NCBI GenBank assembly: GCA_964475045.1 | Contig: CAYYVD010000005.1 | Coordinates: forward strand, 1-32,000 | Length of the DNA stretch: 32,000 nucleotides | Direction of reading: 5' to 3' | Origin: an uncultured Desulfobacterales bacterium | GTDB taxonomy: Bacteria > Desulfobacterota > DSM-4660 > Desulfatiglandales > HGW-15 | Shown here: positions 1 through 32,000 of the stretch, one piece after another | How the letters are laid out: each line of letters starts with the position of its first letter | Position numbering within the stretch: the first letter of the stretch is position 1 | Program-made: the position numbers and the translations under genes | The notes under the pieces: generated by a model | Told to the model about the DNA's origin: nothing | Seen by the model: only the letters and a program-made list of their open reading frames with translations | Database searches by the model: none

Positions 1-83
1 AGGACATCGCAGACCTCGCACGGGGCCTGGGCATTACAGAGCCTTCGTTAAAAACAGCGATTCCTTTCAGTGTATACACTTAG
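1..83 (+). CDS. 3' end of an ORF entering from the left edge (partial); possible helix-turn-helix tail of a transcription factor
   Basis: Frame 3 is open from the window edge to TAG at 81-83 and encodes ...DIADLARGLGITEPSLKTAIPFSVYT*. The IADLARGLGITEPSL segment resembles an HTH recognition segment. Only 26 codons are visible. Confidence 0.3.
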   Translation, partial: DIADLARGLGITEPSLKTAIPFSVYT

Positions 84-86
84 CAG

Positions 87-136
87 CCCTGTTTCCTTAG
101 GCATTACAAGGAAATACGGGTTATATACCAACAGGG
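87..136. terminator. Nested inverted repeats in the convergent intergenic gap (possible bidirectional terminator or stabiliser)
   Basis: TTTCCTT (92-98) pairs with AAGGAAA (108-114) across a 9-nt loop. An outer pair is CCCTGTT (87-93) with AACAGGG (130-136). No clear U-run follows on either strand. Confidence 0.25.
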
Positions 137-151
137 CGTAATAAACTCACG

Positions 152-2521
152 CTAGGAGGCTTGCTCCTCGGCCTTTCGGGCCTTCTTGATGGCCATGTAG
201 ACCCGCTCCGGGGTCAGCGGCAGCTCCTGGATCTGAACGCCTACCGCGTCGGACACGGCGTTCAGGATGGCCGGGATGGTGGGCATGATGGCGCCCTCGC
301 CCACCTCCTTCGCCCCGAAGGGGCCGTTGGGTTCGTTGCTCTCCACGATGATGGCGTCCACGTTGGGCATGTCCAGGGCCGTGGGGATCTTGTACTCGGC
401 CAGGTTGGCGTTCAGGATACGTCCCCTGTCGTCGAACTTGACCTCCTCGAACAGGGCTTCACCCAGGCCCATGGAAAGGGAGCCCTGCATCTGGGCCTCC
501 ACCGAGGTGACATTGATGGCAAACCCGCAGTCATGGGCGTCGGTCATGCGCTCCACGGTGACCTTGCCCGTTTCCATGTCCACGCTCACCTCCACTACCT
601 GGGCGCTGGGACCGTAGGCCGGGGAGGTGCCGACCGCCGCCCCCTTGAACTTTCCGCCCAGCTCGCCGGGCTTGTACTTCCCGGTGCCCACGATGGTGCC
701 CCGTTCGAGGTAAGCGTTGCGCGCCGCTTCCCGGAAGGTCAGCGCCTCGTCGTCCGGCGGGTTGTCCAGGAACCCCCGGTGCTCCTTGATGTAACGGGTC
801 CGCAGGGTGCTGAAATCGGGGGTTCGGCCGCTGAAGACGATGTGCCCGTCCTTGACGTCCAGCTCCTGAAAGGGGACCTTGAGGGTGTCGGCGAGCACCT
901 CGAGCACTTGGCGCTTGGCGTCCTCGGCCGCCTGCTTGGTGGCGTGACCCGTCATGAGGGTCTGCCGGCTCGAGTAGGCCCCCAGGTCCACGCTGTACTC
1001 CGTGTCCCCGGAGCTGATGCGGACGTGGTCCAGGGGAACGCCCAAAGCCTCCGCGGCGATCATGGCCATGGCGGTGTCCGAGCCCTGGCCGATCTCGGCG
1101 GACCCGGTGAGGACGTGGGCCGTGCCTCCGTCCTCACTCAGCTTGACCACCACGGTGGAGTGGGCCGTGTCCGAGCGATAGATGGGGTAGCCCGCCCCGG
1201 ACACGAAAAATCCGCAGGCCATGCCCACCCCGCGTCCCTTGGGCATCTTGCCCCGTTTTTCCTTCCACCCCGACCCCTCGGCCACCGCCTCGATGCACTC
1301 CCGCATGCCGAAGCTGCTGACGTTCAGGTCGTTGCAGGTGATGTCCCCGGCGCCCATGGCGTTCTTGAGGCGGAGCTCCAGGGGGTCCATGCCGAGCTCG
1401 TCGGCGATGAGGTCGATCTGCTGCTCCCAGGCCGCCCGGGCCGCTACGCCGCCATGGCCGCGCTGGGCCCCGCAGGTGGGCTTGTTCGTGTAGACGCGCC
1501 AGCCGTCGTACTTCATGTTGGGAAGACGGTAGGGCGCGCCGAGCAGGGAACCTGCGTAGTAGACCGTGGCGATGCCGAAGCTGGTGTAGGCCCCTCCGTC
1601 GAGCGTGCACTCGTTGGTCAGGGCCATGAGGGTGCCGTCCTTCTTCACCCCCGTGGTCAGGGTGTGCTTGAACTGGTGCCTGGCCCGGGAGAAGAGGAAG
1701 ACCTGCTCCCGGGTGTAGTTCATCTTGACCGGCTTGCCGGTCTTCATGGAGAGGAGGCAGGAGGCCAGCTCCATGGTGTTGGTCCCGGCCTTGGGCCCGA
1801 AGCCGCCGCCCACGTAGGGCTTGACCACCCTCACCTTGCCCACGGGAATCCCCAAAACCATGGCCACGATGCGCTGAACATAGTGGGGGACCTGGGTGGA
1901 GGTATGGAGGGCCAGATAGCCGTTCAGGTCGAACTGGGCGAGGACGCCGTTGGGCTCCAGAAAGGCCGCATCCTGGCGTTTGTTGAGAAAGATATCCGTA
2001 CGGACGAGGTCGCACTCCTGGAAGGCCTCTTCCACGTTTCCGAATTCCTGGTGGACCTCGGCACAGATGTTGCCGGCGTACTTCTCGTGGAGCTGCGGGG
2101 CCCCTTCGGCCATGGCCTCCTCCACCGTGAGAAGGGCCGGCAGCTCCTCGTAGTCCACCCGGATCAGGGACACGGCCTCCCGGGCGGTCTCCGGATCGAC
2201 CGCCGCCACGGCCGCGATCTCGTCGCCCACGTAGCGCACCCGCTCGTGGCAGAAGACGTTTTCATCGAAGCGTGCGGGGCTGACACCGTAGGTCACGAGC
2301 CCGGCGTCCTCGGCCGTGACCACGGACTTGACCCCCGGAAGCCTCCGGGCGGCCGAGGTGTCGATGTTCAGGATCCGGCCGTGGGCGATGGGGCTCTGGA
2401 GCAGTGCCCCGAAAAGCATGCCCGGCAGGGTGAGGTCGTCGATGTACATGGCGCGGCCCGTACACTTGTCCGGGGCATCCAGGCGGGGCGCTCTGCGGTT
2501 GATCACACTGTAGGAAGCCAT
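152..2521 (-). CDS. Xanthine dehydrogenase/aldehyde oxidase-family molybdopterin-binding large subunit (4-hydroxybenzoyl-CoA reductase alpha-like)
   Basis: ORF of about 790 aa with an N-terminal RLDAPDKCTGRAMYIDDL a/b-hammerhead signature, KPYVGGGFGPK, and C-terminal PFGAKEVGEG. GGAGGA lies 5 nt before the second ATG (2521), so that start is preferred over 2527. Confidence 0.9.
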   Translation of the reverse strand: MASYSVINRRAPRLDAPDKCTGRAMYIDDLTLPGMLFGALLQSPIAHGRILNIDTSAARRLPGVKSVVTAEDAGLVTYGVSPARFDENVFCHERVRYVGDEIAAVAAVDPETAREAVSLIRVDYEELPALLTVEEAMAEGAPQLHEKYAGNICAEVHQEFGNVEEAFQECDLVRTDIFLNKRQDAAFLEPNGVLAQFDLNGYLALHTSTQVPHYVQRIVAMVLGIPVGKVRVVKPYVGGGFGPKAGTNTMELASCLLSMKTGKPVKMNYTREQVFLFSRARHQFKHTLTTGVKKDGTLMALTNECTLDGGAYTSFGIATVYYAGSLLGAPYRLPNMKYDGWRVYTNKPTCGAQRGHGGVAARAAWEQQIDLIADELGMDPLELRLKNAMGAGDITCNDLNVSSFGMRECIEAVAEGSGWKEKRGKMPKGRGVGMACGFFVSGAGYPIYRSDTAHSTVVVKLSEDGGTAHVLTGSAEIGQGSDTAMAMIAAEALGVPLDHVRISSGDTEYSVDLGAYSSRQTLMTGHATKQAAEDAKRQVLEVLADTLKVPFQELDVKDGHIVFSGRTPDFSTLRTRYIKEHRGFLDNPPDDEALTFREAARNAYLERGTIVGTGKYKPGELGGKFKGAAVGTSPAYGPSAQVVEVSVDMETGKVTVERMTDAHDCGFAINVTSVEAQMQGSLSMGLGEALFEEVKFDDRGRILNANLAEYKIPTALDMPNVDAIIVESNEPNGPFGAKEVGEGAIMPTIPAILNAVSDAVGVQIQELPLTPERVYMAIKKARKAEEQAS

Positions 2522-2597
2522 ATGCATCCTCCTTCATGGGGCGTCGGGGCGACAGGGCCTTCGACGGCGTTCGGGTTCGAGCCGGCTCGAGGGACGA

Positions 2598-3065
2598 TCA
2601 GCTCCGCCTCTCTCCTGCGGCCTGGATCGCCTCGACGATTTTCTGGTACCCCGTGCAGCGGCAGAGATTGCCCGAGATGGCGGTGCGGATCTCGTGCTCG
2701 TCAGGGGAGGGGTTTCGCTCGAGCAGGCTCTTCCCGGTCAGGATCATGCCCGAGGTGCAGAACCCGCATTGCACGGCGCCGTGGTCCACAAAGGCCTGCT
2801 GAACCGGATCCAGCCCTTGGTCCGTCTCCACCCCTTCGATGGTGGTCACGGTCCGGCCGTTTGCCTGGACCGCCAGGACGAGGCAGGAGTTCACCGGGCG
2901 GCCGTCCAGCAGGACCGTGCAGGACCCGCAGTCGCCCACCTCGCAGCCCTTCTTGGTGCCGGTGAGTCCCAGGTCCTGACGAAGCATGTCCGCGAGGGTC
3001 TGGTTCGGAGGCACGGCCACCTCCACGTTCCGTTCGTTGATCATCAGGCTGATGAGTCGCTTCAT
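2598..3065 (-). CDS. [2Fe-2S]x2 small subunit of the XDH-family enzyme
   Basis: 155 aa. CEVGDCGSCTV is a plant-type cluster motif; CGFCTSGM...CRCTGY is the second cluster. GGAGG sits 8 nt upstream of the ATG. Confidence 0.92.
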   Translation of the reverse strand: MKRLISLMINERNVEVAVPPNQTLADMLRQDLGLTGTKKGCEVGDCGSCTVLLDGRPVNSCLVLAVQANGRTVTTIEGVETDQGLDPVQQAFVDHGAVQCGFCTSGMILTGKSLLERNPSPDEHEIRTAISGNLCRCTGYQKIVEAIQAAGERRS

Positions 3066-3119
3066 GGTGTTTTCCTCCGGAATGTGCGGTTCGGCGTCTT
3101 GGACGCGACCGGTTCGCGG

Positions 3120-3992
3120 TCAGGACCGGGCGCGCTCCAGGGCCGTCTCGAGGGCCCTGCGGGTGAGGACGGAGACCATGTCACGCCGGTACTCCGCCGA
3201 GGCGCGGAAGTCGTCGATGGGCTTGGCGTCCCGGGCCGCCTCCTCGCCGGCCCGGCGAAAGAGCTCTGTGGACGCCGTCTCGCCCACCAGGGCATTCTCG
3301 GCGAAGGGGGCTCGAATGGGGACCGGCGCAACCGCTCCCAGGACCACGCGCGCCGTTTCGATCTTGTCCCCGTCCAGGGACAGGTAGGTTGCGACGTTCA
3401 CGATGGAGATCTCCAGGGTCTGCCGCACCCCCAGCTTGATGTAGGCGGCGCCGGATCTCTCGGGCGGCGTCGGAAGGTGAACGGACTCCAGGAGCTCGTC
3501 CGCGCCGGCCACGGTCACGCCCGGACCCTGGAAGAAGTCCTCCAGGGGCACCGTCCGCTCCCCCGACGGCCCGACCAGGATCACCTGGGCCCCGTAAGCC
3601 ATGAGCGGCGGGGGAAGGTCCGCCGCCGGACGGGCCGAGACCAGGTTTCCCGCCAGGGTGGCCAGGTTCCGGATCAGGGGGGACCCCAGCCGGGAGGCCC
3701 CGTCGGCCAGGGCCGGGTACCTCCGGCGGATTTCCTCGGACTCGGCCAGTTCGGCCGAGGTCGTACATGCCCCGATCCGATAGGCGTCTCCCGAGGATCC
3801 CAACATGCGCAGTTCCTCGATACGGCCGAGCGAGACCAGGTGCTCGGGCGAGAGGACCCTCTTCTTCATATGGACGAGCAGGTCCGTGCCGCCGGCCAGC
3901 GGCCGGGCCGTCTTCCCCAGGTCTCCCATGAGGCGGCGGGCCTCTTCCATTCCCGAGGGTTCGTGGTACTCGAAGCGGGGCAAAAGCATCAT
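3120..3992 (-). CDS. FAD-binding medium subunit of the XDH-family enzyme (CoxM/HcrB-like), lacking any Cys-rich insertion
   Basis: 290 aa with the LAGGTDLLVHMK FAD-binding motif. It contains one cysteine in total. GGGAGG sits 5 nt upstream of the ATG. Confidence 0.9.
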   Translation of the reverse strand: MMLLPRFEYHEPSGMEEARRLMGDLGKTARPLAGGTDLLVHMKKRVLSPEHLVSLGRIEELRMLGSSGDAYRIGACTTSAELAESEEIRRRYPALADGASRLGSPLIRNLATLAGNLVSARPAADLPPPLMAYGAQVILVGPSGERTVPLEDFFQGPGVTVAGADELLESVHLPTPPERSGAAYIKLGVRQTLEISIVNVATYLSLDGDKIETARVVLGAVAPVPIRAPFAENALVGETASTELFRRAGEEAARDAKPIDDFRASAEYRRDMVSVLTRRALETALERARS

Positions 3993-4026
3993 GGTTCCCT
4001 CCCTTGGCGTGGTGCAGGGTCGAAAG

Positions 4027-4602
4027 TTAAGGTCGGTCTCCCCACCGTTTGAACAGGGTGTGCTCGATTCCCAGAAAGTCGAACACCTTGCCGATGGTCT
4101 GGTCCAGGATGTCCTCGATGGTCTTGGGGTCGTGGTAGAAGGACGGCACCGGAGGCAGGATGTGGGCCCCGAGATCCGCCGCCAGGCTCATGAGCCTGAG
4201 GTGACCTTTGTGGAGTGGGGTCTCCCGCACCACCAGCACGAGCTTTCGCTTCTCCTTGAGGGTCACGTCCGCGGCCCGAATGAGAAGGTTCGTGTTGAAG
4301 GAGTTGGCGATCCCCGACAGGGTCTTGATGGTGCACGGTACCACCACCATCCCGTCAGTGAGAAAGGATCCGCTCGCCAGGGCGGCGCCCACGTCCCGGT
4401 TGTCGTAGACCCGGGTGGCCATGCTAGCCACGTCCTCGGCGCGAAGGGCCGTCTCGATCTCGATGTTCTGTCTTCCGGACTCGGACAGAATGAGGTGGGT
4501 CTCCACGCCGGTGCCCTGCAGATGCTCCAGCAGCCTCACCCCGTAGATGACGCCGCTCGCACCGGAAATCCCGACCACCAGCCGTTTGGTTCCGTGTTTC
4601 AC
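4027..4602 (-). CDS. ubiX: UbiX-type flavin prenyltransferase (prFMN synthase)
   Basis: 191 aa with the KRLVVGISGASGVIYG N-terminus typical of UbiX/Pad1. The GTG start follows GGGAGG and forms a GTGA overlap with the stop of the upstream gene (4599-4602). Confidence 0.9.
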   Translation of the reverse strand: MKHGTKRLVVGISGASGVIYGVRLLEHLQGTGVETHLILSESGRQNIEIETALRAEDVASMATRVYDNRDVGAALASGSFLTDGMVVVPCTIKTLSGIANSFNTNLLIRAADVTLKEKRKLVLVVRETPLHKGHLRLMSLAADLGAHILPPVPSFYHDPKTIEDILDQTIGKVFDFLGIEHTLFKRWGDRP

Positions 4603-5834
4603 ACATCGCCTCCCTTCCTGTCAGAGAGCACCTCCAGGGCCTCCCGGACCACGGCCTCGGCAAAGCCGGGGTCCTCCATGTTCGCGTCCACCTCCACGAC
4701 GGGAATCCGCCGGTCCAGAAGACGCCTCATCTCCTGAACGAACCTCTGATCCTCTCCGGGATCATACGTGGGATTTCCCGGCGCGTCCACCGAGGACCAC
4801 CCCTTGCGGGGGATCACCACCCGAACGGGTCCCCGGGCCTGGTTGAGCTTGCGGGCGAACTCCGCCGCCACCTGCCTCAGCTCGTCGGGGCCGTGCCGGA
4901 TCCAGGTCCGGTGCTTGTCCAGATCATACTTCCTCCGCTCGGCGTACTCGGGCTTGTACTTGCGTTTGGCCGGCGTCATGTGGTTCACGCTGCAGGTGGA
5001 CACGATCTGGGGAATGCCCGCCCGGCCTGCTGACTCCAGGCGGTCCGGACCGGCATCCCTCATGAACCCGAAGAGGTGTTCCCCCACGCCGCCCGGGGCC
5101 AGGTCCACCACCGCCTGGAACAGGCCCTCCCGAATCATGGCTTCCATGGCCCGGTCCCCGATGCCGGCCGCAGAGAACCCGGTCACCTGCAGCCCTTCGG
5201 CCTCCAGGGCCCGGCGAACGGCGCTGGCGCACTGCTCGCAGGGGCCCAGCATGGTCAGGGCCACGGCCCGGCCGTCTCGAGCGTGCGGGGAGGCCACGTC
5301 GTCCTGCACCATGCCGGCCACGGCATGGGCCGCGCGGTCCAGGACGTTCCGGAGCAGGGCGGTGACGCCGGAGATCTCCACGACGGAGTGAAACAGCGCA
5401 ATGTCGCCGGTGCCGATGTACCGTGTAGAGAGCCCCGGAAGGGCGGCCGTGGAGGAGACCATGAGCTTGGGCACCCCAAAGGGGAGGGCCCGCATGACCT
5501 CGGTGGCCATGAGGGAGCCCGTGGACCCTCCGAGCCCCACGACGCCGTGGACGCGGCCTTCGGCATGGAGCCCCCCGGCGATCCTGGAGGCGCCGTCGAT
5601 GGTGATGTTGGTGATCCGGGATCGCTCCCTCGAGGCATGAATCTCCTCCAGGGAGCTGCCGCCCGCCACGGCCACCCGGGCGGGCGGAATGTCCGCCGGG
5701 GAGGCAGCGTCCCCGCGCATGGACAGGTCCATGAGGAGGGTCTCGAGACCGAGTCGCTGCAGCTTGTCCCGCAGGTATAGCGTCTCCGGGCCCTTGGTGT
5801 CCAGGGTGGAGATCACGAGAACGGTCTTCGGCAT
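4599..5834 (-). CDS. UPF0261 / Tm-1-like ATP-binding domain protein, function unknown
   Basis: The KTVLVISTLDTKGPETLYLRDKL N-terminus matches my memory of the UPF0261 family. AAGGAG lies 9 nt before ATG 5834, so the upstream ATG at 5873 is probably not the start. Confidence 0.75.
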   Translation of the reverse strand: MPKTVLVISTLDTKGPETLYLRDKLQRLGLETLLMDLSMRGDAASPADIPPARVAVAGGSSLEEIHASRERSRITNITIDGASRIAGGLHAEGRVHGVVGLGGSTGSLMATEVMRALPFGVPKLMVSSTAALPGLSTRYIGTGDIALFHSVVEISGVTALLRNVLDRAAHAVAGMVQDDVASPHARDGRAVALTMLGPCEQCASAVRRALEAEGLQVTGFSAAGIGDRAMEAMIREGLFQAVVDLAPGGVGEHLFGFMRDAGPDRLESAGRAGIPQIVSTCSVNHMTPAKRKYKPEYAERRKYDLDKHRTWIRHGPDELRQVAAEFARKLNQARGPVRVVIPRKGWSSVDAPGNPTYDPGEDQRFVQEMRRLLDRRIPVVEVDANMEDPGFAEAVVREALEVLSDRKGGDV

Positions 5835-5863
5835 GGGGTGCGGCTCCTTGTCTTGATGCGGGA

Positions 5864-5915
5864 AATGGCTCACCGTTGGATGTCACATGATTTTCCGAAA
5901 CGGAATGGCTCACCG
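5864..5915 (-). promoter_or_regulatory. Two exact 12-nt direct repeats in the intergenic region upstream of the UPF0261-ubiX genes
   Basis: AATGGCTCACCG occurs at 5864-5875 and 5904-5915 (CGGTGAGCCATT on the coding strand), 40 bp start to start. Confidence 0.4.
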
Positions 5916-5916
5916 C

Positions 5917-5986
5917 GAAGAAAACGCGCTTTGCGCGTCTCCCGCAGAGGCCGGCCGGCGCGGATCCGGGCGGGGACCCGCGCCGG
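5917..5986 (-). terminator. Two stem-loops just downstream of the CoA-ligase stop; the second resembles an intrinsic terminator
   Basis: On the minus strand a GC hairpin forms from CCGGCGCGG (5955-5963) and CCGCGCCGG (5978-5986). It is followed by ACGCGC-AAA-GCGCGT (5924-5938) and then TTTTCTTC. Confidence 0.4.
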
Positions 5987-5992
5987 CGCACC

Positions 5993-7651
5993 CTAAGAGG
6001 CCTGCTCCGCGGCCACCTGCTCCGCAATCATCTTCTTGAGGGTCTCCTTGTTCACCTTGCCCGAGTCCCCCACGGCCGGGAACTCGTCCACGATCTCGAG
6101 CCGCTCGGGGATCTTGTACTTGGCCAGCTGCTTGTCGATGAGGAAGTCCTTCATCTCGTCGAAGGTGAAGGCCTCCCCCTGCTTGGGAATCACATAGGCG
6201 CAGCAGCGCTCTCCCATCTCACGGTCCGGGTAGCCCACAATGGCCACGGAGGAGACCTTGGGGTGCTCGTTGAGCAGGCCTTCGATCTCGGCGGGGTAGA
6301 TGTTCTGCCCCCCGCGAATGACCATGTCCTTGGCCCGGCCCAGGATCCAGAGACAGCCCTGGTCGAACTTGACGATGTCTTCCGTGGTGCACCATCCGTC
6401 CTCGTCGAACACGGTGGCGGTGAGCTCCTCGTCCCGGTAGTACCCGGCCGGTGCGTGGGGACCGCGAAAGTAGAGGATTCCGGGCTCACCGTCGGGCACC
6501 ACGTTCCCCTCCTCGTCCACGAGCCTCACCTTGTTGCCGGGCAGCATCCGTCCCACGGTGCGCCTTCGAAGCTCCGGCGGGTCCTCGACACGGCACCCGG
6601 AGACCGAGCCCTTGTCCTGGGTTCCCAGGTCGCTCGTGATGGATGCCTGAAAGGCCGCCTCGGCCTCCTCGGCCACCTGCGGCGACAGGTATCCGCCTGC
6701 CGAGCGGATGAACCGAAGGGAGCTCAGGTCGTACTTGGAGGGGTCCGCCTCGAGCATTCGAATGAGGTGGGTCGGCACCACGCCGATGGCCGTTGCGCCC
6801 TCCTTTTGAATGAGCTCCAGGGCCCCTTCCGGTGTGAACTCCTCCAGCATGACCGTCTTGGCGCCCGCCAGCGGGGCGGCGAAGTAGGTGAGGGTGCCGG
6901 CCGCTCCTCCGGCATGGGGGGCGATGGCCATGGTGATGTCGTCCCGGTTCAGCCCCCAGATGTCCACGCGGCCTTTGGATGTGCAGACCCGGGGCGCCGT
7001 GGGCCACTCCACGAGCTTGGGGATCCCGGTGGTGCCGCTCGTGGTGGTGAGAAGGGCCACGTCCCAGCAGGAATCCAGCCTCCGTTCCTGGAGCATACCC
7101 TCGTCCACGGGCTTCTCGGCGCGCTCGTAGGCGAGCCGGGTCAGGGAGTAGGTGCCTTCCGGGGCGTCCGCCGGCACCTCGTCGTCGAACAGGAAGAAGT
7201 GCTTCAGGTGCGGAAACTGCTGCTGGAGCCCCCGGTACATGTCCAGGTAGTCGAAGTTGCGGTAGATCTTGGGAATCACCACCGCGGCGGCTTCGGTCTT
7301 CTCCACCATGTACTCCAGCTCGCGCTGCCGGAGGTAGGGGTAGACCGTCAGTGTGATGAGCCCCGCCCGCTCGCCGGCGATCCGGGCCAGGAACCCGAAC
7401 ACGCTGTTGGGAGACTGGATGATGATTCGGGAGGACTTGGGGATGCCCATCTCCACCCAGGCCGAGGCAATGGCGTCCACCAGGCGCTTGGCTTCGGCCC
7501 AGGTCACGCGGTACTTGGCGTCCACCAGGGCTTCCCGATCGCCCATCTCCCGGGCGTTCCGGTCGTAGAAATCATAGAAAAGCTCGTTCGTCCAGTGCCC
7601 GTCCCGGACAAACTCGTCCACCATGGCCTGCTTGTATCGAATCGGCTTCAC
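5993..7651 (-). CDS. AMP-forming aryl/acyl-CoA ligase (adenylate-forming superfamily, DhbE/EntE-like)
   Basis: 552 aa with the TTTSGTTGIPKLV P-loop, FGMAEG-like LGTQDKG, GWCTTEDI, RAKDMVIRGGQNIYPAEIE and a terminal GDSGKVNK lysine. The GTG start has GGAGGG 6 nt upstream. Confidence 0.9.
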   Translation of the reverse strand: MKPIRYKQAMVDEFVRDGHWTNELFYDFYDRNAREMGDREALVDAKYRVTWAEAKRLVDAIASAWVEMGIPKSSRIIIQSPNSVFGFLARIAGERAGLITLTVYPYLRQRELEYMVEKTEAAAVVIPKIYRNFDYLDMYRGLQQQFPHLKHFFLFDDEVPADAPEGTYSLTRLAYERAEKPVDEGMLQERRLDSCWDVALLTTTSGTTGIPKLVEWPTAPRVCTSKGRVDIWGLNRDDITMAIAPHAGGAAGTLTYFAAPLAGAKTVMLEEFTPEGALELIQKEGATAIGVVPTHLIRMLEADPSKYDLSSLRFIRSAGGYLSPQVAEEAEAAFQASITSDLGTQDKGSVSGCRVEDPPELRRRTVGRMLPGNKVRLVDEEGNVVPDGEPGILYFRGPHAPAGYYRDEELTATVFDEDGWCTTEDIVKFDQGCLWILGRAKDMVIRGGQNIYPAEIEGLLNEHPKVSSVAIVGYPDREMGERCCAYVIPKQGEAFTFDEMKDFLIDKQLAKYKIPERLEIVDEFPAVGDSGKVNKETLKKMIAEQVAAEQAS

Positions 7652-7718
7652 GTCGTTCCCTCCATTGATGTCGCATCGGTTGACCGCGAACGCCGGGGGA
7701 CTCGGGCGTCCATCGGTT

Positions 7719-8240
7719 TCACTTCTTGCCTTTGGATCCGCGCTCCCTCAGGCTGGCCTTGAAGTTGTCCCAGAACTCCTTGTTCGTGTCCTGCCAGGCG
7801 GCCCCCCACCTCCGCTCGAAGTAGGATGTGGGAAGGCGTTCCCTCCAGGCCGTCCAGGGGTTCTCCCCCTTGGCGCGGGCCTCGAAGACGTCCTCGAGGA
7901 AGACCTCGATGTTCGAGAGCTCCTCCTTGGGCAGGTAGGACAGCGCGCCCTTCTTGATGGAGCGCATCAGATGCTCCGGGGCGAACGCGTGGGCCGTCAG
8001 CATGACGGCCGGAATGTTCCGGGCCACCGCGATCTCCAGGAGGCGGTAGCCGTTCACGCCCATGATATCCAGGATGGCGAGATCGAAGGCCTCGTTCGCC
8101 AGGTGGTCCCGGGCCTCCTCGAAGGCGGCCGCCTGCACCAGCTCGCACATGGGCAGGAGCTCCTCCAGGGTGCTAAGAATGTCCCTCTCGTCGTCCACCG
8201 CCAGGATGCGTTTGCCCTCCAGGGGGCTCTTGTCCGGCAT
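7719..8240 (-). CDS. Stand-alone response-regulator receiver protein with a short Trp-rich C-terminal tail
   Basis: ILAVDDERD, DLAILDIMGVNG (phospho-Asp), MLTAHA and KKGALSYLPKE are receiver motifs. The tail of about 50 aa, ENPWTAWRERLPTSYFERRWGAAWQDTNKEFW, has no recognisable output domain. Confidence 0.85.
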   Translation of the reverse strand: MPDKSPLEGKRILAVDDERDILSTLEELLPMCELVQAAAFEEARDHLANEAFDLAILDIMGVNGYRLLEIAVARNIPAVMLTAHAFAPEHLMRSIKKGALSYLPKEELSNIEVFLEDVFEARAKGENPWTAWRERLPTSYFERRWGAAWQDTNKEFWDNFKASLRERGSKGKK

Positions 8241-8317
8241 GATTCGCTTCTCCCTTCTGTCGCATGGGCCGGGGCTCGGACCCGATCAAGCGTCGCCCGG
8301 GGGCGCCGGGGGGCGGT

Positions 8318-8345
8318 GGGGCGCCCGGGTTGCGCCGGGCGCCCC
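8318..8345. repeat. Perfect 11-bp GC-rich palindromic stem-loop 13 nt downstream of the UbiD-family stop
   Basis: GGGGCGCCCGG (8318-8328) pairs with CCGGGCGCCCC (8335-8345) across a 6-nt loop. No U-run follows. Confidence 0.5.
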
Positions 8346-8357
8346 TGGCCGGAACCG

Positions 8358-9767
8358 CTACAGCCCCAGCTCCTTCCATCGGGACTCCACTCGTTTCCTC
8401 ACCTCGGGATCCAGCTCGATTTGAATGGGTTTTTGTTTCCACTCGTACGGAATGGTGGCGTCCAGCAGCAGCCGGCCGGTGATCTCCCGTGCGTCGATGG
8501 GCAGGGAAGGATCCAGGGGCGTGGACCGTCCCCGTTTGATGACCTGGGAGCGGTTGGGCTGGAACCGGAAGCTCAGGGCGTACATGACCCTGGGAATATC
8601 CCAGGAATCGATGTCCTCGTCCACCACAATCACGGTCTTGAGCCCGTAAGCGCCCATCTCCGTGGAAACCGCCGCCGTGAGCACCTGGTCCGCATGCCCC
8701 GGGTACATGGTCTTCATGGAGATGATGGCCAGGAACCGTCCCGATCCCTCGGGCGGGCAGTAAACCGACTTGATCCCGGGGATATGCATCTCGTCCGCGA
8801 GCTGCTGCCACAGGGTGGCGCCGTAGGACAGGGCCATGACCATGTGGGTGTCCGTGACCGCACGACCCACCGTGGTGCAGTACATGATGGGGTTGTCGCG
8901 ATGGGTCACGCACTTGATGTCCATGTAGTTCCGGGGGTCCGTGCCCACACCCGAGTAATAGCCCGTGTACTCGCCGAAGGGACCCTCGTCCATGAACTTC
9001 TCGGCGTCACACTCGCCTTCCAGCACGATCTCGGCATGGGCCGGGATGGGAAGATCCACGGTTTCGCCCTGCACCACCTCGCAGGCCTCGCCGCGGATGG
9101 AGCCGTACACGTCGTACTCGCTGATGCCGGCCGAGACCCGGGCCGCCCCGAGAATGAAGAGCAGCGGGTCGCATCCGATGATCGAGGCACAGGGCATGGG
9201 CTTGCCCATGGCCTGGTACTTCTTGAGCATCTGATCGGCGTGCTTTCCCTTGATGAACTGGGTCCCGATCTTGTCCTTGCCCAGCAGCTGGGAACGGTAC
9301 GTGCCCAGGTTCACCCAGCCGGTGTCGGGGTCCTTGGTGAGAATGAAGTGGGCCGTGCCGATGTAGCGTCCCCCGTCCATGGGAAAGAAGTGGGGCACGG
9401 GAAACCTGTAGAGGTCCACGTCGTCGCCCGTGATGATGTTCTGCTTGCAGGGGGCGTCCTTCTTGTCCACCCACTTGGGCGGAATGGGGTTGTGCCCCAT
9501 GTCCACCCACGCCCTGAGGATCTCCGGCAGCGGTGTCTCCTTGGGCCTGCCGAGGATGAGGGCCAGCTTCTGGGCGGTGGTGCACGTGGAGGTGATCACG
9601 GGTGTGTCGTAGTCCTTGACGTTCTCGAAGAGCAGGGCCGGACCGTGGGCTTCCTCGTTGAGCTTGGCAATGTGAGAGAGCTCCAGGTTCCAGTCCACCT
9701 CGGCGGTGATGCGTTTGAGTTCCCCTTCTTTTTCCGCCAATTCGATGAAATCACGCATGCTTTTCAT
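8358..9767 (-). CDS. UbiD-family prFMN-dependent (de)carboxylase (phenylphosphate carboxylase alpha/beta-like)
   Basis: 469 aa with AEIVLEGECD...EGPFGEYTGYY, the UbiD signature. The size matches the PpcA/PpcB class. Confidence 0.9.
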   Translation of the reverse strand: MKSMRDFIELAEKEGELKRITAEVDWNLELSHIAKLNEEAHGPALLFENVKDYDTPVITSTCTTAQKLALILGRPKETPLPEILRAWVDMGHNPIPPKWVDKKDAPCKQNIITGDDVDLYRFPVPHFFPMDGGRYIGTAHFILTKDPDTGWVNLGTYRSQLLGKDKIGTQFIKGKHADQMLKKYQAMGKPMPCASIIGCDPLLFILGAARVSAGISEYDVYGSIRGEACEVVQGETVDLPIPAHAEIVLEGECDAEKFMDEGPFGEYTGYYSGVGTDPRNYMDIKCVTHRDNPIMYCTTVGRAVTDTHMVMALSYGATLWQQLADEMHIPGIKSVYCPPEGSGRFLAIISMKTMYPGHADQVLTAAVSTEMGAYGLKTVIVVDEDIDSWDIPRVMYALSFRFQPNRSQVIKRGRSTPLDPSLPIDAREITGRLLLDATIPYEWKQKPIQIELDPEVRKRVESRWKELGL

Positions 9768-9951
9768 GTCTGCCTCGCCTCCTGATGGAAAGAATGGTTG
9801 CCGAACCGATGGGAACCCTCGCTCTCACGAGGCCTCCCGGGCCCCCTCGTGGGCCGGGGATGGTCGTTCCCCCACCTATTGAAGAGCCGCATGAGCCGCC
9901 TGTCCGCTCGCCGCCGTTTTCGCGGCTGAGGGCGGCGTTCCGCTCCGCGGC

Positions 9952-11022
9952 TTATCCCTTCAACTTGATTCGTTTCATGGCCTGGGCCATGAGGAGATCC
10001 CGGCCGCTTTTCTTTCCCAGCTTGGACTCCGTCTTTCTCTGACTCCACACGGTCTCCGGGCGGCCCTGGACGATGAAGATGTTCTCGGGGAAGGGCTCCG
10101 CCTCATCGATGGCCCACTCGATGTCCATGGGAACCCCGTAATGCTTTTCGATCTGCTTGGCCAGCTTGGTCAGCTCTCTGGTCTCCCGGTCCTCGAGACA
10201 GCAGAGGCACCCCTTTTCGGGATCCAGCTCCGCCTCCATGACCTCTCCGTGCTCCGGATCGAACACGCAGGCCACGTGCTTGGTGGAAACGTTCTTGTCG
10301 GTGGGCTCCAGCAGCACCTTGTCCATGGTGAACCGGTCGGGGTTCACCGTTCCGCCCACCACGGTCTCGCCGAGTCCCCAGGCCCCTTCGATGACGACCT
10401 TGGACACATCCCCGTCCGTGGGGTTCAGGGAGAACATCACGCCCGCGCACTTGGCGTTCACCATCTTCTGGACGCCCACGCTGATGAAGACCTTTTCGTG
10501 GGGAAAATCATTCCGAATGCGGTAGCTCACGGCCCGGGGCGTGAAGAGACTGGCCCAGCAGTCCTGCACCCTCTTCAGGACCCGGTCCGTGCCGACGACC
10601 CACAGGTGGGTGTCCTGCTGCCCGGCGAAGCTCGCCGTGGGCAGGTCCTCGGCCGTGGCGCTCGAGCGCACGGCCACGGGAAGGTTCTCCTCGGAGCACC
10701 TGAGGCAGAGCCCGGCATACGCCTCGGTGACGGCCGAGCGCATGTCCTCCGGCATGGGGGCGTTTCGAATGAGCTCCTGCACCTGCTCGCTGGCCTTGTG
10801 CACCGCGTCCACCGCTCCCAGCTGAAGCCCGGACAGCAGCTCGTACATCCGTTCCAGAATGCCCGTTCGATGAATGAAGTCCTCGTAGCAGGTGGTGGTG
10901 ACCGCGAAACCCGGCGGCACCCGGATGCCCGCCTTGAGCATTTCCCCCAGGCTGGCGTTCTTCCCGCCCACCAGCGCCAGGGAACCCTTGTCGAGGTTCT
11001 CGAATCGTTCCGTGTAGCTCAT
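9952..11022 (-). CDS. PEP/pyruvate-binding (ATP-grasp) domain protein, phenylphosphate-synthase beta-like (pair 1)
   Basis: 356 aa (~40 kDa). LVGGKNASLGEMLKAGIRVPPGFAVTT is the N-terminal nucleotide-binding part of PEP synthase. It has no phosphohistidine domain. Confidence 0.85.
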   Translation of the reverse strand: MSYTERFENLDKGSLALVGGKNASLGEMLKAGIRVPPGFAVTTTCYEDFIHRTGILERMYELLSGLQLGAVDAVHKASEQVQELIRNAPMPEDMRSAVTEAYAGLCLRCSEENLPVAVRSSATAEDLPTASFAGQQDTHLWVVGTDRVLKRVQDCWASLFTPRAVSYRIRNDFPHEKVFISVGVQKMVNAKCAGVMFSLNPTDGDVSKVVIEGAWGLGETVVGGTVNPDRFTMDKVLLEPTDKNVSTKHVACVFDPEHGEVMEAELDPEKGCLCCLEDRETRELTKLAKQIEKHYGVPMDIEWAIDEAEPFPENIFIVQGRPETVWSQRKTESKLGKKSGRDLLMAQAMKRIKLKG

Positions 11023-11090
11023 GCTGTCGCCTTTCCATGGTTCGGCCGGGGGATGTGCAGTCCCCCGTCGCGATTGGAACGTCCCTCAGG

Positions 11091-12953
11091 CTAGCCGACG
11101 CGTTCCAGGACGGTCACCACCCCGGTGTCGCCGTCCACCCGGATGATGTCCCCGGTCTTGATGCCGGCCGTGGCGATTCCCGTGCCCGTGACCGCAGGGA
11201 CCCCGTACTCCCGGCACACGATGGCGGCGTGGCTGGTCAGGCCCCCGATGTCGGTCACCGCACCGCGAATCTTGGCGAACACCGGCGCCCAGGACGGGTT
11301 GGTGTTGGGACAGACGAGGATCTCGCCGTCCTGGAGGTCCGTGATGTCCTTGAGGAGCTTCAGGACCCGGGCCGGACCTTCGTTCACGCCGGCCGAGGCC
11401 GCGAACCCCTTGATCTCGGAAAGGTCCTTGGCATCCTCGGCGGACACGCCCTTGAGCCACTCCTGGACCTTGTCTGTGGTGACGCCCCAGAGCATGATGG
11501 TGAAGGGCTCGGCCACCTCCTCGGGCGGGACGCCCAGGGCGGGGGGCGGGCTCCATTGCTGTGCGGCCTCCAGGATTTTTCTCCGCTTGGCCACCTTGGC
11601 CTTGTAGTACTGCCCGCGCACCGGAATGCCCTCGCCCAGGGCCCAGCCGGTGGACAGCTCGGTCAGGAGCTCCGGGATCTCGTAGCGGTGGAACATGAAG
11701 ATGTCGTCCGCCTCTTCGATGAAACCGTGATTCACCAGGAGCTGACCGAAGGTCCGCACCTTCTCGAACCAGATGGTGTGAAACCAGTGCTCCACCCAGA
11801 ACAGGTGATCCTCGGCGTAGCGGTAGATGGTGCGAATGGTGTTGTAGGCGTCGTCAAAGGACTTGCGGTCCTCGTCCGTGGAGATGAGGTCCAGGTACTG
11901 TCCGACGACCTTTTCCCGCTCCTGGTCGATGCTCTCGATGTTGCGCTCGATGGTCTCGCCCTTGTCCAGCAGGTTGAGGTATCCCTGGATGTAGCTGAAG
12001 GGGATGTCGAGGGTGTTGCACCAGCTGCCCTCGTAGTGGAACCACCCGCTGCCGCAGGACACGGAGAACCACGGGTCCTTGGCCTTCTCCAGCTCGGCGA
12101 GCCACTTGCGGCCGTCCTCGGTCCCTTCCAGCTCCTGAATCTTAACCTCGGCGCTCTTCTCGGCCTGGAGAACCTCCTTGACGGCCGGCAGGGAGTCGGC
12201 GAGCCGGGAGAGGCGGCAGAGCTCTTCCTCCGGCCTGAACATGGAGACGTACGCGCCGGCCACCATCTTGCCGATGGCGCTCTCGCTGATGCCCGGGAAG
12301 AGCTTGCGGCACACGTCGCCGAACATGAGGTAAGCCAGGTAGCTCAGGTTCAGCATCTCGAAGTGATACTGCCAGGCCTTGATCATGAGGTTGACCATGC
12401 GATCGAAGGTCTCGAGGATGTCGTAGGAGATGTAGCATCCCGTGGGCGCCGGGAGCACCTCCTCTTCCGGGACGTACTTGGGAAAGGCCGTGGGAATGTC
12501 CAGGCCCTTCATTTCCTCGCCCAGGGCCTTGAACTTGGTCAACCACTTGTCCCACATCTCGTCGTAGTGCTCGAAGATGTAGAAGACACGCTTTTCGAAA
12601 TGGGCCGCTTTCTCGCCGATGATCTCGTCGGGCGGCGGGGCCACGGCGCAGATGTAGAGGTAGCCGCCCACCAGGCGCTGGGCGATGCCCTGGGCCGGTG
12701 GAATACAGAAGACGCGTGTGGTGTACTGGGAGAGGGAGATTTGCCAGGCCTCCTGAAAGATGAGGTCCAGGGGCGGCATGGGGTCGGGTGCGTGGATCTT
12801 ATCCTGGTACCAGAAGTTGGACTTTTCCCAGTCCGAACGTTCTCCCAAGGTGAACAGGAAATGGGAGGGGTACATCTCCTCCCAGCCTTCGAGCTCCGGT
12901 GGAACCTGAAAATCGTGTGGATCCGGGAACCTTCCTGCCTTGTCTTCTGCCAT
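11091..12953 (-). CDS. PEP-utilising mobile-domain protein, phenylphosphate-synthase alpha-like (pair 1)
   Basis: 620 aa (~70 kDa) with C-terminal GGLTSHAAIVCREYGVPAV (phosphohistidine codon at 11229-11231). The N-terminal region is PDPHDF..EGWEEMYPSHFLF. GGGAGG sits 6 nt upstream of the ATG. Confidence 0.85.
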   Translation of the reverse strand: MAEDKAGRFPDPHDFQVPPELEGWEEMYPSHFLFTLGERSDWEKSNFWYQDKIHAPDPMPPLDLIFQEAWQISLSQYTTRVFCIPPAQGIAQRLVGGYLYICAVAPPPDEIIGEKAAHFEKRVFYIFEHYDEMWDKWLTKFKALGEEMKGLDIPTAFPKYVPEEEVLPAPTGCYISYDILETFDRMVNLMIKAWQYHFEMLNLSYLAYLMFGDVCRKLFPGISESAIGKMVAGAYVSMFRPEEELCRLSRLADSLPAVKEVLQAEKSAEVKIQELEGTEDGRKWLAELEKAKDPWFSVSCGSGWFHYEGSWCNTLDIPFSYIQGYLNLLDKGETIERNIESIDQEREKVVGQYLDLISTDEDRKSFDDAYNTIRTIYRYAEDHLFWVEHWFHTIWFEKVRTFGQLLVNHGFIEEADDIFMFHRYEIPELLTELSTGWALGEGIPVRGQYYKAKVAKRRKILEAAQQWSPPPALGVPPEEVAEPFTIMLWGVTTDKVQEWLKGVSAEDAKDLSEIKGFAASAGVNEGPARVLKLLKDITDLQDGEILVCPNTNPSWAPVFAKIRGAVTDIGGLTSHAAIVCREYGVPAVTGTGIATAGIKTGDIIRVDGDTGVVTVLERVG

Positions 12954-13228
12954 GGTGCACCTCCCTGTCTGAAAACGATTTCGGATTGGGCCGCCCTGTC
13001 CGGGCGACGGGCCGTGGCGTCAGTGAGCCTCGAGAAGCGCTCACAAGAACACAGGAAGCTTTGGAACCCCCTCTCGGAGAAGGACGGGGGGCTGGTCGCG
13101 GTGCCGCCGGTCTCGGGACGGCGGCAGGGGGCACGGCCCGCGCGCGTGAAGATCCCCTTTTTGAAAGTGCCGGCAGGGACGCGGCAGAGGTGGTTCCCGA
13201 GGCACAAGGTGACCAATACACGAAATTC

Positions 13229-13271
13229 TGTCAAATTCATTTTGGTTATGGTATTCATAAGCTCAGCTTAT
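13229..13271 (-). promoter_or_regulatory. LysR-type operator plus -35-like hexamer, copy A (between the ppsA-like-1 operon and lysR-1)
   Basis: ATAAGctcagCTTAT (13257-13271) is a T-N11-A dyad. TGTCAA (13229-13234) reads TTGACA on the minus strand, 22 nt from the dyad. Copies B and C share this architecture. Confidence 0.65.
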
Positions 13272-13318
13272 TTATAGAAAACCGATGATAACCCCTGCTT
13301 TTGCTTTTGGGAGGCCCG

Positions 13319-14314
13319 ATGATCAACCTGAATCAGCTCCGTGTGTTCTACCACGCCGCCAAGCACCAGAACTTCACCCGGGCCTCCGAGGAGCTCCACA
13401 TCACCCAGCCCGGCGTGACGTCCCAGGCCAGGCTGTTCGAAGGCACGTGCAACCTGGTGCTGTTCAAGAAGAAGGGGCGGCGGGTCTTTCTCACGGACGA
13501 AGGGAAGGTCCTGTACGAATACGCCCGAAAGATCTTCGAGATCGAAAAGGAGCTGGAGGATGCAGTGGAGGAGCTCCGCGCCCTCAAACGGGGCATGTTG
13601 CGTCTCGGGACCACCAAGGCCTATGCCCACTACTTCATGCCCGCCCTGATCACGGGTTACCACCAGGAGTATCCCAACATCCGCATCATCCTGGACGAGG
13701 GCAGCTCCCGGGACATGATTCGCAGCCTCCTCGAGTTCAAAAACGAGATCGCCGTCATCGCCAAGGCCGAGGACCACCCGGACGTGGCCTTCACCCCGTT
13801 CAGCCAGGAGGAGCTGGTTCTGATCGTCCCGCCCGACCACCCCTGGACCCGGCGCAGGTCCGTGAGGATCGAAGAGTTGGCCCCCGAGCCCATCATCATG
13901 AAGGACACGGGGTCCGGAACCCGCAGGGTGATCAACGACCTGTTCGCCCGCAACGGCTACGAGCCCAATGTGCTCATGGAGACGAGCAACACCGAGTTCA
14001 TCAAGGACCTCGTGCATCGGGGGGAGGCCGTCTCGTTTCTCGTGCACGAGTCCGTGGTTCTCGAGCTTCGGGCGGGCCGAATCGGCTCGGTCCGCCTGGA
14101 GGGCATCCGTCTGACCCTCGACGTGAGCATCGCCCACCTGAAGGACCAGCACCTCTCTCCCGCGGCCAAGGCCTTTCTCGACATCCTGCACGGCCTGTCG
14201 GTCTCCAGCATGCCCTACCAGGGCCTCGGCGCCATGATGACCGCCATGCTGGCCCGGCGTAAGCGGAACGCCGGAAGAAAAGGGAAGGGTGGCAAACCGA
14301 TGCCCGATCCTTGA
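13319..14314 (+). CDS. LysR-family transcriptional regulator 1
   Basis: INLNQLRVFYHAAKHQNFTRASEELHITQPGVTSQ is the winged-HTH, followed by a typical LysR substrate-binding domain. GGGAGG sits 4 nt before ATG 13319 (the track's TTG at 13301 is less likely). The C-terminus carries a basic extension of about 35 aa. Confidence 0.9.
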   Translation: MINLNQLRVFYHAAKHQNFTRASEELHITQPGVTSQARLFEGTCNLVLFKKKGRRVFLTDEGKVLYEYARKIFEIEKELEDAVEELRALKRGMLRLGTTKAYAHYFMPALITGYHQEYPNIRIILDEGSSRDMIRSLLEFKNEIAVIAKAEDHPDVAFTPFSQEELVLIVPPDHPWTRRRSVRIEELAPEPIIMKDTGSGTRRVINDLFARNGYEPNVLMETSNTEFIKDLVHRGEAVSFLVHESVVLELRAGRIGSVRLEGIRLTLDVSIAHLKDQHLSPAAKAFLDILHGLSVSSMPYQGLGAMMTAMLARRKRNAGRKGKGGKPMPDP

Positions 14315-14343
14315 GGCAGGGGCGGGAAAAGAAAGGACGGGGA

Positions 14344-15210
14344 ATGAGCGACGGTGCATTCTACGATGTGGTCGTGGCCGGGGCAGGGCCTGGGGGGGGC
14401 ATGGCTGCAAAGGCGTGTGCCGAGGCCGGCCTGAAAACGGTGCTCCTCGAGATGCGGGGCCTTCCCCGGGACAAGGTGTGCACCGGCATGATCATGGCCC
14501 CCTGGTGTGGTGCTCTCCTGACCTCCGAGTTCGGCCCGGTTCCGTTCCGGCGGTTCTACGACGGGGCCCTGGACATGGATCGCAAGGTCATTCACTGGCT
14601 CTTCCCCCGGTCCCGGCCGAGGCCGCGGTTCGATCTGGTGCACAAGGGGGAGGGGTTCCTGCTGGAAGGGAGCGGCGTACGCGATCTCGATGAGGAGATC
14701 CCGGCCATCCTCGCCGAGTACGGCTTTCGCGGGGACCGGCGGCCTGCTTGGAGGGACGGGTGTCTTGTGGCCCGGCTTCACGGCCCGCTCATCGACGGCG
14801 TGTTTCGCCCTGCAGCCGGGCGGGTGCTCCTGGTGGGCGATGCTGCAGGACTGATCCTACCGGTGACCTTCGAGGGCATCGGGACCGCCCTCGAAAGCGG
14901 GAGACTGGCGGCCGAGACCATTCAAAAAGCCGTCTGCGGGGGCGGGGAGGCGGCGGAAGGCTACCTGGCCGAGCTGGCTCCGCTCCTGGCCATGATCAGA
15001 CGGTTGTGCCGCCTGGAGGCAAGGTTGGAGCAGACGGCCGAGACGAAGACCGGAGGCCTGGCCGAGGCCCTGGCGTCGGCCTATGGCGAGGCCATGGAGG
15101 ACCCGCGCCCGGCGTCGGGACCCGGGAGGGGCGGCCTTCACGAACGTTGGGACGCACCCGGTGCCAGGAGGACCGGATCGAGCCGGGCCGCGCCGAAGCG
15201 CTCGCAGTAA
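14344..15210 (+). CDS. Atypically short geranylgeranyl-reductase-like FAD-dependent oxidoreductase (possibly an internally deleted remnant)
   Basis: It has YDVVVAGAGPGGGMAAKACAEAGLKTVLLE (GxGxxG), RDKVCTGMI and RVLLVGDAAGLILPVTFEGIGTALESG. Only about 160 aa separate the N-terminus from the GDAAG motif, where I recall roughly 280 aa in typical members. The junk-like tail overlaps the convergent DUF89 gene by 73 bp. Confidence 0.5.
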   Translation: MSDGAFYDVVVAGAGPGGGMAAKACAEAGLKTVLLEMRGLPRDKVCTGMIMAPWCGALLTSEFGPVPFRRFYDGALDMDRKVIHWLFPRSRPRPRFDLVHKGEGFLLEGSGVRDLDEEIPAILAEYGFRGDRRPAWRDGCLVARLHGPLIDGVFRPAAGRVLLVGDAAGLILPVTFEGIGTALESGRLAAETIQKAVCGGGEAAEGYLAELAPLLAMIRRLCRLEARLEQTAETKTGGLAEALASAYGEAMEDPRPASGPGRGGLHERWDAPGARRTGSSRAAPKRSQ

Positions 15211-16022
15211 GGGCGACACTTGGACAACAGCAGAAAGGCGGTCTTGTCCAGGATGGAGCGCGGCTCCTCGCCGAAAGAGTCGAAGTTGCCCCCTCCTTTG
15301 GAGATGATCAGGTCGCACGCCTCGATCCGGCGCCGGACCTCGGGTGAGCACCGCGCCAGTCGCGTTCCCGGGAAGGGCCCGGAAATTCCGTTCTCCATCA
15401 CCGGCAGGTCCTCTTCCAGCCCCGCGGAACCGATCTCGCCCAGGGTGACGTCGTTCATGGCCGGGCGGCTGCGCACCACCAGCACCACCTCTTTGCCCTC
15501 CTGTCGGAGCCGCTCCATCAGAAGGCCGTCCAGGACGATCTCCCCGGCGTTGTCGGCGAGGTAGACGATGGACCGGCTGCGGTCCAGGCGGCGGCGGAAG
15601 GCTCGAATCGCCTCAGGACGAAGGAGACGGGTCTCCAGCTCGGCGTCCAGCGTCTCGGGGCGGTCCGCCAGCATCAGGTCCACCGCATTGCCCAGGACCG
15701 CAAGACGGAGGGCGAGCTCCAGAGGGTCGCCGGCCTGGGAAACCTTCCCCTGGAGTCGGGGCTTCACATCGAGCATGGCCCGGTTCTGCCTCTGCTTGAG
15801 GTCCCGAAAGGGGTCCTGATCTCCCAGGGTGCCCGAAAGAATGTCCAGGACGGCTTCGATCACGTCCGGGCTGGTGACATCCCACGCGTGGCCGCAGAGC
15901 GCCGGGATCCGGGCGATCCGCGTGCAGACCTTGCGCATGCTTTCCTCGGGCAGCCCGATCTCGTGCATGCCCGAGACGGCCATCTGAAACACGCATGGAA
16001 TACAGTCCGGCTGAATGCGCAT
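15138..16022 (-). CDS. DUF89 (ARMT1-like) metal-dependent phosphatase family protein
   Basis: 294 aa. YLADNAGEIVLD and ISKGGGNFDSF match the DUF89 metal/phosphate-binding motifs as I recall them. The start lies 3 nt after the upstream stop. Confidence 0.8.
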   Translation of the reverse strand: MRIQPDCIPCVFQMAVSGMHEIGLPEESMRKVCTRIARIPALCGHAWDVTSPDVIEAVLDILSGTLGDQDPFRDLKQRQNRAMLDVKPRLQGKVSQAGDPLELALRLAVLGNAVDLMLADRPETLDAELETRLLRPEAIRAFRRRLDRSRSIVYLADNAGEIVLDGLLMERLRQEGKEVVLVVRSRPAMNDVTLGEIGSAGLEEDLPVMENGISGPFPGTRLARCSPEVRRRIEACDLIISKGGGNFDSFGEEPRSILDKTAFLLLSKCRPYCERFGAARLDPVLLAPGASQRS

Positions 16023-16025
16023 GGG

Positions 16026-16685
16026 CTAAAAGCTCTTCATCATCTCACGCATGATGTAAGGCACCTCGATGCGGCCGGTGGGAGCGAGGATGCGGCTGCT
16101 GTACTCCGTGCCGTAGGCCTTCTTGAGGGTTCGGACCAGGCGGCGGAACTCGGAGGTGTCGATGGCCGCTGCGATGTCATGGATGTTCCGGGCGGTGCAC
16201 TCCGCCAGAATGCGCGGCCCCGATCCGACGGCCAGTCGCCACCCTCCGGTGATGGGCACCTTCAGATTCCGCATGGCCGGCACACACTCCTCCTTGACGA
16301 AGCGGTCGTGCTCCTCCTCTTTGCCCGGGACGATGTTGTAGTACTGGTTGAACTTCCACGCTCCGGCGCGAATTTTGTAAGGCTCCTGGTGGATCTTTCC
16401 CGTGGGGACCCAGACCTTGCTCGAGTAGTCGGAGACGAGACGGATCAGGGTTTGGAACACGATGCGGTACTCCCGCTTGGCCAGGGCCTCGATCAGGCTT
16501 TCGTTTCGGTCCACGGTGGCCACGGCCACGACCCTGGGGCCCTGCCCCACAGCCACGTAATAGCCGCCCAGGAGGCGGATGCCCAGCTGCTCCAGGGTCG
16601 GATTGAACTCATTGGTGACGAATGTCGAGTACTCGTCGAAGTGGTTGGTTTTCACGTCCCAGTACTGGGTGAAGAGGATGGTCAT
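16026..16685 (-). CDS. Internally duplicated (2 x ~105 aa) alpha+beta-barrel-like protein (NIPSNAP/Dabb-like), function unknown
   Basis: The two halves align at about 30% identity: FTQYWDV...GGYYVAVGQGPRV...EYR...YSSKVWVPTGKI against FNQYYNI...GGWRLAVGSGPRI...EFR...YSSRILAPTGRI. AGGAG sits 7 nt upstream of the ATG. Confidence 0.7.
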   Translation of the reverse strand: MTILFTQYWDVKTNHFDEYSTFVTNEFNPTLEQLGIRLLGGYYVAVGQGPRVVAVATVDRNESLIEALAKREYRIVFQTLIRLVSDYSSKVWVPTGKIHQEPYKIRAGAWKFNQYYNIVPGKEEEHDRFVKEECVPAMRNLKVPITGGWRLAVGSGPRILAECTARNIHDIAAAIDTSEFRRLVRTLKKAYGTEYSSRILAPTGRIEVPYIMREMMKSF

Positions 16686-16730
16686 GGCAGGCTCCTTCCC
16701 GGTGCTTTGGCCTCGCTCGGTGTTCGTTGT

Positions 16731-17759
16731 TCACATCTTGAAGACGCGGGTCATGAGCTCGGCGAGGTACTCTGAGTCTTTTTCCTTTTTCGGCGTGAAC
16801 TTGGCCGGCCGCGTCTGGACCCAGAAGAGGTTCTCCGGAAACGCCAGGTCCCGGTCGAAGACCCACTCCATGTCCTGGGGCATGTCGAAGTGGGCTTCCA
16901 CGTTCAGGGCGATGCGGACAATCTCCCGGACCTCCTCCTCCTCGAGACAGGGCTTCTCCCGAAGCTCGGGGGGAACGGCGGTGACGGCCGTCCCCCGGGC
17001 CTTGTAAGCCACCATCTTGGGCTTCGGGTTGATGGTGCTGTGGATCTGCCCGGTCTTCTTGTCCACGATGAAGGAGTCCGGAGTGATCTCTCCGCTCACC
17101 ACGCTTTCTCCGAGGCCCCAGTTCCCCTCGATGACCACGCCGGTCAGGTCGCCCGTGATGGGGATCACGGTGAGCGCGACGCCCGCGCACTTGGCGTTGA
17201 CCATCTTGAGGACCGCCACCCCGATGGGAGCCTTGTCCATGGGCATTCCCTTTTCCAGGCGGAAGGCGATGGCCCGGGTGGTGAAGGCGCTTCCCCACAC
17301 CTGGATCACCTTTTCCGCCACCTCGTCCTCTCCCTGGACGTTCAGGTAGGTCTCCATCTGACCGGGCATGCTCACGGCTCCGCTCGAGCGGGTCGCCACG
17401 GCCACATCCGGGCCTCCCGACGCTTCACAGACCCGGAGGTAGTGCTCGGAAAGCTCCCTCTTCATGGCCGGGGGCATGGTCCTCGCCTGGATGAGGTTCC
17501 GAATATAGCGGCTGGCTTCCACCTGGGCCTGCACATTGTGGTGAAGACGCTGCTCGTTCTGGCTCACGTAGTCCTGGATCTCCCGGCCCGTTCCGGTCTC
17601 CTCCATGAAGCGTTCGTAGCCCTCCACGGACACGGCAAAACCGGGCGGGACCCGCATTCCGAGGTGGGTCATTTCTCCGAGGTTTGCGCTCTTCTTGCCC
17701 ACCAGGTCGTTGTGCTGGCTCCGGAGCTCTTCGAGACGGTAAATCCATGGTTTCGTCAT
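16731..17759 (-). CDS. PEP/pyruvate-binding (ATP-grasp) domain protein, PpsB-like (pair 2)
   Basis: 342 aa with LVGKKSANLGEMTHLGMRVPPGFAVSV. It is collinear with the pair-1 beta-like protein. AGGAG sits 9 nt upstream. Confidence 0.85.
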   Translation of the reverse strand: MTKPWIYRLEELRSQHNDLVGKKSANLGEMTHLGMRVPPGFAVSVEGYERFMEETGTGREIQDYVSQNEQRLHHNVQAQVEASRYIRNLIQARTMPPAMKRELSEHYLRVCEASGGPDVAVATRSSGAVSMPGQMETYLNVQGEDEVAEKVIQVWGSAFTTRAIAFRLEKGMPMDKAPIGVAVLKMVNAKCAGVALTVIPITGDLTGVVIEGNWGLGESVVSGEITPDSFIVDKKTGQIHSTINPKPKMVAYKARGTAVTAVPPELREKPCLEEEEVREIVRIALNVEAHFDMPQDMEWVFDRDLAFPENLFWVQTRPAKFTPKKEKDSEYLAELMTRVFKM

Positions 17760-17786
17760 GTGATCTCACTCCTTTTGGGTCGGGCG

Positions 17787-17827
17787 GGTGAGGGCGCCCG
17801 GACCCGGTCGTCCGGGACACCCTCACC
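17787..17827. repeat. Interrupted 15-bp stem-loop in the ppsA2-ppsB2 intergenic spacer
   Basis: GGTGAGGG (17787-17794) pairs with CCCTCACC (17820-17827). An inner stem pairs CCCGGAC (17797-17803) with GTCCGGG (17810-17816). Confidence 0.5.
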
Positions 17828-17868
17828 GCGTACCTTTGGAATGGCCCGTCGGGGCGGGCCCGGCCGGG

Positions 17869-19548
17869 CTAGCCGAGGATGTAGACGACGCCCAGGTTTG
17901 CGTCCACCTTGACCCGCTGGCCGCTTTTGATCTTGGCGGTGCCTTCGAAGACGTTCATGACCACCGGGATGCCGTACTCCCGTCCCACGATGGCCGCGTG
18001 TGAGAGGCTGGCGCCCCGGTCCACCACCACGCCTTTGATCATGGAGAAGATGGGCGTCCAGCTCGGCGATGTGCTGGCGGCCACGAGAATGTCTCCTTCC
18101 TGGACGCGGTGCAGCTCGTCCTCCGACATGATGACGCGGGCGGTGCCCTCGGCCACGCCCGGCGAACCGCAGGTCCCATAGAGGTCCGCCTTGAGCTCCG
18201 GGCGAACGTCCGGCATGGAGCCCACCACCACCTTGAGGGCGATGGGGTCGTTGGACTGCACCAGCACGCCCATGGCCTGATCCAGGTCGAATCCCTCCTT
18301 CAGCATAACCGGCGGGTTGGGGTTCTTCTTCCACTCCTCCCACTCGGCCTTCCTGCGCTCCACGATGGAGCGGAGGTTGAACTGATCCGGGGCGATGCCG
18401 GCACGGCGCACCTCGTCCGGAATCAGGAAGAACATGTCCTCCGGGGCGTCGATGGCGCCCTCGGCCGTGAAGCGGCGGCCCAGCCCCAGAGCGCTTCTCC
18501 GCATCATGGCGTGGGTGTAGAGGTCCAGGTAATGGTCATGCTCCTCGCTGAACACGCCGCTCTTCTGGGCCAGGCGCATGAGCTGCTCGAACCAGGCCCG
18601 CTGCTCCTGGGGAACCTTGGCGAGAACCTCTTTCTCCGCGGCCAGCCGCTCCGCCTCGGTGTTGCTGCGCTCCTCGTCCAGGTTGAAGCCGCCCCCTTTG
18701 GACAGGAACTGTTTGACGGCCCCCAGGGCCGGTGTCGGATCCTCCACCCAGGTGGGCAGATTGATCTCGCTCATGCGCTGCATACGCCAGCCGTCCTCGT
18801 TCATGAAGTCCATGAAGTCCTTCATGAAGGCCTGCCCCTTTTCCGTCTCCTCCAGCTTTTCGCGGATGTCCGGCGCATCGTTCTCGAGGAACACCTCCGC
18901 CAGGCCCTCCTCCTCGGCGCGCTTGGAGAACTGCCAGAGCTTTCGATCCACCTGAAAGACCTTGTTGTCGAACCCGGAGACGAGCTTGTGAAAGAGGGGG
19001 GAGGTGTCGTCGATCTGGGCGATCTGGCGGCACATGTTTTCGAACAGGATGTAGGCCGTGTAGGTCCCGTACATCATGTACATGTGGATCTCCCACATGC
19101 GGCGGCAGGTGTTGATGGTCTCCTCGAAGTTCTCCAGGAGCTCGACGTTGCTCGCCGTGTCCAGGTTCAGCGCCTTGAGGGCCTCGTACCGGTTGAGGAT
19201 CTCGTTTACGAAATCGTTCCACAACCCGTCATAGTCCTCGATGAAGGGCAGGATCGCCTTCCGGAACGCCTCCTCACGGCGTTGTTTCTCTTCCTCGCTC
19301 TTGACCAGGAGCAGGGTCAGGTAGCCCCCGCCGTTCATGAACCGCCAGTCCCACCCTTTGACCGTGGGCAGGCTCAGCTTTTCCGCGCCGTACTGCATGC
19401 CGTGCCTGCAGAAGTTGATCCAGAACCAACCAAACATGGGCGTCCAGGGCGGCACGGAATGGGTCCCGTCCAGGAACCAGGCGGGCGACTGCTCGAAATC
19501 CTTTTCCGGATCGAATTCCAATCCCGGAACCACGTCGTAGACTTTCAT
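17869..19548 (-). CDS. PEP-utilising mobile-domain protein, divergent PpsA-like (pair 2)
   Basis: 559 aa from ATG 19548, which has AAGGAGG 5 nt upstream; the track's 19740 start adds a junk-like extension. The C-terminal motif is RGASLSHAAIVGREYGIPVV (His codon 17998-18000). The N-terminus MKVYDVVPGLEFDPEKDF differs from pair 1. Confidence 0.85.
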   Translation of the reverse strand: MKVYDVVPGLEFDPEKDFEQSPAWFLDGTHSVPPWTPMFGWFWINFCRHGMQYGAEKLSLPTVKGWDWRFMNGGGYLTLLLVKSEEEKQRREEAFRKAILPFIEDYDGLWNDFVNEILNRYEALKALNLDTASNVELLENFEETINTCRRMWEIHMYMMYGTYTAYILFENMCRQIAQIDDTSPLFHKLVSGFDNKVFQVDRKLWQFSKRAEEEGLAEVFLENDAPDIREKLEETEKGQAFMKDFMDFMNEDGWRMQRMSEINLPTWVEDPTPALGAVKQFLSKGGGFNLDEERSNTEAERLAAEKEVLAKVPQEQRAWFEQLMRLAQKSGVFSEEHDHYLDLYTHAMMRRSALGLGRRFTAEGAIDAPEDMFFLIPDEVRRAGIAPDQFNLRSIVERRKAEWEEWKKNPNPPVMLKEGFDLDQAMGVLVQSNDPIALKVVVGSMPDVRPELKADLYGTCGSPGVAEGTARVIMSEDELHRVQEGDILVAASTSPSWTPIFSMIKGVVVDRGASLSHAAIVGREYGIPVVMNVFEGTAKIKSGQRVKVDANLGVVYILG

Positions 19549-19798
19549 GCTTGCCTCCTTTTGTGTGGGGATGGATGGGCCGTCTCGAAAGTGGTTCGGA
19601 CGGGGTTTCTTCGACCGGCCGGGCATCCGGGACCGGACGTCTGGACTGAAAAGCGATGGGCGCAGCATGGAGAGCGGGGATCGAGCCGGACGAAAAACCG
19701 CGTCAAGAACCGGCGGCCTCGGACCGCTGGTGAAGCACAAGGCTGCAGAGAGATCGGGATCGAGAGAGCAGAAGGCCCATTGTGGTTTTCCGGCGTTC

Positions 19799-19812
19799 GA
19801 TCACCTCCTTTC
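19799..19812 (-). other. Orphan extended Shine-Dalgarno element (plus strand equals a 16S rRNA 3'-tail-like 14-mer)
   Basis: The minus strand reads GAAAGGAGGTGATC and the plus strand GATCACCTCCTTTC. The nearest ATG is 23 nt downstream, so no start codon sits at functional spacing. Confidence 0.4.
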
Positions 19813-19829
19813 ACAGAAGGGGGATTTCA

Positions 19830-20184
19830 TCACTCGTCGTCCACGAGCGTCAGGGCCCCCGGGGCGCACCACTTGACGCATTCGGGATCGGGAGGGTCCC
19901 CTCAGAAGTCGCACTTGAGGGGAATGCCTGTGTCCGGTTCCTTGAACACCGATTTGAGCGGGCAGGAGGCCCGGCAGACCACGCATCCGTCAAGATCGGC
20001 GCCGAGAAGGTGCACAATCCCCCTGGAGTTGCACGCGGCCTCGGTGTAGGGACCGGCAATCACCGGCAGACAGTAAGTCTCTGCCACGTACACGCGGATT
20101 CACGGCGTCCGTGTGCTTGAGGGAGCAGGCCACCTGGCACATCCTGCACCCGGTGCAGCGGCTGGGGTCGATGTGAATCCTCAT
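19830..20184 (-). pseudogene. Decayed poly-ferredoxin ([4Fe-4S] dicluster) gene
   Basis: The start is ATGA-coupled to the AOR stop (20181-20184). MRIHIDPSRCTGCRMCQVACS is intact. The frame shifts near 20095-20105 (..AVNPR then IRVYVAETYC). The internal cluster motifs are degenerate (CLPVIAGPYTEAAC, CVVCRASCP). An in-frame TGA at 19902-19904 is followed in frame by GDPPDPECVKWCAPGALTLVDDE*. Confidence 0.7.
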
Positions 20185-21689
20185 TCGCATCCCCCTTCCT
20201 CGGCCAGCCCCAGCTCCTGCAGCTTCTCCGGGGTGGGGGTGCCCTGGTCGTCCCACCCGCGAAGGGCGTAGTACTCAGCCAGCATGCGCTCCAGATGGAC
20301 CACCTGGTCCTTGACCCGGGGCTCCTCGGTCATTCGCCGGGGGAGGCGGTCATCTGTGCGGCTGAATCCCTCGCGGCGGTTGAAGATCCTTTCCAGGTTC
20401 CAGATTCTCTCTCCGATGCGCGCCAGTTCATCGGCCGTGTATTCCATGCCGGTGATGACGTTCAGCCAGGCCTGAAGCTTCTTCGCCCAGAGGGGGCCGT
20501 GGTAGATGATCCAGCACAGAATGGCGGAGTCCACCAGGGCCACGAAGTCCCGGTCCTTCACCGTGAAGGGGACGTGTTGGGCCGGGTCCTTGCGGCCCTC
20601 GTAAAAGGGGAGCGTGGCCTTGGTGTGGGAGGCCCCCACGTTGTTCGTGGCGTCCTGAAGGCCGATCCCCTCGAAGCCCTGGGGGTGCCAGGCGGGCATG
20701 CCCGACCCTTTGACGCCCATGAACAGCTCGGGGTGCCCGCATTGCTCTGCGAGGATCGCCCCTCCTTCGGCCACCCTGTCCCCGAAACCTTCCCGTAGGG
20801 CCGTCTGCTTCATCAATCGGATCATGGCGTCCAGGTCGCCGAAGCGAACCGTGTATCCGATCTCGGCTTGGCCGATCACATCGCGTTCGAACAGCTCCAT
20901 CACGCACGAGACGGTGGCGCCCGTGCTGATGGTGTCCATGCCGAGCTCGTTGCACAGGTAGTTGGTCCGGCAGATGTCCGCCAGGTCCCCGATCCCGCAG
21001 TTGGACCCCAGGAGGGCCATGCTCTCGTGCTCCGGGCCCTTGGCCGTGCCCGGGTAGGCGGGATCCGATATTCGGCTGCGCTTGCTGCACGCGAAGGGAC
21101 ACCCGAAGCAGGCCTCGTCCCGGACGCGGATTCGATCGCGAATGACGGCAGGATCGTCGAATGCCGTGAAGGGCTCGAAGAAACCGGCCTGGAAGTTCAT
21201 GGCGGCCTGAGTCCACGTGGCGTTGGCCCGGCAGGGCAGCACCCAGGTCCCGTACATCAGGCGGTTCCGCTTCCCCCACAGGTGCGAGGCCGGGCGGATC
21301 TCCACGCGATCGTCCCGGATGTAGAGATACACCGGCTCCTCGGCGCTTCCTTCCACCACCAGCACGTCATAGCCCGAGTACTTGAGGTGGGCCCCGAAAT
21401 ATCCTCCACAGCAAGGGTTTGCGATCCCTCCGCTCAATGGGCTCTTGGAGACCACGATGAAGCGCCCCCCGGCGGGCACGCCCGAACCCGTGAGCGGCCC
21501 GGTGGCGAAGAAGAGCTTGTTCTCAGGGGCCAGAGCGTCGGTCCCCGGTGCGATCTCGTCGAAGAGCATGCGCAGCCCGACGCCCCGGCCGCCGATGTAC
21601 TTCCGGGCGAGTTGTCGGGACAGGTTTTCCACGGCGATGTGCCCGCGGGTGAGGTCCACTCTCAGGATGTTGCCCTTCCATCCGTGCAT
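20181..21689 (-). pseudogene. Aldehyde:ferredoxin oxidoreductase (tungsten AOR) family gene with an in-frame internal deletion of about 100 aa
   Basis: 502 aa, where I recall about 600 for the family. The N-terminus MHGWKGNILRVDL, the EACFGCPFAC cluster motif and C-terminal YYALRGWD are present. HLWGK joins almost directly to ..YGTWVL...NFQAGFF (junction near 21255-21270). The IGPAGE / AGRGG.GAVMGSK segment as I recall it is therefore missing. Confidence 0.65.
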
Positions 21690-22136
21690 GGCGATTTCCC
21701 TTCTTCCGTACCGCCTTTCCCCGGGTTTCGTCCAGCGTCACCGCACCGAAGGGACAGACGGCCGCGCAGGCCCCGCAACCGACGCAGAGCGTTTCGTCCA
21801 CCGCCCCTAGGTTTCCTGTGCGGTCCACGCCTCCCGGGAGAGCACGGTCATGGCCCGGGCCGCTGCAGCGCGGGCCTGAGAAACGCTTTCCTCCATCAGT
21901 TTGGGGCCGTGGGCCATGCCGCAGACGAAGATCCCGTCCGAGGCGAAGTCCACCGGCCTGCAGATCTGACACTCCCAGCGCAACTCGGTGATCAGTCGGT
22001 GGGGCGTGTAGGAGCGGACCGCGTTCCAGGGGCAGCTCGCCGTGCACATGCCGCACTGAAAGCAGCGCTTGAAGCTCTCACCGCCGGCGTCCCGGATGAG
22101 GTCGGAGGCCTCTTTGAATGGCGCTGTCGCTTGCAA
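21690..22136 (-). pseudogene. Chimeric HdrC-like/HdrA-like remnant with a frameshifted ferredoxin tail
   Basis: The 109-aa ORF carries FKRCFQCGMCTASCPWN..RWECQIC (HdrC-like, with the second cluster motif cut). This is fused to RPVDFASDGIFVCGMAHGPKLMEESVSQARAAAARA (HdrA-like C-terminus). The expected continuation GAVDETLCVGCGACAAVCPFGAV lies in another frame (about 21700-21800). Confidence 0.55.
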
Positions 22137-22153
22137 TGGACTTCACGTCCTCT

Positions 22154-22918
22154 CTAGTGCATGAGCCTTCCCCCGTCCACGAGGAGGGTCTGTCCGGTCA
22201 TGAAATCGCTTTCGCTGGAGGACAGGTAGAGAAACGGCCCCTGCGATGTCTTCGGGCGTGCCGACCCGGCCCAGAGGGGCTTTCGAGGTGTCGTACTTGG
22301 AGACGTCCGCGAGTCGCCGACTCGCCTCGGTGTCGATGAACCCGGGGCGACGGCATTGATGGCGATGCCGTGGGGCCCCAGCTCCACGGCCAGGGCCCGG
22401 GTGAGACCCATGACACCGCCCTTGGAGGTCACGTAGTGAGCGAATCCGGTGGAACCGGTGAAAAAAACCTCGGAGGCGATGTTGACGATCCTCCCGTAGC
22501 CCTGCGCTTTCATGTGGGGAAACACGGCGCGTACCGCGAGGAAGACCCCCTTGACGTTCACGCGCATCACCAGGTCCCACTCGTCGAGGTCGATCTCGGT
22601 AAAGGGCCTTCTTTGAATGCCGTCATAGACGGCCGCGTTGTTGACGAGGATGTCCACCCGGCCGAAGGCCTCGGCGGCGGCTTGGGCCATGGCCCGGGTC
22701 TCGTCCTCGTTGGACACGTCCGCCTCGAAGGGAACGGCATGTCCACCCATGGCCTGAATCCGCTCGACGGTTTCTCGAAGGTCGTTTCGATCCTGTTGGG
22801 TCAGCCCGATGTTCATGACCAGGACACTCGCTCCCTCGCGCGCGAGCGCCAGGGCAAAGGTTCGTCCCAGACCCCGGGCCCCGCCTGTCACGATGACCGA
22901 TCGGCTCTCGAGTCGCAT
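22154..22918 (-). CDS. Short-chain dehydrogenase/reductase (SDR) carrying two compensating frameshifts
   Basis: VIVTGGARGLG, NNAAV and YVTSKGG (the Y-x3-K motif) are present. GGAGGG lies 7 nt before ATG 22918. Between about 22340 and 22232 the open frame reads SSTPRRVGDSRTSPSTTPRKPLWAGSARPKTSQGPF. The canonical FIDTEASRRLADVSKYDTSKAPLGRVGTPEDIAGAV is in the adjacent frame (track ORF 22143..22580). Confidence 0.8.
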   Translation of the reverse strand: MRLESRSVIVTGGARGLGRTFALALAREGASVLVMNIGLTQQDRNDLRETVERIQAMGGHAVPFEADVSNEDETRAMAQAAAEAFGRVDILVNNAAVYDGIQRRPFTEIDLDEWDLVMRVNVKGVFLAVRAVFPHMKAQGYGRIVNIASEVFFTGSTGFAHYVTSKGGVMGLTRALAVELGPHGIAINAVAPGSSTPRRVGDSRTSPSTTPRKPLWAGSARPKTSQGPFLYLSSSESDFMTGQTLLVDGGRLMH

Positions 22919-23198
22919 GATGGATCCCTCCGTCATGGGACGGGGAGGCTGTTCCCCGCCGGATTGGGAGGGTTCGTTTCTTTGACGAAACTGAGAGCGT
23001 TGCCGTCCGATTCAGGGTTTCGGGTTCTGTGTGTCCGGCTTCGATATGACCACTCCCGCAGCACGCTGCGGGCTGTTTCCCTGATGCACGCTCCCTCTGT
23101 GGGGAGGCTTCGGAAGAGGATAGGCATGAGGCGGGCCATGGAGACGGCCCCGTTTCGAAGAAGCTCCTTCAGTTTCTTCGATTCTGATGAGTTCCGTA

Positions 23199-23246
23199 TT
23201 GACTTGTCAAAACAATTGAATTTATATTGATATAAGTTTTTCTTAT
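23199..23246. promoter_or_regulatory. LysR operator plus divergent promoter module, copy B (SDR operon / lysR-2)
   Basis: The dyad is ATAAGtttttCTTAT (23232-23246). TGTCAA (23205-23210) reads TTGACA on the minus strand, 21 nt away. On the plus strand, TTGACT (23199-23204), N18 and TATATT (23223-23228) form a sigma70-like promoter for lysR-2, whose predicted start falls in the dyad. Confidence 0.65.
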
Positions 23247-23274
23247 GCTTTGTGCTTGCGGTCCCCTCATGCAG

Positions 23275-24174
23275 ATGAACCTCAATCAGTTGCGCGTCTT
23301 CTATCTGGTCGCCCGGGAGAAAAGCATCACCCGCGCCGCGGAGAGGCTTTTTGTGACCCAGCCCGCCGTGACCATGCAGGTTCGGGCCATGGAGGAGCAG
23401 CTGTCCCTGAGGCTGTTCAAACGCCACGGCCGGGTCCTCAGGCTCACGGAAGGGGGCCGCGTCCTCTTGGGGTACGCCCGAAAAATCTTCTCGATCGTCG
23501 ACGAGATGGAGTCCGTGATCCCCCGTTACGCGGACCTCTCGGAAGGGGCCCTCACCATCGGCACCACAAAAAGCTTTGCACGCCACCTCATGCCCGGCCT
23601 GCTCTCCCGCTTTCAGACCGCCTATCCCGGAATCCGGGTCTCTTTGAAAGAGGCCAGCTCCATGGAGATCGCCGAGGGGCTCGGGACGTTCAGGTACGAT
23701 CTCGGCCTGGTCGGCAGGCTCGAGTACGGCAGAAAGCTGACCGTGGTCGACTACACCAAGGAAGAGTTCTGCCTGGTGACCCCCCCGGACCACCGCTTCA
23801 CCCGCATGCAGGAGGTCTCCCTGGCCGACCTCAAGGGCGAACGGATCATCATTCGGGAGGAGGGGTCCGGCTCCCGGGACGCCATTCGCGTGCTCCTCGA
23901 ATCCCACGGCATCACGCCGTCCGTGCTGATCGAGGCGGGCAGCGTGGAGTTCATCAAGGAGTACGTCATCCAGGGAAAAGGGGTCTCCTTCCTATATATA
24001 CCCGAGATCGATCTGGAAGCCAGGATGGGATTGATCATTCCCCACAAGGTGCGGGAAGGTCCCATCCTGGTCCAGACCGTGGTCATCTACCCGAGGGACG
24101 TCGCGCTTTCCCCGGCGGCCAAGGCCTTCCTGGACCTGGTCACCCCTCAGAACTCGGCCTTGGACAGGCCGTAG
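23275..24174 (+). CDS. LysR-family transcriptional regulator 2 (paralog of regulator 1)
   Basis: MNLNQLRVFYLVAREKSITRAAERLFVTQPAVTMQV is the HTH. The C-terminal SPAAKAFLDL is shared with regulator 1. ATG 23269 or 23275 is the likely start. ATG 23245 lies inside the operator dyad. Confidence 0.9.
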   Translation: MNLNQLRVFYLVAREKSITRAAERLFVTQPAVTMQVRAMEEQLSLRLFKRHGRVLRLTEGGRVLLGYARKIFSIVDEMESVIPRYADLSEGALTIGTTKSFARHLMPGLLSRFQTAYPGIRVSLKEASSMEIAEGLGTFRYDLGLVGRLEYGRKLTVVDYTKEEFCLVTPPDHRFTRMQEVSLADLKGERIIIREEGSGSRDAIRVLLESHGITPSVLIEAGSVEFIKEYVIQGKGVSFLYIPEIDLEARMGLIIPHKVREGPILVQTVVIYPRDVALSPAAKAFLDLVTPQNSALDRP

Positions 24175-25790
24175 TCCTCCGCGATGAGCTGGTAGCAGTT
24201 GTAGCTGGAGCCGCGCCCGATGGCCGGTCCGCCCGCCACGCCCGAGGAGCACATGTAGAGACCCTTGACGAACGTCCGGAACCCGCCCGGCAGGCCCCTG
24301 AAGCGGCCGCTCTGGCTGCCGCCGCAGTTGCCCTCCGACCATCCTCCCTCCCGCATGTCCAGGTGCGTTTCCTGGATGTCGATGGGCGTGGTGATGCGCT
24401 CCCCGATGAAGTTGTCCTTTTTCATGTTGGGGGCGAACTTCTGCCAGTAGGCGATCATGTTTTCGTAGAACTCGTCGTGGAGGCTCCGCCACTCCTTCCG
24501 GGAAAAGATGCGGGCGGGAGCGGTGAAGTCCTCCACGTGGATGCTGTGCTTCCCTTCGGGCACCCGGGTCTTGTCCCAGATGCTGTCCGGCGCGGTCAGG
24601 AGCAGGAACTTGGAGGGCATGCCGAAGAGGAAGATCTCGTGCATGTACTTGTCCTCCATGAATCCCAAGTCCTTGGGGGCGATGTAGGTCCGCGGCGTAG
24701 CCGCCACGTCGGGATTGTCCTTGGCCGCCTTGTACTCCGGAAGCTCGTGAACCGCGACCGGTCCCCAGAAGAGCTGGGCGCGGTCGAAGAAGTAGGTGTC
24801 CACCTTCCGTTTCATCCGGGTGGTCAGATGATTCTCCCCGATCATGCGCAGGAACAGCTGGGGCGTGGCGTTGTCCGAGACCACCATCTGCTTGGCCTCG
24901 ATCTCCGTCCCGTCCAGGAGCTTGATGCCCTTGGCTTTGCCGTCCTCGATGAGAACCTTGTCCACCTCGGCATTGATGTGATACTCGGCGCCCAGCTTCT
25001 TTCCGGCCGAGACCAGCGCGTCCGTGATGGCCTGGGTCCCGCCCTTGGCGATGGCCGCGGTCTCCCAGCCCAGCACGAGGTGCAGGGTCGCGAAGGTGTA
25101 CATCAGGCCCGGCACGTCGTCCGGGTAGATGCCGCAGGAGGTGAGAAACCCTCTCATGGTGAGGATTCGGAGCTCGTCGCTCTCGAAGAAGTAGTGGGCG
25201 ACCTCCTTGGCGGTCATGAACTGCATGGAGGGATCGATCCCGCTCTTGGGATTGCTCATGAGCTCTTCCAGGGGATCGGGAACCCCGTATGGCGTGGGAA
25301 CGGAGAAGCGGAACCGGTGAAAGGCCGGCCGAATGATCTCCTTGTACTTTTCCGTCCAATCGAGGTAGGCCTCGGCATCGGCCTTGGAAAACCGCGCGAT
25401 CTGGTCGTAGGTCTTCTGCACATTCGTTGCGCTGTATTCCGTCTTTCCCGTTTGGGGGTCCACCACCGGGAAGCCGGCGTAGGCCACGTAGGATGTGCCG
25501 TCATCAAAGATCACGGCCTCGTTGGTGTCGGGAAAGACATACTCCAGGCCCTCCTCCCGCAGGTTGAACTCCTTGTAGGCGGGATGGCCGTAAAAGCGCG
25601 TGAAGTGCGCGCAGAAGTTTCCCCGAAACCCGGGGGCAGGATTGTCGTCAAAGGAAACCGCGCCACCGCCCAGATGATCCAGGCGTTCGAAGACGCCCAC
25701 CTTCAGCCCGGCCTTGGCGAGATATGGGGCAATGATCGTCCCGTGATGGCCTCCCCCGATAACCACCGCATCGTAAGATTTGTCCGCCAT
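24147..25790 (-). CDS. Phytoene-desaturase (CrtI)-family FAD-dependent oxidoreductase
   Basis: 547 aa with YDAVVIGGGHHGTIIAPYLAKAGLKVGVFERLDHLGGG (a Rossmann fold with the GG motif). AGGAGG sits 8 nt upstream. The 3' end overlaps convergent lysR-2 by 28 bp. Confidence 0.85.
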   Translation of the reverse strand: MADKSYDAVVIGGGHHGTIIAPYLAKAGLKVGVFERLDHLGGGAVSFDDNPAPGFRGNFCAHFTRFYGHPAYKEFNLREEGLEYVFPDTNEAVIFDDGTSYVAYAGFPVVDPQTGKTEYSATNVQKTYDQIARFSKADAEAYLDWTEKYKEIIRPAFHRFRFSVPTPYGVPDPLEELMSNPKSGIDPSMQFMTAKEVAHYFFESDELRILTMRGFLTSCGIYPDDVPGLMYTFATLHLVLGWETAAIAKGGTQAITDALVSAGKKLGAEYHINAEVDKVLIEDGKAKGIKLLDGTEIEAKQMVVSDNATPQLFLRMIGENHLTTRMKRKVDTYFFDRAQLFWGPVAVHELPEYKAAKDNPDVAATPRTYIAPKDLGFMEDKYMHEIFLFGMPSKFLLLTAPDSIWDKTRVPEGKHSIHVEDFTAPARIFSRKEWRSLHDEFYENMIAYWQKFAPNMKKDNFIGERITTPIDIQETHLDMREGGWSEGNCGGSQSGRFRGLPGGFRTFVKGLYMCSSGVAGGPAIGRGSSYNCYQLIAEDYGLSKAEF

Positions 25791-25848
25791 CGTGCTGACC
25801 TCCTGTGTTTGGTGAAGATGAAAGAAACTCGGCTTCCAAAGCCGGCGA

Positions 25849-26640
25849 TCATTGGAGCGACCGGAAAACGGCTGCCAGCTTTTCCGCCTTCTCCTCGGGT
25901 GTGCCTTCGATCCACTCGCACGCTCGTGTCATGTCCGGCGGGGAAGAAAGCTCGACGATCTCCATTTTTCGCAGAGACTCCGGGGCCGAGACGAAATCCT
26001 CGCTGTCCCAGGAGGGAATGGAGGCCGTACCGCGCATCATTTTCATCATGCGGGTCCTGGAGATGTAGCGCAACTCGCCCACCTCGTTGCTGACGGTGAC
26101 GAGGGCGGGCATCTCGGCCCGGACCTGTTCATACCCCACGGGTACGCTCTTTTTCACCAGCACACGCCCGTCCTCGACCTTGATCTCACGGGCGAGCGGA
26201 ATGCAGGCAAGGTCCAGCATCTCCGCCAGGATCAGGCCCACCTGACCTGAGTCCCAGTCCCCGGCCTGCCTGCCGGTGAGAATCAGGTCGAACGTGCCGA
26301 CCTTCCGGACGGCGTCCGCCAGGACGGCGGCCACGGAATGACTGTCGAGCTTGTCAAAGGCGTTGTCCTGCATGAGGATGAGCTCGTCGGCGCCGGCGGC
26401 CAGGCTCTTTCTCAGGACGGTGTCCGAGACCCGCTTGCCCAGGCTCAAGACGGTGACCTTGCCGCCGACCTCCTCCTGAATTTGAAGCGCGGCCTCCAGG
26501 GCGTTCTCATCGAAAGGGTTGATGACCATGGGCGCGTCGACGATCACCTCCCTGTTGTCTGCATCCACGCTCACGTCGGACAGGGGCGCTTCAGGGTCGG
26601 GAATCTGTTTGGCACAGACGATGATGTTGAGCTCTTTCAT
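25849..26640 (-). CDS. etfB: Electron-transfer flavoprotein beta subunit
   Basis: 263 aa with NIIVCAKQIPDPEAP and VINPFDENALEAAL. An ATGA overlap joins it to the etfA stop. Confidence 0.9.
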   Translation of the reverse strand: MKELNIIVCAKQIPDPEAPLSDVSVDADNREVIVDAPMVINPFDENALEAALQIQEEVGGKVTVLSLGKRVSDTVLRKSLAAGADELILMQDNAFDKLDSHSVAAVLADAVRKVGTFDLILTGRQAGDWDSGQVGLILAEMLDLACIPLAREIKVEDGRVLVKKSVPVGYEQVRAEMPALVTVSNEVGELRYISRTRMMKMMRGTASIPSWDSEDFVSAPESLRKMEIVELSSPPDMTRACEWIEGTPEEKAEKLAAVFRSLQ

Positions 26641-27626
26641 GACATCTCCTCCAGCTTTTCCACGAGGGCCGGGATGACCTTTTCGAAATCCTCAACGACG
26701 CCGTAATCGGAGACCTTGAACATGTTGCAGCCCGAATCCGTGTTGATGGTGATGATTTTTTTGGACTGAATCATGCCGACCAGGTGCTGGATGGCACCCG
26801 AGATCCCAACGGCCACATAAATGTCCGGGCTGATCATGCTCCCGGTGAGGCCCACCTGGTGATCGGACGAGATCCATCCCTTGTCCACGGCCACCCTGCT
26901 GCAACCGATCATCACCTTACCGAAGGATTTGCCCAGCGCGTCTGCAAGCTCCTGAAGGGTTTCGAATCCCTCCTCGTCGTCCAGCCCGGCGCCGCCGGCG
27001 ACCACCACGTTTGCGCTGTCCAGAGAGACGATGTCCTCGCGAACCACCTCGAGGGACTCCACCCGGTTCATGGACGCATCGAGCTCCGGTGCCAGATTCA
27101 CGATCTCGGGGCTTCCGTCCCTGCGCGCCGCAGGTTCGAAGACATTCCCCCTCACCGTCACCAGCTGGGGTGAACCCGGGCACTTGAAGACGGAGATGGC
27201 GTTTCCGCCGGAGACCGGCTTGGTGCGCAGCAAAAGCCCGTCACCGGAATCGACGGCGAGATCAATGCAGTCGGTGGTCAGGCGGGTGTTCAGGCGGTAG
27301 GCCAGTCTCGGGGCCAGCTCCATGCCCTTGGGGCCGTGGCCCATCAGAAGGATCTTCGGCTGGATGGTCTTGCAGGCCTGCTCCAGTGCGGCGAGCCACA
27401 GGTCCGGGGCGAATGCTTTCAGGAGGGGGTGCTCGAGCTTGTACACACGGCCCGTCCCGTACGCGGCAACCTGCTCGGCCGCCGATGAAACCGCATCCCC
27501 CAGGAGGGCGATGGAAAGCCCCGCCTCCAGCTCGTCGGACAGCTTTCTGCCGACGGACAGCAGCTCGAGGGTCCTCGTGTCCGGCGATCCCTCATTCACT
27601 TCTCCCAGCACAAGCACATCCCTCAT
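26637..27626 (-). CDS. etfA: Electron-transfer flavoprotein alpha subunit
   Basis: 329 aa with the C-terminal FAD-binding region VVAGGAGL...SSDHQVGLTGSMISPDIYVAVGISGAIQHLVGM. Confidence 0.9.
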   Translation of the reverse strand: MRDVLVLGEVNEGSPDTRTLELLSVGRKLSDELEAGLSIALLGDAVSSAAEQVAAYGTGRVYKLEHPLLKAFAPDLWLAALEQACKTIQPKILLMGHGPKGMELAPRLAYRLNTRLTTDCIDLAVDSGDGLLLRTKPVSGGNAISVFKCPGSPQLVTVRGNVFEPAARRDGSPEIVNLAPELDASMNRVESLEVVREDIVSLDSANVVVAGGAGLDDEEGFETLQELADALGKSFGKVMIGCSRVAVDKGWISSDHQVGLTGSMISPDIYVAVGISGAIQHLVGMIQSKKIITINTDSGCNMFKVSDYGVVEDFEKVIPALVEKLEEMS

Positions 27627-29167
27627 CCTCTCCTCCTTCCAATGACTCCAAAACCAGCTCGTTGAGGTCCATGACCCGAAGGGTTTCGTTCAGGCCGGCC
27701 GCTTTGCGGGCGTCTTCCATCATGATGCGGCACAGGGGGCACGCTGTGACGAGGATCTGTGCGCCGGTGGCCTCGGCCTCCCGAATGCGGACCCCGCTCG
27801 CCCGTCCTTCGAGCGATGTCCCCGCAGCAGGGCTCTTTCTTCCCGAGGATGCCGAAGGAGACTTCGGCCGACTGGAGGATGGCCGCGAACGAGCGCCCGA
27901 TCCCCTGTGCCGTGTCGTCGAACGAGGTGGTGCATCCCACGAAGTAGCACAGATCGGCCTCCGCGCCCCGCTTGGTGAGATCCACCAGCTCCAACCCCTC
28001 CGCCCAGGCGCCGCGCTGTTTTTTGGAGGACTCCCAGGGGTTGTCGTATTTGAACACCCGTTCCAGGGTCTGGTTCATGAGCTTGGGAACACCGGTTCCC
28101 TCCTCCACGGCGAGGATCCGCTGCTTGGCCACGGCTTCGAATGGCGCCCCGTACACCGGGCAGACCTCCAGACAGGCCCGGCACGTGGTGCAGTACCAGA
28201 GCGTCTCGTCCTCCGGAGGCGCTCCGCCTCGGCCCAGGACCTGAAGATTCCCCCACGGGGAGTGCTCCTGCCATACGGCCCGGCGCATGGCCTGGACGAA
28301 CTCCCGGGGTGCGAAAGGCTCGCCGGCTCCGGCCGAAGGGCAGGCGGCCACGCAGCGACCACACCGCATGCACGCGTCGAAGAAAACCACGTCCCCCAGG
28401 TCAAAGGCGCCCGCACCTTCCTCTACGCCCAGGACGGCCGGTTGGACGATGCCCTGAACGTAGATTCCGACGGGGGCACTCAGGACGTGAAAGAGCTTGG
28501 TGAAGGGGATCGCCGCGATGAAGCCCAGGCTCAGGAGGGCGTGTCCCCACCAGAACGCGGAATAGACGCCCTCAGCCGCGGCAAGGGGGAAGAGCGAGGC
28601 CGTCCACGCGCCCGCAAAAGACCAGCCGGCCCAAGGAGGCTTCTGGATTGTCAGCCGAAGCCCCTCCACGAAAAACCCGGAGAGCCCGATCAGGAGTAGC
28701 CAGGAGGGCACCAGGGCATCCTCCGGACGCCTTTCGAGCCGGGGGACACGCTGGAGGTATCGGCGGATCAAGGCCCACAGCACGCCGGACAGGAGCATGA
28801 GCCCTCCCGCCTCCAGCACGGCGGAGTAGACCAGGTAGGTCGTGCCCATCAGGTAGGAGAACCCATAGTCGTGGACGAAGAGGAGGGTGGTGCCGATGAA
28901 CAGGATCAGGAAACCCCAGAAGATCAGGAGGTGCATGAGGCCGGCGGCAATCTCGCCCTGAAGCAGGCGCCGTCCGAGAAGGGCGTCCAGAAGGGCCGTC
29001 TTGAGGGCGTTCCCGAAAAAGGCGACCTTCAGCAACCCGGCGCCGTGTTTCCACACTCGAAGGTGGGCGGCGATTCCAGCCAAGAACAGCCCGGCGGCCA
29101 GGGCCGTCAGCAGGTAGAAGATCCAGACACCTTCGATCTGCCAGAACATCTCGCGATGGGGTGTCAT
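27592..29167 (-). pseudogene. Membrane-bound Fe-S (2x[4Fe-4S] + CCG-domain) oxidoreductase of the ETF-associated type, interrupted by a 1-nt frameshift
   Basis: The N-terminus has about 6 predicted TM helices, followed by CMRCGRCVAACP, CTTCRACLEVCP and CYFVGC...EPCCG. After the CCG motif the annotated frame turns into an R/G/P-rich tail ending at 27623. Dropping one G from the G4 run (27820-27823) restores TSLEGRASGVRIREAEATGAQILVTACPLCRIMMEDARKAAGLNETLRVMDLNELV..., which ends at 27592. Confidence 0.75.
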
Positions 29168-29258
29168 GAAGGGTCTCCGGCACTGGTTCGGTCCGGGAGA
29201 GCCGTGGAAAAGCCCGGGCCACAGGATACAGGAGATATTCGTTGGGAGTTTGTCGAGT

Positions 29259-29300
29259 TGTCAAAGCAATTGATTTTATGTTTGCATAAGCTTTTCTTAT
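29259..29300 (-). promoter_or_regulatory. LysR operator plus -35 module, copy C (upstream of the Fe-S oxidoreductase/etf/CrtI-like operon)
   Basis: The dyad is ATAAGcttttCTTAT (29286-29300). TGTCAA (29259-29264) reads TTGACA on the minus strand, 21 nt away. On the minus strand, TTGACA, N18 and GAATAT follow. The module is about 77% identical to copy B over about 50 bp, and the dyad overlaps the stop codon of the Mo-enzyme gene. Confidence 0.65.
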
Positions 29301-31354
29301 GTCATCGGAGGGCAAGTCGGCTGGAGCCTTCGAATGCGGCACCCGAGGGACTTGAGGTTGGGGAACCCGGACACGGGATCCAGCTCCTGCAGACCGGTCA
29401 GCTCGTTGGCGTTGGCCTCCTCCCAGCCCTGGGGCACGTGGATCGTGCCGGGCAGAATGCGCTGCGTCAGACGCGCCGCCAGACGAATGCGGCCGAAAGC
29501 GGTCTCGATCTCCGCCGGGTCCCCGTCGGAAAGGCCGCAGGAGGAGGCGGTGTCCGGATGGATGTCGAAGAAAGGGCTGGGGGACATGCGGCGGAGCTTC
29601 GGGATGTGGCGGAACTGCCAGTGCGTGTAAGGAAGCAGGTTGCCGCCGGTGGTCAGGAGGAGCGGGAAGGCCGCCTGGGAGCCGGCCACTCCGCCGGCCT
29701 CGTAAAGGGCGAAAGCCGGGGCCGAGCTCGTTTCTCCAAGCCGGTCCGGGTCAATCTGCACCCGGCCTGTGGGTGTCGCGAATCCGGCGGTCTCGAACTT
29801 CCGATACCGCGTCTCGTCGTAAGAAAACATCCCCCCGCGGGAAACCAACTCCCGATAGGTGACACCAGCTTCCTCGAGCAGATCGTCGATCCCCTCCTCG
29901 CAGCTCTTCCAGGGGAAGTAGGATCCCATTCCCATACGCTCTGCGAGTTTCACCCAGATCATCTGGTCGGGAAGCCCGAACACCGGTTCCACCACGCGTT
30001 GCCTCAAGGTGATATACGGGAGGTTCTGATAGACGTTGACGCGGTGCTCGTCCCGTTCCAGGAACGTGCATGCGGGAAGGACCACGTGGGCGTATCTGCA
30101 GTCCGGGGAATCCACCACGTCGATGACGAGGAAAACGTCCAGGTTCCGCAGCGTCTGGCGGATCCGGCCGCTGTCGGGCCACTCCATGGTGACGTTCCCG
30201 CCGGCCACGATCAATCCTTTGACGGGGTAGGGGTTCCCTTCCAGGACGGCCTGGGGCAGCGCCAGGGCGTGAGCCTCCTTGCGAGCCCGGCACAGGAGCG
30301 GGAACCGATCCGAGCCGACGGGGGACGCCTCGGGGACGGGCAGGGGCGAGGTGATGTCGCTCATCTTGGGCCGGGGGGTGAAGAGATCCCCCCCTCGAAT
30401 GTCCAGGTTGCCGGTGGCAGCCTTCAGAAGGGCCACAAGCCGCATGGTGTGAACCCCCCGAGGGTGGTGCTCCAGGCCGTTGCCGGTCAGAACGCCGGCG
30501 GGTTTCGCGGCGGCATAGGCCCTGGCCGCCCGGCGCACCAGATCCGGGGCAAGGCCCGTCGCGGCTTCCCCGGCTTCGGGAGAAAACCGTTCCTCCGCGG
30601 CGATTCGGGCGAACCGATTCCACTCCGGAACCCATCGGTTTACAAACGGTTCGTCCCAGAGCCTGTCCCGGACGAGGACGTGGAGCATGTTCAAGACGAG
30701 GACTTCGTCCCGTCCCGGACGGACCGGCAGGTGGAGGTCCGCCTGAGCGGCGGTCTCTGTCCTCCGCGGGTCGATCACGACCAGCTGGGCTCCCCGTTTT
30801 CGGAGACGGCCGAGCTCCCTTGGCGGGTAAGGCTCGTGAGAGACCATGGGGTTGGCCCCCCACACCATCAGGAATCGCGTGTGCGGGATGTCCGGCTTGG
30901 TCAGTCCTCCGAAGGTGAGCACCTCGGCCAGGGTTCGGGCGGCGTTGCAGAGCGACCCCACACCCATGAAGTTCGGCGTCCCGTACACATTGGCAAAGCG
31001 TTTCATGTAGGCCTTGATTTCCTGATGGCCCACTCCTTCGCCGTGGTAGACGGCTAAACCTTCGGCTCCGTGTCGTTCCCGAATGGACAAGAGCCTCTCC
31101 GCGGCTGTGTCGAGGGCTTCTTCCCAGGTGGCGGGCACGAGGCGCCCTTTCGAGCGGATCAGCGGAGAGGTGAGCCTGTTGGGAGCGTTGAACAGGTCCA
31201 GGGCCCTTCGTCCCTTGGCGCAAAGCCAGCCCTTGTTGAAGGGGTGCTTCCGGTTTCCTCTCACGGCCACGGGCCGGCCGTCTGCGACCGTGACCTCCAT
31301 GCCGCATCCGTGGTCGCACATCCTGCAGAGGGTTGGGACGGTAAGGGGCTCCAT
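29297..31354 (-). CDS. Cytoplasmic molybdopterin (Mo/W-bisPGD, DMSO-reductase superfamily) oxidoreductase, catalytic subunit only
   Basis: About 685 aa from ATG 31354. CRMCDHGCGMEV...WLCAKG is the N-terminal [4Fe-4S] motif. GVGSLCNAART is a candidate Cys metal ligand. No twin-arginine signal is present and there is no adjacent Fe-S or membrane partner gene. Confidence 0.85.
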   Translation of the reverse strand: MEPLTVPTLCRMCDHGCGMEVTVADGRPVAVRGNRKHPFNKGWLCAKGRRALDLFNAPNRLTSPLIRSKGRLVPATWEEALDTAAERLLSIRERHGAEGLAVYHGEGVGHQEIKAYMKRFANVYGTPNFMGVGSLCNAARTLAEVLTFGGLTKPDIPHTRFLMVWGANPMVSHEPYPPRELGRLRKRGAQLVVIDPRRTETAAQADLHLPVRPGRDEVLVLNMLHVLVRDRLWDEPFVNRWVPEWNRFARIAAEERFSPEAGEAATGLAPDLVRRAARAYAAAKPAGVLTGNGLEHHPRGVHTMRLVALLKAATGNLDIRGGDLFTPRPKMSDITSPLPVPEASPVGSDRFPLLCRARKEAHALALPQAVLEGNPYPVKGLIVAGGNVTMEWPDSGRIRQTLRNLDVFLVIDVVDSPDCRYAHVVLPACTFLERDEHRVNVYQNLPYITLRQRVVEPVFGLPDQMIWVKLAERMGMGSYFPWKSCEEGIDDLLEEAGVTYRELVSRGGMFSYDETRYRKFETAGFATPTGRVQIDPDRLGETSSAPAFALYEAGGVAGSQAAFPLLLTTGGNLLPYTHWQFRHIPKLRRMSPSPFFDIHPDTASSCGLSDGDPAEIETAFGRIRLAARLTQRILPGTIHVPQGWEEANANELTGLQELDPVSGFPNLKSLGCRIRRLQPTCPPMT

Positions 31355-31570
31355 GCTTCCTTGGCTCCAGGTGTTGCGCTGACCGCCCGCCTCGAAATGC
31401 ATGCGTCGGAGGCTTTTGTGAGGCGGATCTTTCCCATGGCGGGCTCCACGGGGAAATGAATTCGCCGGGGAAAATCGACCGTTGTTGTGTCAAAGATAGC
31501 CGAGGACCGATTCTCGTGTCAATCCGGTGGGAGCGGCGTGTAAGGCGCTTCGAAAAAGCGGAGTCGCTTC

Positions 31571-31599
31571 TTGACAAATGGGGCCGCAAGAGGAATCAT
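31571..31599 (+). promoter_or_regulatory. Sigma70-like promoter candidate for the downstream membrane-protein gene
   Basis: TTGACA (31571-31576), a 17-nt spacer and AATCAT (31594-31599), located about 35 nt before the AAGGAGG RBS. Confidence 0.45.
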
Positions 31600-31631
31600 G
31601 CGCAGGCCGTTCCGGCGGAAGGAGGTGCTTC

Positions 31632-32000
31632 GTGCCCAACATCGGTCCCAAGGGTCAGAGGTGGCTCAAGATCGCCCACGTTCTGTTCGCCTGCATGTGG
31701 GTGGGGGGCAGTGTTGCGCTGACCATCATGGTCTGGTGGGTGGCCGCCTCGGACGGCATGGAGCTCTACGGCAAGCTCGCCGCCATGAAACTCGTGGACG
31801 ACGCGGTCATCATTCCCGGGGCCAACGGCATGCTGCTGACCGGTCTCCTGTACTCCCTCTTCACCCGGTGGGGCTGGTTCAAGCACCGGTGGATCACGGT
31901 CAAGTGGTGCATCAACCTATACGGGGTGCTCTTCGGGACCTTTTTCCTCGGACCCTGGCTCAACGCCTTGCCGCCCATTGCGCGGGAGGAGGGGCTGGGC
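31632..32000 (+). CDS. Integral membrane protein of unknown function (5' partial view, runs off window)
   Basis: The GTG start has AAGGAGGT 5 nt upstream. The frame stays open to the window end and encodes VPNIGPKGQRWLKIAHVLFACMWVGGSVALTIMVWW... with at least 3 hydrophobic helices. It is absent from the ORF track, presumably because no stop lies in the window. Confidence 0.7.
   Translation, partial: MPNIGPKGQRWLKIAHVLFACMWVGGSVALTIMVWWVAASDGMELYGKLAAMKLVDDAVIIPGANGMLLTGLLYSLFTRWGWFKHRWITVKWCINLYGVLFGTFFLGPWLNALPPIAREEGLG

What the first reader, a model, noticed from the sequence alone, without database searches (positions are those of the whole stretch)
4027..5834. UPF0261/Tm-1-like ATP-binding protein translationally coupled to UbiX
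The UPF0261 gene stop and the ubiX GTG start share a GTGA overlap (4599-4602). An RBS (GGGAGG) lies inside the upstream gene's 3' end, implying stoichiometric co-expression.

As I recall, bacterial UPF0261 genes are usually paired with a TIM-barrel PEP-hydrolase-like partner. That partner is absent here.

UbiX needs dimethylallyl monophosphate, and the metabolic source of that compound is poorly defined in most bacteria. An ATP-binding protein of unknown function welded to ubiX is a plausible candidate for a prenyl-phosphate-supplying kinase or a prFMN/UbiD maturation factor. This is speculation from gene context only.
Basis: inference. Interest (0 to 1): 0.65.

Follow-up and report, generated by a model that had tools for sequence, protein, structure and literature searches.

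The report
Kinase-like gene in anaerobic phenol operon
A conserved ATP-binding, kinase-like gene with an unknown substrate sits in the operon that strictly anaerobic bacteria use to degrade phenol; its overlap with the cofactor gene ubiX is a local quirk, and its constant neighbour is the aryl-CoA ligase gene.

Summary
On the minus strand, a 411-aa UPF0261/Tm-1-like gene (4599-5834) ends in a GTGA overlap with the GTG start of ubiX (4027-4602). A GGGAGG sits 6 nt upstream of that start, and no TIM-barrel partner is present.

The pair lies inside a strict-anaerobe phenol operon: ppsA-ppsB-ubiD(ppcB)-receiver-CoA ligase-UPF0261-ubiX-hcrBCA. The same order occurs in 80 Desulfobacterota genomes.

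The overlap itself is not conserved (0 of 68 loci). In 43 of 76 loci, other genes sit between UPF0261 and ubiX. The CoA ligase is directly upstream in 75 of 75 loci. In a sister clade ubiX changes position while UPF0261 stays with the ligase.

In published Desulfatiglans anilini proteomes, the UPF0261 protein annotated at the same cluster position is phenol-induced and far more abundant than UbiX. A paralogue is induced on aniline, where UbiX is not detected.

The only characterised family enzyme is MarK (2025), an ATP-dependent kinase of phenolic hydroxyls. The window protein keeps MarK's ATP motif but has a different, strictly conserved acceptor pocket.

Best reading: a pathway kinase with a new specificity tied to the ligase step, not a UbiX-dedicated DMAP supplier. 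That rival is not excluded (about 0.15).

The parts
4599..5834 (-). UPF0261/Tm-1-like/MarK-family ATP-binding protein, 411 aa. ATP motif D12-T13-K14. Acceptor-pocket residues G197, P198, S221, H285, T287, L305, V349.
   Evidence: Pfam and NCBIfam. PDB 9MPY at E=1.6e-61. AF2 pLDDT 96, best folds Tm-1 and MarK. Pocket alignment.
4027..4602 (-). ubiX, flavin prenyltransferase, 191 aa, GTG start.
   Evidence: PF02441 at 7.4e-42. NF004685 at 257.6 bits (cut-off 188) and TIGR00421 at 239.5 bits.
4599..4602 (-). GTGA stop/start overlap of UPF0261 and ubiX.
   Evidence: Read directly from the sequence. Not conserved in relatives: 0 of 68 loci.
4609..4614 (-). Shine-Dalgarno-like GGGAGG, 6 nt upstream of the ubiX GTG, inside the UPF0261 coding sequence.
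   Evidence: Read directly from the sequence.
5844..5849 (-). Shine-Dalgarno-like AAGGAG, 9 nt upstream of the UPF0261 ATG.
   Evidence: Read directly from the sequence.
5993..7651 (-). AMP-forming aryl-CoA ligase, 552 aa, DHB-AMP-ligase-like. It is the invariant upstream neighbour of UPF0261.
   Evidence: PF00501 and PF13193. Directly upstream in 75 of 75 loci.
7719..8240 (-). Receiver-only (CheY-like) response-regulator protein, 173 aa.
   Evidence: PF00072. Conserved at this position in 22 loci.
8358..9767 (-). UbiD-family carboxylase, phenylphosphate carboxylase beta type (PpcB).
   Evidence: TIGR02724 at 505.5 bits, cut-off 469. UbiD_N, UbiD and UbiD_C domains.
9952..11022 (-). PpsB-like ATP-grasp component of phenylphosphate synthase.
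   Evidence: PF01326 at 3e-115.
11091..12953 (-). PpsA-like swivel-histidine component of phenylphosphate synthase.
   Evidence: PF00391. NF006153 at 853 bits.
3120..3992 (-). FAD subunit of a 4-hydroxybenzoyl-CoA-reductase-like molybdenum enzyme (HcrB-like).
   Evidence: PF00941 and PF03450.
2598..3065 (-). 2Fe-2S subunit (HcrC-like).
   Evidence: PF01799 and PF00111. TIGR03193 at 187 bits, below its cut-off.
152..2527 (-). Molybdopterin subunit (HcrA-like).
   Evidence: TIGR03194 at 916.6 bits, just below the 994.55 cut-off.
13301..14314 (+). LysR-type regulator, divergent from the pps genes.
   Evidence: PF00126 and PF03466. A LysR gene holds the same position in 49 related loci.

Best explanation
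The gene encodes a 'solo' UPF0261 (Tm-1/MarK-family) ATP-binding enzyme, meaning it has no TIM-barrel partner.

It is a fixed, substrate-induced component of the phenol-to-benzoyl-CoA operon of strictly anaerobic Desulfobacterota. That operon runs ppsAB (phenylphosphate synthase), ppcB (UbiD-type carboxylase), aryl-CoA ligase, UPF0261, ubiX, hcrBCA.

The most likely mechanism is a MarK-like, ADP-forming phosphotransferase. ATP would bind at the conserved D12-T13-K14 site of the N-terminal domain. The phosphoryl group would go to a small hydroxyl acceptor held in a remodelled C-terminal pocket.

The acceptor is most probably a pathway aromatic at or near the ligase step. Candidates are 4-hydroxybenzoate, 4-hydroxybenzoyl-CoA or phenol. 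It is less likely a prenyl alcohol for UbiX.

The 4-nt overlap with ubiX is lineage-specific operon compaction, not a sign of a dedicated partnership.

Shown: family membership, fold, an intact ATP motif, a distinct conserved pocket, the conserved gene order and the invariant ligase adjacency.
Shown only for the D. anilini protein annotated at the same cluster position, from published data; no sequence comparison linked it to the window protein: phenol induction.
Inferred: kinase activity, the identity of the acceptor and the physiological purpose.
For: Family and fold:
- Both UPF0261 domains are present and NF002674 is above its cut-off.
- The match to MarK (9MPY) is E=1.6e-61 over the full length.
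- The AF2 model has pLDDT 96. Only Tm-1 and MarK match both domains.

Known chemistry:
- MarK phosphorylates phenolic hydroxyls with ATP, giving ADP. It replaces the PpsAB-homologous dikinases AcvAB/HpeHI ahead of a carboxylase.

ATP site and pocket:
- The ATP motif D-T-K is 100% conserved in 79 clade members.
- The pocket is strictly conserved but different from MarK: P198 79/79, S221 77/79, H285 74/79, T287 79/79, L305 78/79.
- The pocket signature tracks genomic context. TIM-barrel-paired proteins and Tm-1 read G-V-H-M-N-H. MarK and the P. putida acv-type protein read G-T-H-F-I-H-H. The window clade reads G-P-S-H-T-L-V.

Genomic context:
- The gene order is conserved in 80 genomes.
- The ligase is directly upstream in 75 of 75 loci, and the junction is 0 nt or less in 12 of 78.
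- When operon modules are rearranged in the sister clade, UPF0261 stays with the ligase and ubiX moves.
- Aryl-phosphate-type phosphatases turn up around it: LMWPc between ligase and UPF0261 in 21 sister-clade loci, and a HAD protein in 13 loci.

Expression in D. anilini:
- H567DRAFT_02057 (UPF0261) has area 0 / 5e7 / 5e7 / 2.5e9 on 4-aminobenzoate / aniline / benzoate / phenol. UbiX reaches only 3.9e7, and only on phenol.
- Paralogue 03869 is induced on aniline and 4-aminobenzoate, without UbiX.
- Each pathway (phenol, aniline) has its own paralogue. That is expected of a pathway enzyme, not of a cofactor-supply enzyme.
Against: - No activity has been measured for this clade.
- H219 and H304 are kept in more than 90% of MarK homologues and in about 85% of family representatives. 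H219 hydrogen-bonds the phenolic oxygen in MarK. Both are lost here (S221, L305). A phenolic acceptor is therefore not assured.
- The operon already encodes a phenol-phosphorylating enzyme (PpsAB), so a second kinase needs a rationale.
- ubiX, often with the prFMN chaperone gene lpdD, is the commonest downstream neighbour in both clades.
- All these loci descend from one or a few ancestral arrangements, so the counts are not independent observations.
- Orthology of the window protein to D. anilini 02057 rests on annotation, size and locus-tag order, not on a sequence comparison (one search failed to find it).
Confidence: 0.45

Rival explanations
1. The protein serves UbiX, either as a kinase that makes dimethylallyl monophosphate (for example prenol + ATP) or as an ATP-dependent factor for prFMN delivery or maturation in the absence of oxygen.
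For: - ubiX lies within two genes downstream in 69 of 76 main-clade loci and in about 14 of about 25 longer sister-clade loci.
- The genes inserted between the two often belong to prFMN handling or plausible DMAP supply: LpdD chaperone in 23 loci, HD phosphohydrolase in 19 loci, and NUDIX in L082.
- Loss of the phenol-binding histidines fits a non-phenolic acceptor.
- Strict anaerobes need an oxygen-independent prFMN maturation route, and none is known (PMC10865409).
Against: - The overlap is unique to this window (0 of 68).
- In rearranged operons ubiX moves away while UPF0261 stays with the ligase: L110, L113, L114, L117, L124 and L073, L077-L080.
- L081 and the D. anilini aniline cluster contain UPF0261, ligase, UbiD and Pps-like genes but no ubiX. 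The paralogue is abundant when UbiX is undetected.
- In D. anilini the protein is about 65 times more abundant than UbiX.
- Some of the same clusters carry NUDIX or HD genes that could already make DMAP from DMAPP.
- By published description, the Thauera phenol cluster has ubiX but no gene matching UPF0261.
Confidence: 0.15
2. The protein is a nucleotide-binding accessory or coupling subunit rather than a free-standing small-molecule kinase. It might partner the aryl-CoA ligase or the PpcB carboxylase. It could stand in for the PpcC/PpcD subunits that strict anaerobes lack. It could handle the phosphoryl group of phenylphosphate. It could also link ligase-derived AMP or PPi to phosphorylation.
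For: - Ligase adjacency is invariant and junctions are often overlapping.
- D. anilini-type clusters lack ppcC and ppcD, and the authors infer a different carboxylase mechanism.
- Tm-1 itself acts by ATP-bridged protein binding.
- The sister clade replaces D-T-K with E-E-K, which suggests altered nucleotide chemistry.
- In MarK the ATP and acceptor sites are 25 angstroms apart and the mechanism is unresolved.
- Pps-like dikinase genes recur near UPF0261 in unrelated contexts (L085, Thermomicrobium).
Against: - The acceptor pocket is strictly conserved in the clade, which argues for small-ligand binding.
- The window clade keeps the canonical catalytic Lys motif.
- No interaction data exist.
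- The aniline-pathway synthase and carboxylase were reconstituted in E. coli from the Pps-like and UbiD-like subunits alone.
Confidence: 0.2
3. The protein is a straightforward MarK orthologue: a redundant, cheaper ADP-forming kinase for phenol or para-carbonyl phenols, working beside the AMP-forming PpsAB.
For: - About 25% of genomes with an aromatic kinase carry both MarK and dikinase homologues.
- A sulfate reducer's energy budget for phenol activation is a recognised problem.
- The gene is solo, like MarK.
Against: - Two of MarK's three conserved pocket residues are missing (H219 to S, H304 to L), as is the ketone-binding H348.
- Some of the same loci carry a separate paralogue with a true MarK-like pocket: D-T-K-G-T-H-F-V-H-F in L035, L058 and L123. 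The window type is therefore something else.
Confidence: 0.1

Closest known systems
MarK (Saro_1862) of Novosphingobium aromaticivorans, PDB 9MPY (PMC12624787, 2025)
   Same: - Same two-domain UPF0261 architecture over the full length (E=1.6e-61, about 38% identity).
- Same D-T-K ATP motif, including the Lys that raises MarK activity about 1600-fold.
- Both lack a TIM-barrel partner.
- Both sit in an aromatic catabolic operon that pairs phosphorylation with a carboxylase, with a CoA ligase nearby in the P. putida acv-type cluster.
   Different: - The acceptor pocket is remodelled: T196 to P, H219 to S, F283 to H, I285 to T, H304 to L, H348 to V.
- The partner carboxylase is UbiD/prFMN-type, not biotin-type.
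- The operon also encodes the PpsAB dikinase that MarK replaces elsewhere.
- The hosts are strict anaerobes.
Tm-1 N-terminal region of tomato (PDB 3WRW, 3WRX, 3WRY) and the bacterial UPF0261 + TIM-barrel 'PEP hydrolase family' (TBST) pairs
   Same: - Same fold (TM-score 0.81-0.87).
- ATP is bound by the N-terminal domain.
   Different: - No TIM-barrel partner is fused or adjacent.
- The pocket signature G-V-H-M-N-H-[IL] of the paired type is replaced by G-P-S-H-T-L-V.
- Tm-1's known role is protein binding, not catalysis.
H567DRAFT_02057, 'UPF0261 family' protein of the Desulfatiglans anilini phe cluster (PMC6114531, PMC7500099)
   Same: - Same position between the 552-aa 'DHB-AMP ligase' (02058) and ubiX (02056), followed by the Mo-enzyme subunits.
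- Similar length (403 aa).
- Phenol-induced at protein level in published supplementary data.
   Different: - It is never discussed or assigned a function in those papers.
- Orthology is inferred from annotation and locus-tag order, not from a sequence comparison made here.
PpsAB, HpeHI, AcvAB and CreHI two-component phenolic dikinases
   Same: - Same kind of chemistry (ATP-dependent phosphorylation of a phenolic OH ahead of a carboxylation).
- Encoded in the same operon here.
   Different: - Unrelated fold (ATP-grasp plus swivelling histidine domain).
- They form AMP + Pi rather than ADP.
Known prFMN-supply factors: UbiX, LpdD chaperone, Nudix (NudJ/B/F/I) and ThiM as DMAP sources
   Same: - Genomic proximity to ubiX, and in relatives to lpdD and to NUDIX or HD genes.
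   Different: - No sequence or fold relation to any of them.
- Linkage to ubiX breaks when operons rearrange.

Membership tests
UPF0261 / Tm-1-like ATP-binding family (PF06792 + PF23189) | Both N- and C-terminal UPF0261 domains over the full length. | tested here: met
   PF06792 at 1.2e-53 (residues 3-178) and PF23189 at 3.6e-67 (residues 190-402). NF002674 at 375 bits, cut-off 335.
UPF0261 / Tm-1-like ATP-binding family (PF06792 + PF23189) | Two-domain fold as in Tm-1 and MarK. | tested here: met
   AF2 pLDDT 96.1, pTM 0.92. Foldseek against Tm-1 gives TM 0.81-0.87 and against 9MPY E=8.5e-36. No other PDB protein matches both domains.
MarK-type multiple aromatic kinase | N-terminal ATP motif D14-T15-K16. 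| tested here: met
   Window D12-T13-K14. K is conserved in 79 of 79 clade members.
MarK-type multiple aromatic kinase | Conserved phenol-binding pocket G195 / H219 / H304, kept in more than 90% of MarK homologues. | tested here: not met
   Only G197 is kept. H219 becomes S221 (77/79) and H304 becomes L305 (78/79).
MarK-type multiple aromatic kinase | Clustered with acvCDEF/hpeCBAD biotin-dependent carboxylase and HAD phosphatase genes. | tested here: not met
   The window has a UbiD-type carboxylase and no biotin carboxylase. The MarK-type arrangement is seen in P. putida YC-AE1.
MarK-type multiple aromatic kinase | ATP-dependent, ADP-forming phosphorylation of phenolic substrates. | not testable with these tools
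   Requires an enzyme assay.
Classical UPF0261 + TIM-barrel (TBST / 'PEP hydrolase family') pair | Adjacent or co-encoded PF09370-type TIM-barrel protein. | tested here: not met
   None in the window or in 146 related loci. Present next to UPF0261 in Thermomicrobium and Haloarcula.
UbiX flavin prenyltransferase (downstream gene) | Full-length match to UbiX family models above their cut-offs. | tested here: met
   NF004685 at 257.6 bits (cut-off 188). TIGR00421 at 239.5 bits (cut-off 108.9).
Strict-anaerobe phenol (phe) catabolic cluster of the D. anilini type | Gene content and order ppsA-ppsB-ppcB-ligase-UPF0261-ubiX-Mo-enzyme subunits, without ppcC or ppcD. | tested here: met
   Window map. 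The same order is found in L001-L080. D. anilini locus tags 02053-02059.
Strict-anaerobe phenol (phe) catabolic cluster of the D. anilini type | Induction by phenol. | not testable with these tools
   Shown only for D. anilini 02057, with area 2.5e9 on phenol against 5e7 or less on other substrates.
   ubiX moves or is absent in L073, L077-L081, L110, L113, L114, L117 and L124, while the ligase stays adjacent.
   Overlap in 0 of 68 loci. The D. anilini abundance ratio is about 65:1.
   Requires biochemical reconstitution.

The most novel reading that the evidence does not exclude
The window protein represents a third, uncharacterised specificity class of the UPF0261 kinase family (pocket G-P-S-H-T-L-V). 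It is confined to UbiD-type aryl-carboxylation operons of strict anaerobes, and its acceptor is not a MarK-type phenol.

It would make DMAP from a prenyl alcohol, or drive oxygen-independent prFMN delivery or maturation.

An equally unexcluded alternative is O-phosphorylation of 4-hydroxybenzoyl-CoA or 4-hydroxybenzoate. That could ease reductive dehydroxylation by the Hcr-type enzyme or recycle the phenylphosphate phosphoryl group.
Probability: 0.15. Interest if true: 0.8.

Novelty: new variant of a known kind. Interest (0 to 1): 0.52.

Why it matters
Anaerobic phenol degradation by sulfate reducers and syntrophs has two acknowledged gaps.
- These organisms lack the PpcC and PpcD subunits of the Thauera carboxylase.
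- It is unclear how they can afford up to four ATP equivalents for activation (PMC6114531).

A phenol-induced, abundant ATP-binding enzyme sits in every such operon examined here. That covers 80 genomes plus a sister clade of 66 metagenomic loci. It has never been discussed and is an obvious candidate for the missing piece.

MarK (2025) gave the family its first activity. That makes the question directly testable with a short substrate panel.

If the acceptor were instead a prenyl alcohol, the protein would be the first dedicated DMAP-forming enzyme for the UbiX/UbiD system.

Either outcome would add a new specificity class, recognisable by its pocket signature, to a widespread 'unknown function' family.

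Tried and rejected
- ORF 7648-8148 (166 aa) was first taken as a gene between ubiD and the ligase. It has no family hit and an Arg/Gly-rich wrong-frame look. The real gene is the receiver protein at 7719-8240.
- Context look-ups for P0124, P0126 and P0129 gave contigs too short to be informative. The window's own protein is not on record in the contig index.
- I tried to identify D. anilini 02057 and 03869 among the retrieved proteins by matching published length and mass. No exact match was found. No sequence comparison therefore backs the orthology to 02057, which remains inferred from annotation and gene order. The pocket type of 03869 is unknown.
- Literature searches for 'UPF0261' (8 papers, none on phenol clusters) and 'Tm-1-like' with 'ATP-binding' (0 papers) found no prior functional proposal for this gene.
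- I considered a reverse kinase reaction (phenylphosphate + ADP giving ATP). I set it aside on rough thermodynamic grounds from my own estimate. Phenylphosphate has a lower group-transfer potential than ATP, and the energy is needed for carboxylation. It cannot be tested here.
- The AF2 model confirms the fold, but the tool gives no coordinates, so pocket geometry and docking could not be examined.
- The terminator and promoter scan between the ligase and hcrB found nothing on the coding strand that would split the operon.
Full report
**1. The observation**

All relevant genes are on the minus strand. The 411-codon ORF 4599-5834 ends ...GGA GGC GAT GTG TGA. The next ORF starts GTG at 4602-4600, so the two share GTGA at 4599-4602. 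GGGAGG (4614-4609) lies 6 nt upstream of that GTG, inside the upstream gene.

The upstream product carries both UPF0261 domains: PF06792 at 1.2e-53 and PF23189 at 3.6e-67. It passes the NCBIfam subfamily NF002674 (375 bits, cut-off 335). The downstream product is a full-length UbiX (NF004685 at 257.6 bits, cut-off 188).

No TIM-barrel 'PEP-hydrolase-like' gene is present. Pfam scans of every substantial ORF found none. tblastn with two authentic partners also found none.

A 4-nt overlap is unremarkable, though. Four of the 21 same-strand junctions in this window have one.

**2. What surrounds it**

The minus-strand gene order is:
- PpsA-like (11091-12953)
- PpsB-like (9952-11022)
- UbiD-type phenylphosphate carboxylase beta (8358-9767; TIGR02724 at 505 bits, cut-off 469)
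- a receiver-only protein (7719-8240)
- an AMP-forming aryl-CoA ligase (5993-7651)
- UPF0261
- UbiX
- the FAD, 2Fe-2S and molybdopterin subunits of a 4-hydroxybenzoyl-CoA-reductase-like enzyme (3992 down to 152)

No terminator-like site on the coding strand interrupts ligase-UPF0261-ubiX-hcrB.

This is the anaerobic phenol cluster of the Desulfatiglans anilini type. By locus tag and annotation, that cluster runs:
- 02059 ppcB
- 02058 'DHB-AMP ligase' (552 aa)
- 02057 'UPF0261 family' (403 aa)
- 02056 ubiX
- 02055/02054 'CODH' medium and small subunits

It lacks ppcC and ppcD (PMC6114531, PMC7500099).

**3. Is the UPF0261-ubiX linkage recurrent?**

Yes, but it is not the tightest linkage and the overlap is not conserved.

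A scan of one genome per species returned 80 Desulfobacterota loci encoding proteins 61-85% identical to the window protein. Almost all show ppsA-ppsB-ubiD-ligase-UPF0261-...-ubiX, often followed by hcrBCA.

The ligase is directly upstream in 75 of 75 loci with enough sequence. For ubiX the counts out of 76 are:

| Position of ubiX | Loci |
|---|---|
| Directly downstream | 26 |
| After one or two inserted genes | 43 |
| Far away | 3 |
| Not seen | 4 |

At nucleotide level:

| Junction | 0 nt or less | 20 nt or less | Median gap |
|---|---|---|---|
| ligase to UPF0261 | 12 of 78 | 32 of 78 | 64 nt |
| UPF0261 to ubiX | 0 of 68 | 10 of 68 | 690 nt |

The inserted genes are of three main kinds:
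- a CBS-pair protein resembling PpsC, in 26 loci
- the prFMNH2 chaperone LpdD (PF21758), in 23 loci
- an HD-domain protein, in 19 loci

One 58%-identical relative has ligase-UPF0261-NUDIX-CBS-LpdD-UbiX-hcrB. None of these accessory genes is present in the window.

**4. A natural experiment in the sister clade**

An exhaustive HMMER search shows the window clade is isolated. Its nearest outside representatives are 58%, 47% and 43% identical.

The 47% clade (P0122 type) was sampled in 66 metagenomic loci. It sits in a second family of pps-ubiD-ligase clusters. It shares the derived pocket residues P198 and S221. Its ATP motif reads E-E-K instead of D-T-K.

Operon modules are shuffled in this clade:
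- In about 14 loci the order is ligase-UPF0261-LpdD-UbiX.
- In L113, L117 and L124, ubiX (in L117 and L124 followed by lpdD) opens the operon about 8 kb upstream of UPF0261.
- In L110 and L114 the order is ubiD-[another UPF0261 paralogue]-lpdD-ubiX-ligase-UPF0261.
- In L081 there is no ubiX within 8 kb.

UPF0261 of this type follows the ligase in nearly all of these arrangements. The exception is a 57-58% subclade (L134, L137, L138, L142), where a PpsB-like gene is directly upstream.

In 21 loci a low-molecular-weight phosphotyrosine/aryl-phosphatase-family gene (PF01451) is inserted between the ligase and UPF0261.

The conserved module is therefore ligase-UPF0261. ubiX-lpdD is a separate, mobile module.

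**5. Expression evidence from the literature**

This comes from Supplementary Table 1 of PMC7500099. Its columns are 4-aminobenzoate, aniline, benzoate and phenol.

| Protein | 4-aminobenzoate | aniline | benzoate | phenol |
|---|---|---|---|---|
| 02057 (UPF0261) | 0 | 5.0e7 | 5.3e7 | 2.5e9 |
| 02056 (UbiX) | 0 | 0 | 0 | 3.9e7 |
| 03869 (UPF0261 paralogue) | 5.4e9 | 6.5e8 | 0 | 0 |

- For 02057, replicates 2 and 3 on phenol are 4.2e9 and 6.7e8.
- The authors note that UbiX is found only in phenol-grown cells.
- Paralogue 03869 lies between a PpsB-like gene (03868) and an acyl-CoA synthetase (03870) in the aniline cluster.

Three points follow. Expression of UPF0261 and UbiX is far from stoichiometric. 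UPF0261 reaches the abundance range of catabolic enzymes. Each pathway has its own UPF0261 paralogue, as it has its own dikinase, UbiD enzyme, ligase and reductase, but not its own UbiX.

That pattern fits a pathway enzyme better than a cofactor-supply enzyme. Neither paper discusses these proteins.

**6. What the family does**

Until 2025 the family had no known catalytic activity. MarK (Saro_1862; PDB 9MPY) is now shown to phosphorylate the phenolic hydroxyl of acetovanillone and related aromatic ketones and aldehydes. It uses ATP and gives ADP. It acts ahead of a biotin-dependent carboxylase and functionally replaces the two-component dikinases AcvAB/HpeHI (PMC12624787). Those dikinases are homologues of PpsAB (PMC12167813).

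The window protein matches MarK over its whole length (E=1.6e-61). A high-confidence model (pLDDT 96) matches only Tm-1 and MarK across both domains.

The ATP motif D14-T15-K16 is intact (D12-T13-K14) and invariant in the clade.

The acceptor pocket is not MarK's:

| MarK residue | Window residue | Conservation in clade (n=79) |
|---|---|---|
| G195 | G197 | 78 |
| T196 | P198 | 79 |
| H219 | S221 | 77 |
| F283 | H285 | 74 |
| I285 | T287 | 79 |
| H304 | L305 | 78 |
| H348 | V349 | V 69, A 10 |

H219 hydrogen-bonds the phenolic oxygen in MarK. It is kept in about 85% of 150 family representatives.

The pocket signature correlates with genomic context:
- TIM-barrel-paired proteins (Thermomicrobium, Haloarcula) and Tm-1 read G-V-H-M-N-H-[IL].
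- MarK and the acv-type protein of a P. putida plasmid read G-T-H-F-I-H-H. That plasmid carries CoA ligase-UPF0261-biotin carboxylase-HAD.
- The window clade reads G-P-S-H-T-L-V.

Some phenol loci also carry a separate paralogue with a MarK-like pocket (L035, L058, L123).

The window protein is thus a member of the family. It is not a MarK orthologue. It is the first example examined of a third specificity class.

**7. Most likely mechanism and its rivals**

I commit, at about 0.45, to the following. The protein is an ATP-dependent, MarK-like phosphotransferase dedicated to the phenol pathway. It is functionally tied to the ligase step. Its acceptor is a pathway aromatic (4-hydroxybenzoate, 4-hydroxybenzoyl-CoA or phenol).

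MarK's preference for phenols with a para carbonyl makes the ligase's substrate and product chemically natural candidates. This point is inference.

Rivals:
- A UbiX-serving DMAP kinase or prFMN factor (about 0.15). The frequent ubiX/lpdD neighbourhood and the loss of the phenol-binding histidines favour it. Operon rearrangements, the ubiX-less clusters, the abundance ratio and the co-occurring NUDIX and HD genes count against it. E. coli Nudix enzymes and ThiM are known DMAP sources.
- A nucleotide-binding coupling or accessory subunit of the ligase, carboxylase or dikinase (about 0.2).
- A plain redundant MarK-type phenol kinase (about 0.1). The pocket argues against it.

About 0.1 is left for something else. 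No activity has been measured, and the related loci are not independent samples.

**8. Novelty and verdict**

The gene's presence and its phenol induction can be seen in published D. anilini supplementary data. I found no paper that interprets it.

Its inference of a special bond with UbiX is only partly supported.

What remains is a worthwhile lead. An abundant, pathway-induced kinase-family enzyme with a new, sharply conserved pocket sits in every strict-anaerobe phenol operon sampled. The subunit composition and energy budget of that pathway are open questions. I rate it a new variant of a known kind, with interest about 0.5.

Noticed in passing
window 15138-19740 (minus strand): A second PpsB-like/PpsA-like dikinase pair (16731-17759, 17869-19740) is followed by an unannotatable 219-aa protein (16026-16685) and an ARMT1/DUF89 'damage-control phosphatase' (15138-16022). 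This suggests a second aryl-phosphorylating system for another substrate, such as aniline or a cresol.
   Followed up: no
window 7719-8240 (minus strand): A receiver-only (CheY-like) protein sits between ubiD and the ligase, and is conserved at that position in 22 related loci. The overlapping 166-aa ORF 7648-8148 is a wrong-frame artefact whose tblastn 'conservation' comes from this gene.
   Followed up: partly
L082 1747-3953; L001-L080 between UPF0261 and ubiX: The slot between UPF0261 and ubiX collects accessory genes: the LpdD prFMNH2 chaperone (23 loci), an HD phosphohydrolase (19 loci), a CBS/PpsC-like protein (26 loci) and, in L082, a NUDIX hydrolase. The HD and NUDIX genes are candidate DMAPP-to-DMAP enzymes for UbiX in strict anaerobes.
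   Followed up: partly
L092-L157 (e.g. L095 3904-4506, L113 9424-9978): In 21 sister-clade loci a ~200-aa LMWPc-family (low-MW phosphotyrosine/aryl phosphatase) gene with a CCGNRERS motif lies between the aryl-CoA ligase and UPF0261. It could be the missing phenylphosphate-dephosphorylating function of clusters that lack PpcD.
   Followed up: partly
L092-L142, sister-clade UPF0261 genes: The sister clade replaces the family's D-T-K ATP motif with a strictly conserved E-E-K, while sharing the P198/S221 pocket residues. This hints at altered nucleotide or phosphoryl-donor chemistry.
   Followed up: no
L081 6573-9251: Two UPF0261 genes lie in tandem, with pocket signatures D-T-K-G-T-V-F-L-H-Y and E-E-K-G-I-P-L-S-Y-L. 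They are followed by ligase-UbiD-PpsA-like genes with no ubiX within 8 kb. This could be a heterodimer of a canonical and a divergent subunit.
   Followed up: no
L035 683-1885, L058 321-1547, L123 2939-4120: Some phenol loci carry an additional UPF0261 paralogue with a near-MarK pocket (D-T-K-G-T-H-F-V-H-F). These are likely genuine phenolic kinases encoded beside PpsAB.
   Followed up: no
window 152-3992 (minus strand): The Mo-enzyme large subunit scores just under the 4-hydroxybenzoyl-CoA reductase alpha equivalog cut-off (916.6 against 994.55 bits). The FAD subunit matches the HcrB model only partly. The substrate assignment of this reductase is probable but not certain. The D. anilini papers annotate the homologues as CO dehydrogenase subunits.
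   Followed up: no
window 13301-14314 and 23245-24174 (plus strand): Two LysR-type regulators are transcribed opposite to the catabolic genes. A LysR gene occupies the equivalent position upstream of ppsA in 49 related loci.
   Followed up: no

Follow-up and report, generated by a model that had tools for sequence, protein, structure and literature searches.

Three copies of a putative LysR-type operator-promoter module at predicted anaerobic phenol-degradation operons of an uncultured Desulfobacterales bacterium

Our analysis covered a stretch of 32,000 nucleotides from an uncultured Desulfobacterales bacterium, referred to here as the window. Pfam searches revealed three leftward operons and two rightward LysR regulator genes in it. 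Operon A (positions 152–12953, minus strand) contains ppsA1, ppsB1 and the genes of a UbiD carboxylase, a receiver protein, a CoA ligase, a UPF0261 protein and UbiX, followed by a FAD/Fer2/MoCo trio which is 4-hydroxybenzoyl-CoA-reductase-like; its gene order is kept in two orthologous loci (L001 and L004). The LysR-A gene (13319–14314, plus strand; Pfam HTH_1 and LysR_substrate) is divergent from it. Operon B (15138–22936, minus strand), the probable target of the second regulator, encodes an SDR, a Fer4 protein, an AOR, a small Fe-S ORF, ppsA2, ppsB2, a 219-aa protein and an ARMT1-like protein, and no promoter or terminator was found in its internal gap at 19741–20180. The divergent LysR-B gene (23269–24174, plus strand) encodes a protein 40% identical to LysR-A, and two other loci (L209 and L210) have a LysR-B-like gene in divergent orientation to ppsA2-ppsB2 and the gene of the 219-aa protein. 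Operon C (24147–29167, minus strand) encodes an Fe-S oxidoreductase, ETF-alpha, ETF-beta and a CrtI-like flavoprotein, an order also kept in L206.

The motif ATAAGNNNNNCTTAT was found exactly three times in the window, at 13257–13271 (copy A), 23232–23246 (copy B) and 29286–29300 (copy C), which are the positions given by the original prediction. No match was found in 100 dinucleotide-preserving shuffles of the window (0 expected by chance), and the looser core ATAA-N7-TTAT occurs in the same three places and nowhere else. With T as their second and A as their fourteenth base, all three copies follow the T-N11-A rule, as had been claimed. The hexamer TGTCAA lies 22 nt to the left of the dyad in copy A and 21 nt in copies B and C, in agreement with the predicted 21–22 nt, and TGTCAA-N15-30-ATAAG has 3 matches in the window against 0.01 expected. 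A finer register, TGTCAA-N11-TTAT-N6/7-dyad, is common to the three near-identical modules, each 42–43 bp long. With 17–30% G+C against 64% in the window, they are indeed AT-rich islands. The described gene context was also recovered by Pfam, with copies A and B in the divergent gaps adjoining the LysR-A and LysR-B genes and copy C upstream of the Fe-S/ETF/CrtI-like genes.

Copies B and C agree in 35 of the 42 positions of the module, and LysR-A and LysR-B are paralogues, which might suggest that the three copies are leftovers of a segmental duplication or of a small mobile repeat, without any regulatory role. However, the module is kept in different orders of Desulfobacterota although the sequence around it diverges, it always lies at operon 5′ ends, and just three copies are present in the window, with no terminal repeats or target duplications. 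We give this explanation next to no credence.

Analysis on putative promoter elements revealed that the hexamer, read on the operon strand as TTGACA, matches the −35 consensus at 6/6 positions in all three copies. At the −10 offsets the window has CACCTT (17 nt, copy A), CAGAAT (18 nt, copy B) and GAATAT (18 nt, copy C). These are weak, as had been remarked before, and of the three operon promoters only that of copy B passes a consensus promoter scan. The predicted starts, which derive from the conserved −35 and −10 boxes, lie 65 bp from the dyad centres (13264, 23239 and 29293) in every copy, so that the dyads would fall at −65 as had been expected. A conserved half-site, TTATG, has its centre near −49 relative to the predicted start. 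No clear LTTR activation site was found to overlap the −35 box. Rather, secondary dyads are seen on the distal side of the main dyad, 31 bp away in A-type modules and 21 bp away in many Fe-S/ETF loci. With these putative extra sites partly beyond the dyad, the order is not the textbook one of recognition and activation sites.

In copy A, the dyad ATAAGCTCAGCTTAT (13257–13271, T-N11-A), which is invariant in L001 and L004, is the proposed primary site of LysR-A, its centre lying about 65 bp upstream of the predicted ppsA-operon start. The predicted −35 box of the leftward ppsA1-operon promoter is at 13229–13234 (minus strand). Its weak −10 candidate CACCTT (13206–13211, minus strand), 17 nt further, shares only A2, T5 and T6 with the consensus and places the start near 13199. 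Between hexamer and dyad lies TTATGGTATTC (13246–13256), whose TTAT may belong to a third half-site (TTATG-N5-CATAA, which shares bases with the dyad), to the lysR-A −10 box TATGGT, or to both; TTATG.TAT is almost invariant in the LysR-A orthologue consensus. The centre of a secondary imperfect site, ATAACCCCTGCTTTT (13288–13302), lies 31 bp to the right of that of the dyad, and the orthologue consensus has a conserved block, cATAAa.ttTatTTag, at this offset.

In copy B, the dyad ATAAGTTTTTCTTAT (23232–23246) is the proposed LysR-B site. Its hexamer (23205–23210, TTGACA leftward for the SDR operon) is preceded by TTGACT rightward for lysR-B (23199–23204), and together these form TTGACT|TGTCAA (23199–23210), predicted to be back-to-back −35 boxes of two promoters which both score 10/12. 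The left hexamer reads TTGAC[AT] in 43 of 46 unique B-type modules, though it lies outside the search pattern; the palindromic arrangement TTGACW|TGTCAA of putative −35 boxes is thus a B-type feature. The predicted −10 boxes are CAGAAT for the operon (23181–23186, minus strand; 18 nt from the −35 box, start near 23174) and TATATT for lysR-B (23223–23228, plus strand; promoter scan). The predicted lysR-B start is inside the left arm of the dyad, which is a geometry of autorepression.

Copy C has no adjoining LysR gene. Its dyad ATAAGCTTTTCTTAT (29286–29300) overlaps with its right arm the TAA stop codon of a molybdopterin oxidoreductase gene. The TTGACA at 29259–29264 (minus strand) is the predicted −35 box of the Fe-S oxidoreductase/ETF/CrtI-like operon, and the predicted −10 box GAATAT (29235–29240, minus strand; 18 nt away) places the start near 29228, with a predicted leader of about 61 nt. 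The same GAATAT is present in L106, and most Fe-S/ETF loci have CAATAT. In 20 genome loci a 42-nt module has this operon on its left and, in most of them, a divergently transcribed LysR-B orthologue on its right.

Module conservation was then computed from orthologues. LysR-A orthologues picked by protein only (56–78% identity) gave 67 upstream loci, and 63 of these (94%) carry TGTCNA-N11-TTAT-N7-ATAA-N7-TTAT, 61 of the 63 with exact TGTCAA, while 452 kb of flanking background has 0 matches. Likewise, 5/5 independent loci of protein-selected LysR-B orthologues carry the B/C-form module. These results support the predicted LysR role of the dyad. The sequence of the dyad as first proposed holds in part: the core ATAA-N7-TTAT is conserved, but the G and C of ATAAG/CTTAT are its least conserved positions, with the strict form in just 17/67 LysR-A orthologous loci, and TGTCAA and TTATG are better conserved than they. 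In the genome-contig scan, TGTCAA, TTAT and the dyad belong to the search pattern and their conservation there is circular; flanking positions and the protein-selected sets are the unbiased measure. By that scan the module is found again in many sulfate reducers and syntrophic bacteria and is not frequent irrespective of context, since 90 of 119 genome matches adjoin a homologue of LysR-A/B or of one of the operons in the window.

The spacing follows the regulator paralogue. With regulators counted at ≥45% identity, genome matches of the 42-nt form adjoin a LysR-B-type regulator in 32 cases and an A-type in 0, and those of the 43-nt form an A-type in 25 and a B-type in 0. The 22-nt spacing thus goes with LysR-A and the phenylphosphate synthase operon, and the 21-nt spacing with LysR-B, covering SDR, ETF/Fe-S and CrtI-like operons. 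Because of this co-variation, copy C, with 21 nt, is probably an orphan LysR-B site. Orphan copies (copy C, L106 and the 29/119 genome matches that have no recognisable LysR gene or homologous operon close by) could also be taken to mean that another, global transcription factor binds the dyad and that the adjacent LysR genes are incidental. The strict match of spacing to paralogue and the presence of the module upstream of nearly all LysR-A and all LysR-B orthologues argue against this. Moreover, many of the context-free matches come from AT-rich genomes of Bacteroidales and the like and seem to be due to chance. We therefore regard another factor as very unlikely.

The original prediction considered TTGACA as a possible −35 box. 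In 41 of 54 unique A-type sequences TTGACA is followed on the operon strand, after exactly 17 nt, by a hexamer with A2 and T6, against at most 13 at any other offset from 5 to 39, and in B-type sequences the peak is at 18 nt (19/46). A hexamer fixed at this distance suggests that TTGACA is a real −35 box. It might instead be a protein contact, either an LTTR activation site or, as the B-type palindrome, the site of a second factor, with the promoters inside the leaders nearer the genes. TGTCAA is conserved beyond a typical −35 box, the 12-bp palindrome is near-invariant in B-type modules, leaders A and B are unusually long, and a block of leader A, CGGGAACCACCTCTGCC, loosely resembles a sigma-54 −24/−12 element. 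However, the locked hexamer speaks against a mere contact, and some orthologues have only 70–103 nt from TTGACA to ATG, which leaves no room for another promoter. The GC of the sigma-54-like block is GT in L004, the block is limited to one GC-rich clade, Pfam identified no sigma-54 activator gene in the window, and scans of the leaders gave no sigma-70-like sites. A protein contact in place of a −35 box is accordingly improbable.

Long leaders had also been predicted, with a possible cis-regulatory RNA in them. The first part stands: the distance from hexamer to start codon is 275 nt in copy A and 268 nt in copy B, with predicted leaders of about 246 nt (12954–13199, minus strand) and about 238 nt, respectively, and TTGACA to ATG exceeds 160 nt in 76 of 84 unique ppsA loci, so that long leaders are the rule among ppsA operons. 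The second part is not supported by our sequence comparisons. An LTTR promoter combined with a riboswitch, an attenuator or a 5′ anti-Shine-Dalgarno clamp in the ppsA1 and SDR leaders would suit this length, and RNAalifold on five GC-rich relatives predicted two hairpins and a conserved 5′ block pairing with the Shine-Dalgarno region (88% of cells paired against about 40% in slid controls; 4 compensatory pairs), but this structure was derived from and tested on the same five sequences. The 5′-block/Shine-Dalgarno duplex is not general (mean z −0.18 over 76 leaders, −0.85 for the window), no hairpin common to all leaders compared was found, and the fold z-scores are −0.93, for the ppsA1 leader, and −1.21. 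Rfam covariance models gave no match in the window at gathering score; at E up to 1, a single snoRNA match appeared and was rejected as spurious (22 bits against a cut-off of 50). When leader B is aligned with L206, conservation is highest in the −35 box and spacer, and identity further downstream is lower and patchy. We consider such an RNA unlikely.

Taken together, we propose, with a probability of roughly 0.8, that the three modules are control regions of LysR-regulated sigma-70 promoters, through which the two regulators would switch on anaerobic phenol-degradation operons. A LysR tetramer would bind the dyad ATAAG-N5-CTTAT (core ATAA-N7-TTAT) about 65 bp upstream of the leftward start, whose promoter would consist of the near-invariant −35 TTGACA and a weak −10 box 17–18 nt further. 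The flanking half-sites, TTATG on the promoter side and in copy A the imperfect dyad 31 bp off, may be the second contact of the tetramer. With an aromatic inducer bound, the regulator would activate the catabolic operon, and because the lysR promoter overlaps the dyad, it would also repress its own gene. LysR-A would act at copy A (22-nt spacing) on the operon from phenol to 4-hydroxybenzoyl-CoA. LysR-B would act at copies B and C (21-nt), on the SDR/AOR/second pps-like operon and, in trans, on the Fe-S oxidoreductase/ETF/CrtI-like operon. What the sequences show is that the modules are present, with their geometry, their conservation and the co-variation of spacing with the regulator paralogue; that the regulators bind, which way they act, what induces them and where transcription begins are inferences. 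More speculatively, the alternating half-site array (TTATG/CATAAG/CTTATG plus the distal dyad) and the ultra-conserved TTGACA could reflect a non-canonical LTTR-RNA polymerase architecture, with the conserved 160–300-nt ppsA leaders adding a second control of anaerobic phenol activation at the RNA level, e.g., in the GC-rich clade, through a 5′ anti-SD clamp; we regard this as unlikely.

The LysR-dependent mechanism proposed is the standard LTTR one, and its conceptual surprise is limited. In the LTTR paradigm a T-N11-A recognition site lies near −65 and an activation site near −35 (PMC5603801). The regions of BenM/CatM, CatR, CbnR, NahR and PnpR/PnpM share with ours a divergent lysR and a T-N11-A repeat, which they have near −65, as is predicted here (PMC5603801); in classical LTTR aromatic operons the core promoter is likewise weak, the repeat also overlaps the promoter of the regulator, and the target serves aromatic degradation. 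The module differs from them in its half-site ATAAG/CTTAT, the near-invariant TTGACA, the TTATG between −35 box and dyad, the secondary sites beyond the dyad, and its hosts, which are strict anaerobes (Desulfobacterota). Both regulators score below every curated NCBIfam cut-off, and their best solved relative is a CbbR (5y2v, E 8e-42), with BenM at only about 1e-19. The ThnR-controlled tetralin operons likewise have one LTTR site cluster between two close divergent promoters (PMC4834489), whereas the putative rightward promoter here belongs to the regulator's own gene in A and B and palindromic −35 boxes are B-type.

A phenol-induced pps-ppc-hcr cluster equal in gene content to the operon here was reported for Desulfatiglans anilini by RT-PCR and proteomics; that paper describes no regulator, operator or promoter, the words "regulator", "LysR" and "promoter" each having 0 occurrences (PMC6114531). 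Our search of the literature on anaerobic phenol and aromatic degradation in sulfate-reducing and syntrophic Desulfobacterota found enzyme studies and no regulator or operator. In Thauera and Aromatoleum, the pps-ppc genes of anaerobic phenol degradation are under a sigma-54-dependent activator of the NtrC/XylR type. These systems share pps, ppc/UbiD, UbiX and substrate-specific control with the one here, which has instead an LTTR and a predicted sigma-70-like promoter and lacks a sigma-54 activator gene in the window.

This suggests that a task given to a sigma-54 activator in denitrifying Betaproteobacteria falls in these bacteria to an LTTR acting at a predicted sigma-70 promoter. Next to nothing has been described of how such Desulfobacterota regulate the anaerobic degradation of phenol and related aromatics, and the module provides a sequence handle on it. 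It would tie orphan operons (ETF/Fe-S oxidoreductase, CrtI-like, SDR/AOR and second pps-like) to aromatic catabolism and may guide the choice of promoter fragments for biosensors or heterologous expression. As a 42–43 bp motif with paralogue-specific spacing, it would allow regulons to be predicted in uncultured degraders.

Just three copies (A, B, and C) of the dyad ATAAG-N5-CTTAT are present in the 32-kb window, at 13257, 23232, and 29286, as the original prediction had it, against no match in 100 dinucleotide-preserving shuffles. The relaxed form ATAA-N7-TTAT occurred in the same three places, with no extra copy. The predicted TGTCAA hexamer (TTGACA on the minus strand) lies to the left of every dyad, at 22 nt in copy A and 21 nt in copies B and C, which makes three matches where 0.01 would be expected, and a TGTCAA-N11-TTAT-N6/7-dyad register is common to all three copies. 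The description of these modules as AT-rich islands also proved right, their G+C content being 17–30% versus 64% in the window. Copies B and C agree in 35 of their 42 positions.

Pfam annotation showed the window to be a supercluster for anaerobic aromatic degradation, with nearly all annotated genes on the minus strand except two LysR-type (LTTR) regulators. It bore out that copies A and B lie in the divergent gaps beside these regulators and copy C upstream of Fe-S oxidoreductase/ETF/CrtI-like genes. The LysR-A gene (13319–14314, plus strand) is divergent from ppsA1 of operon A (12953 down to 152, minus strand), which encodes the phenylphosphate-synthase-like ppsA1 and ppsB1, a UbiD carboxylase, a receiver-only protein, a CoA ligase, UPF0261, UbiX, and an FAD/2Fe-2S/MoCo trio like 4-hydroxybenzoyl-CoA reductase. 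The LysR-B gene (23269–24174, plus strand), 40% identical to LysR-A, is divergent from the SDR gene of operon B (22936 down to ~15138, minus strand), whose other products are a ferredoxin, an aldehyde:ferredoxin oxidoreductase (AOR), a second pps-like pair, a 219-aa protein, and an ARMT1-like protein. Operon C (29167 down to 24147, minus strand) comprises a membrane Fe-S oxidoreductase, ETF-alpha, ETF-beta, and a CrtI-like flavoprotein. The 130-nt gap upstream of it contains copy C, the right arm of which shares bases with the TAA stop of the upstream molybdopterin oxidoreductase gene.

Operon A (152–12953) is a complete-looking set for anaerobic conversion of phenol to benzoyl-CoA (ppsA/B, UbiD, UbiX, CoA ligase, and the reductase-like trio), and its gene content matches the phenol-induced cluster known in Desulfatiglans anilini (PMC6114531). 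The order of this set, with its embedded receiver-only response-regulator gene (7719–8240), is kept in two related loci, L001 and L004. Another related locus, L050 (LysR-A 79%, UbiD 95%), is without ppsA/ppsB; its conserved leader is joined ~270 nt downstream to other sequence running into UbiD, which suggests an operon A that has undergone a natural deletion. The second pps-like pair (15138–19740, minus strand) is divergent in sequence, ppsA2 being 23–28% identical to ppsA1-type sequences by tblastn, and sits with the 219-aa protein (no known family) and the ARMT1-like phosphatase; its substrate may perhaps be another phenolic or aniline-like compound. No further module copy was found upstream of ppsA2 (19741–20180), where there is a small Cys-rich ORF, and neither was a promoter or terminator. 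This 440-nt apparent gap between AOR and ppsA2 (minus strand) encodes a Cys-rich ferredoxin-like start, MRIHIDPSRCTGCRMCQVAC..., without one long ORF; a short gene for an Fe-S subunit, or a frameshifted one, may account for it. The ORF at 14311–15210 (plus strand) has an FAD-binding motif at its N-terminus only (residues 18–50). In L209 and L210 a full 367-aa FAD_binding_3 gene adjoins the 219-aa gene, and the window ORF may be a truncated or mis-framed copy of it.

We then used LysR-A homologues from a protein search, whose alignment fetched 80 metagenome loci of 56–78% identity. Sixty-seven of these had at least 250 nt upstream; they were selected by protein, so the count is not circular. 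The pattern TGTCNA-N11-TTAT-N7-ATAA-N7-TTAT was present upstream in 63 of the 67, with exact TGTCAA in 61 of the 63, and had no match in 452 kb of flanking sequence. The strict ATAAG...CTTAT was seen in only 17 of the 67. The core ATAA-N7-TTAT of the predicted dyad held; its G and C are the variable positions, less well conserved than TGTCAA and TTATG.TAT. The consensus of the A-type module (43 nt, 22-nt spacing) is cTGTCAAaTtcaTTtTttTTATGaTAT.cATAA.tTtt.cTTATg...cATAAa.ttTatTTag, whose last block makes up a second imperfect site with its centre 31 bp right of the dyad; it is matched in copy A by ATAACCCCTGCTTTT (13288–13302), centred at the same distance. For LysR-B, five independent loci (L206, L209, L210, L212, and L215) were obtained by exact protein look-up, and all five have TTGACW-TGTCAAAnCAnTTnnTTTTATA....CATAAG..TT.yTTAT directly upstream of LysR-B. 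L206 has the gene order of the window. The LysR-B-like gene of L209 and L210 runs divergently from ppsA2-ppsB2-219aa, so that the pps-like pair and the 219-aa gene lie directly under a LysR-B-type module. This supports counting the second pps system among the members of the LysR-B regulon.

An exact scan for TGTCAA-N11-TTAT-N6/7-ATAAG-N5-CTTAT with one genome per species yielded at least 119 loci. Most listed matches are MAGs labelled delta-proteobacterial or Thermodesulfobacteriota (Desulfobacterales, Desulfatiglandales, Desulfomonile, Syntrophus, and Syntrophobacteraceae); chance plausibly accounts for those in AT-rich Bacteroidales and similar genomes. By tblastn with the window's proteins, 90 of the 119 unique matches listed adjoin a homologue either of LysR-A/B or of the window's operons, and large records among the matches listed have one to three modules per genome. 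This indicates that the module is no common repeat, and it is not frequent irrespective of context. Among the matches listed, the 43-nt form has ppsA1-ppsB1-UbiD on its left; where a LysR of at least 45% identity lies on its right, this is A-type in 25 cases and B-type in none. The 42-nt form (B-type module, 21-nt spacing) has on its left, among the matches listed, Fe-S oxidoreductase/ETF genes at 20 loci, CrtI-like at 14, and SDR at four, and on its right a B-type LysR at 32 and an A-type at none. Thus spacing co-varies with the regulator paralogue, as cognate operators should. From its 21-nt spacing it follows that copy C would be a LysR-B site whose adjacent regulator was lost; among the matches listed, operon C homologues have their own divergent LysR-B beside them in most genomes.

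Two variants were seen among the related loci. In L030, L031, L034, L045, L077, L083, L087, L089, L096, L102, L108, and L121 (several labelled Desulfobacula) there is a direct repeat, TGACAAAAAAAS-TGTCAA, and the near-consensus rightward promoter, TTGACA-N17-TATAAA, is shifted 8 nt to the left of its B-type position. Fe-S/ETF-type loci (e.g. L010, L018, L036, L038, and L041) carry a second dyad, ARAAG-N5-CTTAT, exactly 21 bp right of the first, between it and the lysR start codon; copies B and C of the window lack this second dyad.

The original prediction was that, if TTGACA is a −35 box, the dyad centre falls near −65. The positions at which we tested for a −10 box lay outside every search pattern. 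In the A-type protein-selected set, the operon-strand hexamer exactly 17 nt past TTGACA has A2 and T6 in 41 of 54 unique sequences, against at most 13 at any other offset from 5 to 39; AATTAT, CATAAA, and GAATAT are typical. In the B-type set this signal is broader, with its maximum at 18 nt (19/46). Candidate −10 boxes are CACCTT in copy A, 17 nt from TTGACA, and, at 18 nt, CAGAAT in copy B (10/12 in a consensus scan) and GAATAT in copy C, the same hexamer as in the related locus L106. With the start set 7 nt beyond the −10 box, predicted starts are ~13199, ~23174, and ~29228 for copies A, B, and C, and the dyad centre is then at −65 in each, the canonical position of an LTTR recognition site (PMC5603801). 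The fixed A2/T6 hexamer supports the −35 assignment. In eight orthologous loci TTGACA is just 70–103 nt from the ppsA ATG, which leaves no space for another promoter. When leader B, the stretch from the predicted start to the operon's first gene, was aligned with that of L206, the −35 box and spacer were the best-conserved stretch; identity further downstream was lower and patchy. A sigma-54 promoter in the conserved leader A block CGGGAACCACCTCTGCC was considered and rejected, since its −12 GC is not kept in L004, the block is limited to one clade, and there is no sigma-54 activator gene in the window.

Analysis of the other strand concerned the regulator's own promoter. The hexamer immediately left of TGTCAA is TTGAC[AT] in 43 of 46 unique B-type sequences, which makes a palindrome of back-to-back −35 boxes. 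In copy B the plus strand reads TTGACT-N18-TATATT (10/12), and the predicted start falls within the left dyad arm, which is the usual autorepression geometry. The rightward hexamer of copy C (29253–29258) has decayed to TCGAGT, in keeping with the absence of a rightward gene, whereas the otherwise identical module of L106 keeps TTGACT. This suggests that the window's genome lost the rightward transcription unit recently. What the module drives in L106, the closest relative, is instead a gene for a 173-aa membrane protein together with an MFS-like gene. The conserved A-type TTATGATAT may be the lysR −10 box, TATGAT (TATGGT in the window); with the dyad it also forms three alternating half-sites ~10.5 bp apart (TTATG-N5-CATAAG-N5-CTTAT).

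The long leaders predicted for copies A and B are real (~246 and ~238 nt from the predicted starts), though typical of ppsA operons: TTGACA-to-ATG exceeds 160 nt in 76 of 84 unique ppsA loci. The suggestion that they hold a cis-regulatory RNA found no good support. Leaders A and B matched no Rfam family, at gathering score or at E-value threshold, and their fold z-scores were −0.93 and −1.21. RNAalifold on five GC-rich relatives gave a helix between the conserved 5′ block and the Shine-Dalgarno sequence plus two hairpins, with 88% of cells paired and four compensatory pairs, the structure being derived from these same five. Against shuffles, this duplex had no general effect over 76 leaders (mean z −0.18; window −0.85). 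A hairpin scan found no element common to the leaders, and their small ORFs were merely mechanical GC-rich ones, none credible. Such an RNA is retained as a weak lead. Many otherwise dissimilar leaders (L126–L205, L007–L125) share the short motif TYAACC, with an A-rich stretch after it, ~20–35 nt upstream of the ppsA Shine-Dalgarno sequence.

Taken as a whole, the observation of three dyad-plus-TTGACA modules was confirmed and its interpretation as LysR operator-promoters supported, with refinements, by the module upstream of 63/67 LysR-A and 5/5 LysR-B loci. We consider it probable (roughly 0.8), on this comparative evidence, that each of the three modules joins a LysR-A or LysR-B operator to a sigma-70 promoter. 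Their predicted architecture is the same as in classical LTTR aromatic operons (BenM/CatM, CatR, CbnR, and PnpR). The window's regulators reached no curated NCBIfam family (best 197 bits versus a cut-off of 250), and their closest solved relative is a CbbR (5y2v), with BenM far behind. Our literature search for a regulator or operator controlling pps genes in Desulfobacterota turned up none described. In Thauera and Aromatoleum, the anaerobic phenol pathway has a sigma-54-dependent activator, in contrast to the predicted LTTR and sigma-70-like promoter of the window. The window would thus add an operator and regulon, specific to a subfamily and so far undescribed, to a well-known LTTR kind; such a regulatory solution differs for the pathway yet is standard for the LTTR family.

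Follow-up and report, generated by a model that had tools for sequence, protein, structure and literature searches.

The window analyzed here, a stretch of 32,000 nucleotides from an uncultured Desulfobacterales bacterium, carries four intact genes between positions 15138 and 19548, all on the minus strand (Table 1). The genes for PpsA2, PpsB2, p219 and a DUF89 protein are separated by 109, 45 and 3 nt, in agreement with the tight 45-nt and 3-nt gaps given in the initial annotation, and a GGAG-type ribosome-binding site lies ahead of each of them. The program-called reading frame of PpsA2 extends to a TTG at 19740. The ATG at 19548 was chosen as the start because homologues are 559-560 aa long. 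On the minus strand, no terminator-like site was found between 15138 and 22936, and promoter-like sites were found as a single pair, located between the LysR and SDR genes.

Table 1. Features in and around the four-gene row (positions refer to the window)
Feature	Position	Strand	Remarks
FAD-dependent oxidoreductase	14311-15210	+	Convergent with DUF89, 73-nt 3'-end overlap; internal deletion of ~110 aa
DUF89/ARMT1-type metal-dependent phosphatase	15138-16022	-	294 aa; accessory, variable member
p219	16026-16685	-	219 aa; predicted tandem ferredoxin-like (dimeric alpha/beta-barrel type) repeat, no annotation
PpsB2	16731-17759	-	342 aa; ATP-grasp (PPDK_N) nucleotide-binding subunit
PpsA2	17869-19548	-	559 aa; alpha subunit: N-terminal substrate domain (Rph_4th-like) and C-terminal phosphohistidine swivel domain
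Ferredoxin remnant (small 4Fe-4S)	19830-20184	-	Follows AOR gene, frameshifted
Tungsten-type aldehyde:ferredoxin oxidoreductase (AOR)	20181-21689	-	Pfam AFOR_N, AFOR_C; in-frame loss of ~101 aa
Short-chain dehydrogenase/reductase (SDR)	22154-22936	-	NCBIfam SDR matches; likely first gene of transcription unit
Divergent sigma-70-like promoter match pair	23181-23228	.	Between SDR and LysR; 2 sites vs 0.6 expected
LysR-type regulator	23245-24174	+	Divergent from the SDR...DUF89 row; clusters with cl9
CtmB-like (CrtI-family) flavoprotein	24147-25790	-	Pfam Amino_oxidase; NCBIfam crtI_fam, CrtO matches below cut-off
ETF beta	25849-26640	-	Pfam ETF
ETF alpha	26637-27626	-	Pfam ETF_alpha
Membrane Fe-S oxidoreductase	27623-29167	-	Pfam Fer4 and Nitrate_red_gam

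At the family level, domain matches identify PpsB2 and PpsA2 as the two parts of a predicted split enzyme of the PEP-synthase/phenylphosphate-synthase/rifampin-phosphotransferase type. The PPDK_N ATP-grasp domain (Pfam PF01326, 2e-83) covers residues 18-329 of the 342 residues of PpsB2, which matches the N-terminal third of the NCBIfam PEP synthase models. PpsA2 contains the PEP-utilizers mobile domain (PF00391, 3.4e-22), in which His517 is the swivel histidine; its motif, SLSHAAIVGRE, is kept in 119 of 120 homologues. Homologues of PpsA2 also carry a precomputed PF27448 match, and residues 220-558 of PpsA2 align to residues 546-866 of the rifampin phosphotransferase 5fbs (E 1e-26). The initial annotation had described the pair as a divergent PpsAB-like split synthase, and this description holds: PpsA2 and the PpsA1 of the window share about 25% identity, and PpsA2 stays under all cut-offs of the PRK08296 (phenylphosphate-synthase-alpha-like) models, its best NCBIfam match, NF006153, scoring 232 bits where 578 are required. 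Matches to NCBIfam models of the rifampin phosphotransferase/prodigiosin ligase type (109-142 bits) are far under their cut-offs. Identity between loci amounts to 62-91% for PpsB2, 54-87% for p219 and, over closer related loci, 78-95% for PpsA2. We assign PpsA2/PpsB2, at the family level, to a new and very strongly conserved subfamily of split PEP-synthase-type enzymes.

The p219 protein has no match in Pfam or NCBIfam, and therefore no CBS domain, and every name in any source for its 443 homologues, nearly all of them 219 aa long, is 'hypothetical'. Residues 1-108 and 109-219 are 33% identical over 103 aa (E = 2e-20) and both halves carry the motifs AVG.GPR and P[TS]G[RK]I, confirming the internal duplication claimed earlier. 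In the AF2 model (pLDDT 80.3), the protein is predicted to form two beta-alpha-beta-beta-alpha-alpha-beta units. The best Foldseek matches of this model were the tandem-ABM proteins 3f44 (4.5e-11), 3mcs and 2pgc, while NIPSNAP 1vqy matched each half; over these tandem ABM/NIPSNAP-type barrels, E values ranged from 4.5e-11 to 1e-9 at TM ~0.6 and at a sequence identity of 8-16%. One family member has a precomputed NIPSNAP match and a 207-aa relative exceeds the DUF4286 cut-off. The predicted fold of p219 is thus a tandem ferredoxin-like (ABM/NIPSNAP-like) barrel and not a CBS-like one, as the initial annotation had proposed. No function can be transferred from the structural neighbours since these are structural-genomics proteins without known function. 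The position and size of p219, third after PpsA and PpsB and about 25 kDa, are indeed those of PpsC, as noted at the outset; no similarity between p219 and PpsC was detected, and none of its close relatives is a characterised protein.

Loci related to p219 stem from Desulfobacterota MAGs throughout, the hosts of the PpsA-PpsB-p219 trio being Desulfomonilaceae, Syntrophaceae, Desulfobacterales and Desulfatiglandales MAGs, and the homologues of its members all stem from uncultured relatives of sulfate reducers. In 59 of 62 independent loci whose upstream DNA spans 3.3 kb or more, PpsA and PpsB lie directly upstream of the p219 homologue, an arrangement too frequent to be due to chance. Among these trio loci, p219 is 45-87% identical at uniform length. 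Single-domain relatives of p219 sit in unrelated contexts, which argues that its association with the trio is specific. A DUF89 gene directly follows p219 in merely 11 of the 66 loci scored for its position. The conserved unit is PpsA2-PpsB2-p219, three genes rather than the four-gene module first suggested: upon checking synteny elsewhere, the first three members were found together and DUF89 was not a regular part of the arrangement.

The window's DUF89 protein matches the ARMT1-like/DUF89 family PF01937 at 2.7e-44 (152 bits, cut-off 25). It shares with the DUF89/ARMT1 damage-control phosphatases this domain and the motifs DNAGE (residue 157) and KGGGN (residue 242), present in 28/28 and 27/28 of the cluster DUF89 proteins, but it falls below both NCBIfam equivalog cut-offs (107.6 vs 440 for one of them). 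Five more loci, in the distant clade, have DUF89 upstream of PpsA; these copies are only 25-31% identical to that of the window. From the two arrangements and the low identity between them we conclude that DUF89 was recruited more than once, which suggests that a phosphatase has been needed repeatedly. Among the 35 fully flanked loci (at least 9 kb on either side), an HD-domain phosphohydrolase accompanies the trio more often than DUF89 does (22 vs 14 loci). One or both are carried by 28 of these loci, and 7 have neither within 10 kb. Co-occurrence in 8 loci against 8.8 expected indicates that the two are statistically independent and do not replace each other. DUF89 could also be a general damage-control phosphatase that stands outside the synthase chemistry and lies downstream by chance in this lineage. 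Such a role would fit its rare adjacency to p219, its position below the curated equivalog cut-offs, its conservation, lower than that of the other three genes (41-46% identity in most adjacent copies), and the seven loci devoid of a nearby phosphohydrolase. We consider it rather unlikely, however, given the linkage of two DUF89 subfamilies to the trio in two arrangements, the large share of loci with DUF89 and/or HD and the 3-nt distance to p219 in the window. In the searchable literature, no description of a DUF89 protein linked to a PEP-synthase-type phosphotransferase was found.

The trio is not a self-contained unit but part of a larger conserved cluster with CtmAB-type flavoproteins and ETF, an SDR and a W-AOR or MOP-type aldehyde oxidoreductase. 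In the fully flanked set, a CtmAB-type flavoprotein is present in 33/35 loci, an aldehyde oxidoreductase of either type in 32/35, the SDR in 31/35, mostly directly upstream of PpsA, and a LysR gene, mostly divergent from the cluster, in 17/35. The block of ETF beta, ETF alpha and membrane Fe-S oxidoreductase directly follows p219 in about 11 loci. The window SDR aligns with the cluster SDRs over its full length in a single frame (57-64% identity), and the LysR cluster cl9 includes a member from locus L045 with Pfam HTH_1 and LysR_substrate. The N-terminal motif of the CtmB-like flavoprotein is GFRGNFCAHF; the paired alpha-type flavoproteins of other loci have GFLHNTHA, which fits the covalent-FMN consensus of CtmAB and delta24-SD (PMC11061730). 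Three further genes are damaged in the window when compared with locus L004. The FAD-dependent oxidoreductase, matched by Pfam FAD-binding at its N-terminus only, lacks residues 68-177 of the 381-aa orthologue; the AOR lacks residues 141-241 of a 603-aa orthologue that is 90% identical; and the ferredoxin, intact with 122 aa at L004:6411-6779, has lost 17 nt and shows a TGC>TGA change. Together with gaps of 632 nt between PpsA2 and AOR and 464 nt between AOR and SDR, this means that the inferred pathway may be incomplete in this organism.

The trio could, essentially as first suggested, serve aryl activation for carboxylation, PpsA2/PpsB2 acting as a phenylphosphate or phenylphosphoamidate synthase on a phenol or aniline, with a UbiD encoded elsewhere (here at 8358-9767) carboxylating the product, DUF89 as phosphatase-like carboxylase subunit and p219 in place of PpsC. 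The PRK08296 models are the nearest curated families of PpsA2, and its 'short alpha' layout (559 aa, His517) is also that of Pas-alpha from Desulfatiglans anilini (554 aa, His512), a protein sharing 27% identity with Pps-alpha. D. anilini combines genes of different clusters (PMC7500099) and UPF0261, a member of its ani cluster, neighbours the trio in about 15 loci. In L021, the trio is followed by a CoA ligase with 62% identity to that of the window. Besides this ligase, the window holds UbiD and a 4-hydroxybenzoyl-CoA-reductase-like gene. We nevertheless regard this function as quite unlikely. None of the 79 trio loci fetched contains a UbiD homologue at E <= 1e-10, in keeping with the earlier remark that the module has no cognate UbiD. 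The window UbiD, above the phenylphosphate carboxylase beta cut-off (505 > 469), adjoins its own bona fide PpsA1/PpsB1, with PpsA1 passing NF006153 (853 > 578), which speaks against the former suggestion that the trio feeds it and leaves the proposed analogy of DUF89 to the phosphatase-like subunit of phenylphosphate carboxylase weak. Furthermore, the constant neighbours, SDR, CtmAB-type flavoproteins and aldehyde oxidoreductases, have no place in phenol or aniline carboxylation, and refolded Pas-alpha-beta is active in vitro without a third subunit (PMC7500099).

The most likely role of p219 is that of a dedicated third component, a substrate-presenting or stimulatory subunit; alternatively, it may be the next enzyme acting on the phosphoester, for example a tautomerase or lyase. 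Its C-terminal tail, PTGR.E.P, is invariant yet disordered in the AF2 model and therefore fits a docking segment. A function apart from the synthase, as an independent small enzyme (an isomerase, tautomerase or lyase that needs no cofactor) or a ligand-binding carrier of a hydrophobic substrate that is merely co-transcribed, appears possible but somewhat unlikely. The fold superfamily is rich in cofactor-free enzymes and ligand binders (ABM, NIPSNAP, HemQ and chalcone-isomerase type), and the invariant residues His126, Cys134, Asp10 and Glu162 with several Arg/Lys could form an active or anion-binding site. Moreover, solo second copies of p219 occur apart from PpsB in four loci (L017, L021, L022 and L027), two paralogues (206 and 214 aa, 24-32% identical) lie between the SDR and AOR genes of type C clusters, and a separate, highly conserved 106-aa ABM protein follows p219 in 32 loci. 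On the other hand, adjacency to PpsB is near-invariant while all other pathway genes vary in position, the tail is more like a docking peptide, and no catalytic motif of characterised barrel enzymes was recognised.

Given this context, we lean towards the trio being a subfamily of His-swivel, AMP+Pi-forming phosphotransferases that works with a dedicated third component in an anaerobic oxidation route. The group activated is probably a hydroxyl or enol, within an anaerobic pathway that runs from methyl through alcohol and aldehyde to acid. Judging from superfamily chemistry, ATP would load His517 of PpsA2 with release of AMP and Pi, and the phospho-histidine domain would then swing to the N-terminal domain of PpsA2 and phosphorylate an oxygen nucleophile of a small organic substrate, either a phenolic, enolic or alcoholic OH, an amine being less likely. 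From gene context, CtmAB-type flavoproteins with ETF would oxidize an allylic or benzylic C-H, the SDR would convert alcohol to carbonyl and the aldehyde oxidoreductase, W- or Mo-dependent, would carry the aldehyde on to the acid. Removal of the phosphate may fall to the phosphohydrolase (DUF89 in the window, an HD-domain protein in many of its relatives), which would act on the activated intermediate once this has been converted or, as damage control, on dead-end products that were phosphorylated by mistake.

Among known systems, PpsABC of Thauera aromatica shares the split layout, with an alpha subunit comprising substrate domain and swivel His and an ATP-grasp beta subunit, and the ATP to AMP chemistry expected for PpsA2/PpsB2. 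Its gene order, alpha and beta followed by a third protein, is like that of the trio, and the third protein measures about 24-25 kDa in both. However, PpsA2 is about 60 residues shorter (His517 vs His569-575), the third protein is a CBS-pair protein in PpsABC and a tandem ferredoxin-like barrel in the trio, and the trio has no linked UbiD carboxylase and different pathway neighbours. PpsABC is the phenylphosphate synthase of Schmeling 2004 and Narmandakh 2006, as cited in PMC7500099. Phenylphosphoamidate synthase, Pas-alpha-beta of D. anilini (PMC7500099), resembles PpsA2/PpsB2 in its short alpha subunit, in its beta subunit of about 350 aa and in the low identity of Pas-alpha to Pps-alpha (~27%). 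Both systems have a UPF0261 gene nearby and a Desulfobacterota host, but the ani cluster places UbiD and a CoA ligase between and beside the subunits, with no third protein described, whereas the trio is never UbiD-linked. Rifampin phosphotransferase (RPH; PDB 5fbs, 5hv1) and the prodigiosin ligases PigC/RedH consist of the same three modules, ATP-grasp, substrate domain and swivel His. In contrast to the split PpsA2/PpsB2, they are single polypeptides of about 865-880 aa without an accessory barrel protein or a catabolic context. Their substrates extend the reach of the superfamily beyond phenols, to aliphatic alcohols and to the oxygens of aldehydes or enols. In anaerobic cholesterol side-chain oxidation, a 25-hydroxysteroid kinase and a presumed phosphate lyase act before an allylic position is oxidized to the aldehyde and acid (PMC8449060, PMC11061730). 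By analogy only, this ATP-dependent dehydration follows the same logic of phosphorylating an OH, creating or using an allylic position and proceeding from methyl via alcohol and aldehyde to acid, and the CtmAB-type flavoprotein family is common to the trio cluster and stigmasterol delta24-desaturase. The kinase, a member of an unrelated phosphotransferase family, yields ADP, whereas AMP+Pi is expected for PpsA2/PpsB2.

Spurious reading frames are abundant in the window because its G+C content is about 64%, and despite these the four minus-strand frames reported in the initial annotation, those of PpsA2, PpsB2, p219 and DUF89, are clearly genes. All four are full-length in the window, each is preceded by a GGAG-type ribosome-binding site, and they are spaced by 109, 45 and 3 nt. 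For PpsA2, the ATG at 19548 is the correct start, since homologues have 559-560 residues. Within the PpsA2/PpsB2 spacer (17760-17868) lies a stretch rich in G+C that can form a hairpin (GGTGAGGG...CCCTCACC) and lacks a T-run. The only promoter-like pair found in the window lies between the LysR and SDR genes, and no terminator-like sites were detected from the SDR gene down to DUF89. With its gaps of 464 and 632 nt, this row of genes is a candidate transcription unit. A search for sigma-54 promoters returned 6 matches versus 10.3 expected, none of them upstream of the module. No RNA family was found in the window by Rfam search and no inverted repeats were found in its long intergenic regions.

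Features of the window discussed in the text
Feature	Position	Strand	Remarks
Moco protein, 4-hydroxybenzoyl-CoA-reductase-alpha-like	152-2527	minus	917 bits vs cut-off 995
UPF0261	4599-5873	minus	first module
Acyl-CoA ligase	5993-7651	minus	first module
UbiD	8358-9767	minus	passes phenylphosphate carboxylase beta cut-off (505 > 469); adjoins PpsB1/PpsA1
PpsB1	9952-11022	minus	356 aa; partner of PpsA1
PpsA1	11091-12953	minus	620 aa; passes NF006153
FAD-dependent oxidoreductase	14311-15210	plus	convergent with DUF89
DUF89	15138-16022	minus	294 aa; ARMT1-like/DUF89 PF01937, 2.7e-44
p219	16026-16685	minus	219 aa; without Pfam or NCBIfam family
PpsB2	16731-17759	minus	342 aa; PPDK_N ATP-grasp PF01326, 2e-83
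PpsA2	17869-19548	minus	559 aa; PEP-utilizers mobile (swivel-His) domain PF00391, 3.4e-22
Ferredoxin remnant (4Fe-4S)	19830-20184	minus	122 aa in the intact L004 gene
Tungsten AOR	20181-21689	minus	502 aa
SDR	22154-22936	minus	usually directly upstream of PpsA
LysR	23245-24174	plus
Flavoprotein	24147-25790		single copy
ETF alpha + beta + membrane Fe-S oxidoreductase	25849-29167		electron transfer genes

Around homologues, 76 distinct genomic loci were fetched and analyzed by tblastn with the window proteins and by all-against-all clustering of reading frames. All of them belong to MAGs assigned to Desulfomonilaceae, Syntrophaceae, Desulfobacterales, Desulfatiglandales and similar groups; the sampling sites comprise groundwater, soil and peat as well as lakes and marine settings. 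In 59 of the 62 loci with sufficient upstream DNA, p219 is immediately preceded by the genes for PpsA and PpsB. Identity to the window proteins amounts to 78-95% for PpsA2, 62-91% for PpsB2 and 54-87% for p219, and the value for PpsA2 is remarkable for a catabolic enzyme compared across families. The trio of PpsA, PpsB and p219 is kept even in a distant clade (loci L072-L079), in which p219 is 45-48% and PpsA 67-68% identical. A decayed module is present in the 7.2-Mb Desulfobacterales genome CP070771.1 (L003), where PpsA is missing and only 130 residues of PpsB are left ahead of an intact p219. Four loci (L017, L021, L022 and L027) carry a second, solo p219 copy (e.g. L021:395-1042) with 65-69% identity, which is encoded on the other strand, past the LysR gene and away from any PpsB.

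The catalytic modules of a His-swivel phosphotransferase are intact in PpsA2/PpsB2: the ATP-grasp domain, His517 and a substrate and swivel region that is homologous to residues 546-866 of rifampin phosphotransferase. His517 resides in the motif SHAAIV, at the same motif position as His575 of PpsA1, and the motif is kept in 119 of 120 homologues. The best score of PpsA2 against PRK08296-type (phenylphosphate-synthase-alpha-like) NCBIfam models is 232.5 bits and thus below the cut-off of 578 (NF006153), as is that of the distant-clade PpsA (242 bits), whereas PpsA1 reaches 853 bits. Given this low score and an identity of only ~25% to PpsA1, the description of PpsA2/PpsB2 as a second, divergent pair was accurate. 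It had also been suggested that the pair feeds the single UbiD of the window. This idea is not supported, as the 79 loci contain no UbiD homologue around the trio and the window's UbiD adjoins PpsB1/PpsA1.

The same absence bears on the possibility that PpsA2/PpsB2 activates an aryl substrate for carboxylation, which we consider unlikely: in addition to the lack of UbiD near the trio, the neighbors of the trio have no role in carboxylation. Such a function would agree with the "short alpha" layout that PpsA2 (559 aa, His517) has in common with Pas-alpha of Desulfatiglans anilini (554 aa, His512), a comparison of length and histidine position only, with the recurrence beside the trio of UPF0261, which also belongs to the ani cluster of D. 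anilini, and with the known ability of D. anilini to combine genes from separate clusters. The first module of the window (152-12953, minus strand), which comprises the Moco protein, UPF0261, the acyl-CoA ligase, UbiD, PpsB1 and PpsA1, mirrors the ani (aniline) cluster of D. anilini with its Moco subunit, Pas-beta, UPF0261, acyl-CoA synthetase, Pas-alpha and UbiD. The D. anilini paper was the only one on "synthase-like" proteins found in the searchable literature.

The trio sits in a recurrent gene set, the order of which varies among loci. Thirty-five loci are flanked by 9 kb or more on each side; among these, a flavoprotein was present in 33, an SDR in 31 and an aldehyde oxidoreductase (AOR or MOP) in 32. 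Electron transfer genes, for ETF alpha and beta and a membrane Fe-S oxidoreductase, are likewise part of the set. One or two CrtI-family flavoproteins occur per locus. In related loci, the alpha-type flavoproteins carry the sequence GFLHNTHA, an exact match to the covalent-FMN consensus G-F-L/R-x-N/S-T/L-H-A published for limonene dehydrogenase CtmAB and stigmasterol delta24-desaturase (PMC11061730). The window's single flavoprotein has the variant GFRGNFCAHF and, together with the beta-type copies, conforms to GF[LR].N.CAH; CtmA and CtmB were compared by this N-terminal motif only. The benzene "Magic" cluster was rejected as a relative, because its flavoproteins are of the unrelated VAO/PCMH/GlcDEF type (PMC13101534, PMC13416013). 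The aldehyde oxidoreductase is of two types, either a tungsten AOR as in the window or an 898-aa protein of the Desulfovibrio gigas MOP type, in which two 2Fe-2S domains are fused to molybdenum cofactor-binding domains and the gene of which is followed by genes for a DsrC-like protein and a cysteine desulfurase. Recurrent regulators are of the LysR or sigma-54 type. A highly conserved 106-aa ABM protein is encoded right before or after p219 in 32 loci (L045:10680-11000 and 31 others; 82% mean column identity). The distant clade has it between PpsB and p219, and the window lacks it.

Three neighbors of the trio are damaged in the window. From the AOR, ~101 internal residues have been lost in frame, namely those matching residues 141-241 of a 90%-identical, 603-aa orthologue in locus L004, and the protein is probably non-functional unless the gap is an assembly artefact. 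What is left of a ferredoxin gene lies in the 632-nt stretch between AOR and PpsA2; this gene is intact at L004:6411-6779 and frameshifted in the window by a 17-nt deletion, with an additional TGC>TGA change. The FAD-dependent oxidoreductase lacks ~110 residues (68-177 of its orthologue), and its 3' end overlaps that of DUF89 by 73 nt; a similar overlap exists in L004. A suspected frameshift in the SDR gene was dismissed upon full-length alignment in one frame. These lesions reflect either ongoing decay of the accessory oxidation genes in this organism or an imperfect assembly.

Phosphohydrolases accompany the trio repeatedly and in varying arrangement. DUF89 starts no more than 60 nt downstream of p219 in 11 of 66 loci, and in five distant-clade loci a DUF89 protein with 25-31% identity to that of the window is encoded directly upstream of PpsA. 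The commonest phosphohydrolase beside the trio is an HD-domain protein of ~200 aa (L074:10823-11452 and 33 further reading frames), in which an H...HD motif is present in 34/34 cases; it has no sequence relative in the PDB and no NCBIfam match. Among the 35 fully flanked loci, DUF89 occurs in 14, the HD protein in 22 and neither in 7. The two are not mutual substitutes, as both are found together in 8 loci versus 8.8 expected by chance. By Pfam, the DUF89 of the window is a genuine family member (PF01937, residues 4-279, 152.1 bits versus a gathering score of 25), while it stays under the cut-offs of the NCBIfam damage-control phosphatase equivalogs (107.6 versus 440 for NF040824 and 93.8 versus 500 for NF041594). 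Its DNAGE (residue 157) and KGGGN (residue 242) motifs are kept in 28/28 and 27/28 cluster DUF89s, respectively. We take DN.GE and KG..N to be the metal-site motifs of DUF89/ARMT1-like proteins. No paper combining DUF89 with phenylphosphate synthase was found in the searchable literature.

Among 5.8 billion proteins, 443 are homologous to p219 at E <= 1e-3. Nearly all have exactly 219 aa and show 60-95% identity to the protein of the window, and no source gives any of them a name other than "hypothetical protein". A p219 profile retrieved only 197 of 1.84 billion cluster representatives, and neither the trio nor p219 was found described in the searchable literature. The internal duplication noticed initially is real, the halves being 33% identical over 103 residues (E = 2e-20). 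Pfam returned nothing at E <= 0.01 and hence no CBS domain. An AlphaFold2 model based on a 31-sequence alignment (pLDDT 80.3, pTM 0.71) consists of two beta-alpha-beta-beta-alpha-alpha-beta units, predicted to form a tandem ferredoxin-like barrel. Its closest PDB structures according to Foldseek are tandem ABM-type "putative monooxygenases" of unassigned function (3f44, 4.5e-11, then 3mcs and 2pgc), followed by HemQ/chlorite-dismutase-type barrels, and the NIPSNAP structures 1vqy and 5kak match each half. The model, these matches and the Pfam result together bear out the early guess of a NIPSNAP/dimeric alpha-beta-barrel fold without CBS. At the sequence level, ties to barrel families are marginal: relatives are mostly sub-threshold for NIPSNAP, with one member having a precomputed NIPSNAP match, and a 207-aa relative is just above the DUF4286 cut-off (26.5 versus 25.8). 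The profile had no match to PDB sequences (best E = 2), and hhalign revealed no profile similarity to the neighboring ABM protein (probability 0.9%).

Invariant positions of p219 include the Gly-rich hairpin AVG.GPR of both halves, His126, Cys134 and several Arg/Lys residues, as well as the C-terminal tail PTGR.E.P...M.K.F, which is unstructured in the model and probably serves as a docking segment. A tie of the domain as such to synthases was rejected: single-domain relatives of ~100 aa occur in unrelated gene contexts, and the synthase association is therefore specific to the 219-aa family. In one cluster type, tandem p219 paralogues of 206 and 214 aa with 24-32% identity are encoded between the SDR and AOR genes (L001:3839-5152; also L028, L032, L034, L043, L052 and L055), indicating that the family diversified within one pathway. 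The proteome table of D. anilini (PMC7500099, supplementary file 2) includes a 219-aa "hypothetical protein", H567DRAFT_01535 (24.7 kDa, pI 9.09), that adjoins the 687-aa Mo-dehydrogenase 01534 and was detected in cells grown on 4-aminobenzoate, phenol and benzoate. It fits the p219 family (24.6-25.2 kDa, median pI 9.13) by size and pI and may, by these properties, be an orthologue from a cultured organism; no D. anilini protein was among the best 120 matches of a Desulfatiglandales query.

From the chemistry of PEP synthase, phenylphosphate synthase, RPH and PigC, ATP would load the PpsA2 histidine with release of AMP and Pi, and the phosphoryl group would then be handed on to the substrate, at a nucleophilic oxygen (or nitrogen). 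The gene context suggests that this substrate belongs to a pathway oxidizing an allylic or benzylic carbon via alcohol and aldehyde to the acid. For p219, we tentatively favor a substrate-presenting or stimulatory subunit, because its adjacency to PpsB is near-unbroken; that it is instead the next enzyme of the pathway seems somewhat less likely. The recruited phosphohydrolases may take the phosphate off after a transformation or clear wrongly phosphorylated compounds. The latter problem has a precedent in 25-hydroxysteroid kinase, which also phosphorylates 26-OH-steroids that are not intermediates (PMC8449060). This kinase belongs to a different phosphotransferase family and was rejected as a relative; it is an analogy only.

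A much bolder proposal, to which we give little credence, is that the trio forms an enol or alcohol phosphate in which phosphate is a transient activating group and not a leaving group for carboxylation. In a first step, in which p219 and the ABM protein would serve as tautomerase or lyase, a ketone would be trapped as enol phosphate or a tertiary alcohol converted into an alkene by elimination. A neighboring methyl group would thereby become allylic and be turned into a carboxylate by the W/Mo aldehyde oxidoreductase together with the SDR and the CtmAB-type flavoproteins. Last, the phosphate would be cleaved off by DUF89 or the HD protein. If true, acetone would end directly in phosphoenolpyruvate, and sulfate-reducing bacteria would possess a route for methyl ketones that is independent of both carboxylase and oxygen. 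Nothing relevant on ketones with sulfate reducers was found in the searchable literature.

Under anoxic conditions, phenol and aniline enter metabolism through split PEP-synthase-type phosphotransferases. If these enzymes have a third branch that is very strongly conserved, tied to an obligatory partner protein and set in a different pathway, this would point to another class of phosphorylation-activated compounds in soils, aquifers and sediments that are anoxic. The module recurs in metagenomic sequences of Desulfomonilaceae, Syntrophaceae and Desulfobacterales, hundreds in number and none annotated beyond "PEP-utilizing enzyme" or "hypothetical", and the p219 family, which lacks a Pfam or NCBIfam model, gains a first functional context. 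The repeated occurrence of DUF89 and HD phosphohydrolases beside a phosphorylating catabolic enzyme offers a testable case of on-pathway dephosphorylation or metabolite damage control.

With regard to known systems, the p219 model has the duplicated ferredoxin-like beta-alpha-beta fold of the dimeric alpha/beta-barrel superfamily, although p219 itself belongs to no Pfam family of that clan. The comparison with Pas-alpha-beta of D. anilini (H567DRAFT_03871, 03868) covers the published length, mass and histidine position. Three of the five features of PpsABC that were examined, i.e. the curated alpha cut-off, the CBS third subunit and the linkage to UbiD, are missing from PpsA2/PpsB2. In contrast, the swivel-domain alpha subunit with its catalytic histidine and the separate ATP-grasp beta subunit are both present, and the pair is predicted from its sequence to work like phenylphosphate synthase in kind.
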